A DNA stretch of 64,000 nt, taken from positions 396,847-460,846 of the forward strand of contig DF236960.1 in the NCBI GenBank assembly GCA_000708835.1, read 5' to 3'. Origin of the DNA: Klebsormidium nitens. Lineage: Eukaryota; Plantae; Klebsormidiophyceae. Numbering within the stretch: the stretch's first letter is position 1; each line of letters opens with the position of its first letter. The position numbers and the translations under genes were made by a program. The notes below the pieces were generated by a model. That model made no database searches, had not been told where the DNA came from, and saw only the letters and a list, made by a program, of their open reading frames with translations. This document shows positions 1 to 64,000 of this stretch, piece after piece.

Positions 1-284
1 GCAATCCGCTGTACAAAACGCCGTCTGCAATCAAGTTCGAGCAATGGACACCCGTAGCAGCACCATCCGTATACAGGCATTTCTCAGGGGTGAGCACGAA
101 ACTTTCCGCACAGGAAGTTCAGAGATACCACTGTTTCAATGTGGCCAACAAGCTTTCTATCTGTTCCAAGCAAAAGGCAGTCAAGCCTCCTAAAAGAAGA
201 CCATTCCGACAGCTTTCAGGTCGCAGCAAAACCAGAAACAGCTTGAAGACCCCAGACCAATGAATGCCGGAAGCGAAATCTTAC

Positions 285-610
285 CTTCTGACGATCTTGA
301 GCGCGTTCTCGGGCGCGTGCAGCTGGTTCGCGCCCTCGACAGCTGCCAGAAACTTGACCTGCGCGCGCGCGCGCGCCACAAGATCGTCGGAGATGACGAT
401 GCGCGCCGCGGCCGCGTTCTCCTCCTCTTGGCAGCTGCCCAGCGGCACGCTGACGTCAGCGGGCTTCTCGGCGAGATGGGGCTGGACAGCTGGCCCAGGA
501 GTCCATATGCACGTCGCAGCAGCCCGTGTGACGTCACTGCCTTGCTTGCAGGGACGCGCGCTCAGTGGTGCCTTCTTCCCGGAGGAATGAGCAGCGCAGA
601 TTGCAGCCAT
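285..610 (-). CDS. First exon of a GRDP/DUF1399-like (glycine-rich domain-containing) protein; the gene probably continues off the left edge
   Basis: ORF 281..853(-) contains EEENAAAARIVISDDLVARARAQVKFLAAVEGANQLHAPENALKIVRR. This resembles the plant GRDP N-terminal motif (E..AQKI.ISVDL.AAAK..L.FL..VD...LY....L..AI.RY) as I recall it. It is followed by a donor AG|gtaaga at 284. Probable ATG at 610. The next exon was not found inside the window. Confidence 0.55.
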
Positions 611-2477
611 GTTTTCCGGAAAAGGGTGCCGGAACAAGTAGAGGGCTTTGTTGAGCAAGGTTGGCAGAGATCCAAGCTGGGACGAATGCAATTGGGAGCT
701 GTTGGGAGAGCTGGGGAGTTGTTGAGTGGCTTGAATGCGGATGGAGGCAGCTAGCTTCTGGGGATTGCTTCTGATCGAGATTGTGCTCCAGGCTTTATAG
801 GAGCCGCAGTCCGACCACCATGAGCACCCAGTCTTAGAGCTAGTCGATGACATGATGCAATAGAGTCATTCAGTGCTTCAATGCGGAAGAGACAATGGGC
901 TGCGCGAGGGCCCGCGGCTCAGCCTCTCAGGTCAACAGTAGTTACAAAGGCCGTCATAATGAGTCCAGCCCAGCTGCCTCGACTGATAACAACCACTGTT
1001 AGTGCTCAGCTCAGGCTCTCACGGTAGCAAGTAGACAGAATCCTCAATCTTGCAGCCGTACAGCTAATCATTGGAGTGCATATAAGTCCGTGGACCTGCG
1101 CTTGCAGGTATGTGCCCACTGCCCAAGTGCCACCATTGCGACTCGGTGAAATTTGAATTGTTCAACGTCGAAGCCGTCCCGGTCTGTAATATTGGTGTCG
1201 CGTCGTTCGCTGCCGTATTTCCCCCCGGGCCCCTTTTCTGGGGCCGGCCGCGCGTCGGCCGGGGTGGGTTGCGCATTTGACGAATGCTTCGGCTGAACCG
1301 AAGCAGCTGAAGACCACACAGCTCACGTATCATCAGTTGTATGGCTCCAAGGTCATGCACCGGATCCTTGCGCCGTTGCAGCTGCTCTGACCCTATCCGT
1401 CTGGCGGGGTCTCACTACGGGCTCACTACTAGTACTAGTAGGACCGAATTATTAGCCCCGCCGCTTTTGCTAGTGACGTCTGATCAGGGACGTCTAGCGC
1501 ATTAGCCGGAGGGCTTCTGAACAAGTAGTCAACCAGAGTCTTCTCATGATCGATTGCTAATGCACGCAGCTGCTTCTGTTTTCACTAGCTTGCAAGCCCA
1601 GCTTGCAACCGTCCAGTGGTCAAGTCAAACTTTATAGCCGCGAGTGCCGGTACTCCTCCATTTCAATATTAAGCAGACTGGCTGCCGCTTTTCTTGACCT
1701 CCATGAACGTCCGCGGGCATTGACAGCTGGTCCCTCCTCTCGCTGCTCTGCTGGCCGGCTGGCTAACCAATAGTGTAGGTATTCTCCACGCACAAAAAGC
1801 TGCATTCATGACGGGCGGGCGTTTGCCAGCTTTCAAAGATTGCCAACAAGGCAGTAGTGCTTACTGGACGTCTCAAAACAGCTGCATTTGACTGAATCGC
1901 CGGCACAAATACTTGGATACCGAGCACACCCGTACCGGACCATCTCTTGATGTAGGCGCACACTGTGGCCTGGACGGTAGTAATCTCTGCTTTCAAGCTT
2001 AGGTTAGAGAGTTTTGCATTGCGCCAACCGACTGCTCATGGATAACTGATCAGTGGTCTCTCAATTGGAGTTCGGTGCGGGTTTACCAGCTTGCTAGCTG
2101 CCAACTGTCACCGTATGCCTAGCTCCTACTTAGTTACACTGCTCCTTATGCTGAAGCGCACAAAAGAGCAGATGGATGTGTTCCGCCAAATCCACCTGAC
2201 CATACTCCGTTTCGGCCGCAGCTAAGACAGAGATCCGTATAATAAGAACGCTTCTAGCACATCCCGAGCCAGCACCTCACTTGCTTGCAATTGGTAATCT
2301 GATGCATACGACGATCAATCAGCAGGGCTGATGAGCTTTGGACTGTTCTGATTGAGCTCGACTGAAGGAGAGTAGTATGGGCGGTGCAGCTGTTAGCTGC
2401 ACCCGACAGTAGCTTCGACAGAAAGTGGCGGTCTTTATTCGTCCACGTTCATTGATCCCTGATCGAGCTTCGAAATT

Positions 2478-5400
2478 ATGGGCAACCCAAATTTCAGCAA
2501 GCCTGCCGATGCGCTGCCAGAGTATTTTCCTCAAAAGATGGTCGACTTAGACGAGGAAGGGGCCACGATGTCGGACCTAGGTCCAGAAGCAAATGAGCAT
2601 GACGTAAGTTACAGATTTGTGCCGCACCTTACGGACGCCCTTCCAGAGACGGTTCGGCTATTGAAGCTAGCGGGGCCTATAGTTGGGGAGTCTGCCATTC
2701 TCAGCGCCCAGTCTGTTGCGTCCATGATCTTTCTCGGAAGATTGGGTCGTCTGGAGATGGCCGGGGGCGCGCTCGCGCTGACGTTGGCAAACATCTGCGG
2801 GTTTAGGTGAGTGCACCGTCACAGGGCTTTAACCTGTTTGGGGATTCATCTTCGGGGACGAGAAGGTTTTGAAACGCCAGGTGCTCTCTCCAAGTATTCA
2901 GAGGGTTTTTCTGTGTGCAGCCGTTTTGACTAACCAGGGAGCTGAGATCTCAGCGGATTCAGGATTCAAATCCAGGATCTTAGAGATTCGAAAGGCCGTT
3001 TTATAAGAGGCAATTTCAGGCGATGGTGGCACTCCTGCAGTCAATGTATTCACCCCTGTTTTTCCAGAGTTACCTGAAAGGTTGGCCGAAGTACCTTAAA
3101 TCAAAATCAGCAGACTGTGAAGGTTCCTGACTTGGTGATGAAGTGGTACGTCGGTCAACATGGGTCACACAGTTTAGAGTGTGTGGATTCGTCCACAAGC
3201 TTCTGCTTGGTGCGCAGCTTATGACCTCAGCTGCTTCGCGTCAGCTGCTGCAACTCCAGTGCTGAGGCGTTTTACCCATGACCCGCTAACGTCGCTCATC
3301 CAGAGCTTTTCTGTCACGTTAACTGAAGCCTAAATTTTACTCTGGATACGCTCTGGATTTCTTGATCTGCTCTAACCACCGCAAGCTTGGTCTCAGCCCC
3401 TCATTCAAACGTGGAGAACCGTGACGAATTCACTGACTTTCCCCTACGTAGCTGCTACTGCCGAATTTTATGCGGGGGCGCTTCTTTCTGACGCATCGAA
3501 CATCGTCTCTCCAGTATCCTCATGGGGTTTGGTGCCGGCTTAGACCCCATCTTGGGCCAGGCGTTCGGTGCGAAACAGTACGCCTCCATGGGTCGTATAA
3601 TGCAGAGAGGCTGGGCACTTCTGCTTTTGATATCCGCGCCCATCCTTCTCCTCTGGTGGAACGCTGAGGGTTTGCTTAACCAACTGGGCCAACACGCTGA
3701 TGTGGCGCATCAAGCGGGGGTGTTCATCCGTTACTTGATACCTACCCTGCTGCTGATGTGCTTCCGGTGTCCGTTCCGTTTCTACCTCAAGGCACAGGTA
3801 GGCCATTATCCGGTCACCAGTGTTTTCGAGTGAAGTCGCTATTGGTGGAAGAAATGTTTTGTGCCAGTTTTCGAGTGCTTCGTTCGCTGTGTAAGCGAAT
3901 CTCATGTCATGACCATCCATTTGGTGAAAGATTGCATTTGGCATTGGACGTCAATCCCAAAGAGCTGTCCGGCGGTATGTCCGATGCTCAAAACCCTAGC
4001 CAAAGTCATTTTCCTCGTGGAATGACTGCTTGAAAGAGGGTTGCTCCACAGTACCAATTGACGCCCTCAATCGCGCCGACATTGACTCTTGGGACGTTGC
4101 AAACTTTACAAACCGGACCCCTGGATTTGTGCAGGGCCTGACGCTCCCGCTTCTAGTTTCCCACGCCGTTCCAACCGTCTTGCTTTACCTGCCCCTCAAC
4201 TTTCTGTTCGTCTTCAAGCTTCGTTGGGGCCCTTTCGGGGTAGCGATGGCCGATTTTGCGACGGACGTTGTGGCGTTGCTCCTGCTTGCGGCATATGTCC
4301 GCTTCTCGCGTGTCTGCGAAAAGGCCTGGGACGGCTTTAGCTTCAGAGCCGCCTTCACAGAGTGGGGTCCGATTGTCAGGTGAAAACGAACGCTTCTATT
4401 TATCCCGTTGACTATCAACACTATACGCGATGGAGGAGGAGACCGAGTAGTAAAGTTCTGGTTTTACGATGTCTCTGCCTGGAAGGCAGCCCTCAAAAAG
4501 GCAGCGCTTGGTTGAGAGGGTCTTAGCAGTCCTACCGCGTTGTCAGCCGCTCTACGAAGTCAAGCTATAGTATAGCATGCAAGGAGAGCATTTCCAGATC
4601 TAAGCCTTGCTTCAATGCAGGCTGGGCTTTCCGTCTATGCTGTCCACCTGTCTGGAGTGGTGGGCGTTCGAAGTGATGCTCCTCTTAGCCGGCCTTTTAC
4701 CAGTAAGCAGCCCTCTCAATGTATTCCCTAACTCACATTGCCCCACTCCGTCTTGATCTCTTAAAACAAGATCTTAAGTTGCTTGGAGAAAAACGACAAA
4801 GATCCTGTATAGGACATGCTTGCCTATTCTTTTTCTCGCAAATACATTTGTTGTTGCTGAACTTGTAATTAGTCCTTCCTCTCTGCCAACCTCTGAAGAT
4901 ATGGGAGGATAGCGCCTGCCAGGATTTCAACGCTCTGTGATGCCATCCGTGAAACGGCGGCTCAAAGACTAGAAATTCCTCTCATGCCAAGTGTTTTGTC
5001 GAACTGACAGTCATTCAAGCAGCCTTGCTGTCCATCGAGTAGACCTTGTGGTTAACTTCGTGACAAATGCTCAAGGAGAAAGAGGACGCAAAATTCTGGT
5101 CACTAAGCAGCATTCCAACTTCGATGCCCACCTTGTGCGCAGAGGCCCGACCTCTCAGTCTCCACGATGGCCGTCCTCTTCAACGTCAGCCGCCTCTGTT
5201 TCTTCCTGCCGAAAGCCCTGGGAGCAGCCTTGTCAATCCGGGTCAGCAACGAGTTAGGCGCTAACCGTCCCGCGCGCGCGCGCCTAGCCGCCCACGTGGC
5301 AATGTGCTGGGCGGTCTGGTCCAGCGTCCTAATCACCTGCGTATTATTGGCGACTAGGAACGCCTTCCCGCTAATCTACGGCAGCGGCAGCGAGTTCGTC

Positions 5401-5826
5401 GGGTTAGTGGCGTCGGTTACGCCCGTTTTCGTGGTTTGCAACTTCTTCGATATGGTGCAGTTGGCATGGGCGGGCGCGCTGCGCGGCTCCGCGCGGCCGA
5501 CCATCATGGCGAAGGTAAACGCGGCCGCGTATTACGTCATAGGGATCCCCCTCGCGCTGCTTCTGGCGTTCCACTACCGTGGGGGTTTGAGGGGTTTGTG
5601 GGCGGGTATGAGCGCCGCCGTTATCTTCCAAACGGCTGCAATGCTTGTGCTGATAATGAGGACGGACTGGTCGGGCGAGGCGGAGAAAGCAGAGAAGACC
5701 GTGAGAGAAAGCGACCGGTTGGTAGAGCTGGGCAGCAAGCCGAACGAAGCAGAGCCCAGCGAGAGGGAACGGCTCATTGTGACTGAACTCTGGCAAAGGT
5801 TTGAATTGCTAGCCCAATTACCCTGA
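2478..5826 (+). CDS. MATE (DTX) efflux family transporter, 5 exons
   Basis: Phase-consistent exons 2478(or 2538)-2806, 3515-3797, 4135-4379, 4621-4702 and 5143-5826, all GT-AG. Plant MATE motifs: LGRLGRLEMAGGALA, GLDPILGQAFGAKQY, CLEWWAFEVMLLLAGLLP, IRVSNELGANRP, GLRGLWAGM. Confidence 0.93.
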
Positions 5827-8230
5827 GGTCTGAATCGTGAGTTCGTACTACGATTCGCGTACAACCCAGAGCGATGAGAGCTTCGGCCGTCGCACCGAAA
5901 AATGTAAAAAGAATTGGGAAGAAAATGAAATGCTTGTGACGGACCGAAGACGCCGGGTTGCCCGTGGCAGGGATTCCGACTGGCAGGCGCGCGGCCGAGT
6001 CAGTAAAGGTCAGCCATGAGCATGCGGCCGCCGCCAGGCTCCGGGTTGTGGACCGTTGCCAGATCGGCCGGAGACCTGTGTAAATACTCACATGCATCGA
6101 TCATTTTCTGGTAAGTACAAGGTGCGTTGATAATGATGAAATGATCTTACGATTAAAAGGGGGCATGCAGGCCGGGACGGCGAGTATGCTCAGAGCCGGG
6201 CCGCCGGCTCCATGAACGCGAATCCACTTCACAATCATAGCTGTCAATAAATCTTAGTTCTCAGGCTGCATGCATTTAACTTCCACGTACGTACGTTGCA
6301 AGCCTGCATATACGTTACGGTGTACGCATCAAGCCTGACACACCACGGCAGAACGTGATTATGCGTTATACACTGATGGGCACAACAATTCAACACATAG
6401 GTATTTCTCATTATACGCACGCTAGCTTGTTGGATTATGCATGACGTACGAATGTCATTCACGGCTACTCACAACGGGACCTTACTCAGTCATCGATCCG
6501 CTGCAGCAAAGTTACTCAAGCTCCATCCGATATCGTATGGCCTGACCAAACCCGATGAGTCCCCAACATAAAGCAGGCTCAGCGCCAGACTACGTACTGT
6601 AAGTTGCCTTCATGTCGTGCGCCCTCATGCTGCCCATGCCGTGTAGCTGCGACGTATCGTTGGAAAAGCTTCAGCAGCTCTTAAGCTCCAGCCCGCTGTA
6701 TACGTATTGGGCCGTACGCAGTAAACCGGCATTCAATGCGTCGCTCACCGTGAATGCCTATACACGCGCGGCTCGGGCCGATACCATGGGCAGTCCGTGG
6801 CACGCAGCACTTTTGCGGCTAGCCAAGCACTACAGGTATAAACATGCCGTGGCGGCAGCCTGCACCGGACCTGACTAAAAGCATGCAGCGCTGCAGGCTC
6901 GTTCTGCCAAGCGCTTGCGTCTGCTGCTCATTCATTTTAATATAGAGGGCTTAGAAACCGTGAACGGATGCTCACAAATCCTACCTCAATGACTCAATGG
7001 GGCTAAGTACCCTTTAGCCCGCTGATCGTGGTCCGGAAAATCCGAACAGACGAGGGAAGCCGAAAAAAAGAGTCCCAGTGTTTCGACGCTATCCGCTTCT
7101 CTGCTGGTTCTAATCGACTCTACGAATGTGCATAGCAGCAGATCTTGAATGGAGCTTGGCGTTGGTGCAAACTGGCGAGAACCTGACCATTTATTTTCTT
7201 GCGACCTTATCTTTTTGTCTAAAAACATCGCAGATTGGCCAGATGCAGTGGACGTTTAGAATGGGCCGATCTGCTGTCCAAACATCGTAGATCACCTGCT
7301 GGGGAGGAAACGAATGTCTCATTGCGGGCACCAGGAAGCTGCCGCTTAGGCCATGCAAGAAAAGAGTTTAACCGGACGACAGCTTGCACGGCGCAGGTCT
7401 TAGCATTTGAGTTTTAAGGCCAGCAAAAACAGACCCAGAAAGTCACAGCAGAGCTAGATTCTGGAGTAAGGGTAGGGATGCCGAACCCCTGCCGAACAAA
7501 GACATCCTCTTACGTTGTCCTACAACATGGGTCTGCTTGCCAGCACGAGGTGCTGTGAAACTCTCTGGCGGCCAAAAGCAGACTTTCAAACGGGAAAACG
7601 CTATGATGCAAGGGTTCGTTTAGCACTACTAGCCGGATACTCAGAACGTCCAAAGACAAACAGAGTGCAACGGAAAGGGACCCAGAAAGGCTCTAGCTGC
7701 GATTTTCAGCCCTCACCTTTCCAGGGGGATTTGGTTGAAGCGGGGACCCCCCCGTCTCCGTACTGTTACGTACGCCTCACGAACGGCGTATCTCTTAAAT
7801 CAGAAACCTGCATAGATTGAGGAGGATTAGATGCTGCCAGCCGGGGGGAAAGGGGAACGCAGATAGGCTGCTGAATGAAGCAAAGTGATCAGCATTCCGG
7901 GAAATTAAACTTCGAAAATCCATTAGCCAACGGCGTGTGAACTATGCTTGAAAAGGGTCTTTGCATGTTTGCTTGCATGCAAGTTCACTGGCTAGCTAGG
8001 CGGTCGCTCTATTACCACCTGGCCGTCGCGAAGCGCTTTGCGAGTACTCTCTCAAGAAGGAACGGGGAAATTGAAGAATACGGCAGAGGCTTGTGAAACC
8101 AAGGGCAGAGACTCACTCTAGTAATTCAAGTGGAAGTTAGAAAGTTTCTCGTGATTCTTAGTCACGCGGGGATTAAAAACGTCGTCTAAGGCGTAGACCG
8201 ATCGAAAACCGTTTCGAAACAACCCCTCTC

Positions 8231-9937
8231 CGAAATACAAGCTTCCGTGGTCAAAAGCGACTTCATCAAGCAAGTTTGACCGCAAAGTCTTCTGCACTGT
8301 AATCGTTTATAAAGAGACGTCTCTTGATGGCGGGTCGAAGCTCACCACTCTTGGTCCGCCAGTGCCTATCCGCCCCATACTCTGCTGGCAAAGGCCCGCG
8401 GAGCTGTTGTTAACGCCAGCCAATCTCCTTTCTCTGGCTCTTGAGAGGGGAGCGCTGACGTCACCACTTCGCTCCTGACGTCATTACCTGACGAAGGCGA
8501 GCGCAAGACTCAGAACGACCAGGTACTGCATGAGGAAGGTAGAGGAGAACGGGCTGCCGATCAGAGGAAGAAAGCCTACAGGCGGTTCTGCATGAGCAAC
8601 ACGTTGCAACGGCAGCTTGCAGGATCCGGCTTCGAGAACGCACGTCACAGAACGGACGTCGTTGAACGGACGCCTAAATAGTGCTGATGCACGCAAAAGC
8701 TACAAGATTCGAAGTTCATCAACCCCGATACCAGGAAACTTCTCGATTCTAACGGGGAAGATCCCGCAGCCTTTACTACGCAATCACGCCTGTAAGAACG
8801 ACCTGGAGAAGAGCAAACATTCAAGAAACGATAAGAGAAGGAGAAGAAGATGCCTGCAGCGGGTTTCGAACGCTGGACGTCCTGACCCCGCAGAAAGTCA
8901 GTAAGCTTGACGGATTGGTATTGTTACACCGCCACACCTTTCTTCATAAGAACCTGACTTTCAACAACTTTCTGGAGGGTGACTTTACCTACGTCTACAA
9001 GCAGTTACAGAGGTCACGTGACCTGGATCTGAAAGGCATCAAGGTAACGTTAATTTAAGACTAATTTCAATGGTACAAATGTGATGCAACACCCGAAAAG
9101 CATGTCGGAGTAGCAACACGAAACCTCCAATGTTATGGACTTCAATGTCGGATGTCGAGCGCTCAGCGTTCAAGTCCGGCCACCGACACCTTCCACACTT
9201 TTCCTTGTGATTGCTTTTCTGTTTTCCTATCACTGGATTTCTTCTATACTAGAAGCAAGTCGCTGCTCAAGCGGGATTGCTCAAATCAGAACAGTCGAGA
9301 TGCTCCACCTAGGTCAGATCAGAGTATACGCTGAAAAGAAAGTCACGAATCCGAAAGCTCTGTACAAGCCTCGCCTTTATGCCATAAGAAAGGGGTTGCC
9401 TGCTCACCACGTTATCTGCATAAGGTGCCCTTCTACGACAGCACGGGGCAGGCGCCTGGAAGAAATCCACCAAGCGCAACGTCTTCCAGAAAATGACTGG
9501 CCAACTGTCACGAGCTTGCCAGTCCTTGCGGGAGCCCGGCGCTGACGTCATTCGAGCCAGCTGACGTCATCATCTGCGTGAAACGAGAAAAGCATCAGCC
9601 AAACAAGCAGAAGATAGATCTGAGGTCGGATTCTGCGCACTTGCCAGAGGGCGACCAACTTATGAGGAGATTATCGGACCTCAAGCAAAGCAAATCCGGA
9701 ACAGCAGGCCAAAATTGACTACTATCCTTAGACGTGTCCTGCTCAAAAAAATTTGTAGCAGTGACGAAGGCGTAGCTGACGTCTCACTGCTAGAAAGCGG
9801 TTCACGCAGCTAAAGCAAGGAACGAGGTCCGAGTCTGTGATCAAGTGCCGGAGCAAAAGTCTGCACTCTGGAAGGAAGTTGAAAACCACGAGCGGGATGC
9901 AAAAATGCAAGATGATCGAAAGTTGGAACACCATATC
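8231..9937 (-). pseudogene. Copy 1 of a ~1.7-kb tandem segmental duplication; decayed multi-exon gene of unknown function
   Basis: Colinear similarity to 10417-12026. Shared blocks include tacaagcttccgtggtca, cgaacgctggacgtcctgaccccgcagaaagtca, caagtccggccaccgacac and acctcaagcaaagca.atccggaacagcaggcc. A minus-strand exon with acceptor cag|ATGATGACGTCA and donor |gtgagc is conserved in both copies, but this copy has in-frame stops. Confidence 0.6.
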
Positions 9938-10416
9938 CGCTCAGCGTCAATTCGTGGAACGTTCAAGAAACATCGACAGACACCGTTAGACACTCGGTCT
10001 ATCTGATTGCCTGGCAGTCGCAGCGTGAGAGATCCCCGTCAACATCCTAGCCTGCACGCTTGAATTTGCCAGCGGGGATGGAAAACGGAGTCCACAGTCG
10101 GCTGTCGAATCAAGCAAAGTGGGCAGCAAGCCGGAAAACTGCAAAAGTTCGCTCGCCACCGAATCGCGAATCTGACTGAAGGAGCCTTCTGCACCCTTGC
10201 TTGTCCCCTGCAAGTCTGCTCGTCTCATCTTGAGTAAGCGGTCGATCCTGATCACCAAATGACAGTCACAAAGCGCCTGGCGACTTTCTCAATCAGAAAA
10301 GGGGTCTGTGGAGTATGTTAGAGACTCCGCTCTTACAATTTCAGTTACAATTCTGCCAGGTAGGAATTGAAACGGTCGTTCCAGGCTTAAATCCAAGCAA
10401 AGGCGTTTGGACTTCC

Positions 10417-12026
10417 CGAATACAGCTTCCGTGGTCAAGCGAATTCCATCAAGCAAGTTTGACTGCAAAGCCTTCTAGAACTACAGCGGCTGATCAAAGG
10501 ACGTCTCTTGAGTGCGAGTCGAAGCTCACCAGTGCTGCAGCACGTATGCGCAAGTGATCACTGACCCCTCCGTATGCTGTCCGCTTGGGAAGGCCCGTGG
10601 AGCTTTCCCCACGCCCCTTTTGCTGGCACGGGCGCAGACGGGGAGCGCTGACGTCATCACCTGGCAAGGCGAGCGCAGAGATTTTGGACAGCCTGATCTT
10701 GGATGAGGAGGGTAGCGGAAGAAAGGGCTGCTGATCGAATCAGATCGGATCGACGGGGCGGTTCTGGATCGGCAACGAGTTGCACAGCAGATCTCACGAT
10801 CTTGGTTCAAGCGGCCGACCACGTTCCAGAGCTTCATTGTACGAAGGCAAAATAGGGATGACGCACGCAAAGCTGTACCACTTCATCAGCCCCTGTATGA
10901 TGAAAATGTCTGCCGAGTATATCGAAGGACTTTCTGGCAGCTTTTATCATGCAATTACGCCTGCAAGAAGGCCGTGGAGGCGAGCGATCATCGAGAACAA
11001 GACAGAAAAAGGGATAAAGTGGGGGCGGCAGGCTTCGAACGCTGGACGTCCTGACCCCGCAGAAAGTCAACATGCTTGACGGTTTCGTTATTGCTACACC
11101 AGTTTCCCTACACCAGTTTCCGGAGGGTGACGTTACCTCCCAAAAGCAGTCACAGTAGTAACGTTACCTGAAACTGAAAGCCGTCGAGGTAACGTACGTT
11201 TCAAACCAATTTTGACGGTACATATATAATGCAGCACCCTAAAAGATGTCGGTGTAGCAACACAAAAACCTCCAACGTTATGGACTTTAACCGTCGGACG
11301 TCCGAGCGCTTCGCGTCCAAGTCCGGCCACCGACACTTCATAAAGCTCTTTGCAATATGCTATTTATGTCTCTTTTCAATCTTTGAGGGTCCGGCTTCTT
11401 TGTCCTTTTATTTAAGATTGCTCAGACCATAGCAATCCCAAAGATCCACCTGATAAGCTTGGTATGCATAATCTCTAAGCCCAAGAAAAGTCATAAACAA
11501 TTCAAGAAAGCCTTGCCTTCAGGTTGCATCAGCGGGCGGCCTGCTCACCCAACGAGGCGCCCTTGCTTGCCAGCCTGGATAGGTGCCCTGGATATATCCA
11601 CTCGGCACATCGTCTCTTGGAGACAGCTCCAGCTGACACCGTTCTGCCAGCCCATGCGAGTCTGGACCCCTGACGTCACGCGAGCCAGGTGACGTCATCA
11701 TCTGGAAAGAAAAGAGAAAGGCATCAGTCAATGAACCAGAAGTTGAATCTGCAATCGGGTTCGAGGAAGGGAACAACTTGACGCAATCGTCCGACCTCAA
11801 GCAAAGCAGATCCGGAACAGCAGGCCGAAATGACTTCCATCCTTGAACATGTCCTGGTCAGTATGTGTTTAGTAAGTGACGAGAGGCGATGCGCTGACAT
11901 TGCACACAAATAAAGCAAGAACGGGGTCGGAGTGTTTAATCGGTGCAGAAGGCTCCGTTCTGGCAGAAAGTTGAAACCACAAGCGGTACGTAGAACGTGA
12001 AATGATCAAAAGTGGAACATTACATC
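10417..12026 (-). repeat. Copy 2 of the tandem segmental duplication (possible gene or pseudogene)
   Basis: Colinear with 8231-9937. The minus-strand exon MMTSPGSRDVRGPDSHGLAERCQL...APRW is open and lies between ttccag and gtgagc. Peptides KVHNVGGF..FRVLHYICTVKIGLK and RRNCMIKAA match copy 1 peptides EVHNIGGF..FRVLHHICTIEISLK and RRDCVVKAA. Confidence 0.6.
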
Positions 12027-12181
12027 AAGCCATCCACCATCCTGTCTTCTGGAGAAACTTGGACCGCGCTTGCGGCGCACCCGAAGGTTCCAGACGCAAA
12101 AGAATGAGTTGTGGAGCGTCTCACACCTACGTTTGCAACTCGCCCCTCAACGGCCCCCGTCAACGGGTCTCGCTGGCGTCC

Positions 12182-14698
12182 CTACCGCGGCCGCTTCTTC
12201 GCCTGCGCTTTTCCGGCTCGCACGGACCTCCTTTTCCCTGCCACCTGGGCAACCCCTTTGGACTCCTGGCTTCTCGGGGGATCCCCCAGAGAGCCCCCTT
12301 CAGCTGAGTGAAAGGAACTTTCTGAGCCCGCGGCTTCCCGCTTCTCTAGTTCTCTCGCCCCTTCTCTATAGGAGGGATCCCCCTCCAGATTCTGTAAGAT
12401 TTCCGCCGCCATCTCCCGGACCCCTTCCTGCCCCTCAGCAGCCTTAGAAAGGTTCATGAGCCTTTGCACCGCCCCTTCCTCTCTGGCAATCATCTCCCGC
12501 CCTTGAGAGTCACCCGAAATGTTTCGCAGAACCTTAACCGCCTCCTTAACCACGTCCGCAGACCCACTCTCCAAAGCGCCGACCAAGCCCTGCACGCACC
12601 CTTCCGTTTGCGCCACCGCCCTTGCGGTGTCCCCGTCCACTGACAGTGACCCCAACGCCGCCGCCCCCGCTTCGCGCATCCCGTCCGATGCCCCGTCGGC
12701 CAGAAATTGTGACAGCAACGGAAACAGCCCCGGCAAAGCTGCCACCGACTTGCGAACCTTGGGGTCCTCCGCTAGGCCGTAAAACACCCAGGCAACGTGC
12801 TCCCGCACGCTCGCGCTTCCGCTCTTCAATAAACCGGTCAGCAGCGGCAAGCACCCGGGAATGGCGGCGATGTCCTTCTTGCTTGCAGGGTCTAAAGCCA
12901 TCTGCCCTAGGAGCGCCGCCGCCGCTTCCTGCACTGACTCTGCGCACTTTCCGTCCAGAATCCGCACAAGCACCTCCACCATTTGGAGATGTTTGGAAAA
13001 GGCAATGGCGGCACGGCCCTCGGGTTCGAACGCCAGGTTGTACAGCGCCGAAAGCGCAGTCTCCCGCACGATCGGCCTCTTGCACTCCACCAGGTCGAAG
13101 AGGCAGTCTACGCTACCCAGCTCCTTGACTATGGCTCTCGCTGTCTCGTTGTCGGTCGCCAGGTTTTGCAGGGTCTGCGCGGAGCTGACTTGCAGCTTCC
13201 AGCTCGCGTGGGTAAGGTTGGCGACCACTTTGGACAGGCACTCGGGAATTGCAGCCACCGCCTTCACGTCGTCATAGCCGTGCACCAGTCGCGCCAGCTC
13301 CTCTCCGGCTGTTTTCTGAACCCGTGCGCTCTCGTCATCAAGGACATCTACCAACCCCTGAAAAAGCCCGGGAACCTTAGCTGTTTTCAGCTGATCGAGC
13401 ACTGCAGACAAGCAAGCCGACGGGTTCATCCCATTCTCGTTGTTTCCAGTCAGCTTCGCAAGAACCTGCAAGACTCTGTGCGCTATTCTGATGTTCATGT
13501 GTGCTCCAGACTCCAGCGCTTGTATTGCAAACCCCACTAGACCGCGCACGCAGCCTGGAAGGCCCGCCAACACCTCCCGGCTCCCTGGATTAAACTGAAC
13601 AACCGAGAGCAGGATCCCAGCCGCGCGATGTTGGACCTCCTCCCCTTCAACTAGCTCAGCTTCGATCACAACATCTACCAACTTTTCCAGGTTCCCAGGC
13701 ACCCTCCCCAGGATCCGTTGTGCCTCAGGTTCGACAACCAACTTCTCTAGCAGGAGCACCGCAAGCTCTGTGTGAATTGGGGAGATGTCCGGGTCCAGGT
13801 TGCTCACTAACCCCTGCACAGCCCCCGGCATTCTGACAATTGCCTTCCGTGCTTCGGCGCTCCTCAGCAGGACGTGTTCCAGCTTCGTGAAAGCGAGCTC
13901 TTTCAGTGTCCAACTGTCATCGCAAGACAAAATGCTGAGGATCGTCTCCAGACCTTGAGGTAAATGAACTGTGGTTGGATTCTCCGATTCCTCGCCCGCA
14001 CCTCCAGTGCGCCACAAAAAAAGTTTCTTCAACTTGCTACAATCGACGAGGTATGACTCCCCTTCTAGTTGGTGTAGCTCTAAAACTTGGAGAGCTGGGA
14101 ATGCCTGAATGAAGGAGGCAAAGCTGACGCCAGGGACAGCAAAGCCATACAAAGATAGAGACTGGAGCGTCGCAAACGGTTTCAGAGGTATTGTAAAATC
14201 GAGAACAGTGGAAGGCATGTCTGGAAGGTTGTCCCACAGAGTAATGTCCAGTATTGTGAGCTTTCTGCATGCCTGGAGCAGTCTAAACACGCCCTCCCAG
14301 TTGACACAGAGCGGGTCACTGTCCCACACAAAGAGGCGCACTTCCACAAGGGTTTCCAGCGCCTGAGGAATGAGCAGAAGCAGGAAGGTCATCAAGCAGA
14401 GGTCCTCCCCTATGTAAAGAGCGATTCTCGTCAGCCGACTTGCAGATGCACTGCTACGAGCAAGCATGTAGCGCATGAATACCTCTTCGCACTCAGACCC
14501 AATCATGTAGTCCCATTCCAGACTCCCCGACGTGCGAACAACTGATTGGAAGCGCTTGGAAACCAGCTCAAGCTGCACCCTTTCCTTCGACTTCTCTCCA
14601 CCAATATCTAGGGGACGCCAGAGTCGTCTGTTCAGAATGTTCATTAGCAAGTCATCAGACAGCCGCTCGAAGGGGTTCTCATAGGCTGAGGAATCCAT
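12182..14698 (-). CDS. Intronless F-box + LRR-like + Armadillo-repeat protein (838 aa)
   Basis: N-terminal F-box (NPFERLSDDLLMNIL...LELVSKRFQSVV) and LxxLxL repeats (LQACRKLTILDI, FATLQSLSLYG, FPALQVLELHQL). At least 8 ARM-like repeats of ~41 aa follow (e.g. GCLPLLTGLLKSGSASVREHVAWVFYGLA). Basic C-terminus KRRSVRAGKAQAKKRPR. Confidence 0.9.
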   Translation of the reverse strand: MDSSAYENPFERLSDDLLMNILNRRLWRPLDIGGEKSKERVQLELVSKRFQSVVRTSGSLEWDYMIGSECEEVFMRYMLARSSASASRLTRIALYIGEDLCLMTFLLLLIPQALETLVEVRLFVWDSDPLCVNWEGVFRLLQACRKLTILDITLWDNLPDMPSTVLDFTIPLKPFATLQSLSLYGFAVPGVSFASFIQAFPALQVLELHQLEGESYLVDCSKLKKLFLWRTGGAGEESENPTTVHLPQGLETILSILSCDDSWTLKELAFTKLEHVLLRSAEARKAIVRMPGAVQGLVSNLDPDISPIHTELAVLLLEKLVVEPEAQRILGRVPGNLEKLVDVVIEAELVEGEEVQHRAAGILLSVVQFNPGSREVLAGLPGCVRGLVGFAIQALESGAHMNIRIAHRVLQVLAKLTGNNENGMNPSACLSAVLDQLKTAKVPGLFQGLVDVLDDESARVQKTAGEELARLVHGYDDVKAVAAIPECLSKVVANLTHASWKLQVSSAQTLQNLATDNETARAIVKELGSVDCLFDLVECKRPIVRETALSALYNLAFEPEGRAAIAFSKHLQMVEVLVRILDGKCAESVQEAAAALLGQMALDPASKKDIAAIPGCLPLLTGLLKSGSASVREHVAWVFYGLAEDPKVRKSVAALPGLFPLLSQFLADGASDGMREAGAAALGSLSVDGDTARAVAQTEGCVQGLVGALESGSADVVKEAVKVLRNISGDSQGREMIAREEGAVQRLMNLSKAAEGQEGVREMAAEILQNLEGDPSYREGARELEKREAAGSESSFHSAEGGSLGDPPRSQESKGVAQVAGKRRSVRAGKAQAKKRPR

Positions 14699-15238
14699 CG
14701 CGAAAGGCCGAAAAAGCGGGTCGCACGATGCGAGAGGAGGAGGGACTACAATGCAGGAAGAGCTTCCTTGAAATTGTCTACAGGGCCTGATGCATCTGCT
14801 GTGGCGGGCTCCGGCCAGAAACTGAGAAAGGGCTAGCGCAGAAGCTTTGTGTTCCCCGCCGACTTAATCCAACATTTGCAAATGCCGGTTACAAACGCCG
14901 TCAGACCGTCTCCCACAACCCGTATGGTTGTGCTGTATGGTTCTGCGGCTTCCGTTGACGTCCGTTGCCGGTCAATGTATTACCCTTGTATGCATTTTCT
15001 CGAGGGGGAACATGATACGCCTGAAGGAAGGAAGGCACTTGAAAGGGTGAAGCTAGGTGGCTATGTACACAGATGTCTACAGTGCTCAGGAGAGGCTCTA
15101 GCATCTAGCTAGTCTAGTAGTGGTACTGTAGTAGAACTGCCACTGGCAGTTCCCTTTCTCAAAGAATCTGCATTGAAGATGACTACTTTCAGAGCAGGCC
15201 TCAAATCTGCATTTCTCTAGCTAGGGCTGAGGGACAGC

Positions 15239-17578
15239 ATGGGTCCTTCTGCGGACAACCCCTTTGATCGGCTGCCTGATGAGTTGGTCCTGGAGATCCT
15301 ACAGATGCTCCTGTGGCGCCCATTTCATTTTGGCCCGGATAAGGCAAAGGGAAGGGTGCGGCTGGAGGTTGTTTGCAGGAGGTTCCAAGCGCTGGTGCGT
15401 GCGTCAGGGAGCCTTGAGTGGGATCTTGCAACTGATGAGCAGGATGAAGCTGCTTATGTGCGATACATGCTTGCACAGTTGGACGCAGCGAGGCCATTGA
15501 GCAGGTTTGCTTTGCACATGCACGCCGACGTCTCCTTGATGACCTTTCTCCAAATGGTCATCCCCCACTCACTGAGGACCCTTGCGGAAGTGCGCCTGTT
15601 TTTGGTAGGTGATGACAAACCCTGTGTCAATTGGGAGAGTTCATTTAACCTTCTTCAGGCCTGCGACAAGCTCGCAGCATTGGACATCTGGCTATTGAAC
15701 TGTAGCCCCAAGGTCCCTTCCACGAGTCTGGACTTTTCAACACCTCTGAAGTCCTTTAGGTCGCTCCAGTCTTTGACCCTGTATGGTTTCCACATCAAGA
15801 AGTTCGCTGCTTTTATCCAGTCATTCCCTGTGCTTAAGAAACTAGAGGTCCATCACAAGGCTGGCCAAGAGGACATTGTCCCTCCAAGCTCCCTCCAAAA
15901 GCTCTTCTGGTGGGGTAACAAGAGCGGAAGAATAGATTGGGAAAATCCAGCAGAGGTCCATGTGCCAGCGAGCCTGACAATGTTGCTGAGCATTGTGAGG
16001 ACCGGAGAAAGGTGGATGGGAAGCGACTTGTCGGTGATGTTGGACCGCCTGTTGGATGACGAAGTTGCAATCCAGAAAGCACTTGTGCGAGTGCCAGGAG
16101 CTGTGCAGGACGTGCTGAGCTTGTTTGATGTCGAGGTTGACTTTGAATATCATGAGCACATTGTGAACGTCTTACTGAAACTCTCCTGTGAGCCTGAAGC
16201 GAAGGAGGTTCTCGCTAGCAGGGTAGAGAACCTAGAGGTCTTAGTGTCCCTTCTGGTCGATGATGAACTTGTATACGATCAGGCAGAAATATGTGAAATC
16301 GTCGCAACCATTCTGCTGAGGGTCCTGTCTTCTAACATTGAGAGCCGAAAGACAATCGCAAGGCTTACCAATTACGTACGTAATCTGGTAGGACTGGCCA
16401 TCAGAACTTGGGATTCTAGGTGGGACTGGCGCGTGGCAAAAGATGCTTTGGAGATGCTGGCTTACCTGACACCTGAGCCTGAAGTTGTGAAATCTTTTAC
16501 TAACGACCCTGACGGCCTTCAGAAGATTCTCAAGGAGTTGGCAGTAAGCAGCATACCAGGGCTCTATGAGGGTCTAGTTGAGTTTCTGGATGCTAGGAGG
16601 GAGGTGCGTGAAACAGCTGTAGATGCGCTCACGAGCCTCGTCAAAAGCTCTCAGGAAGTGAAGGCCGTAGCTGCGGTGCCAGGGTGCATTGAGAAGCTCG
16701 TTAGCCTTTTGAAGGATCCAAGCTCAGAGGTGCAAGAGAAGTCGGCGTGCTTGCTGCAAAGCTTGGCTGCGGGGGAAGACACTGCCAGGGCCATCGCTAA
16801 GGTACCAGGCTGTTTACAGAGCTTAGGGCAACTGTTGCAGAGCAAAAGGGCAGGCGCACAAGGAGCGGCCGCACCGGTGCTCTTGGCGATTACGGCTGAT
16901 CCTGAAGACCGTAAAGCTATAGCATCTGTTCCACTGGTGTTGCAGAATCTGAGGTGGCTTTTGGAGTGCTCTGGCGAGGTGCAAGAGGCAGCAGCGGCGA
17001 TTTTGGGGCGCTTGTCGGAGGATGCAGAAAGCAGGAACAGCATAGCCTCCACTCCAGGATGCCTGCAACGACTGAACTTCCTCCTGGAATGCAAGAACGC
17101 CGCTGTCCGCAAAGATGCCCTGCGAGTGTTTGAAAGCGTCTCCCAAGATTTCACCAGTCGACGGGGGGTGGCCCATCTGCCAGGTGTCTTTCAGCGACTG
17201 GTGGAGCTACTGGCTGGTGAAGCCAAGGATGCGGAGACCCAATGCTTAGCGGCAGGGGCTCTGGGAAGATTGGCGGCTGATCCCGAGATTGCAGGCGCGT
17301 TGGCCCGGGTGCCTGGGTGCGTGCTAAGCCTAGTTAAACTTCTGGAGTCTGAGTTTGAGGAGGTGCAATCAGCTGTTGTGCAGTGCTTAGAGAATCTGGC
17401 AGTGCACTTGGAAAGCCGCAAGGCCGTTGCTGCTTTCTTGCCGCAGCTCGTGTTGCTCTCATACGTGGCGAATCGAGATCAGGTGCGCAGAGCGGTAGCG
17501 AAAGTCATGCAGACTCTGGAAAGAGACTCGATGAGGGGAACGGCTGCCATGGTACCGGGGTTGGGCGTTGGGACGTGA
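15239..17578 (+). CDS. Intronless F-box + LRR-like + Armadillo-repeat protein (779 aa), paralogue of 12182-14698
   Basis: F-box NPFDRLPDELVLEILQMLLW...RLEVVCRRFQALV. Colinear with the minus-strand paralogue (GSLEWD, LMTFL, PCVNWE, LQAC.KL..LDI.L, LDF.TPLK.F..LQSL.LYGF). ARM repeats such as GCIEKLVSLLKDPSSEVQEKSACLLQSLA. Confidence 0.9.
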   Translation: MGPSADNPFDRLPDELVLEILQMLLWRPFHFGPDKAKGRVRLEVVCRRFQALVRASGSLEWDLATDEQDEAAYVRYMLAQLDAARPLSRFALHMHADVSLMTFLQMVIPHSLRTLAEVRLFLVGDDKPCVNWESSFNLLQACDKLAALDIWLLNCSPKVPSTSLDFSTPLKSFRSLQSLTLYGFHIKKFAAFIQSFPVLKKLEVHHKAGQEDIVPPSSLQKLFWWGNKSGRIDWENPAEVHVPASLTMLLSIVRTGERWMGSDLSVMLDRLLDDEVAIQKALVRVPGAVQDVLSLFDVEVDFEYHEHIVNVLLKLSCEPEAKEVLASRVENLEVLVSLLVDDELVYDQAEICEIVATILLRVLSSNIESRKTIARLTNYVRNLVGLAIRTWDSRWDWRVAKDALEMLAYLTPEPEVVKSFTNDPDGLQKILKELAVSSIPGLYEGLVEFLDARREVRETAVDALTSLVKSSQEVKAVAAVPGCIEKLVSLLKDPSSEVQEKSACLLQSLAAGEDTARAIAKVPGCLQSLGQLLQSKRAGAQGAAAPVLLAITADPEDRKAIASVPLVLQNLRWLLECSGEVQEAAAAILGRLSEDAESRNSIASTPGCLQRLNFLLECKNAAVRKDALRVFESVSQDFTSRRGVAHLPGVFQRLVELLAGEAKDAETQCLAAGALGRLAADPEIAGALARVPGCVLSLVKLLESEFEEVQSAVVQCLENLAVHLESRKAVAAFLPQLVLLSYVANRDQVRRAVAKVMQTLERDSMRGTAAMVPGLGVGT

Positions 17579-19800
17579 GAAGATGGTCCAAGATTAAGGC
17601 TCGTCAGAAGCAGGTGAGTCTAACAGGTCCCTTGAGGGGGGAATATTCCCGGACTCCATTGGTTGCTCCCAATATGTATGCCAGTGTCGGGCTCGATAAG
17701 CAATCCAAAAACAGGACAAGCGCTTATCATCAGTCAGATTAGAAAAGCTCACTGCTTTATCAATCTCTCTTCTTCGATTTGGTGACACTTCGGAGGTCTG
17801 ACGTCAGCTCCCACATAGCATCAGTCAAAGAACGCAATTTCACTTATGGTTTACCTAGCACTACTGGACAATGTTTTCGCGAACATTCTGCTTGTAAGAA
17901 CCCTTTCCTTGATCGACCTGGCAGCCAACGTGAATCTGCAGCATTTGAACGAGTCATAGAAAAATGAGATGCTATTATATGCCGGCGTGGAACGTCGAAT
18001 TCGCTTCCCTGCTGAGCTTATGCCAACCTTCAGCTTGAGCGGGAGAACTCTTTCTTTTCAAAAACAGGTGAGCAGATATGTCAGCACTGAACGGAGTACA
18101 TCGATTCTATAGCTTGTCCCTGATTCTTGCTCTTTGTCTCACATAGGTGACTGACGTGGTCCGTAAAGCGTGCTTTCTGGTGCTGGATACGGGTTTCGGA
18201 CAGCAATGCTTACATGACAGCTGCAAGGGGATAGTGACGTCATCATCAAAAGTGAGTCCGGGCTTTTTGAAGGTTACAGTTACAGTAGATACAGGATCTG
18301 CCTTTGGGCCTGAAAGGACACAGTAGATTACCTGTGTGTGCATGCATTAGATTCAATCAAACGCCAACCTAAAAGTTTTAGACAGTACCGCCGGGAGCTT
18401 GTTAGCCAGTTGTAAATGAATGGCGAGACAGTTAGGCTTGTCTGAGTTTGCGACGCTGTGATAGATTGCACGAGTTAAAGGCACCACTCAGCTCCATGTT
18501 GAACATCATGGCATTGAGCTTACGTTGTCCAACTTTGTCGAAAAATCAAGTCACTAGCGCCTACCGCCTGGCAGGTTCATGGTTGCGCTCAGTCAACCGC
18601 TTGTCCAATAGGTGGATACGTCTCAGCCAGCACGCTGATCAATATGGCTGCGATTCCGCCCAGCCGTCCTTCGTAACCACCTGATCTGGCATGTCTGCGT
18701 ATTCTGTGCATTCATGTCAACGATCATAATCTTTTGACACATGATGCAGCGCCGCCTGGAACGGTTAGGCACATCGAAAATGTTCCAATTATGATTGTAA
18801 TGTAGTATGGATTCGTATGACCGTCCATCATTGATCGTGATCCAATGTACGTGACCGACTGCGCGCGGCAAGGCCGCCCTGCTGGCGCCTGAACTCTGGG
18901 ATGCCATGTAATAGCCGTTGCCCAAATGATCCATTGACGCAAATTTTTGCCACGTACGCATGATTTTGCGGCGCAGGCCAGGGCGATTTCAACAAGGCGG
19001 CGCCGGGCCTGGCATGCCCCTGGCATGCTAGTGACCACCAATGGTTGTCATGCCGCGCTTTGATCGAGCGTCAGTCCAAAAAGGCTGTCGATCACAGTTG
19101 GTTTCACGGCCTATCGGCCTATCCCCTAAATCCGTCGCGCAAGACGTCTGGACAATGCTCTAGCTGGAATCAATTACCGTACGAGCAGGCTGGCGACCCT
19201 CTGGCGGCGCGCTCACGAGTCCACTAACTTTAGCCGCGGCGTGGGCATCGAACCTCCGCAAGGCAGGCACTAATACACCCCTGATACACCGATGACTTGA
19301 ACACATTTGGCCATGCACGGACGTAATATACATGTGTGACAGTACCGCCGCTTCAACTTCAACCCGGCTGATTGGGACGCTTAGTACAGGCTGCACAGAG
19401 ACGGTTTGCACAGGCGCTCAGGACGCTTGTTACGTACAAGCTGCACGTCGCGCTGTCCGGGATTTGAAAACATGGCACTCGGAGCTAGCTTCTGAGTCTA
19501 TGAAAAGGTTCATAGCGGATCGACAGCGACAAGGTCGATATCATTGCTCAAGGTTCTGCCCTGAGGGAGCCGCCCCCATTGCTTTGTCCGTACGTACTAG
19601 CGGACTTAGCGGGCCGAAACCCGCCGCGCTCTTATGGTGTCGCGTGAGCGCGCTGCGCGCGGACGCGGGCGCGACTGGACCGTCGGGCCAGACTCGGACT
19701 CGGAATTCCAGGGGAATTCCTTGTACCGGGGTAGTCAAGCGTCCGCGTCGCGTACCCCTCCACTCTTCGTCTCTGGCGACAATTATCAGCAGGAACGTAG

Positions 19801-20235
19801 CCCGGGTAGGCAACTCAAGTTTTAAACACAGGGGGTAAGTTTTAAAACATAGCCTCTGGTTTTGTTTTAAACCTTGAGAAAAGGTTTAAAACTTGGTTAA
19901 ACCTGTTTTAAACTGGTTTTAACGTGTTTAAAACGTGTTTAAAACGTGTTTAACACATGTTTATATTTTATTTTATTAATTTAATCTTAAATGGAGAGGG
20001 CCGCTAGTACCTACCCCCATGTATTAATAAAATCCGGTTTTAAACATGTTTATATGTGTTTAAAACAAACCCCCCGGGGTCATTTTAAACATGGGGTAGG
20101 CCAAATCGACTTTTCTCGATGTGAGGAACCCGATGGTTTTGGAATAAACAGTAAATGCCAACGGTTTTAACGAACTAAAAGATGTTTCATGAAAAAAAAA
20201 CATGGACTTTTCCTGCCGCGAGTTGCCGCCCCGGG
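19801..20235. mobile_element. Non-autonomous DNA transposon (MITE-like), 435 bp
   Basis: The left end CCCGGGTAGGCAACTC (19801-19816) and the reverse complement of the right end CCCGGGGCGGCAACTC (20220-20235) match at 14/16. Both sides carry the 8-bp direct repeat GAACGTAG (19793-19800 and 20236-20243). The interior is AT-rich with many GTTT(T)AAA(A)C motifs in an otherwise GC-balanced region. Confidence 0.85.
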
Positions 20236-20492
20236 GAACGTAGTCAAACGGTCGCTCCAAAATCGAGTTCCGGAACCCGTTCCGGATACCCAAGTACGCT
20301 TTGATGTGACCGCGTATTCTATGTCACTGTGCAAAAGGCGAGCAGTGGATACTGGGTCTCTGTGAAAGTGGGAGTGACAAAAAAGTTGAAGAGCGCCTGC
20401 TGCCAGAGTCGCGGAGGTTTGACGCGCCCTTACGTCTACTAGTCGCGAGCACACTTGAAGTCCTTTTGCATCCCACAAGAAGCAGACCGAGT

Positions 20493-23400
20493 ATGGCGTT
20501 CGTCGCCGCGTTCGCTCCAAGGTTGGCATTGTCATGCTTTTGCATCGAACAGAGGCGCTTGGGCGCTCCAAAGGGTGTCTATGATCGTAAGCTTGGGGGC
20601 ATCACGCCAGGCATCCCAACGCCAGCACGATCAGCTCCCTTGTCAAAGAGATTACCGGTGCTGACAAGAATGATGAGTCGGGGAAATTCCAGTTCCGGCC
20701 TGAAACGGAACGGCCTCAATCACAATGCTTGGGAGCTTGTGATGCCTCTTTTTGGGTCTCAGCGGGATGCGATTGGTAGGAAAGGGAGGGGCCGTTTTTG
20801 TTCAGAAATGGCCAATGATTCCCATAACTCTGACCCGGCTTGGTCAAATCGTTCTTTTCAGACCCTCCTGCAAAGCCATAAATCTTCAGACTCTGAAAGC
20901 CTTGCTGCTCACACAGAAGCGAATCCCAGTAAACCCAAGGTTGAGCAATACTCGAATGAAGCTCAGACACGTGGCAGCATTTTCGAGAGCCCACTTCACC
21001 TCGAGGAATTGGAGCTGCCAGCAGAGACCAAAAGGTATATTCGTGTTCTCAGGAATCCTTATCAGGGAAGCCTGGTCTACCTGATTGGCACCGCCCACGT
21101 GTCCAAAGCCAGTCAAGATGACGTCAGGCTGCTCATTGAGGCAGTCATGCCGGACGTCGTAGCTGTAGAGGTGAGATTGATTTGTCGTCAATCTATGGCT
21201 TTCACGTTACTACGGAACTGAAAAACGTTGCGTTACGTCCAAACTACTTTAGCATATGCCAAGGCGGGTGAAAGTCAAGCGTGTGGCCGTCATGTGCAAG
21301 GGGCGATTTAGATCGCTTCAATCCTTGCTTTTGAACAATCAAGACGGTCTAAATGATCCGCAGCCCAAGCTTCGCAACTGTTACACAGCGGACTTGAGCA
21401 TGGCTGTTAGACGGTCTTAATCGTAATTTTGAATCTGGCCAACTTTGTTTACAGTCTGAAAGTCACTAATATTTGTGGTTATAGTCACGTCTACCTATAG
21501 CATTTTGTACTGAATCAGGGATGGGCGGAACACAGCTTGTGAACTCATCACAACACTAGGCTTATCCTTGGTCAGCATGTTTCGATTATCGTTCTCTCAA
21601 GTGCAAGCACTGCGTTGACCTTCAAGTTTCCCATGGCCAACTTTCTTTGAAGAAGCTCAAAGTATCCACTTCAAAAATCAGCTGCTGTCCACGACTTTTC
21701 GCAGCTGGACGAAGAAAGACTCGAGCTCTTTGAGTGTGGGTTGATGGAGGTAGTCAACTTTGCAATTGAAACGACGTGGGAGGTGAGGCTGTCACTCCCC
21801 TATCCCCCTACTTCGGCACGTGGACAAATAGGGTCAGATTTTTCATATTTTACTGAGATCACTTGAGAATTGCTTTGCAATCTCAAGGAAGTCTTCATGA
21901 ATATTGTGCCTTTTCCTTTGGAATCTGTCTTCAATGTTTGACGTGTATACGGTCGCATTAAGTTTAGGAACAATAATTGTAGCGAGTCACGCGTATAGGA
22001 TTCAGCGTATGATTGCACCCTGCCTAGATATCGAGTCCGGTTTGAACCGGCGCGCTCACGTATATCCGATCAGCAGATAATCTGCTACAGCTATAAAGTT
22101 TTACATTTCAGAATCTTGCTGATGAGTGCTGAGAATCGTTCAGGTGTTGGATACGGTACGCACACGCTATTCGGGCAACTTCTTCAAGCTTTGGTCCACA
22201 TACCATCCCAGCTTCCAGGCCCAAGTAAGTCGGGTTACCTTGACATTCTCGCCTTTCTTCATGTTGCGAGGCGTTTTGAAGCGTCCGCTTTGGACCGGAG
22301 ACCTCCAGACGAATTGGCGGACCAGAAGCGACGTCAGCCAGCTAGCAATTCCAGGCCCTCCCTCCCTCATTCAAGCCTCAAGACTTCAAGAAACTTCATT
22401 TCTGTTTAACGCTCTCTTAAGATTGCAAAGCTTCGAGTCCAGCACGGTCGTCAGAGTGATTAGGAATCGGTGCAGCTTTGATACCACTTTGATGGCTACA
22501 GTCAGGAGCGTGGGATTAGCCCGCGAAATGGACCAGCCCATCTAGTCCATAGATACCACTCGTGGTTTTCAACACCAGTGGTTTTAGAAGGTAACGTGGG
22601 GGTTCCGATGCCTCAGGCAAAGAGATAGGCCGACTGTGCCAACGCCAGATTGGGTTAAGCCACGCGGGGGGATCCCTCCGGCTCAGGATGCGACTATCGA
22701 CTGCGTCCGCCAGATATAGCGAGGCGGCCACATTCTGTCCCTCTCGCAATCAGCCACTACTGGGATTGAGGTTCTAGTCATCGTAAGCTGGTGGCTTCCA
22801 ATCTGAAGTGCGGAATACAACTTTCCTTGCAGTCTCTGGGAGTCTCCTATGCGTGCGACGTCCGCTCAGCGATCCACGCGGCCGCAATAGTTGGCGCCCG
22901 CGTCCTGCCCATCGACCAGTAAGTGCATCTGGTGTGCTGGGAACCAAGGATTGTGGACGACTTGCACGATCTCGAGCGCAGGCTCCCAGTGTTGTATGGC
23001 GCTTGGGCTTGTTGATCGGGAAGTGTGACAAGAGCAGCTTTTTGATCTGCCTAAGCCTCCGCCTGGTTGAAAAGCAGCTAGCGCGCCGTTACCAACCTGT
23101 GAAACTAAGCATCCACCTACAGATGTCCAGTCAGAAGCAGACCCAATGAGTTGCCTTCCGATTTGTGGAAACCGACTCCAGTGCGACATCAATGCACCGT
23201 ACAGGCTCCCGACTCGTTGTACGCCCTCACTAAAAGGCAGTTCGGCCTTGATAAAAGGCATTGGTCGAGAAACGGAATTGGGTCGCTTATTGCATCGACA
23301 TGAAACATAACTTGCGGTAAAAAGCGGTTGGCTAAGTTTATATCGACCCCTTGTCCAGTCACACAATGAGAACCTAGAATGCTTCGATAGAACCAGTATC

Positions 23401-26400
23401 TTATAGCAAGGCTGAGAATACTACCTGGATCTATGGAAAACAGAAATGTTCGAGAAGTTTCATGACGCAGTTTTCCGCTTGCAGGCCCACCGATGTTACG
23501 GATTTCAGGAAGGAGGGAACTGCTCAATTTCTCAAAAGGGAGGAGCCCAGCCTCAACGAAGAAGAACGAGTGAGTAATTGATAGGAAACCTCTGCTCTCA
23601 ACCTTCAGCTTTCGTTGAGTGCTCTGATCGATTCAATCTTTTCTATGGCAGCGGGCCATTTGATCGAAGACCAAAGTTGATGAACTGCAAAATCCCCCTC
23701 GTGAATTCACCGCATATACATCCTGTGCTTGCTGGAATTCTATGTGTTACCTATTTCAGCGCAAGGTCTCTAAGACACTGCCCTCCACGCCCTCTCGCGT
23801 GATCGATAGCCTCCGGACACCCATTCATAAAAACATCTCAAACGGGCTTCTTTGCGACTTCCGCTTGTTATAGTCTGGTCTAGATCAATCCCTGCATTCT
23901 TTCAATAAACGACCTACAGCCTTATTCCCGTTTCTTGAAATTAGTTGCTGTCCTGATCATGTTCGGATTCAATGTCGATTTGAAACGCGAGCGCGCCTTC
24001 CAGGGTACTCCCCGGAGCACTCGCTGATTCCGAGAGACTCAAATGTGACCGCCCTTTCAGAGAATCTTGGCAGGTTTGAACTCAAAAACAAACGGTCCGG
24101 TCCGAAGCACGTGTTCCAGAGACAAGTATCGCGTCACAGCAACGCGTTAGCCGTTAGACTGCCCCCAAATTATGGTCACGCGCCCACGTGAAAGGCGCGA
24201 TGCGGCTCTTCAGGTAGTGCGTCGTACGGCCGCGTCACAACTGCTCGAGAATCAATTTGAAGCATTCCTAAACCCGGACCATTACACAAAAACCGTTGCA
24301 CAAGCATTTGGAAGGATCTTCGCGACGTTTATCAAAGGTGAGAAGACGGCTCGCGGGTCCATGGACATTCGAAACGTGCAAATCGTTCTTTAAAATTGGA
24401 AATGTTGGTTCCTTTATTGTGCCCGCATGAGATTCAACACCAAGAAAAGCATAAATTCATTAGCCCAAAGCTACGCGCTTTGCACGCGGCCAATTTCCAC
24501 CAGAAGGCTAACCTCGCCCGTCCCAAGCGCCTGCTCACACTGCGGTTGGGGCACAGGAGAGTAAGAAAGCGAATCCGCGGTCACGTTCGAAACAGGCCTC
24601 AGAGGTCGGCTGTCAATTCAAAATTCACCACTACTTCCGCCAGATCTTCTGTGTTTAGTCTGCGGAGCTCGATCACAGAGTCAGTTTGACGATCTGTTCC
24701 ACTTTTCGTGATTTGTTCCCTGCAGGTTGCCTGTCTGTAGCTTCCGGTGAACACAGACTTTTGACTGTGACCTCAGGCTACCGTTTTCAAATCGGTGACA
24801 GATGTCTGTTTCTTGACACCTTGAATACCCGCCGAATGATCGTAAGCTGCTAAAGCCTACTCTGTGTGGAAATGAACAAATCCTTTTGGGCGATCATCTC
24901 GGAAGCTTGTCAAGTGATTGTCGTCTCTTGGCAGTGATCCGCGTATTGGTTTTGATCGTGGGCAGAAGAGGTGCGGACAGGGCTGACTAGCGCTTATCAA
25001 ACTTCGAGATCGACAAGGTTGTCGACATGTTGGAGAACCTGGTCGGATGTATCTTGGATCTTCTCAAGCACCTGAGAGCTGAGACAGATAGATTCTCAAG
25101 ACAGTTACGAATCTTTTGCGCAGATTGTTGACCCATCATATATATGCATGCACGTTTCGGCCCGACGAAATATCAATACCTAAGCTCCCGGATTGCATGA
25201 CTGGTATCTGATATTTCTACTCTTCAACATTTCCAGGCCAGCCAGCCCCTCTGGACGATGTTGAGATCTTCCAATCAGCTCTGAACAAGATTGTGGAGGC
25301 GGCCAGGCTCAAAGGTGTTAACGGCGAGATAGTGCCAGCGTTTGACGAGAAGGAAGGCCCAAACCAATACACCGCTGTGATCCACGAGCGGGATCGCTTC
25401 ATGGGACTCGTGAGTCGCTTGTCAGACGTTTGGACCGAAACGACCTGGGCCTGGTCTTGAATGACTATGTTTGACCAATCTTGGTTTTGTACTGTCCATC
25501 TAGCGGACCTTTTGGACTACGAACTGCCTGTTAAATTGGTTCAATTCGTGATGCCTGCCGAGCTCCCGGCGTCGTTCAGACCGTCTCCAGCCCATTGTTC
25601 TCACCAAACGCTGTCGTCGATGCTGCTCCTGATTCAGGGTGTGTGCGTCAACTTGGTGAAACTGTTTTGGGTCGTTTGCAGAAACTTGCAAACGTAGCGG
25701 CGGAATACACAACGGTCGTTGCCGTGGTGGGCGCGGTGCACGTACCGAGCATTACAGCCCGCTTTGCCCAGTACAGTACTGGGGACTACCGTAACCCTCT
25801 TAACAAGGCTTGGGCGCAGGATGTATCTCAGGAGACATGGGTGGACAAGGGGCGGGGAGGAGCGGAATCCTTACTCCGAGAAAATGCTCTCCAAGGAGGA
25901 GCTCCTGAAGTTGTCGGAGAACCGGGACGAAAGCAACAGAACTTGCCGGGAGAACAGCAGGTGAGTCAGAAAAACAGAACTAAGTAGGCGTCAGCCTGGG
26001 AAGAATCGTCTTCTTCGTCCAATGAAACTTTGGCAGTAAGCATGTCATGGACTTTGTACCGTGAAGTTTCAACATTTTGGTCCAAGTTGAGAAAGGGGGA
26101 TGCTCCACTGTGCACGAATCTAGGCCGTCCAACATTTCACATCGGATCGCCTAAGTTCATGCAGAATCCACGAAGAACCACTCTCGAAACGGGTTCGAAG
26201 TCCGGCGCCGCAATCCGGCTATGCCAAACAGAATCCAATTCACTGATTTTCAGAGAGGTTTCGTCGCTTACAAGCTTCGACGAGTCACCAAGCGTGGCTG
26301 GGTGACCGTTTCAAGCTGCAGTTCGAATGAAGCGGCTCAGGATCTCTCGCGCCTAGCTACTGTGAGTGTGCCTGGCCTTGGTGTCGATCATTCTTTCTAA

Positions 26401-26786
26401 TCAGCGAACCGCAACATCAGCTCGTTCGTGACCCCGTGCGTCAAAGAATCTCACATATATAGGGCCATGGAAATATCAAACCTGACACCCATTATGGAAT
26501 CAAAAAATTGCTTTTGGTTGAATTCTTGCCTTGTTTCCAACTGCAGAAGACAGGAAGGGAAGATACATCCTTGTCCCTGCCATTGCTTCATCAGGCGTTC
26601 ACGTTCGCGGGAGCCGCTGGAGCCAGCGGCTTCGTCTTTTATAAGTGGCCGATCATAACCGCGGAGCTTGGACTCGGCGCTGTCACAGCGCACGGAGTAA
26701 TAATGGTCGGCCTGGCGGCCTTCACAGCCAATTGGGCGCAATTAGGAGTGTACTTCGAGGACGCTTCGATAGAGCTTCGATCATAG
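20493..26786 (+). CDS. TraB/PrgY-domain protein, paralogue A (9 exons)
   Basis: Phase-consistent exons 20493-21170, 21705-21782, 22144-22224, 22833-22918, 23485-23569, 24214-24337, 25237-25409, 25682-25960 and 26547-26786. Motifs VYLIGTAHVS, PDVVAVE|LDEER, GARVLPIDQP, IHERDRFM, VVAVVGAVHVPSI. Ser/Arg-rich N-terminal extension and hydrophobic C-terminal exon. Confidence 0.88.
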
Positions 26787-27852
26787 GAAAAAGCACCGCT
26801 AAGATTCAAACCTTTCTCTTAAGGATCTGTATAAAGCAAAGTCGAGGACTGATGTCCATTTACAAGATTGAGAAGCAGTCAAAACCCACGATAGGAGTAG
26901 AAGATGCGGATACTAGGGTATATCACTTCACTTGACTGATGGGCTTCTGAAAATAGATTTTCACCGGGCTTCCGGCCACCGGTCGATCATGATCAGGCTC
27001 GGCGCCCCGCGAAGACGAGCGCTAGCTCGATCATGAGACGACCGTTTGGCGCCGTCTACAGCTATGTGCCGCTTCGAAAAAGAATCACTGTAAACTCGGC
27101 ATTCAATCGCAATGAGGGATGTCGACATGAAGTGTCCCAAAACACAACCAGGTACTGACTGTGGCAAAAACAAACAGTAGTAGTTATGATCTGCATAGTA
27201 GTACGTAGTAGAGAAGCAGGACGGTACTGCGTGCATTCACTGGCAGGCGTGCAGTGAAGCACTGCGCCTGACAGAACTACGTATATCATGGCCGTCTGCA
27301 ATCCTTGAGGACTGCTAAGCAGAATCTTGACTGTCATAGAAATAGCATGATGTAAACAAATAACCAAGAGAATCCTGCATCTCGCATTTTTTTGACTCGT
27401 GCGTGGTCCCTTAAATGAAGCCCGGACTTAGTAAGCAAGCAGGTTCTGCATGTCCACCATATTCTGAGCTAATCCAATCAGCTGCTCACGAAGTACGAAA
27501 GAATGAAGCACGAACGGTCACTGGTTGGTATTTCTGGTCGGATCGGTCTAGTGATATCATATGGTCACGTCAAATCGCGCGCAATTCTCACGTGAGGCGT
27601 CTGTGCGTCGCGTTACCCCCCACCGGCCATGACGTGACCGCAGACTCTGCAAGGTTCAAAATAAATTCAAGCGCTGGTTCCAAAAGCCATTCGAAAGGAA
27701 GGTCCGAGGTCAGAAGGCGTGCTTGAGCTGACGGGCTCCTGGCTTTATCATAGAGATGCTAAGCTGGAAGCGCTTCGTTTAAGCGGCAAGCGGACAAGAC
27801 GCTCAAACTGCTAGCTTTTCTAAGATTGTTCATTCAGCTTACTTCGGAAAAT

Positions 27853-30800
27853 ATGGCGGCCTTCGCGGCGGCTTTTGCTCCGAGGTTTACGTTCTCACCC
27901 CTGCAACTCAACGAGCAAAAACGCCCCTGCCGTTCAGATGCAAGGCTGATGAATATCGCCGTCCGTGCTCATGACAAGGCGGGAGGTATCAGGCCAGGCA
28001 CCTCAAGCACAGCACCATATGTGGGCTTGTCAAAGCAAGTACCGGTGAGGGTGGATTCCGAGGGGGGTCCGTGTTGCAGAGTGAGACGGGAACACCGGAG
28101 CCAGGATGCTGGGCGAACTTTAGTCCCATTAAATTCTAGGAGTAAGGCGTGGTTTGGTAGTAACGGCAGAGAGCAATCCCCTTCTCGAACGACCATTTAT
28201 TCTGAGTCCTACAAAGACGTTGGAGCAGGGTTGAAAGCTTTCCCGCACTTTGTTCCAGACTGCCAGGACCCTTCAGCATCTCAGACTCTCGCTGCCAACA
28301 AAGGCGAGTCAGGTCCAGAGACACCCCCGGAGCAACCCAGCTCAGGCGACTGGGAGAATGATGCCCAGACACGCCGCAACATTTTCGAGAGCCCACATTA
28401 CCTCGAGGAACTGGCGCTGCCGGAAGACACCAAAAGGTTCATTCGCGTCCTCAGAAACCCTTACGAGGGAAGCCTGCCTAATTGGCACCAACCACGTGTC
28501 CCAAGCCAGCGCAGATGACGTCAGGCTGCTCATTGAGGCGGTCACGCCAGACGTCGTGGCCGTGGAGGTGCGGTTTCACGCAGTGCCTACAAATTGAAAG
28601 CCTTCGCCGCTTTGCCGGGGCCTTAAGTTTTGGACCTGTTGCAGTCACGCCCTCGATTGCAAATCTGGCTTTCCGTAGAGATAGCCGTAGCACAGCGTTT
28701 GCCCTCTCCAAATAAGGATTGGAAGACAGTTGCTGGTCAAAGTCCACTCATTATATCTTTGTTGAAGTGAGTTCGCCAATTGTCCGGCCTTCTCAGACGA
28801 ATATATGCCGGACAGAAGGTGCTCCTCAATTCTAATTGGTCGGAGGCAATCTGAAGCCTGCGGCGAACACTGGCGATCAAGCTTTTGAGTCCACCTTAAA
28901 AATTTCTTTACATTTCTCAAACAGCTGGACAATGACAGACTCGAGACGTTCAGATGGATGGGGCCAGCTAGAGTTCCATTCCAAACAACGTTACAGGTAA
29001 GTAGCTCAATATTTTGAAAGGCACGTTCAGACCATTCGGTATCAAAAGTGAACAGTACGTACGTGAAGAGAGCACGGGGCCGTGGGCTCTTGTCTTGGCT
29101 GTTGACAATATCCCCAAGAACTTTGCACTTCAAGTTGATGCTTGGCAAAATCACCACTGATATGGTCGGGCCGGCCACCAAACGTTCCTACGATTACAGC
29201 TAGAGGTACTCTCATACCATCTTCGGTTTTCCTACTTCAGGCGTTAAACACCGTACACAAGGAGTTCTCGGGGGATTTCCGAGAGCTCTGGTCTTATTAT
29301 CTTGGCATATTCTTTGCCCAGGTGGGTATTTTCAACTATATAGCCCACTTTTCAAAAACGTTCCTTGAAGATTAATCAGCGCTATGATACTAGGCTTCGT
29401 CCAGGCAAGTGGATTTTAAGTTTTGCAAGAGTAGGCAGACTAAGGACGTACGCGAGACTCCAGCCACTATATAATTCTTGACTGCTAGTGTGAACTCCTT
29501 TGGGCATTTGAGTTTAACATTTTTTGTCTCTCGACAGCTTCAAGATGTGGATCAAACCAGAGATTGAGCGCCCAATCAAGCTCCCGCTTTCTGAACGGTA
29601 CTAGCTGCAACGGACACCGGACTCGGTCGCGGAGGCCCGTATCCATAGATTCAGATTTAATTTGTCGAAAACTACCGCTGAATTTTCTCTTGAAATGGAA
29701 TTACTGCAGATTTCGTCCTAACGTGCCGCCTCGCAGCAAGGGTTGCCAAGGAAACGTCCGAAAGAGCCATTTCTAGACCGGCCAGACATGTGAACACCCT
29801 GCATAAATACATACTGGTGCCTATGATCCGCCCAAAGTCAGTAGTGATCCTTAATCGCCCATGGGATTATCATGTCGGCTGACTTTACGCAGGCTTTGGG
29901 CGTACCTTATGGATGCGACTTCCGCTCGGCCATTCGCGCGGCCGAGCGACTTGGCGCCCACGTCGTGCCCATCGACCAGTGCGTTCTGGACTAGGAATCT
30001 TAAGGTTTTAGGTTTTGCAGTTTGCAAAGTATTGTTCTTTGAAAGCTGCTTCTGACCCTGGGCTTTCCTCCCGCTTTTTGGCAACACAGGTCCCGCTTTG
30101 CGGGTCTCTGAAGCGGCTACTGCCAGTTGTAGACCAGAGCACAAAGGTGTCCACAAAATCCCTTCTCGGCTAACTGAAAATGTTTACGAAAACTTATTCT
30201 ATTGCACCGCCAATCGTAGTGACCGATTTTATTCCTCGTTTGAAGGCCTCTGATTAGGAAGGCAGATGTATAGGCCTTATGCATAGGCATTAATGATTCG
30301 ATGAAGGCAGAGTTCGAATCAGATCCCACGAAATAAACCAGCCAGCTTCCTTCCGAATGCAATCAGACCAATCGGAGCATATTGCGGTGATCGCCAGTCT
30401 ATTAGTCGTGTTTGAGATATTATTGCTGTCGATCCCTTATTTATCAGCACTGAGAATCGAAGCACTAAACAAATCAAAACTCGCAGAACCCAAAGTCACG
30501 ATCTTTTACCTTTATCACTGCTGCAGACACAGCGACTTCACGGAGGAGAGGAAAAAGGAGATTGCGCGAATCCTCGAGGAGAAGAACGCCCGCCTCAGTT
30601 TAAAGGAGAGAGTACGTGATTTGCCCCATTCTAGAATGCTTCCAGCTTCATGGATGCAACGTCTCAATCGTATGCAAACACTATAGGATACTGACCTGCA
30701 ATGTACCATGAAATGTTCCAAAACGCTTTCCCAAACAGCCGACCGCTGAACTATATTCCGCTTTTATGTCCTACTTGGTATAGCACGGCCTGACTAGCCT

Positions 30801-33041
30801 TTCTCTAGTTACCATTTAAGATGAATTCAAAGACTTTAGTACCCCTCTGGTACTTTTCTCATCACTATTATTTTGACTGATTTGATCGTCTGGTTCTAAC
30901 GTAAGTCGGCTGGCATTCCGGCAGCATCCCGAGCCCTTGAAAAGCTAGGCCCGGTGTCTTCTTTGTTTTTTCAGGTCACACGTCTTGCGGAATCATTGCG
31001 ACGGATCAAGAATGAATGGAGAAACCCTTTGGCAGCGGAGGATGCCAAGACTGCAGTTAAAGCACTTGCGGGGATCGTAACGGCTTTTTTGACAGGTGGG
31101 TACAGGTTTGCAGGCTCCAGGAAAACCCACTTTTCAGCGCAGACTTCTGCCAGTCTTGTATATTGCCACGTTCGAGAAGGCCGCAAAGAACCTCGGCACC
31201 GTTGCATCCCATATGTATCGCTTATAGCTGATCGGGGGGCTTCTTAACCCAGAGCGTCGATCTCCATTTTTTTGGCTACCATTTTCATTTTAGCTGGAGA
31301 TACCGGCTCTCCCAAGATGCAACACTGCAGACCGGCCTTTGTTAGAGTTCTAATATATATATACAAAAAACACCGTTTGGCCCGTAGTCTTTTTCGAAAC
31401 TAAATATGCAGAAACTCGATCAGTCTCGATCTTTTTGACATCAAATGCATCCAAACAGGGTTAATTGCTACTCTTATACTTGCAGGCGAGCCTGCCCCTT
31501 TGGACGAGATTGTAGCTCTCCAATCTTATGGGAACAAGATCATGGAGGCGAGCCGGCTCGAAGCTTTCAAGAACGGGAAAATGCGGGAACTTAAAGAGAC
31601 GGGAAAGCAAATCGATATACTGCTTCGGTCCATGAGCGGGACCGTACGATGGGGCTGGTGAGTCGCTTGTTTTAAAAAAGGCTTGAACTGCGCCTTCTCC
31701 GCACGTACTCTGACCACTGTTTAGAATTTTCCGAACAGCATGTCCGTCTACTCACTGGACCATTCACATGTCAAATTTTGCCTGCTCTTGACAAGTGTCA
31801 AAAGCGGTGAGCTGGCCGGAGGGAAACGACCATATTTTGTTTGGGTCGATTACGCGTCATAAGGAAGCTGCACTTGGTTTCTTGATCACAGGAGCTTGCA
31901 AGGATTTCGACGAGGCACACGAAGTTCGTTGCGGTGGTGGGAGCGATGCACGTGCAGGGAATCATACTCCGCTTCGCCGAGTACTGTGCGGAGTTCTGTG
32001 CTCCTTCTGCTCAAGAGGATCTGGAAGAAAGATTTGACAAGGGTCCGGGGACTTCTTTAGACAAGGAGAAACGAGGGGTGCACCCCTTGCTCCAACAGGA
32101 CGGGCTTCCGGTAAGAGCTCAGACGCAATATGCACGAGAAAGGACAGAGATCGTTTGAGGAGATCGGACTTCTTCTGACGTCCATGAAGCGATAATATAT
32201 GTCCTTCCAAAGCGAGGAACATTGAAGTTCATTGCACGAAGTTTCGCCATCTGTTCCAACCAATCCAGCGGCTGCTGAACGATTGTAGAGCGGGAATCTC
32301 CCTTATGCATGTATATTAGGCCGTCCGATGTTCAATCGGGCTGCAACGATTCCATAAGGAGCAACGGTTCCAATAGTTTCCATCAGGAGCTTTTTCTCTG
32401 CTCGGAATCGAACTCTCGCTGCCCGTTCGTGGAGGCCCGTGACAAAGTGCTGATCCTACGATACGTCGGCGTCACCTAAAGCAATTAAAAAGTCGAGCCC
32501 GACTCAGATCGCCGTTCGATCTTGCAATTTGACTCAGAGCATGTCTTAGGCAGTGCACAAGCGCTCGGGCTGGCTCAGGTGTCCATCGGAGTTCCCCCCC
32601 CCTATCAGGTCTTATAATGTCCCGTCAGTCGTATCTTGATCGCCCCGAACATTACGTACGTTAACGAAGTTTGTGTAAAACAAATGATGAAAAGACGAGG
32701 TGATCAAACTTGATTCCCATCCCTGTTTTCGACTGCAGAAGACGCCAAATCAAACGAAGCTGGAACTGCTTCGCCGGGGCGTTACCCTCGTTGGAGCAAG
32801 TGGGCTCTGCGCCTTTGCCTGTTGCAAGTGGCCAACAATAGCGAAGCTTGGGATTGGCGCTTTTACAGCGCACGGACTACTGAAGTTGGGCCTGGCAGCC
32901 TTAACGGCCAAGTGGGCGGAGTTCGGAGAGTACGTAGAAGCGGCTTCTTCAGAGCTTCGTAAACAAGAAGATCCTGAAGAAATCGCTTTTCAGGAGTGGA
33001 TGCAGGAACTCTCAGCTGGACGGAAGGAGCCTTTTGCATAA
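27853..33041 (+). pseudogene. TraB/PrgY-domain paralogue B, frameshifted (probable recent pseudogene)
   Basis: Exons 27853-28567, 28925-28996, 29241-29321, 29893-29978, 30527-30611, 30975-31095, 31486-31657, 31892-32110 and 32739-33041 mirror paralogue A. Five nt (gtcta) are missing at 28476/28477 relative to A. Exon 7 is 172 nt versus 173 in A, which puts VHERDRTMGL out of frame. Confidence 0.8.
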
Positions 33042-34940
33042 GGAGGAGTTGACACCGACAGTAGAAGTAGAAGGTTGATGGCACCCCAACTTAAGACGAC
33101 TTGCATTTGAGAACTATAAACTTCAACTGAACGTCTGCAGATATTTAGACCTCCGCCCGTTCAACAATCTGAAGTACGATAAAAAGCTAGCCTCAAGAGA
33201 CGGCTTGATCGAAAACACTTTTGGTCAAGATAACATGACCATGCTTGCTACAGTGTAACTTCCGAATCTTCATTTGCCTTTTCAGCCTGCGCCGGCTACG
33301 ACTTCCGTATATGAAAGCGGTTGCTATTCAAGCTGCTGCAGGTAGAAAAATCTTGATCCCGCGAATCGGACAGCCTAACGCTATTCCGTCCATTTCGCAC
33401 TTTTGGCTTGCCGCTCGTGTCTGCCGACCGGCGGAATCGTTTGCCTTCCTGAAAACAGGACACTTCCTAAAAGCTTCTGCCCTTAGACTTGTGGAATGCC
33501 AAGAGAATGCGCTCGAGCTAGTGGCTAGTCGCCTTGCACGCATTCAAACATGGCGGCTTGCGTTATCTCGCCATCCTCATCGAACATCATCGCAGGCTCC
33601 GGCAGATTGTGTGGCCGAGTCACGGTGAAGACGATCACGTATGATTTCAGTCTTTAATGCACCTTGCAGAACCACTGATTTGGCTTTTCTGGAAAGACAG
33701 CATAACCGGACTCACAAATCCAACAGCAAGAATCTACAAAGTCAGGGGTTCATCGATAGGATTCTGACTTCCGTTGATCAGTGGCGTCGGATTGCCTGGA
33801 AATTTGTTGCCCAGCGCTCTTTCAGCTCGCACTGAGGAGCACGATTGGGCTTGATCGACTACTGAACCTTGTAAATTCCCCAGTACGTTACACCTCTTGG
33901 AAGTTTCAGGGGCGGCTCAGACGTGCTCTCGAAACCTAGTATGCTTGAGCAACTGATGCGGCCAATCCTCTCCTCCGAGGATACTCTTACGCTCGAAGCG
34001 CTAGCTGCGGCCCAATTCTGTCCCGCCTTGACTCAGGGACACTTCACTCGATCAATAGCGTCTGGCGAGCGTAGATCCTGGTTTGAAGAACTCGTCCAAG
34101 CCCTTCCTTATCAGTATGTTACAGTCGACTAAGGCCTTCTGATCACGCACGAACAATACTATCGGCCGGGCCGGTCGACCGTGACTTGAGCCTGCCAGTC
34201 GCAGCCGCCACCGCGCGTTCGCTGAGGAGCGCTCGCCCTACTGCAATGGACCGGTACGGAACGGAAGGTCCACGTTCGACCGGATTCCCTTGCTTGAAGT
34301 AAATGGCTGACTTACGCTTGCGACGAGCACGATCGATTCATGACAGATATTGCGCAGGGCTGGAGTCTTCGTTGTGCATGGATCTTGAGTGCTTGCAGTG
34401 CAGGACTTTGCCGCCCCGGTGACCAAATGGCACATTTGGGGCGCGTATCTGAAGGAAGCGCTTAGCGAACAGATTGGCAGCGGCAGAAGGCGACGTGACG
34501 ATGACGCAGGCGCCTGAAGAGCCATCTCAATCTAAAAGTCATAACGAATGAATGTAAGCACTCAGGCATCAATTTGCATTGGTGAAAAAGACGTTGTTTT
34601 GAGATCGTCAGGGATGCATGGAAATCGCAACTCCTTGAAGAATGTGACGTTTTTGCCACGCCTACTCTCTGGCAGTCTGATAAGACAAGACCCGGACTCT
34701 ATGATCACTCAGCTTGAATTCGTATGGTTTTCAAACCAGAAACATTTATCACACACATAGTACATGTTGAAGTTGATGAAAGATGCTAGAACCTACTTAG
34801 CTTACACCTTTGGGTTCTACCCCAGTGGTTGCCGACGCGTCCCTAGGCACCGCCCCTCATCTCTTATCAACGTACTTGAGAGCACGTCTTCTTCTATTCA
34901 ACGGTATGATGTCCCAGCTTCTTTGAGAAAAGTTGAGAGG

Positions 34941-37900
34941 CTAGTCGCTCGTTCCGCCGGCTCCGCTGTTTCCGGCGCGTGTCGCTCCTTCCAGGTACGC
35001 GCCGAAGTGAGCCCATTCTGCGGTAAGGGCGGCGAGACCGATCTGGATACCGCCCCCGGTAAGAGCGCCGCCAGCGCCCAGCTTCAACATAAGGCGCGGG
35101 CGCTTATAGCAGGCAAGGGCGCCTATTGCGATGCCCGCCGCGGCCGCCGCTCTCCCGCGCGTGATCTCCGGCAGTCGGGGGGCTTTATCGGTTGGCGCTG
35201 GCTTCATACGAGCTTGAAGCTGCGTGGATGTTTTGTGAACCGAGCTCATTTGGAGCAGGAAAAATGAGCATTGAGCATTTAGCAGAACAACGTCCTGAAT
35301 AAACGCTTCGCTAGTGCGGCTCCTCAATGGTGGATTGCAAGCGGCAACAGAATGGCCACAGATCTTTGCCTGCTATATCCCCATTATTATTCATTGAGTT
35401 CAAAGATCTTTAAGAAATTCTTTTCAGACAAATCCACGATCTGCTAGAAAAGTGAACCCCGCGAATCTAATGAACAACAATTGCACTGCAAGTGAAAATT
35501 CTCAATCGATCTTTTCAAATTGGCCATCTGGTGCACTGATCACTCGCCTGTTCGGCTTCCCACTCTGCTCGTTGCTTCTCCAGCTCTGCTTTGCCCTCAT
35601 CACTGACGTGAAACTCCAAAGAGTATCTAGCGAATTGGGCAGTGATTCCAGGGACGTGTGCGGCCCCGACGACCGCCACGACTTTCTTGTGCTGGGCCGC
35701 CAGCTGGGCGAGCGTCTGCGAGGCAAAGCATGCCCGAGGATGTATATCAAAAGTCTGGTAGTCACATATAGGTAAATCGTGTGCGACGCGAAAGCCCATA
35801 TTGAGTCGAAATTCAGGTATTCTGAGGCCACGCTGACCTTGAAAGCATGTCCTAAAGCGTCTGCACTTTATTGTTTTTTAATCGACCCAAGTTCCCTGAG
35901 ACGATTCAGGAACTAGAAAAGTCGCGGACGGGGAGCCCAACGCCGTGCTTCCAGATGCCAGTCCTTTTTGACTGACAGATAAAAGGAGAGTGCCCAGACT
36001 GGCGAGAGATGCGCCGCGTCTTTTGTGGAAACATCGGCGGACGGGCGCCAGGATATTCGACGTGAATTGATGACTGGAGAGCACTCACAAAGGCCATATG
36101 ATGGTCCCTTTCGTCAACGAGCGCGGCCTTCACGCATGCGTAGTCTTTGTTGGTCGCCCAATCTCCCTGCAGCCCATGGTCGAAGCTGTCACGTCGCAGT
36201 TTCTCAACGGTCCTTCTGCCGCAGGCGCGGTAAGCGGCGACATCGGCCAACGGCACCGGGCGTCCTGTTAAGGCACAAGGGGATTCTTGTTTTGTTTGGG
36301 TCCGGCAGGCCGGATCGAGCCGGCGCGACTTACGTCGCAATGAGTCAATTTTATCAGCTGGCCCATCGACATTTCAGGATTCAGAGCCCCTGTTCTCGTC
36401 TTATAATCAAACGGCATTCTTGAACTTCCAACGTTCTCTCGGCCTCGGGCAGTCCGATGTCTCCACTCAGTCGTTTAAAGTGAGATGCCTCTGCGGCTTG
36501 ACATAGTGGCAGAGATGTTTGCTTTTTCACTCTGGTTTTCGGGTATATCTCCGAACAGTAAGAAGCACGATACCGTCTGACAGATGCAATGGACTGGATG
36601 GAGCGATTAGCAGATTCTTGGCTCGTCTTCCTTCAAATCTCGATCTGATAAGTAACCGCTGCAAGTCCTCAAGAATCTCAATTTCTCATGCATTTTACTG
36701 GAAGTTTCAGGACAAAACGTCTCACCCTCACGGTATGCTGCCAAAACTCTACCGAAGGCTTCTTTGACGCCTTCCGGATCCTCGCAGGGGACGAGTGCTT
36801 CTTCAAGGTCCTTGGCAAAAGCAGCCTTCACGGACTCCCACGTAAGCTGCATCGTAACGTTGAAACGAGCAAAATTTGAGCAGGTGCCAATCAAGGAGCC
36901 TTTTCGGAATGGACATTTGTAATTAAATACAAGCTGCGGTCCAGAGCTTGTCAAAAGTGTCACCGGTTCTGTCACTGTTTCTCAAAGCTTCAACATGTCC
37001 CAAGCATAAAGCATCCGGTGTCAACGGAGATTTTGCAAATTCGAGAGCCACTCAAATCACGGTAAGGTTGATGGATTGCATACCCTAGGCTGGGGTTCAT
37101 CCTTCTCTGGCTCGCCGAACATGATCTTCCAATGTTCTTCCGCAACCTTCGCACTGGTTCTTGCCCAGTCCCTGGTTCCAAAGATATAGCGGAAATTAGT
37201 AGGAACATTTGGTACACTTGGGTATGAAGACTGTGTACCACGCCATCAATCCGTTCATAATCTAGCTGGATTCCAATATTTCTCAAAAGTGCGCTTCACG
37301 AATATCTGTTACAAAGGCCACTGAAATTGTTCTATTGCATCTCACCCTCTGTTCCGGGCTGAGGCCTGGGGTTCGGCCTTTTGCAAGCAATCTCCGATCT
37401 GATCCTTTTGATTGAGGGATCTAGAGCGTGACTGAGGGTTTGATTGAAAGATACTTAATTGACGCAGCTCACTGGTCAATGGTCTCAACGGGGATTCTAA
37501 AGCGACGAGCGGTCCGCACCGCAGACTCAAGGTCGCACGCCTGTTCTGCGCCTAAAAACTGCACATTGGATAGTCGGCACGTGTCATCGAGTCGTACGTT
37601 CCTTGGGGAGTTGCCCGCGTTCACTTGAAAACGAAGTCGAAGTGATTCAAATTGGGTAGGCGTACTTGATGGGAGATGATGATCAGCTTTGAATGGCCTG
37701 TTCGCGGTATTCCAAACGGTAAGACGTAGGATGAAAGTATACTTTTAAAAACTAAAGAATGAAGATGCGGTTCGATTTCGAGTGGGCTCTATGAGCGAAC
37801 CTCTGTAGAGTAGATACTTGCATCCTGTCATGAAAGTGTCTGGTTTTACTATATTACACTGGCAAACCCCTGGTAGGTCGGTGACAACTTAGGAGTCCGA

Positions 37901-39262
37901 GTTCCTGAAAAGAGCTTTCAAACAATCGGGGTTTGGACGCCCAAACAGAAAAACGAGGTGCATGGAGGTAACCACCTGTGCGAGGAACGTGTCGAAGTAC
38001 AAATCCCATATTTGCAAGATTGTCTTCTTTGTATACCACTTGAAGCAAAGTACCTGCATGCAAAACATTCTGACAAGTTTGTAAAGCTCCTTTTTTCCCT
38101 CAGGCCTACCAGCAGCTAGCTGTGCAGGCCTCTGAAATGACCTTTCGGAAGCAATCTGCACCTGCAACATTAAAGTACAGAGCAAGCGGCTTTAGGAGCA
38201 AGTATGCTCGCAATTCGAGCAGGACCGTTTGTATACTCGCTGAATTCTTTTAGGCAAACCTCGGGATAAGGCAGAATCTACCACACTTAGATTGTCTTTT
38301 CTTGCTGTCAAACCTCAGACTCACCTCCCACGCCGTCGTCCCTAGTTGCTGAGGGATGCGTTTGTGAGCCCCGAGTTCGATGTTACGTAGCCTGACAGGG
38401 TCAAGCTGTAAAACGAGTCCGAGCAAGCTTTGTCAATTCAGCGCAGTTTCTCGGAAGACCTGTCCACGTGTGCTTTTAAAGACGGGCAGGATGCATCGCG
38501 AGCGAGCGGTTAAAGCCATCTTTGGTGGTGAAAGACTCTTAAAGCCTGTTTGTTGCATTCAGGAAAGAAGTGCTGAGAGTTCTTACAGCTGGAGTTTTTC
38601 CAGGCGTTGGTACTTTCATCTGAAGGATCGGAAACTTTGAGATCTGTGGACTCAGAGGTTCGATTGTTCGTGAACAGTCAAGTCCTCCTGATTGGACCGC
38701 TAGGCCGGAGCAACGGGAGTTTGAAGATGATAGAAAGCTGACTCCCGTTTGCAGGCTACTGCCTTCCGAAGGGTACTGATTATCAGTTGTCCTGCTTTCA
38801 ACGCTGCTCTGTACTCGGGCTGATAAAGTCGCCCTTCAGCAGACTCACCTCAACAGCCATAACGTCCGGCTTGACCGCCTCAATGAGCATGCTGACGTCA
38901 TTTGCGCTCACTTCGGACACGTGGACGGTCCCAATAAGGTAAACCACATGGCCGTTCGCCGGGTTCCTGAGCACCCGGATAAAAGCCTTGATTCCATCTG
39001 GAAGTTGTAGCCGTTCGAGGTGACGTGGGCTCAAGAACAGGGTGACGGCTTCGGGCTGAGTTCCTAAGATTTTTAAGGCTTTTTTCAGGGGGTAGTCTGG
39101 GCAAAGAATGTCTGTCAAACGGTTTTCAGCGAGGAGGTCGGAAGCGGGGTAAGCAACCGGCGCAAGGTCAGAAAGGGCACCCTCTAGTTCCTGCTCGCTT
39201 GTGGAAGAAGGTGGCGCGGCGAGGTTTCCCAGGCCTGGCAGTAAGGGCTGCGAGGAGACCAT
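34941..39262 (-). CDS. TraB/PrgY-domain protein, paralogue C (9 exons)
   Basis: Exon 1 is 39262-38849 (VYLIGTVHVS..PDVMAVE) and exon 2 is 38405-38325 (LDPVRL..TTAWE). Later exons encode VLCFKW..FLAQ, FLGAEQACDL..IPVETIDQ, AFGRVLAAYRE, LVDERDHHMAF and VVAVVGAAHVPGI. The final hydrophobic exon ends at 34941. Intron phases match A wherever checked; the last intron appears to use a GC donor at 35547. Confidence 0.86.
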
Positions 39263-42200
39263 GATCGCGAGAAGGGGACTTATCGGAGTTCAGTCGTCTG
39301 AGCCTCTGCCGTGCGTCGTGTGTAGTGGTCGATGACCTCAAAAATGTTCAGGTTAGCCCAGTACGAAGTGGCATCCCATTTGGCAGATGGAAAAAGGGCT
39401 CAAAACTTGTGGTCCGTGGCTCCTTAAGCCTGAACTTTTTCACCCAGCGTTGACTTGACAAGACCTTTGCTCAGAGATGACTTTCACGATCTGAAAATTT
39501 TGCAAACCAATAGTGGACGGTCCACTAGCTGTGTCGTCAGGTCATAACGGTTCAACATCACTCTTGCACTCTGAGACTCTTCGACTCTGACGAGTTCTGA
39601 GGTTCCACGGTTTGAAGACTTCCACGTGGCTTACTTGGCTTGGTGGGCTAGCTCCCTGATCCTAATTCGAGGTGGCAAGTACTGCATATATACCGTGTTT
39701 ACCAGAGGCAAACTAGTCTTCCGGGCTGGGGTACCTTTTCAATCAATTTCTTGGTTGATTGAAGAAGTGGAAAGTTGTCAAACCTTTTTCAGTGTGCTGT
39801 AAGGCCAATTAGGCAATTAGCCGGATTTGCAGTCAGGCTAACTGCTTTCTCCCAACCCAGACTGTCACTTCCTTGTTTATTACGTGAATTCATTGCAGCC
39901 TCTCAAACATCTCGACACGAGTAAGGTTGAGAAACCGAGCCTATTATACGACGCTTTCGACGCAAACACAAGAGCGGGCTTTTGCACTGCAGAAGGGCCA
40001 GTGGGGCAACTTAAAAGGTCAAAGCACTGCACTCGGAAAGTGTCAACAGGCCGGTGGCAGATGTGTGTTTGCACACCCACGAGTGTTATGCCCGGCACAA
40101 ACTTTCTATATTCGAAAGAGCTGACGCGCTATGCATCGACCGCCGCGTGGCGTTCTTTGAAGTATATCGACGGCTCACCTCTCCCGACAGCTGGTTCCGG
40201 TAGCCCAGGAAAATGTAGGGGCCCGGGGCACGGGTAGGGTTGATTTGGTGGTTCCGATTGTAGCGGTGCGAAACCCGTAGACTCGCCGGTTTATGTATTG
40301 GTTCTGTCCTACCCGGGGACTGTTTGCTCTCGTTAAGAGTTACCCTCAATTAAGCTACCTAAATCATAGCCGCCAATGTACCGGGGACCCAAATTAGTAT
40401 ATCGAAGAGTAGCATTGATGGTTGTCAGACCGCCCGGACTGCTCGTGTTACTTGTCAGAAAAATTGCGGTAGAGAACGACGGCCTTGTTACACTAGCGTG
40501 TTAACACTTTCCAAGTGCAGTGCTATGTACTACTTGCGCCAGTGGGTCCCAGTAGTGTACTCAGGTGTACTCGCCGGAGGTGCGATACGGTAGTTGGCCG
40601 GCCATTGGTCGATGCCGCGGCCGCCACACGATCGGAAGGTGGACCGTCACGTTGACGCCGACGTCCATGGCATCTGGCGAGATATTGATCGAACTTCAGA
40701 ACGCTGATGGGCGGCGTGCCGCGTGCCGTTTCGCGGAACGGGTGACTGCCGGCCCCCGGGACTGTGACCAGACGCCCGTCAGCAATGCGTCAGCAGGCCC
40801 ATGTCGAATACCTACCTAATCAAATTTGAATTTTGAGCTGCACAGTGCAGACTGAAGCCTCGGGACTTGCAAGTTGCAGACACGTTTGCATTCAAAATGG
40901 TGCGGAGGGGGTGCGGAGGCGCCCTCGGAGGCGTCCCATATCCTAGCTGCCGGATTTTCACCGTCGGATTTTCACTGCCGCTGGTGAATGGTACATGAGA
41001 AACAAGAGACACTGAGCGCAGAACATGTAGAGATACAGCCGGTGTGGAGGACAGAATGCGGGCACAGATTGGCAGTTGTCGGTAGCCTTTGTGACCAGCA
41101 TTTGCAACCTGCGTTTCACCTGCATTTTCCTTGTTCAAGAAGCTGATCAGCATTTTCCACCTTGCAAGTCTAGGAGCCAGGTCTGTTAAAATGAGCTATG
41201 AATTCCTATTCACTGCCAGACATTTTGCAAACATGCTGAGGACAAGCAAGGGGAGCTATCTGCGCTCTTCAAGCGGCAGGTAAGGATGTGCAGACACCAG
41301 AATTTGCTGCAATGTGAGACTCTCTTGAATTCCTTCAGTATTCATGGTGCCAGATAAAGGTCCTTGATCTGTTTTCTGTCTCTGCTGGCTGCGCGCGTCC
41401 TGCAATCAAGAACAAATACAGGATGAACCCCTACTCAGTCGATAGAGGTTGGAACTGAGATGCGCAAGCCCAGCCCTTTCAACTACCTTGCGGTTCTGCC
41501 CTGCCGCGGAATATGCTACTGAAGGTGCTCGGACAATTAGTGCAGCGTTCCTTGATTGAAGAGCTATGTTAGCATCCCTTTCTTCAATGCTAATTGATAA
41601 GCGGCGCTTTCGGGATCTATGGAGTGGGGTTCTCGTCAATAGATGCTCACAGAACTCGCACCTTGATCAACGCAGCTATTTTCTGTCGTCGGGGCAATGA
41701 AGGCTACAGCATGTCCATTCTGGCTGGCTCGCAGCTTCAGGATGGTCTATGGAGTTGTAAAGGTGCAGGCCGCTCAGACTGTAGTGGCTTTCCGGAAGGA
41801 TGGCTTATCCTCATTGTTGCTCAGCAGGGGGTCTTTCAGAGCAGAGGTCCTCAGAAGGTCGCTGTGCCTCTGGCTTAACGTCTCATTCAAAAGAGCAGGG
41901 GGTAGTCAGCATGCCCTTATTCAGATCTGCGACATACAGGAGCCTTCCACGGGGCGCCTGGCTATGTATGGCCCTGCAGCACAATAAGCAAAGCAGGTAA
42001 ATTGCACAAGGTTGATCCTTTGCCTTTATGCTTGATTTGCACCTCAAAGGCACTATCAGGCAAACAAGTTGGGCCAAGCTTCCAGTCTGCTTTGACAAAA
42101 CTGATGATTGCGCTGCATTTGCGCCACGTAGACGCGCCTGACCAAGTCTGGATGTTGGATACACTTCGAAACAGACTAGAAAATGCAGGGTTGAAGTGTT

Positions 42201-45034
42201 CAACCGGTTGAAATGTTTTCCTCAAAACCTTATTGTGAACCAGGTCAGGGGGTTAATCTGGATGCGACTCAGAATGAGTCTTCTGATGGCAATGTGACTC
42301 CGAGACAGGTTCTATTGCTATCTGCGCATCCGTACATCTCCTCGTTCAGAGGAGCAGTAATCTCCGTATCCTGGTGAAACGTCATTGCTGCTTTACCACT
42401 GCACTTTGGTCAAGACTTGCCCAGTGGTGATATTTTCATATAGTCCTGGCGACATCCGCCGCTGGCCATCTATGCTTTGCTTTGGATCTCTTTCTGTTCC
42501 TAACAAGCAGCGAGCTCTGCACGTCTTGCAGAAGGGATCACATATTGTCAGGGGCGCTACCGGTGCGCCAGTGGGGGTGGGCTGTGGGACGAGAATGGGC
42601 CTGGCAATGGAATGCCGGTGGTGGCAGCTCCCGGAAAGGGGATCCGGAAAGGGGAGTCGGACAGGGATTCGATAAATGGGATTTGAGTGAGCCTTTCAAT
42701 CTTTCTGACGCAAGGAAGTAACAAACCAGTACTCCAGCACTAGAAACCCAGGCAGACACCCCCAGGTTTCTGCAGGGAGATTTGAATGGTCCAGACTCTG
42801 GTCCGTAAGGACTAGAATGCTCAAGAAAGACGGATCCGAAAAAGGCCCGATTGTTCAAGCCAGACGCGGATGCTTCAAGATGCAGACTTCATAACTTTTG
42901 GACTGATTCCCGAGGTGATTGTAAAATGGCGCTTGTTTACCTGCTTCAATGGCCCGAGTGGGCAACAAAGACAAGCTGACAAACCGTTTTCTGCTCGATA
43001 CATGGACGCTTGAGTGAGGCCTTTAAAGGATTATGTGGCGTTCGAAATCAGCTTGAGGGCGGGTTTTGCGTGCAAGATGCGGAGCAAGATGCCGGGCTTG
43101 ATTGCTTTGGGACGGTAGACTGACTCTCTGCATACTTGTTACAGGCTGACGTACGATTTCCCTCCAAACAGGAACGGAATTCGCGACGTGTGAGGCCTCG
43201 GTCAAGGCACAAAGGGCTGCAGTTCAAAATCGACTGGCAGACGCGAGCGAGCCGGTCAGCAACGAGTTATCTGGTCAGTGCACCGCAGCAGCTTAGTTCG
43301 GGCCAGGTTCTGCAAGTGCTTGTTTTGACTGTCGAGGTACTTCGTCATAGTGGTTCATTCAAAAGTCTGTCAGGAAGTGCTGCGAAAGTCGGTCAGACGT
43401 TCTGTGGACTGCCGCTAGAGTGGTGACACATAGATTGTTGACATGTCTGTTAGCGTTGATGGTCGAGCTTCTTATGAAAGTTGGCTCGCCGTCTCCATTT
43501 TTTGTGTCTTGAATTCCGTTCCAGAACTTCGTGGGCGTAAAGTTGAGTTGTTTCTCAGGCAACGAACTCGCGCCGACAGGTTGAAAGGGTTTGTGCAGTT
43601 CAACCTCTTTATATGCTGACGTCACAGACGCTGTGGTAAGGGATCGACGTGACAGAGTTTCTCTCGACTGTCGGAATCCGAAGTTCAAGGACAAGTGGAG
43701 CCTTACTTCGTGGGTGTTCTCAATCACACTCCCGTTATCTTCGGCAATATTTCTTGGGTGTGATGCGCGGCCTCTTGACACGTGTGCTACGAGGGTTTGA
43801 TGTGACTTTCTCCCTTATCCAATTAGAAAGTGTGACCTGGAACCTACGTCAGCAGGTGTCCAGAGCGAGCGTGATCCTGCTGGACCTGGTCCTGTCATAG
43901 ACGTCTTTTCTACAGGAACCCTACGTTTACCTCGAGCTTTTCGGACTACCTTCTTTAAGGCGCCATGCAGATTGACCGAGCCTTTTTCTTTTTGATCACG
44001 CAGGTTTGAGCTGGCTTCGTTGTTTGTCTTGCGTAGAAAGGCTTCACTATCTACATTCGCCAAAATCGGGCTACACTAAGTAGTAGCGTACTGTTGACCA
44101 GCTTCTACCAGCCATTCAAGCCACCCCAGTGCTTCCTTCCAATTTGCCAGCATATCACAAAACTCTTTTTCACTGCGCAGGACAACAGATGACGTGAATA
44201 GCAATCCGTGCTCCTGGTGAAGGTGGCAGCCGATAATGCGCATTTATGGGCTTTTGCAGCAGAGTGATGGTGAGTTGTGGCGCTTTTCTTTGCCTAGTCG
44301 TCGCCATCTGCCGACTATGAGCGCAAGTAGCAAAACGCCAAATCACGCGGGAATCACAGCAAAAAGCACCGAAGAAACGACGGCGGACATCGCGTCTGAT
44401 GTTCGAGACATCCCTGCTGCCGCTCCTCCTGCTTCGAAGGACTACAGAGGTCACAATCTGAAAGCATGTGAAAAGTTCAGAAAGAAGATGTCTGACTTTT
44501 TCTGGTCATTTCACATACATTCTACTTTCTTTGCCCAGCAATTCTCCCCTTTTCGAATCCCTGAACTTTCTGGTGGCATGCTCGGCAATCAACTTTTGAT
44601 GACGTGACCTAAAGCCCCCAGGATTGATGCTGCCCCCGCAAGTTCCAAAATGCACAATTTGGAGCATTAACCTTTAGGCGCGGGAGAAACCTATCATGCT
44701 GTCAGTCGCCTCATCTGGTCCGTCGTTGGTCCTGGGCTGCTGTAAAGACTAAATTCACCATCACAATGTTTCAAGATCCAGTCTGCGCAAGGTGTCGACT
44801 TTTGAACTTGCGGGTTTGCTTGATTCTTTCCTAACCTACTCGAATATGTCCTTTGTTCAAAAGTTGCCACCATCAGGAGATGCTCTGCAGAGCTTACAAA
44901 TCCCCCAAATTGGTGCTTACATAGTACCAATGTGCTGCTTCTTGAGGAGCTTTAATCGCCGGAGCACCCCTCTGATGATGAAAAGCTGCTGCGCTTCTTC
45001 CTACCTGATTCTCCATCATCCGCATCGCTTCCAG

Positions 45035-46024
45035 GAGCTTGTACCCATTCCTGGTCAAGAAGAAGGCTTAGACGACTGGCCGATGCAACCCGACTTCCTG
45101 TACAGTACTGACGCAGACGATCGACCCAATCGGCCACTGTCGAAACGGCGGGTCTCGACCGGCCAAGAGCGCCCAACTTCCAGTCGAATTAGAGGAGAGC
45201 ACGCAGAAAAGGTAGGGAAAGATTTGTAACGGACACGTTGTGTCAAAGGTTCTCAGAGTGCTTGTCGGTTTGCGATAATGCCGTCCTTGTTTCAGAAAAG
45301 TGCGTCTTCTGAGTATGCAGACGTATGCAACCCGGCAGCCGCTTCGGCAGACTTTTCTCTGCAGTCTGTGGGTTAGAATCAAAAACAAGTTCGCATCTGA
45401 AACGCTGCACGAAAACGGCATATCGGTCGGTTTGGCAGGAATATTCGGTGCCGCCATCAAGTAGGGAACAGCGGTCTTTGATCATGTGCGGGTCAGAGGA
45501 CCTGAACGCCTTTGAAGCTGTGTTTGATGTCACGTAATACAGCCAGTACGAGAGTTAACTCAAGGCGTAGGCTTGTCAAGGTGTGTCTTCCTTATCCGCA
45601 TGCCTTTTCCTCGCTTTTCCTTTCTCCGCGCATCTCCCGTGCAAAGATTCCTGCTTTGGCACCTTGCAATGCTCCAGACTTTTTTGCAAGACCCGTTCCT
45701 GTAGGTTACGACTCACCAGTAACTGTCGCTTTTGCAGAACCGCCTTCTTCTCTCTATCTGATTCATTTGTCTGCCTCAAATCTGCAGGCCCTATCTCAGG
45801 CGCTGTCAGCGGGAGCCGCTTTTGACGAGTGGGCCACCGGCACGGGGCGCTTCGACCTCTTCCGGTTCGTTCCGGTGGACCCAGTCGAGTTTGTAAAGCT
45901 GTTGGCGCTCAGGCATTGTGTCAGCGCACGGGTGATATCGGCCGAGCGACTGAAACGAGGGCTGGCAACAGGGCTTAGGGCCCTCAGGTTGTCGGTTCAG
46001 TACAAATTGACCGGCAGTCGCGAA
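45035..46024 (+). CDS. Probable exons of an unidentified multi-exon gene
   Basis: Two open phase-0 exons have pyrimidine-rich acceptors and GT donors: 45035-45211 (ELVPIPGQEEGLDDWPMQPDF...) and 45788-46024 (ALSQALSAGAAFDEWATGTGRFDLFRFVPVDPVEFVKLL...). No family recognised and gene boundaries unknown. Confidence 0.35.
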
Positions 46025-47154
46025 GTGAGTGCACCTCAGCCTTTCTCTTCCTTAAATTGCTCCTACACATATCTAGCCAGGGAACATGTAGCTGTTGAAT
46101 TGGTACTAGATGGAAGCACTGTACCGGGCTCGCATCTGAATGTTCCGTCTTTCCTGTGTTGTTCAAGCTTTCCATGTCGCTTCGATCCTTGACGCTGCCC
46201 CGGAACACTATAAGTAGCTTCCGCTCCACTTGATGTGTCGCGCTAAATCTGTCTGTCGTTCTCAACCTGAGCCAATATCCAGGGTTACAAGCTGCCGACG
46301 TCATCATACATAAAAATACGACTTCTGTCGCCAAACACGAGTTCTCTTTTCGACCCCTCGTATTTCCTCTTTCAATTCTGAGCGCTTCAACGTTCGTAGG
46401 CTGTGTCGAGAAATGCGACCTGAGCCGTCTCTCAAACAGGCCTGCACCGATCCTGACGAAAACCAGATTGAGGTTTTTCGGCTCAAGGCCAGCCGCCTAG
46501 CTACCAGCTTCGATCTAATGTTTCGCAAATTCTACATCTGCGCAGACTTGGGAGCGGGCTGAGGAAAAGACCGGATTTGCCGGTTGCGGATCCTGGCCTC
46601 CGCGTCGTAAACATCCCCCAAAAGTTTGCGTACCTTATAGCTTATTCCAGGCCGCAGGTGGAATATGTGGCGATGCCTGCCACACCTGACATACTCGGAA
46701 AGTGATGCATCGTGGTCCCTGTCTGCCGTTAAGCAGGATCCTTGTCGCACTTGTTTTTCCTCGGCTCGACATGGCAGGGAGGAACAACGGCGCACATTGA
46801 AAGCCCGGCCGGCGCCGAAAACTGGCGCATGCGCTGCCTCGATCATACACTAGGCACTCGCACTTTCTGCTCAGGCGCCCATTTTTAGCGCGCCTTTATT
46901 ATTGAGTAGTTAGTTCCGCATCCTGAATTCCGTTTCAATCCGAGTCTGCAGGCCAAGACAGCACCCCCGTCACCGAACGAAGCTGTTACCAGAGATTACC
47001 GCGCTCGCTGGCGTCACTTTGTCGCTCTGCTAAATGTACGCGCTGTCTGGTCGTTCGCTCGTCTGGAGAGGGCAGCGGACTTGGAATGCCGGCGGAAGGA
47101 GTTGCGAACGGAACATTTGGCGCAACGGCCGCGGACGGCGGACGAGCCGGACCG

Positions 47155-47390
47155 GCAGAGCGCAGTTCACTTTCTTCAAACGGCTCTCGAACGGGTGAGG
47201 CTTGCTGTCAATCTGAAGCGGCTTTCTTCGGTTTCTGCTGAATGCTCTGCGGTTCGTTGTGGTGTTTGAGACGGCAGAGCTCCGTTCACTTTCAATAACG
47301 GATCTTGAACGGGTGACGCTTGGGTCAATATGAAGCCGCTCTCTTTGGTTTCTGCTGAACTTTCTCAGGTTCGCTGTGGTGTTTGAAACC
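47155..47390. repeat. Two-copy tandem repeat, period ~117-119 bp
   Basis: The unit gcagagc..gttcacttt...gaacgggtga.gcttg..tcaat.tgaagc.gct...ggtttctgctgaa...ggttcg.tgtggtgtttga occurs at 47155 and 47274. Confidence 0.8.
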
Positions 47391-47789
47391 AATTCAGGTT
47401 CAGGTGCTACATGTTTCCGTCGACCCTAGACGCATCTCTAGAAGGGGCTCAGAAGGCAGCGTGTGGTTCTCAGTTTTGACGTAAGCCTCACGTTAGCACG
47501 TCACTGCTTATCTGCCGCTCTAGATGGCCATATTTGCCACGGAGCTCTCGGTAGAGCGACTGAGGTTTACCGACCGCAAAGCAACATGGTTTCTTCATGC
47601 GTCCCCCGTTTTCGACAAACTGCTACAACTCTGACACGTGCAGATGTTATTACACTGGTGATTGGTCTAGTAACCACTAACAGCAAAGCAGCCGCATCTG
47701 CCGGTAACAGTCGGAGAGTGTGCAAGGGCAGCTGGTTTGTGAGTTTGTTCAGGGTCTGCCGTCGTTCTCTCGCTTTTACTTCCGATTAC

Positions 47790-48080
47790 CGTGATACACC
47801 ATGACTTTGCCAGTGTTCTGCAGCTGGACGCGTGTCCCGGCGATGACGGCATGCCCGTGCTTGACGACGTGGTACAAGATCTTGCCGGCCTGGTGATCGA
47901 GCGCGCTGCTAGATGATGTGAGCGCCCTATGTTTAAAATTTTGTCTCCTTGTCGTTTCGTTTCCTTCAGCATACCCTGCTCTTCAGCATACCCTTCCGTA
48001 AGGACTGATTTGCCTCCCCGTGTCGCGGCGAAACGGGCCTTCTTCAGTGTCTCTTCCGCTAGAGCCCTTTGCAGCTGGAT
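47790..48080 (-). CDS. Two phase-compatible exons of an unidentified gene
   Basis: Exons 48080-47992 and 47905-47790 (GT-AG, phase 2 junction) give IQLQRALAEETLKKARFAATRGGKSVLTEGALDHQAGKILYHVVKHGHAVIAGTRVQLQNTGKVMVYHG. The second exon is rich in GC-ending codons. Confidence 0.45.
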
Positions 48081-50232
48081 CTTTTGCAAGCGCAATGGTA
48101 AGTTGTCAGTGAAAGCGAGGAGTCGTCGCAAAACCAGATCCCAGCTCTTAGGGCCACCAATGACTTAGACCAGCTCTCGTGAACTCATTTCTGTAGAGTG
48201 TAAGTTTTCTAGCCTTTGAAGTCTTTGCGCCAGCTAAAGCAACAGATTGAGCCAGGTACAACTAAGAGTCTGCCTTTTCTTCCGGTTGCATCATACTTGA
48301 CTTGAAGCTCACCGCTTCGCTGGAGTTTGAGCTTTTGCGGTTGCTGACTTGTGTGGAAACTGACACTTGGTGGCTTTTCCAAGAAAACTTTTTTCATCTC
48401 TATTTTCTTGGTTTTGCTTACGTCACCAGCGCAGCAAAAGCAGAATCTAGTACTTAACGAGTCGTCGGCGTGGCTCAGATGGGATGGCGGTTGTGATCAG
48501 CTAGTGGCCCGACTTATCATCACATACGAAGAGGAGTCTTCTCTTGATAAAGAGAGGAGTTTTCTTTCCTTTTAGAAACGAGAGAATTAATGAGTCTTGT
48601 GATGAAGTTCAGAACTCACACTGGCCCCTTGTTTTGCAAGGAATCTCTTTCAGCATCGCGCGCATATAGTGACCAGTAGCTGTTGGGCAGGCTCCCTTTG
48701 TTGACTCTCTAGCTGACGTGCAGCGTGATACATATACAGTCGGACCAGAACCAGATGGGTACGTGGCATGTCACACTAGCGGGCTCAAAGGACGTGCGCT
48801 TGTAAGAAGCCCTACTATAGTATGCGCAGACCATCATGACGCCGCGCGCGCCGGCATCAGGCTAGGTTTTGAGAATGATCGTAGCATGCAATGCCATGAT
48901 GCACCGTAGATTCTGAGATTTAGCGTGCATGACCCCTACGTGGCCGCTAACTAAGCGCGACATGAGATTTGACACGAATGTGCGCGGCCGCCTCGGCCGC
49001 AGGCTGTCTAGGAACGTGGCCGCTAGTGCGCGGAGCGCCACGCACGAATCATGTGAAAAGCATGTTACATAGATTTTATATGACGATCCGGTCCACATTG
49101 GCATGGCACACTGCATGGCTGTACGATGGTACTAAACCCTGGGAAAACCCGGCCCTTAATGATTAAGCGCTTGTTCAATCTGCCGGCCAAACTTAGTCGA
49201 TTTAATTATCAGCCAGCGCGCGGCGGCGCAAGCTCATGTATGCAGAGCGGCCGCGCCGGGCCACGCGACCTCCGACAAACTTGGAGTCGGGGTATGTAGC
49301 CAAAGTACGTGACTCACATATGTGGCATTGAATGGAATCTGAGCAGCTAGTGCTTGAGAGCTGGCGGGCCATGCGTCGCATGCACCCCGGGTGCTATAGA
49401 AGCTGATTACAAGTCACAGTGATCGTGATCGGACCAGACACGCCGCCGCCGGGACGATTGTGGAGATCGACCTTGGAACACGCCGCGCGTGCCAGCTCAG
49501 GCGATGAAAACTGAATTGAATCTTATTTACTGAGTGGTTATCATTGCGCCCGGCAGCGCTCTCAAGTAGTCCTTCAATAATTTGGGCGCTAGCTGCATGA
49601 CCGATTGCAGCATTCCGTGCACGATATTGAACGTCCGCTGCGACGGACTCAAGCCGTGAAGCGCTAAAGTACAGCCAACGCGCCGGCGGGGTGGCGATCG
49701 TCAGTGTCACCTGAAGTTAGCATCACGGTGACGACTCATAGAATCAGTAATTCATGGTATGGACCATTTGCCATGTTTACTTAATAATGTGCGAAAATAT
49801 GCAAGAAGCAATACTGAAACGATTAATGACAAGATCCACGTTAACAGAAAAATGGTGGACTGGGCGGCCCCCGGGCCAGCGCGGCGGGCCCACCGCTAGA
49901 ACAGGAGATCTGCAGCGCGCAAACTGGAAGTCTGGTTGAGAGGTCAGTATAAGAGCATGCACTTGTAATCATGGTTCTGTCGACATACTGAGATTAATTG
50001 TGCTGTCTCCGGCTGCCTGCTTCATAAGTGAATTAATTGTCACGAGTCCCCGCATCTGAAATTCAACGGCGACGCGACTTCCGACCTGCTATACGCACGT
50101 GACGCCTGCAGCATGGGGCCTGTAAATCTCTCGATAGCCTCGCTGGCCTCATCTATTGCCGCTCGCCGTGACAGCGGATTCTGTCGCACCCACGTGACAT
50201 CACTTCCTTGCTACCGCTGACAGTAAAGTAAT

Positions 50233-52830
50233 TCAGTGATCGCCGCCCGAGTTTCCGAGAAGGACTGCCGACCCAAACATTCCACTGGATCCTTCTTCGA
50301 TCTCCAACCTTAGATCGTCGAAGAACGGCCAACTGGCTCCTATATACGTCTGCTGAGATTGAACCAGCTCTTCCGTAGACCCAGCAGAATACTGACTACC
50401 GTCTTCTGAGCTTTGATCAAAGTAGTATCTCGTATCGGCCAAGTGCATGGCGCCTGAACCGTCAAGGACAATTTCGTGGTCGTCAGTTGTCGTAAAATCA
50501 TACCGGACTGGAGACGGCAGGAGGGACCGGGGAGAACTAGGATCGGGAGAAAAGTCGACGATTGACGGTGAAACGTCCTCGTCCTGGCGCAGCTGGGGCA
50601 CGGCTGGGAGGGCGAAAGTCGCTAGATCGCTCGTGGTTGACAGCAAGTCATACAGAGCCTCGGGGGAGATGACCGGGCTTGATAAGGGCGGGCAGCTTGC
50701 AGAGCGCCGGTGGCGATTGGTGCGGCCGGAGAATGTGTCCGACCAGTGCAACGGGCGTCCTGCAGATAGCGATCAGACTTCTTCTAGGACGAATCCTATT
50801 TCAAGTCCAAGGGGAACTAGTTTAAATGTGACCATAGGTCCCCGGCCTCGTTCGACTTGAGAGTAACCAAGACTCCCAAAAGATCAGTCTCATGCAAAGC
50901 CCTTTAACGAGTGCCGAAACTTGTGAAATGCCTTTGGTATCCTTTGGTGGGCTGAAACTTCCTAACTCGCGAAGCCGTCTGCGCAGATATCAAGCAACAC
51001 TCCCAAGGCCACTTTCTAGTGCACCATCAAAAGATGCACCATCCATCGGATTCAGAGCTTTGAAAGTACATGACTGTTATGCCGGGCGTAAAGTGATTCT
51101 ATGCTCATGAGAGGTAGAGAGCCTTCGCAGCTCCGGAAAAACTATCTCCCAGGCTCTAAAAGACAGAAACAAGGTGAAGCAACCGTCACCCTTACTCCCG
51201 ATTGGCACACGCCTGGCTGTCGCCCCAGAGATTGGTCTCCAACGAGGGCTAGGAAATGTGAGTATTGCCAGCCCCCTCGCTGGTTGGATGATTTGTAGTC
51301 CTCTTCTAAGTCTGTAGATCTTAACAAACTGTAACCTGCTCCCCTCTTCACCCGGGTTGCTCCCCCGGAATGTGCTTCTGATGTCACTTGGTAAGAGTCG
51401 GGCAGTAGCAAAGAAGGAGAAGTCTGAAGCTGCCAAGAGAGAAAGGAGAAGCCTTAAGAGGGGCTTGTGGGCCGTCAGCACTGGATGCAAGTCAGCCCAC
51501 GTGCACCCCTCTACTATCACGCAAACGAGAAAGCGAGTAGCGCGCTCCTTCCCACTCTGAACCTCCACCAGGCTATCACCTGAGGAGAACATGGTGACTG
51601 AATTCTCGGCAACAAATCTTGACAAGCGTTGAAGATGAACTGGGACTCAATGCGATTTGCAGCGGCGCTATCTCTTTTAAACCGTTGGTTTCCTTGTGAA
51701 CATGCAAGTGGGAGTATGTTCTTCTTCTGGAATGTTTTCTGCCGTTTCCTGGAGTCTCAATCACGACAATATGCGAGATCGCTGAGCTAAGTATAGAGGA
51801 ACATCCAGAAGAAGCGCTGTTTGGGTATGCTAAGCGCCTCCAGTGAACCAAGGCCGGTAGAAGCCCTCGTCTGACCCAAATAAACGTCACATCAACGAAC
51901 CACCATACTTACCGGAGACAGCCACTTGCAGTGCGACCACAAATCATGGACCTGCAATGCCGGAGTTCCTTTACATTGATGTGACTACTTTACTTTGAAG
52001 GAGATGTAGCACGTGCGCAACGTCTCGTACGTGATTCGTGCAACGAGGCTTCCAAAAACATCGGGACAACGGAAATCGCATCGCATGTGGGACCCAAATT
52101 TCGGCAGCTTCCGAGTGTCAGCTGCACGTCATCCTTTGCGCGAGCTCACCATTCTTTGAACCCACCCAGGGCATCATTGATTACCCTAAGCTTTTGTGTG
52201 TGAGGTTAGCGTCTAGACAATGATTGTAACGATAAAGTCTTCCCCAGGGTCTCCCTATGGAAAGCAGGACCTCAGATTTATCAAGCCTTGGTTGTCAGAT
52301 CAGAGTCTCGCCTTCAGGGCCCAGAGAACCGTGTTTCAACCGTGCGTTCAATCAACACCAAGTAGGTAAGACACTGGTCTGTCAGCGCGGTGGCCGCCAG
52401 TACTAATGGCCCCCCGACGTTTACTTCCTCAGATTGTCGAGCGCCGCCGCGCCGATTTGGGCAATCTCGTCCATCTCGCCAAGACTGCAGCTCTAAGCAG
52501 AAGCGCGCCCTTACTCGGAGACAATATCCATGCCTCCGAAAAGGGTGCTTCGTACTGCCAACAGAATCACCAAACAAGAGGCGCTAAATTTGATCGAGGA
52601 GAAGCGGAATGTAGCTAGCCAAAGAAGTTATAACGGCGGAGTTCAGATATGCATAATGGAACTGATACTTTCTTTGGTCGAAAAGGAAGCTTAGCCGCCA
52701 ATCAGGCCGCGGGCCGGCACGACGCAGGCTCACCAGCTGTCGGGTGCAAGAGGCGACTGATGGTTTCGAAAAGAGCCGGAACAGAAATGAGCCAGTAACG
52801 GTCTGCAGTGATTTCTCGCCATGCTGCTGG
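50233..52830 (-). CDS. Probable multi-exon gene of unknown function with a Ser/Pro/Asp-rich last exon
   Basis: The last exon 50759-50233 follows ctatctgcag and is phase-compatible with the donor GGGA|gtaagg of ORF 51077..51625. Further candidate exons lie at about 52400-52550 and 52710-52830. The gene model is incomplete. Confidence 0.35.
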
Positions 52831-53752
52831 AGGTTTGCAGCGAAGAGTGAAACTATCGGCATTCGCAAGGGCTCAATGATGGAAGTGAGATTCACAAACC
52901 AGTTTGCGGCGTAAGGCTTGTGAGACCCATAAGTTTGGTCAACTAGAATTAATCGTACAACAAACATGAAAGGACGACAAAGTATGTTCATTTAATGACT
53001 TTGTCCTTTCAAGTCGTCGCGCGCCCATTTGATCGTTCTGGATCCTGAAATGAAATTTTCACCGGTCGATTCATTGTAAAGCGAAGTATGAACATGTATC
53101 CCCAGGGCCTTCAGGCCGCCGGTCACTCTATTATTAAAATGGCCTGACATGCTCGGTGTTCGACCAGCCGAACTCGTGCTCGGGCCTACCAAGGCTTTTA
53201 GCATCTTTACACCAGTCGAGAAGGAGGGCCAAGCAAAGGCTTTGAGAAAATGAGAATTTGTCAGCAAAAAGGAACCTGAAAAGACGCACGAAAGGTCTTG
53301 TATTGAGCTAATGGTGAAAATGGAGATACGTCGGTTGTCAATATCAAGGAAAGAAGACTTCAAAGGACGGCAGGACTTGGAAGGTAGCAAGTCGAACATC
53401 TTACAGAATCTGGGGATCCTCGACTGATCGACTGATTGGATTTTCCTAAGCTTCCTAAGCTAGCTATAGGACTACAAAGAATCTAAAGACGCTAATCGTT
53501 CACGACTTTGACACCTGTAAATCATGACCCTTAATACGTGATACCTTGTCCGGGATTCTAGATAATCAGACACGTAAGACGCTATAAGATTTTCCAGAAT
53601 AAGGTCGCTGCTACTTTGAAGCGTCGCTTGAGTCCTTGAGGGCAAACCAGTCAGTTCGTCGACCTTCTAAGTGTCCTTAATTTCCATCTCTCTAAGGCAC
53701 TTAGTATCTAGCTTGTTCTCAATGTCATGATAGACCTGAGGTCTGCTCTGGA

Positions 53753-56700
53753 CTACATGGTTTCAAAGCAGTCTCCGGTCTCGCAAAACAGCTGATCTGG
53801 CACCGGAACAGGCGTCAAGCTAGCGGTCCCTCTGGCCTCCATCTGACGTGTCGCCTCGTCCAAGTAGGCCCCAAACTGGGTCCATTTGGCAGTTAGTGCG
53901 GCAAGTCCTAGCTGGATGCCACCCCCAGCTAAAGCACCTCCAGCGCCAAGCCTGCGCATAAGCCGCGGTCGCTTATAACACGCCAGCGCACCGGCGGCGA
54001 CACCGGCAGCGACCGCTACCCCTCCAGTGGTGACCCGGAATCCCAGGGAGCTTGGTACCTGCAGGGGTCTCGTATAGAGATTCCTACGAAAGCTACATGG
54101 TCTTGCTCTTGAATTCGCGTCTGTTTTCCTTAACGGGTTCGTCTCTTCATCTGTTTGCAAGACCTTTAGGTTGACCGGAGCATGCACACCGAGTTTCGAC
54201 AAGGGGTCAACTGAGTAATGAAACGTGCCTCCTCAAGAAACTGCGCTCTTTCAAAGCTTTGTACCTAGTCTGGTCCAATTCCTATGTTCGTAATACTAAC
54301 AGACTCTCACGGTTATTTGAAGACCACTGAGAGACGAGTCGTTGCTCGATGCACATTTTAGCATCTAATATACCCATACGATGCGGATCTGCCCAACTCC
54401 GTTCCGCCGGACTCAAGCAGAACAGATCACTTGCCTGATCCGCTTGCCTCTCAGGTAACGTTGCATCTCGCCGTTTCGCCTTTCCCTCCAGGTTGATGTG
54501 GCGCGCGAGAGTGTACTCAGCAAAACGCGCACTGACGCCGGGGACGTGCGCCGCCCCTACGACGGCCACGACCGTCGTTTTGGGCTGCGCTGCAAGCTGC
54601 GCGAGTCTCTGCAACCACGGATTTAGAAGCGGCTTAGTTCGGGGTGTCCGGATTGAAGAATCAAGGCCAAATAGTTCGGCTGAACTGTCTGAGGTGTTTG
54701 CAGCGAGGTGAAGACAGTCTGGTGATCGCAGTCAGTAATCCGCTGTCGAGAAGGCCGCTAGCCACCAGGCCGCTTCGAAGCGAGAAAACCCTTTCAGCCC
54801 GTTGGTGGGCTTGTTGCTTGAAACAAATGTCACTTTGCTGGTGATCAGGAATCTTACTGCTTCTTTGACAGTGTACCAGTCAAGAACACTAGCCACGGAG
54901 TTCCGAGCATTACACTCTACAGTAGAATTTGAAACGTAGGGCACAGTCAATCGTGATATAAATCTTCTAGCTCGAGAATTGAGCCATCAATCAAACACAA
55001 TCCTTTTGCTGGCTCACATAAAGCTGCCTTGCGGGACGAGCCGCCTAGTTGGAATCGGCTCGTGACGACTCGCATATAACTTACAGCGCCCATGTGGTCG
55101 TCTCGCTCGTCGAGAAAGGCTGCAGCCACGCTGGCAGGTCTTCCTTTCAATCCTTGATCAGCGCCATCGAAGCCGTTCCGACGCACCTTGTTGAGCACTT
55201 TGGTGCTGCACGAGCGATACGCCGCAACATCCTCCAGCGGAACGGGACGTCCTGGGGAAAATCGGGCATGAATTGAGTCGCATGCCAATTCCAGTTTGCA
55301 CTACCTCAAACGGCATCTAACGCTGTTTTTGGCAGACTTATCCATGTACTCAACCAGAGCTTATAAACTCCTCAGCTATAAAGTCTTACCGTACAAACAC
55401 GAGGAGCCATTGAATCTTTGATTTAAGTTCCTGGATTTCTCTGACCACAGGGAGCTTTGGCTCCAAACAGGAGCTGAACCGGGGCCGAACTGGAGGACTC
55501 CGCTCCTGAAAAGTGGCGGACGAACCGGAGCTAGGCCCTGGTTTGAGGCCGGTTTGCTGAGAACAGGAACCGGTTCATGAGAATCGGCTCCGATTCGGAA
55601 GGACCGGTTCCTTTTCCTTCTGAACCGGCCTTGAACCGGGTCCTAGCTCCGGTACGTCCGCCCCTTTTCCGGAGCGGAATGCTCCGGTTCTGACCCTGTT
55701 TGCCTCCGTTTTAAAGCCAAACTTTGGCATGCGTGCACACTATACATACAGCCATCATCTGTCCACAGAGCGCTTTCAATGATGGATGTATGTATAGTGT
55801 GCACGCATGCCTAAGCGTCTAGCTAGGTCGCACTCACCTTCTAGGAATGCTTGGAAGACCCTCTCAAATGCGTCCACTGGTCCTGTTGGATCGTCACAAG
55901 CGCTTTTCAACATTCCCTCGATGTAGCCCCGATCTGCCGCCTCCATCTGTACCTTTGCAGAATCACGTCGGATTACTACAGTACAAGTATCCCGCCGTTG
56001 GAAAAGCCACAGACCGTCATGTACCCATGGTTTCTTCGCTAAGTTGAGGTTGCGAAAGCCAAAGCATCCTTGCAAGCACATGAAAGTGAGCCCAGGAGTT
56101 AAAAACCCCGTGAATCCCGTCGGAAAAGTCTTGGTGCTGGGTACGTCGCAAGCAAGTTTTTATTGGCCTTGATGGCAACTCGCATTAGACGGCCTTACAT
56201 GAGACAACCAACTTCAGGCTCACCTCCGATTGTCCGGACTGCTCCTCTTTTTCCGCATGCTCTGCATACGCCTTGGATATCCTGGAACCAGTCAATTTGT
56301 GATCCCTGTGTCCCCAGAAACATCATGTGTGAGTTCTCAGAGAATGGAAAGAAGTGGTCGGCAGAAGATTTGCCATTCAGAAAAGCACGAGCTGCTCTGT
56401 GAACTTCAACGCCTCCAATAAGGAAGTCAATCGGTAACAACATTTTAATCTGCACTAAAAAGTACGCGTATATTGCTTAGTGATGGTGATGGACGTATCC
56501 AGGTAGATCTACATTCGGGAGAAAGGATTCTGCTTGGCTTCTAAAGTTGTACTCACTGGTCAATGAGTTCGATGGGGATTTGCAGGCGCCGAGCAGTCTG
56601 AATTGCGGATTGCATATCACCTCCGTAGTCCGTGCCCACAACCTGGATGCATAGAAGAAAAAAGCAGTTGCACTTCAAATAGAAAAATTAGCGTGACGGT

Positions 56701-58099
56701 ATGCTTGGACCCGCTTTGTGTGTGCAATTCCACTCGAGTCTGAGGGTTTCCAGAACAGCTTACGATGCCCATAAAAGTTGGCAGCTAGATTTTGCCCGGA
56801 CGTGGATAGCACTGAATGAGCACAGCCGGAACAACCGTGAGCATTCTTGTTTCTGTATATTTCACAAGCCAAGCAACCGTCGTCTGCAGTCCGGTTGATT
56901 AGCCGAAGAGTATTATCAAATAAGCTGGTTACCTGACTGAAGAAGACCATCTGCAGGTACGCCCCCCACAGCTCCTCAAAACTCGAATACTTCGTCCATC
57001 TGACGTAGAGAGCCTGCAATTTCCCAAATTGGGCTTTCAGAAAGCTGTGGGCTGGGCGTCGGAGAAACGGCCGGATTGTAAGTGAAGTCGTACTTTAAAT
57101 AGCTGTCGCTCGCCAGCCGTCTGCGTATCGTTGCACACGAATACATACATCCCTCGCGCAGAGCCGCCTAAGCCGCCTAATGTAATTTCTGTTGGCGTCA
57201 CAGACATGACTGCGTGCATCAGGAGCTACAGGTCGTGCTTGCAAGAAAAGACCGTTTCACCTTCCATGTTGTGGTGCCCAGATCGTCCCGTATTTTCGCA
57301 AAGTACCCGCCTTCAATGCGGGCGAGCCTTTCGGGATCAAGCTGCAAAGACGAGAACTGTCAGTGCACGTCCGGTACAGCTGGATCTTTGGGTTTTGGGC
57401 GACCTTAAGAACGTAATTCCCGAGACAATCCCTTCTTCAAAAGCTACTCCACCGTAAGTTCTGTTAGAGAAGTAGGGCAAAGTCTGCAACAAACTCGTCC
57501 TGTCAAACAATCTGGCGTGAAATAATCTCGCCTGCATGAAAAGGAGAGTTTCCTGATTAGGGAGACTTTCTTTCACTCTTTGTAGGAGACCGAACAAAGC
57601 TTCTGTCAGACACCCACAACTCCGACAGACACTAGGGTCTATGACTTGCCTGCTCAAATAACATCGAAGCTCGTGCACTGACCTCTATAGCGACAATGTC
57701 TGGTTTCACTTCCTCGATAAGCATTCTGACGTCATCCGCGCTGGCCTTTGAAATGTGAACGGTGCCGATGAGGTACACCAGGCTGCCCGTGGCGGGATTC
57801 TGGAGAACTCTGACGAAGACCTTGTTTTCCGGCGGAACTCGTAGCAGGTCTAGGTGCCGGCGGCTCACGAACAGCGGAAGGACCTCTTTAGGCTGAGAGT
57901 CGATCACCTGAAATACTCTTTTCAATGGATACTCTGGGCGAAGAATTTCTGTGATGCGGTGTTCGGCCAGAGGGTCGGAGGCGAGATCAGGGAATGGTGG
58001 AGCAGAGAGGGCTTTTTCAGTTTCTTCCTCGCCTAAGGAGCTAGAAATTCTGGGCATAATGGCCCCTGGTGCTGGAAGCGAGGGCCGGGAGAAAGCCAT
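53753..58099 (-). CDS. TraB/PrgY-domain protein, paralogue D (9 exons), closest to C
   Basis: Exon 1 is 58099-57683 (MAFSRPSLP...VYLIGTVHIS..PDIVAIE). Later exons encode LDPERL..TTTWK, ALYVRW..FFSQ (57013-56933), VVGTDYGGDM..IPIELIDQ, AFERVFQAFLE, FLDERDDHMGA and VVAVVGAAHVPGV. The final hydrophobic exon ends at 53753. Apparent GC donor at 54434. Confidence 0.86.
55464..55702. repeat. Foldback (long inverted repeat), MITE-like, inside an intron of TraB paralogue D
   Basis: Arms 55498-55576 and 55601-55679 are about 80% reverse-complementary by manual alignment. Outer ends are CAAACAGG and CCTGTTTG. The spacer contains the hairpin GAATCGG-ct-CCGATTC. No TSD recognised. Confidence 0.8.
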
Positions 58100-59482
58100 G
58101 GCTGGAGGTTTTTGAGGTATCGAGCCGGCAGCTTGTGGTTTGATTACACCCAGAGCCGCTGAACTAGGTGACTGTGAAAATGGGAAGCCTTTGCTTGATC
58201 TGTAAGCCGACGCGCGAGAGCAGAAACAACGTTGAAAAACGTCCAGACTTCGAGGCAAAAGAAGAGTCCTGCATGACAGCGACTCGGAGACAGCTTATCT
58301 GGTCGAAAGAAGTACTATCGGACTGCTAGCTTGTACAGCAGCGCCTCAGCTCACGATCATATGGTCTATTGCACTCTGGACTCGGCAGCATCCGAGCGCA
58401 GCTGGTCTTGTCCGATTGTCCCTCGCGAGGCACCAATTGATTTGACTACCACTGTCATCACCAAACTGCATCATGCTCTGGCGTCCGGTCGGCGCAGTCG
58501 TCTCAGGCTCGTGAGGGCCGGCGCGCAGTCTTCGCAGGCGCCGCATCGGAAGGTTGACCGTCAGCCGGGAGGAGTCGCAGACTCGGCTACCGTACTGATT
58601 TTTTAACAGCGCCGAGAGCAGCGACCTTCGCCGTGTGGCACACCCGTCACGGGTCGCCGTCCGGTCCGAGAGTCGGCCATTAGTACGGCAGCTCCGACCA
58701 ACCGGCCGGGGCCGATCGCCCATGTAGGGGTTGCTGGTGCCAAGTTACCCGGTACAGATACTGGTAACTCCGGGGTGACTTAACGGGTACAGCCCTTAGT
58801 ACAGCCGCTATGAATTGGCTGAAGCTGCCACTCAGCGCGGCCGCGTAATCAATCCGGATTTCGAGGAACCGGACCGTCCGACCTGCGGCACTGACGGTCC
58901 AATCTTCATATGCATTGCGCCTTACAGCCTGGCCTGGCCTGCTGGTCTCAGGTCTTCTGCTTGCAGTTTCGCGAGCAAGCAGGTATTCAACAGTCCGCGT
59001 GCAATTCTTTTCCAAGAGGTCATTCCTTCTACTTAGTACATATTCTCAGAAGTACGTCGCGGACTCGTCTTCACAATGTCACACGTGACAAGCACTTGAC
59101 ACGACCACTCAGGCACACTTGACAAGACCATGGGCATGAGCCAACTTTGCAGCACCTCTGCCTTGTTTTTGCAAATTCTGTGAGTTTTTGTGATCCGCCT
59201 TCTCCATGATTGTCATGAGCTAGCTCGAGGATCATTGAGTACTAAGGCCGTGCTCGCGCTTTGCGGCAATCATAGAATTAACTTCAAAACCTTGGCTTTT
59301 CCGCAGTGCGCCGCCGGCAAGCTGATCAGGCGGAACCCATGTGTACGTGCCCAGCTTGTTTTGTCAGCGCCCACTTTCAACTTTCCAAAGTTTGGGCAAT
59401 TGGGCCTTGAACCACAGAGAGACTAAATCTGCTGAGAAACTGCTGAACCGAAGCTTTACGTGACCTCATACGCCACAACAAG

Positions 59483-61325
59483 ATGGCCTCCTTCTTTGCA
59501 CTATTGAAGTCGCTCGCTGAGTGTCTTTTTGGCACGCATGAAGGGTCCAGCAATATAGTCACTTGTATTACGGAGGAAGGCCAGTCTGACGCGTACGGTC
59601 CTACAGTCCGGGCAGCAAAGCCAGCTGCATTTTCGTCGCGCGGCACAAGCGTCCGTGGAAGCCGATGTGATGAAGAAAGAAGGATTGCTCTGAAGGGGAC
59701 GGACCTTGCGGTAGAGGGGAGGGTGGTACTATCTAAAGACGTAACAGGAAGTCAAGGGTCAGGAACCAGAATCCAGGATCTCGACGGATACTGTCTGAGC
59801 CAGATTATGCGCCGCGTAGACGACCCATCAAAACCAACCTATCCTGATTTCGACGCCTGCTGTCCGAACTTGAAGAATCTCCAAGCCTGTTCCATGGTCT
59901 GCCAAGAGTGGTACGACATATCAAACTTCGCTCGAAAGACTCTGACTATCCGGGCACCGCAAGCCGCGACCCCAATCCCCCGCTTCCTGTCGCGCTTTCC
60001 AAACATCGAGGAGCTTCATCTGGTAGACCCACTCGGGGTTTTTGGGAGAAACCCGGGGACTCCAGTACCGCCCATCAGGCGTTTCGAGTCGCTGGTGACA
60101 TTAAACGGGTGTAATCGCCTTCTTGAGATAAGCTTACAAGGCTGTCTCATATTGGACGCGGAGCTAGCCAACGTAATAAGAAGCTGTCCGCAGCTAGAGA
60201 GACTCAGAATGTACCTCTGCGGGCCACGCTTAACAGGGGAAGCTTTCAAAGGGCTCAAATGCAGATTAGAACAAGTAGCCTTGGACGCTTGCGATTGGCT
60301 GTCAAACGCGGGACTCGAAGCAATGGCAGAAGCATGCCCGCGGCTGAGTGCCTTCTCCGTTTCTATGTCCACCATATTGCCCGATGTGAAGCTTGCCCAT
60401 GGACTCGAAAGGGTGGCTTCGCTGTGTTCCAGCCTTGTGTGGCTCCGTATTAGGTACTGCGGGATCGCAGACAGCACTCTGCGCAGGTTTGCAGTCAGCT
60501 GCCCCTTGCTGGCTGACGTCCACATCCGACGTGAGGCGAATATCACCGACGGTGCCGTAGCCGCTTTACGGATACACCTGCCCCGTCTACGGTCCCTCAC
60601 TCTGTATGAGAACGACAAGCTGGCGCGGATTCCGCGCGACTGCAGGTAAGTTCGAGATTTCCACCGACTTCGGAACTTTCCTCACAGAAAGAAGCGAGTT
60701 AAATGTAGGGAAACAATGTGGACTCAGCACAAATACCCCAGGTGAAACATACGTGCGCGCTTTTGCTCCCTCTAGTTTTCCTTCTTCTTTTTTTGTCTTT
60801 CCAGTTGGTTTTCATACAGGTATCACTTATCTCTTGGAAACCCTCAGGCTGACCCGATTCCGGTCAAACAGGACTAGAAGCAACGTAACCAGACAATTCT
60901 TGACTCGAGTGAAGATAGGACCTTGGAACTGGAGTTGCGTGCAACTTACATCTCGCACTCTCATTCTGCGATGCAGCCGCTTACCGACTTTGAGGACGCT
61001 TGGGATCGGTGGCGCAGGATTTGGAAATGCGCTCAGCACCCTGCGCATGCTACGGCATTTGTCGGAAGAGGTGGCTTTGATAGACTTGATCATTTGCAAC
61101 TGCTCTTTTTTGACGGACAGCAGCGTTCAGAAGATTCTGAACGATTGCCGACGACTTCAAATGTTGACACTTGGCATCTGCGACCTGCTGACCTCAGAGA
61201 CACTTGAGGCTTATGCACAGAGCGGCAGTCAGACAAAGATGAAAATCATTCGGTGTAAAGGCCTTCAGCCGGGAATGTTACAGGACAAGAAGGGGCTTCT
61301 GGGCAAACTCAAAACCATTACGTAG
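59483..61325 (+). CDS. F-box/LRR-repeat (FBL-type) protein, 2 exons
   Basis: Exons 59483-60645 and 60977-61325 (phase 2). F-box IQDLDGYCLSQIM...ACSMVCQEW. Cys-containing LRRs such as CPQLERLRMYLC, LEQVALDACDWLSNAGLEAMAEACPRL, CSFLTDSSVQKILNDCRRLQMLTLGICDLLT. Confidence 0.88.
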
Positions 61326-62543
61326 ACCAGAGTCAAGTCACAGGAAAGCTGCTTGTTTCTAGCTAGCTCTAGTGGCCACCAGACACGTTTGATGACCGGC
61401 TCTGTAAAGGAACTCGATATTGCTGATCACACATGCATAGCCTATTGGAATGACTCGACGAACTTAGTCGATCGTGGTAGCGTCATTCGCGCTTGTAGAG
61501 TTAACGTGCGGGAAGTATCACCATGAGGAGATTTTTTGAGTACTCCTTTGCCAACGGGTATGCGTCAAGAGATCGCCGAAGTCACGCGTGTGATTCTGCA
61601 TCTAAATGTCAGTTGAAAGTTCCGCCCCGAGCAAGATTGTTGCAGAGCGACAGGTTTATGACCGAATGTCCAAGCTGCATGCTTCTGACTGGTTGCTGCC
61701 CTTGGTCACCACTCGGAGTCACATTTTAAAATTGAGAAGGGTCGGACGGTTTATTTCGTGCAATTTAAATTGAGTAAACCTTCGCGATGAGCTTTTTGAA
61801 ATGATATGTTCATGGTCTTCTTCTGTGTACCCTTGAGTCGCCAAGGACAAGTGCATTTCAGATTGAGATTGCAATCGGTGTTAACTACATACGTATACGC
61901 TGATTCAAAAGACCTGCTCCTATGTGAGGCTTAGTCAGATAAGCTCTCCTCTGGTGTATCAGAAGTCAACGAAACTCCTCGTTACATGGCAAGAATTCGT
62001 GCTTGGGGTCAGAATCAGAATTTGAATAAAAAGACACGGAAACGGTCTTGATTCAAGTTGAGACGGGTCTTTTGTCGCTGTGCGTAATATCTGGCAATTC
62101 TCAAAATCACACGGGTTGAGTAGGAAGAATCTTGTACGCTCCTCTGATTTTATTGCGAGGGATCCCTTCAGATCAACTGGTCACGATCCAGACATTCCCG
62201 AAAGAAGCGGCAGCTCCTGACTACATGACAAGACCGTTTCCGAACGGAAGCTGCCGCCATGTGAAAAGCGCGGATGCAGTCAATCCAAGCCCCATATTAG
62301 TGCAAGGAGGCCTGGAAACGCGTCTTGTCATGCCAGGCTGCGTGTGCCGGTCACGTACCATTGAGCCAGGCGCCGTTCATTCAAATTCACAAGAAAGCAG
62401 ACAATCAACCCGCAGACTCGCATGTTAGTCTTCGTCGTGCCGCCTTACTTTTGACTAAGGCCATATTCTTGGCGCAATTCGCAGCTCTCCTGACGCGCAT
62501 GTTTCTAGGGGCGCAGAGGAGAGGCGGCCTACTCCTTTGAAAG

Positions 62544-63659
62544 ATGGGTCTCCTCGCGAGTTGCAAGAGAGTCGGCTTAAGATTGGTGCGAGCTGTGTGC
62601 GGAGGTGCTGAAAGGAGAGGAAGTACGGCGGAGAGAAAGGCAGCCTTGCAGTGTGAACTGGGCTCTCGCGGGAAACATCGCGGGAAACAGAAGCCAGTTG
62701 TGACGTCTGCGCCGGAAGGGCAGAACGAGGCCGGTCTTGAGATACGTGCCCGGGGACAAGGTACCACAATTCAGGATCTTGACACGCAGTGTCTTTCCCG
62801 CATTATGTGGCACTTGCAGGAGGAGCACATGGTTTGCTTCGACGGCCCACCCTCTCCGAACGAATCCCTCAAGGCCTGCTCTCTGGTGTGCCGTGAGTGG
62901 CTCAAAGCGGCCAGCTATGCCAAGAAGACTCTAACCCTACGGGGAGGGGCCCAGGTTTCCGCCCTTCCCAAACTCCTTTCTCGTTTTCCAGACCTCCAAG
63001 GTGTTCAATTCCGGGATGTTCGGATAGAACTAGAGCGAGGGCGCGGAGCGAAAACTTCCGGTAGCCTGAAGAAGCGGGGAAAGCGGCTTCCGGCAGCTTC
63101 CGCTGGTCTCTGCGACCTTCCGTTGGAGTTGCTGGTGCCCAGCTGTCGCCGTTTGAACTTCTTGAAGCTGATCAAGTGCACGAAAGTTTCAGACGCTGGG
63201 CTTAACGCAGTTATAAGGGGATGCACAGCCTTGCTATCCTTGCAATTAGAGAAGTGCGGGGGATTCAGTGGGGCTGCGTTCGAGGGCGTTCAGTGTCAAA
63301 TACAAGGACTGGTGCTGGACTCCTGCTGTGATCTAACAAGCGCGGGGCTCAAAGCAGCTGCGGCCGCATGCCCATCCCTGCAAACCCTCTGCATTACAAA
63401 TGACGGCGATGGTCCTGATCTATCCGCCGGAGTTGAGGGCTTTGCCAAGTGGTGTCCTGGCCCCGTCCTGGCTTGCAGTTGCCAGATCACAGACAGCACT
63501 CTGCGCAACTTCGTGGTCGGTTGCCGCCTGCTGGATGAGGCTGTCATATACTTTGAGGACGGCATCACAGATGATGGAGTTGATGCCTTCATGACGGGCT
63601 TGCCGAGCCTGAACCGCGTCAAGCTCCTGTTGAACCGCCAGCTTTCCCGCAAGGGGTGA
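62544..63659 (+). CDS. F-box/LRR-repeat protein, tandem paralogue of 59483-61325 (3' end uncertain)
   Basis: F-box IQDLDTQCLSRIM...ACSLVCREW; LRRs CRRLNFLKLIKCTKVSDAGLNAVIRGC, LDSCCDLTSAGL. A phase-2 donor GG|gtgagt at 63656 matches the paralogue's intron position, but no second exon is evident in the window. Confidence 0.85.
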   Translation: MGLLASCKRVGLRLVRAVCGGAERRGSTAERKAALQCELGSRGKHRGKQKPVVTSAPEGQNEAGLEIRARGQGTTIQDLDTQCLSRIMWHLQEEHMVCFDGPPSPNESLKACSLVCREWLKAASYAKKTLTLRGGAQVSALPKLLSRFPDLQGVQFRDVRIELERGRGAKTSGSLKKRGKRLPAASAGLCDLPLELLVPSCRRLNFLKLIKCTKVSDAGLNAVIRGCTALLSLQLEKCGGFSGAAFEGVQCQIQGLVLDSCCDLTSAGLKAAAAACPSLQTLCITNDGDGPDLSAGVEGFAKWCPGPVLACSCQITDSTLRNFVVGCRLLDEAVIYFEDGITDDGVDAFMTGLPSLNRVKLLLNRQLSRKG

Positions 63660-64000
63660 GTAAGTTCGGAGAAGTTCTTTGTGCCCAGCCACGCTGATTA
63701 ATCGGCAATTGGTTACAGGGAGCGGTAGTATAAAGATGCGAAATGCTTCGTCGCTCTATCCGGTTGATATGACGATACTAAAGCGTCTCTGTAACGGCAC
63801 GACTGCGCACCGACTCCCGGCTGCGCGCTGAACTCGCGGCCGCGCATCGTCCGTTATTATACGCTATCGACTTATTGAATCACTACACGCCACGTGTCCA
63901 GGTTACTGCTTCACCGCGTGACCGTCCGATAAGACCCACGTGCACCGCGCGCCTGGGAACCGTCCGATAAGCTTTTTAAACTAAGCTTATGGCCGGCCGA

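Follow-up and report, generated by a model that had tools for sequence, protein, structure and literature searches.

The window analysed here, 64 kb at the end of scaffold DF236960.1 of Klebsormidium nitens, contains four intron-rich paralogues of the TraB/PrgY/GumN family (PF01963), in the order A(+) B(+) C(-) D(-). To our knowledge, TraB/TRABD proteins range from bacteria to humans and, in both plants and animals, are found on mitochondria; no biochemical activity is known for them. A first-pass annotation of the window had proposed that the array was an undescribed system, a local expansion of membrane-anchored peptidases in which conserved putative metal ligands were combined with variable, substrate-diversifying surfaces. 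The question raised by the locus is whether the four copies form such a system or are part of a wider gene family. Our analyses indicated that the array is probably an ordinary, locally dense piece of a lineage-expanded TraB/TRABD-type family, within a Klebsormidium-specific clade, and not a coordinated multi-gene system.

Organization of the array and its gene models

Six-frame translation of the window revealed only four V[VI]GxxH sites, one per copy, and an all-against-all BLASTP of stop-to-stop ORF pieces linked the same four regions, with E-values down to 1e-41. Together, these searches bore out the number and orientation of the paralogues given in the first-pass annotation. The same BLASTP comparison identified no partner gene in the window that had been duplicated alongside the copies, a Pfam scan of ten ORFs lying between C and D gave no matches, and Rfam and tRNA scans of the 64-kb window were empty. 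All four copies have GenBank products on DF236960.1, labelled hypothetical proteins, which we mapped to the window (P0010 for A, P0017 for B, P0019 for C and P0018 for D), and A and the other members looked up carry the UniProt name "TraB family protein". With these entries in existence and no co-duplicated partner, the array could not be upheld as an undescribed system. Judged against the sequence, several of the GenBank gene models of the cluster look wrong.

TraB-A (GenBank KFL_000110445) lies at 20493..26786 on the plus strand, where P0010 maps exactly. In the nine-exon reading, its exons are at 20493-21170, 21705-21782, 22144-22224, 22833-22919, 23486-23572, 24217-24339, 25239-25409, 25682-25960 and 26547-26786. 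Adding the conserved exon 3 (22144-22224) gave A the same intron positions as E, a paralogue outside the window, and the frame of A was open and cleanly joined once this exon was included. The nine-exon structure is exact in E, whose product P0011 maps base-for-base, and nine homologous exons were found in B and in D by mapping of the GenBank products and spliced alignment. The common nine-exon layout described for the array was therefore seen in A, B and D, as well as in E; in C, eight exons were located (1-4 and 6-9).

TraB-B, a probable pseudogene, was placed at 27853..33041 on the plus strand by spliced alignment to A, in the region to which P0017 maps. Its start ATG, at 27853, is intact, and its exons lie at about 27853-28567, 28925-28996, 29241-29321, 29893-29979, 30528-30614, 30978-31097, 31488-31657, 31892-32110 and 32739-33041. 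When the exon-1 ends of all four copies were aligned as DNA, B showed a 5-bp deletion between 28476 and 28477 (site 28472..28481, plus strand), within the otherwise invariant SLVYLIGT. A second frame change, of one base, occurs in exon 7 near 31606 (31600..31612, plus strand), just upstream of the ERD motif. As this second change sits in a purine run, it could possibly be a 454 homopolymer error; the K. nitens assembly was built from 454 plus Illumina reads (PMC4052687). The GenBank model P0017 skips exon 2, and within exons 1 and 7 it partly follows a wrong frame. The frameshifted state of B that had been reported earlier thus came down to two lesions, and their presence indicates that B is probably a pseudogene.

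TraB-C, to which P0019 maps, is at 34941..39262 on the minus strand, with exons 1-4 at 38849-39262, 38325-38405, 37976-38053 and 37472-37558, and exons 6-9 at 36730-36846, 36089-36262, 35545-35715 and 34941-35195. Exon 3 (37976-38053, VLCFKWYTKKTILQIWDLYFDTFLAQ) is known from the GenBank model P0019 and is too diverged for a DNA or motif search, and exon 4 (FLGAEQACDLESAVRTARRFRIPVETIDQ) is conserved yet absent from that model. Homology searching did not recover exon 5 of C, and a comparison of C with D over the exon 5-6 interval recovered just the 3' part of exon 6. TraB-D, to which P0018 maps, was delimited by spliced alignments at 53753..58099 on the minus strand. Its exons 1-4 are at 57683-58099, 57261-57341, 56933-57013 and 56556-56642, exon 5 is at 56224-56280 (or 56220-56305), exon 6 at 55836-55946 (or 55838-55975), and exons 7-9 are at 55085-55249, 54534-54608 and 53753-54055. 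The GenBank start of D is the second ATG, at 58057, and the open frame and homology of exon 8 extend to about 54355. The custom protein-guided spliced aligner recovered the conserved exons, but in C and D it over-fitted the diverged middle part with short, spurious exons, and its exon 5 and 6 calls are not trusted there. The array therefore appears to comprise three intact genes (A, C and D) and one probable pseudogene (B), with "intact" a provisional term given the missing exon 5 of C and the alternative boundaries of exons 5, 6 and 8 of D.

Family assignment and conserved motifs

For full-length Pfam scoring and fold prediction, the GenBank products were used as input rather than the re-joined exon models, which served for local alignments and trees only, with an X placed at each break in B. 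Against the curated gathering cut-off of PF01963 (26.8 bits), A (P0010) scored 50.2 bits, C (P0019) 60.9, D (P0018) 65.2 and paralogue E (P0011) 70.9. The broken B (P0017) fell under the cut-off at 19.8 bits, and single exons scored 15-26 bits. The TraB assignment of the first-pass annotation, for which a profile search had been suggested, accordingly held for A, C and D.

All four copies have a G-T-x-H motif followed ~24 residues on by an invariant Glu (V-E-L-D/C). The first motif reads GTAH in A, GTNH in B and GTVH in both C and D; the ELD..R segment reads AVELDEER, AVE|LDNDR, AVELDPVR and AIELDPER in A to D, respectively, and the ERD..M segment ERDRFM, ERDRTM, ERDHHM and ERDDHM, that of B lying downstream of its exon 7 frame change. 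The six-frame motif scan located the second GxxH at 25724..25741 in A (plus strand, VVGAVH), 31934..31951 in B (plus strand, VVGAMH), 35656..35673 in C (minus strand, VVGAAH) and 54546..54563 in D (minus strand, VVGAAH). All four motifs previously noted for the array (GTxH, AxELD..R, ERD..M and VVGAxH) were therefore recovered in every copy.

In an alignment of 66 sequences, G66 and E93 were invariant and H69 was present in 65/66; at the motif columns, G, T, H, E93, R298, D299 and H325 were kept. In A, B, C, D, E and G, as well as in Closterium, the Glu of PGxE is replaced by Asp, versus Glu in 58/60 of the other sequences. This change is conservative, and the family profile is still passed. 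Any activity might be altered or abolished by it. In addition, paralogue E is without the near-invariant Arg of ELD..R. Taking the motif roles from PMC6254334, we found that the conservation of putative metal ligands proposed for the array stood for the GTxH His, the ELD Glu, the ERD Arg and Asp and the second GxxH His, and did not extend to the PGxE Glu; the metal role itself was an assumption, and metal-independent enzymes (RRSP and the Ere enzymes) exist within the TIKI fold (PMC6254334).

Predicted fold

AlphaFold2 models of E and D had pLDDT values of 74.6 and 75.6, respectively, with the core above 90. The best match of both models was a Tetrahymena TraB-family subunit, with Z scores of 15.1-15.2 (15.2 for D to 7w5z_E) over 204-221 aligned residues at 19-21 % identity, and further matches were ChaN (Z 8.9-9.3), HopBA1 (7.2-7.7), RRSP (6.8), BcR135 (6.5-6.7) and EreC (6.6). 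The comparison with TIKI and Ere folds that had been suggested for the array thus placed the models with the TraB chain (Z 15) and EreC (6.6). In the predicted models, the motif residues lie just past the C-terminal ends of core parallel strands (E61-67, E89-92, E170-173 and E316-322), which is the position of TIKI-fold active sites (PMC6254334). The parts encoded by exons 2, 3, 5 and 6 are helical, were modelled with lower confidence and lie between the strands of the core. Based on these models, the copies are predicted to adopt the TIKI/TraB fold, with a parallel beta-sheet core, flanking helices, and the His and Glu residues at strand ends.

Among solved structures, the nearest is a respiratory-complex subunit that looks non-catalytic, with GTTN and VQTN versus the algal GTAH and VELD. 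This match raises the possibility that the Klebsormidium proteins have no enzymatic role and act as membrane tethers, receptors or structural subunits, in which the motifs have been kept for folding or binding. The replacement of the near-invariant PGxE Glu and the absence of the ELD..R Arg from E are in keeping with such a role, as are the functions of the only characterised plant relatives, which are ER-mitochondria tethers and ATG8-binding receptors acting in mitophagy (PMC9513094). However, both the His-Glu pair and the second His have been retained in A, C and D, something that a pure scaffold would not require, and we regard a purely non-enzymatic role as a credible but lesser possibility.

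Divergence and phylogeny

Pairwise identity among the copies ranged from 34-52 % (A-B 44 %, C-D 52 %, A-C/D 35 %). The exon 1 core was better conserved, at 61-62 % among A, C and D, and A and B were closely alignable there. Identities were 26-52 % in exon 2, 22-48 % in exon 3, 14-34 % in exon 5 and 18-33 % in exon 6, in agreement with the high divergence noted earlier for these four exons; exons 8 and 9 were also low, at just 24-52 %.

The Klebsormidium clade has at least seven genes in the K. nitens genome, and three members besides the window copies are located elsewhere. A library-wide HMMER search at E<=1e-30 identified five proteins only, all from K. nitens; the first full-length protein from another organism in the library was that of Closterium (1e-17), and exon-size fragments of related algae scored between the K. 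nitens proteins and Closterium. For A (beyond exon 1), C and D, the search for orthologues gave no clear one-to-one match. The phylogeny with plant and algal TraB sequences that had been proposed as a check was built, and it recovered the Klebsormidium clade with 99 % support, nested in a green-algal group that also includes Chlorella, Pycnococcus and Pyramimonas. Closterium was sister to the clade with 81 % support only, and Chara and Parasponia (the sole land-plant sequence included) were outside the group containing the clade. Within the clade, the subclades A/B/E and C/D/F had support of 94 and 84 %, respectively, and E grouped, with 99 % support, with its orthologue in a related alga, a topology in which the A/E split is older than the split from the related alga. 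The tree and the pairwise identities show the window copies to be old, diverged duplicates of a lineage-expanded family. If the local expansion was taken as a recent burst, it is contradicted by the identities of 34-52 %, by the A/E split predating that from the related alga, and by the three clade members located elsewhere.

E and its orthologue share 78 % identity, far above that of any window copy with anything found, and E has the shortest branch (0.07, versus 0.28-0.53 for the others). These values would fit an array that is mostly dead or dying DNA, with A, C or D silent relics beside B and E the sole working gene, and so would the odd splicing needed in the GenBank models of A, B and C and the missing exon 5 of C. 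No transcript-derived, near-identical proteins were identified in protein searches, and the A-D gene IDs had no match in the supplements of PMC9121098 on K. nitens. Nevertheless, the frames of A, C and D are open over every conserved exon, all motif residues are present, and the GT-AG borders are intact where checked. Dead copies at 35-52 % identity would have gathered stops long since, and we consider a largely dead array rather unlikely.

In contigs of related algae, we found many diverged copies, some recently duplicated and some decayed. These included head-to-head C/D-type pairs with a near-identical exon-1 core, some of which had in-frame stops or lost motifs. Together with the lesions of B, these further copies, the recent duplicates and the decayed ones point to birth-and-death evolution of the family.

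The same data bear on the proposal that the array is a functional system of locally expanded, membrane-anchored metallopeptidases under diversifying selection, whose variable surfaces match different substrates. Strong divergence of exons 2, 3, 5 and 6 is combined with conserved catalytic-type residues, these exons map in the models to helical parts where a substrate-facing lid could lie, and related algae also have many diverged copies. Against this, the copies are old and not a recent burst, no partner genes were co-duplicated, and metal dependence is no rule of the family (PMC6254334). The copies are too diverged for a selection test, as synonymous sites between paralogues would be saturated at 35-52 % protein identity. 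The substrate-diversifying role was read from divergent, low-confidence helical regions, and relaxed constraint fits these equally well because several copies are decaying, both here and in a related alga. We do not favor that role, and the full metallopeptidase system appears quite improbable.

Termini and proposed membrane anchoring

Copies of the A/B/E type have a basic, presequence-like N-terminus of ~150 residues, and those of the C/D type an acidic one of ~70 residues. In A, the basic extension (~150 residues) is followed by the TraB domain and a C-terminal hydrophobic hairpin, and the extension is kept in P0001 (54 % over 232 aa). The C-terminus of all copies consists of a linker and two Ala/Gly-rich hydrophobic helices, predicted as residues 390-411 and 420-457 in the E model, and a "Y(K/R)RPR + hydrophobic" C-terminal region is conserved across green-algal homologues. 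Kyte-Doolittle windows reached 1.2-1.8 within the final 60-80 residues of each of the four window copies, a predicted hydrophobic C-terminus that agrees with the membrane anchoring first suggested.

TRB1/2 are tail-anchored TraB proteins of the outer mitochondrial membrane (PMC9513094), as is TRABD, whose C-terminal transmembrane segment is necessary and sufficient for targeting to that membrane (PMC12329661). By analogy, the C-terminal helices would anchor the Klebsormidium proteins in an organelle membrane, and the basic extension may route the A/B/E type differently, as imported proteins. The retained His-Glu pair, again by analogy, could support an Ere/TIKI-type hydrolase activity on a peptide or an ester, although TIKI alone has demonstrated enzymatic activity among plant and animal TraB-domain proteins (PMC12329661).

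Relation to known TraB-domain proteins

Arabidopsis TRB1/TRB2 (PMC9513094) resemble the Klebsormidium copies in being a small gene family of the green lineage with a TraB domain followed by a C-terminal hydrophobic anchor. The Klebsormidium copies differ in their two C-terminal helices, the Glu-to-Asp change, the basic extension (A/B/E) and their number, at least seven genes in K. nitens versus three in Arabidopsis. Human and Drosophila TRABD (PMC12329661) likewise combine a Tiki/TraB domain with a C-terminal transmembrane segment, but TRABD is single-copy in animals, is without the N-terminal extension, and has a distant sequence relation to the Klebsormidium copies; it was absent from the best hits examined for them. 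The Tetrahymena thermophila complex IV subunit (7w5z_E, 8b6h_DQ, 8bqs_DQ) shares the fold (Z 15) and a mitochondrial membrane setting, but its first His is replaced by Asn and its Glu by Gln, whereas the algal proteins keep both residues. Enterococcus PrgY/TraB and the bacterial "pheromone shutdown protein TraB" (for example, P0040 and P0015) share the Pfam family, all core motifs, a length of ~400 residues and C-terminal membrane helices. In contrast to the algal copies, to which they are 22-27 % identical, they have the PGxE Glu and ELC/ELD, and lack the middle region (…PL.DV…R.CG.K.VE..R…) that exons 6-7 specify in the green-algal proteins.

TIKI1/2, which are Wnt-specific metalloproteases, belong to the same superfamily and fold, and have two GxxH-type His motifs, a conserved Glu and a membrane tether. 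They differ in being extracellular, metazoan and metal-dependent, a dependence that is not general in the fold (PMC6254334).

In the reading that we favor, that of a lineage-expanded family, the array probably arose through ancient tandem and inverted duplications, after which the copies diverged and now and then decayed in a birth-and-death process, with the TIKI-fold TraB domain keeping the His of GTxH, the Glu of ELD, the ERD Arg and Asp and the second GxxH His. As a more speculative extension, to which we give a slim chance, the Klebsormidiophyceae may have turned a normally low-copy TraB/TRABD gene into a fast-evolving, many times duplicated family of active organelle-membrane hydrolases, with two targeting classes (A/B/E with a presequence and C/D with an acidic head), diverging helical lids for different substrates, and an active-site Glu-to-Asp change held in common with Closterium. 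If this speculation is correct, the lids could serve, for example, organelle quality control under the stresses of land life.

Otherwise, the locus is mainly an annotation point, with wrong-looking GenBank models and one probable pseudogene. Nonetheless, an alga near the base of the land-plant lineage with at least seven diverged copies, two N-terminal types and all core His and Glu residues retained offers natural variants, which would be useful for asking if the TraB domain has an enzymatic function and how its targeting is determined.

Four TraB Family Genes at the Scaffold End

The GenBank product of gene A, P0010 ('hypothetical protein KFL_000110445 [Klebsormidium nitens]'; 'TraB family protein' in UniProt), aligned base-for-base with the window, and gene A occupies 417339-423632 of scaffold DF236960.1 (460,846 bp; assembly GCA_000708835.1). 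The window was therefore the last 64 kb of this scaffold, and window positions were obtained by subtracting 396,846 from record positions. A six-frame pattern search for V[VI]GxxH gave four matches in the window, at 25724, 31934, 35673 and 54563, and an all-against-all BLASTP of stop-to-stop ORF pieces linked four regions and no others, at E-values as low as 1e-41. Together, these searches bore out the array proposed in the first-pass annotation: A (20493-26786, + strand), B (27853-33041, +), C (34941-39262, -) and D (53753-58099, -). The motifs it had reported, GTxH, (A/I)xELD..R, ERD..M and VVGAxH, are encoded in all four copies. Its family assignment also stood, as the GenBank products of A, C and D scored 50.2, 60.9 and 65.2 bits against PF01963, over the gathering cut-off; single exons matched at 15-26 bits each. 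Exons were searched singly, full-length searches and fold predictions used the GenBank products, and joined exon models, in which B was read with X at both breaks, were used solely for script-based local work.

Exon Layout and Gene Models

The same scaffold carries a fifth paralogue, E (P0011, KFL_000110140), at a distance of ~270 kb; its product maps exactly onto nine exons, so it provided the template for the window copies. The shared nine-exon layout held for B and D (nine homologous exons each), and for A if exon 1 is read as a single open frame (20493-21170) and exon 3 (22144-22224) is kept; in C, exons 1-4 and 6-9 were placed, but a search for exon 5 did not find it.

In its GenBank model, A loses 530 in-frame bases of exon 1, which are conserved in E and in P0001, a protein of another alga, as well as exon 3, a conserved exon of 27 codons. 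Reading exon 1 in full length is backed by P0001 (54% identity to A over 232 residues), as the match includes the first ten residues, MAFVAAFAPR. The true product of A is probably ~606 residues, versus 403 in the GenBank model. The model of C (P0019) is without exon 4 (37472-37558), though this exon is clearly conserved and encodes the LG..ACD..SA...A segment. At the end of C exon 8 (35525-35560), CAG|GCGAGTGATC holds a GT donor four bases on (GCGA|GTGATC). The GenBank model splices from this GT to the acceptor at 35196/35195 in phase 1, so there is no need to assume a GC donor (GC-AG intron). The open frame of E extends 143 codons upstream of the annotated ATG (9572-10000 of L002, the DNA record around E) and, as this extension matches the N-termini of the orthologues P0002 and P0003 and that of A, the true start probably lies upstream of the annotated one.

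B had been described as frameshifted, and it carries two lesions. A four-way DNA alignment placed a 5-bp deletion in exon 1 between 28476 and 28477, in the segment encoding SLVYLIGT in the other copies, and a second frame change lies in exon 7 near 31606, immediately before ERD; the start codon at 27853 is intact. The GenBank product, P0017, avoids these breaks by leaving out exon 2 and reading exons 1 and 7 partly in the wrong frame, and scored 19.8 bits against PF01963, under the Pfam cut-off. The K. nitens assembly mixed 454 and Illumina reads (PMC4052687) and the single-base change lies in a purine run, so a sequencing error could account for this change; for the 5-bp deletion it is an unlikely explanation.

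The high divergence claimed for exons 2, 3, 5 and 6 was seen in per-exon identities: exons 5 and 6 (14-34%) were the most diverged, and exons 2 and 3 somewhat less so. Exons 8 and 9 were little better conserved.

Two adjoining hairpin-forming inverted repeats were observed in D intron 6, at 55456-55721 and 55722-55815. One has 132-nt arms (77% complementary, 2-nt loop) and the other 37-nt arms (95% complementary, 20-nt loop); they could represent a small foldback element or serve as a source of hairpin RNA.

Protein Termini, Fold and Core Residues

Every copy ends in two Ala/Gly-rich hydrophobic stretches, which make up its last 60-80 residues and have Y-K/R-(W/R)-P between them. This segment is conserved among green-algal homologues and was modelled as long helices in E and D by AlphaFold2. 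At the other end, A and B have ~150 additional, basic residues (10 K+R vs 2 D+E in the first 60 of A), and the upstream frame of E encodes the same basic extension; the N-termini of C and D are short and acidic. By analogy with TRB1/2 (PMC9513094) and TRABD (PMC12329661), we infer that the extension of A, B and E may be an organelle presequence and that the C-terminal helices of the window copies may act as a membrane anchor.

AlphaFold2 models of E (pLDDT 74.6, pTM 0.72) and the window-encoded D (pLDDT 75.6, pTM 0.70), built with a 66-sequence alignment, were confident in the core (above 90) and less so in the helical inserts. In VIA-align comparisons, these predicted models best matched the TraB-family subunit of Tetrahymena complex IV (Z 15.1-15.2, 204-221 residues aligned), consistent with the TIKI-type fold previously suggested, followed by ChaN (Z 8.9-9.3), HopBA1 (Z 7.2-7.7), RRSP (Z 6.8), BcR135 (Z 6.5-6.7) and EreC (Z 6.6). 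The matched structures are recognised members of the TIKI superfamily, whose active sites sit at the sheet edge formed by the C-terminal strand ends (PMC6254334). In the predicted E model, the motif residues follow the C-terminal ends of the four core strands by one to three residues, at this same edge.

The conserved core residues also agreed with the earlier description: G66, E93 and R298 (E numbering) were invariant in the 66-sequence alignment, and T67, H69, D299 and H325 were near-invariant and retained in the window copies. The Glu of the family's PGxE was present in 58 of 60 sequences from outside the group and is replaced by Asp in all Klebsormidium copies as well as in Closterium. At the near-invariant Arg of ELD..R, E and its orthologue carry Gly. 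The Tetrahymena subunit (PDB 7w5z_E / 8b6h_DQ) has GTTN for GTxH and VQTN for VELD and so, judged by these motifs, looks like a pseudo-enzyme; it is a useful contrast to the algal proteins, which keep both the first His and the Glu.

Genomic Neighbourhood

The C-D interval (14.5 kb) has one annotated gene (230 residues) and no Pfam matches, and the all-against-all BLASTP of ORF pieces found no neighbour gene in the window co-duplicated with the TraB copies. Elsewhere, two head-to-head ARM/HEAT-repeat genes at 12377-14680(-) and 15254-17527(+) are 41% identical over 774 residues, the latter with a weak N-terminal F-box-like match. Two intronless paralogous ORFs, 59483-60649(+) and 62544-63659(+) (388 and 371 aa), share 35% identity over ~300 residues; the former has LRR matches of the F-box-associated type and is absent from the GenBank gene list, which includes the latter. 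These two pairs indicate that local duplication is frequent at this end of the scaffold. A further local duplication (8756-9715 vs 10927-11831; protein-level pieces 46-73% identical, matches on both strands) lies near or within the 3' part of the first ARM-repeat gene.

Relationships and Age of the Copies

When E was used to search 1.84 billion representatives with HMMER, only five proteins reached E<=1e-30, namely A, B, C, D and E. The next matches were exon-sized related-alga fragments and the K. nitens genes KFL_007860020 and KFL_000970110, and the best full-length match outside K. nitens was from Closterium (1e-17). Maximum-likelihood analysis of 59 sequences united those from Klebsormidium in a single clade (99% SH-aLRT), within which A/B/E (94) and C/D/F (84; F is a further Klebsormidium member) formed subclades. 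Closterium was sister to this clade (81), the next relatives were Chlorella, Pycnococcus and Pyramimonas, and the Chara, Myrmecia and Parasponia sequences were placed elsewhere.

Pairwise identities were 44% for A-B, 52% for C-D, 52% for A-E and 35% between A and C/D. E is 78% identical to its orthologue from a related alga, a nine-exon gene found on a metagenome contig, and pairs with this orthologue, not with A; the duplications behind the array are therefore older than the split between the two algae. The window copies are old members of a clade of at least seven genes, and a reading of the array as a recent local burst was not supported.

In the related alga, C/D-type genes occur as head-to-head pairs ~2 kb apart with exon-1 cores nearly identical by eye, and some of the copies are interrupted by an in-frame stop or no longer encode ERD or VVGAxH. 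A few kb from one such pair, at 158-3860 of L005, a contig of this alga, lies a Ty1/copia-type retrotransposon (gag, integrase, RVT_2).

The proposal of substrate-diversifying metallopeptidases was not supported, as one copy is broken and metal dependence is not a rule of the TIKI fold (PMC6254334). Nor do the genes amount to an undescribed system: all four are already in GenBank, the members looked up are TraB family proteins in UniProt, and no functional link among the array genes was found. The expansion itself seems undescribed, since the literature searched contained no paper connecting Klebsormidium with the TraB family, and is of modest interest. The near-identical pairs and decayed copies of the related alga suggest that the family keeps duplicating and decaying in this algal group.
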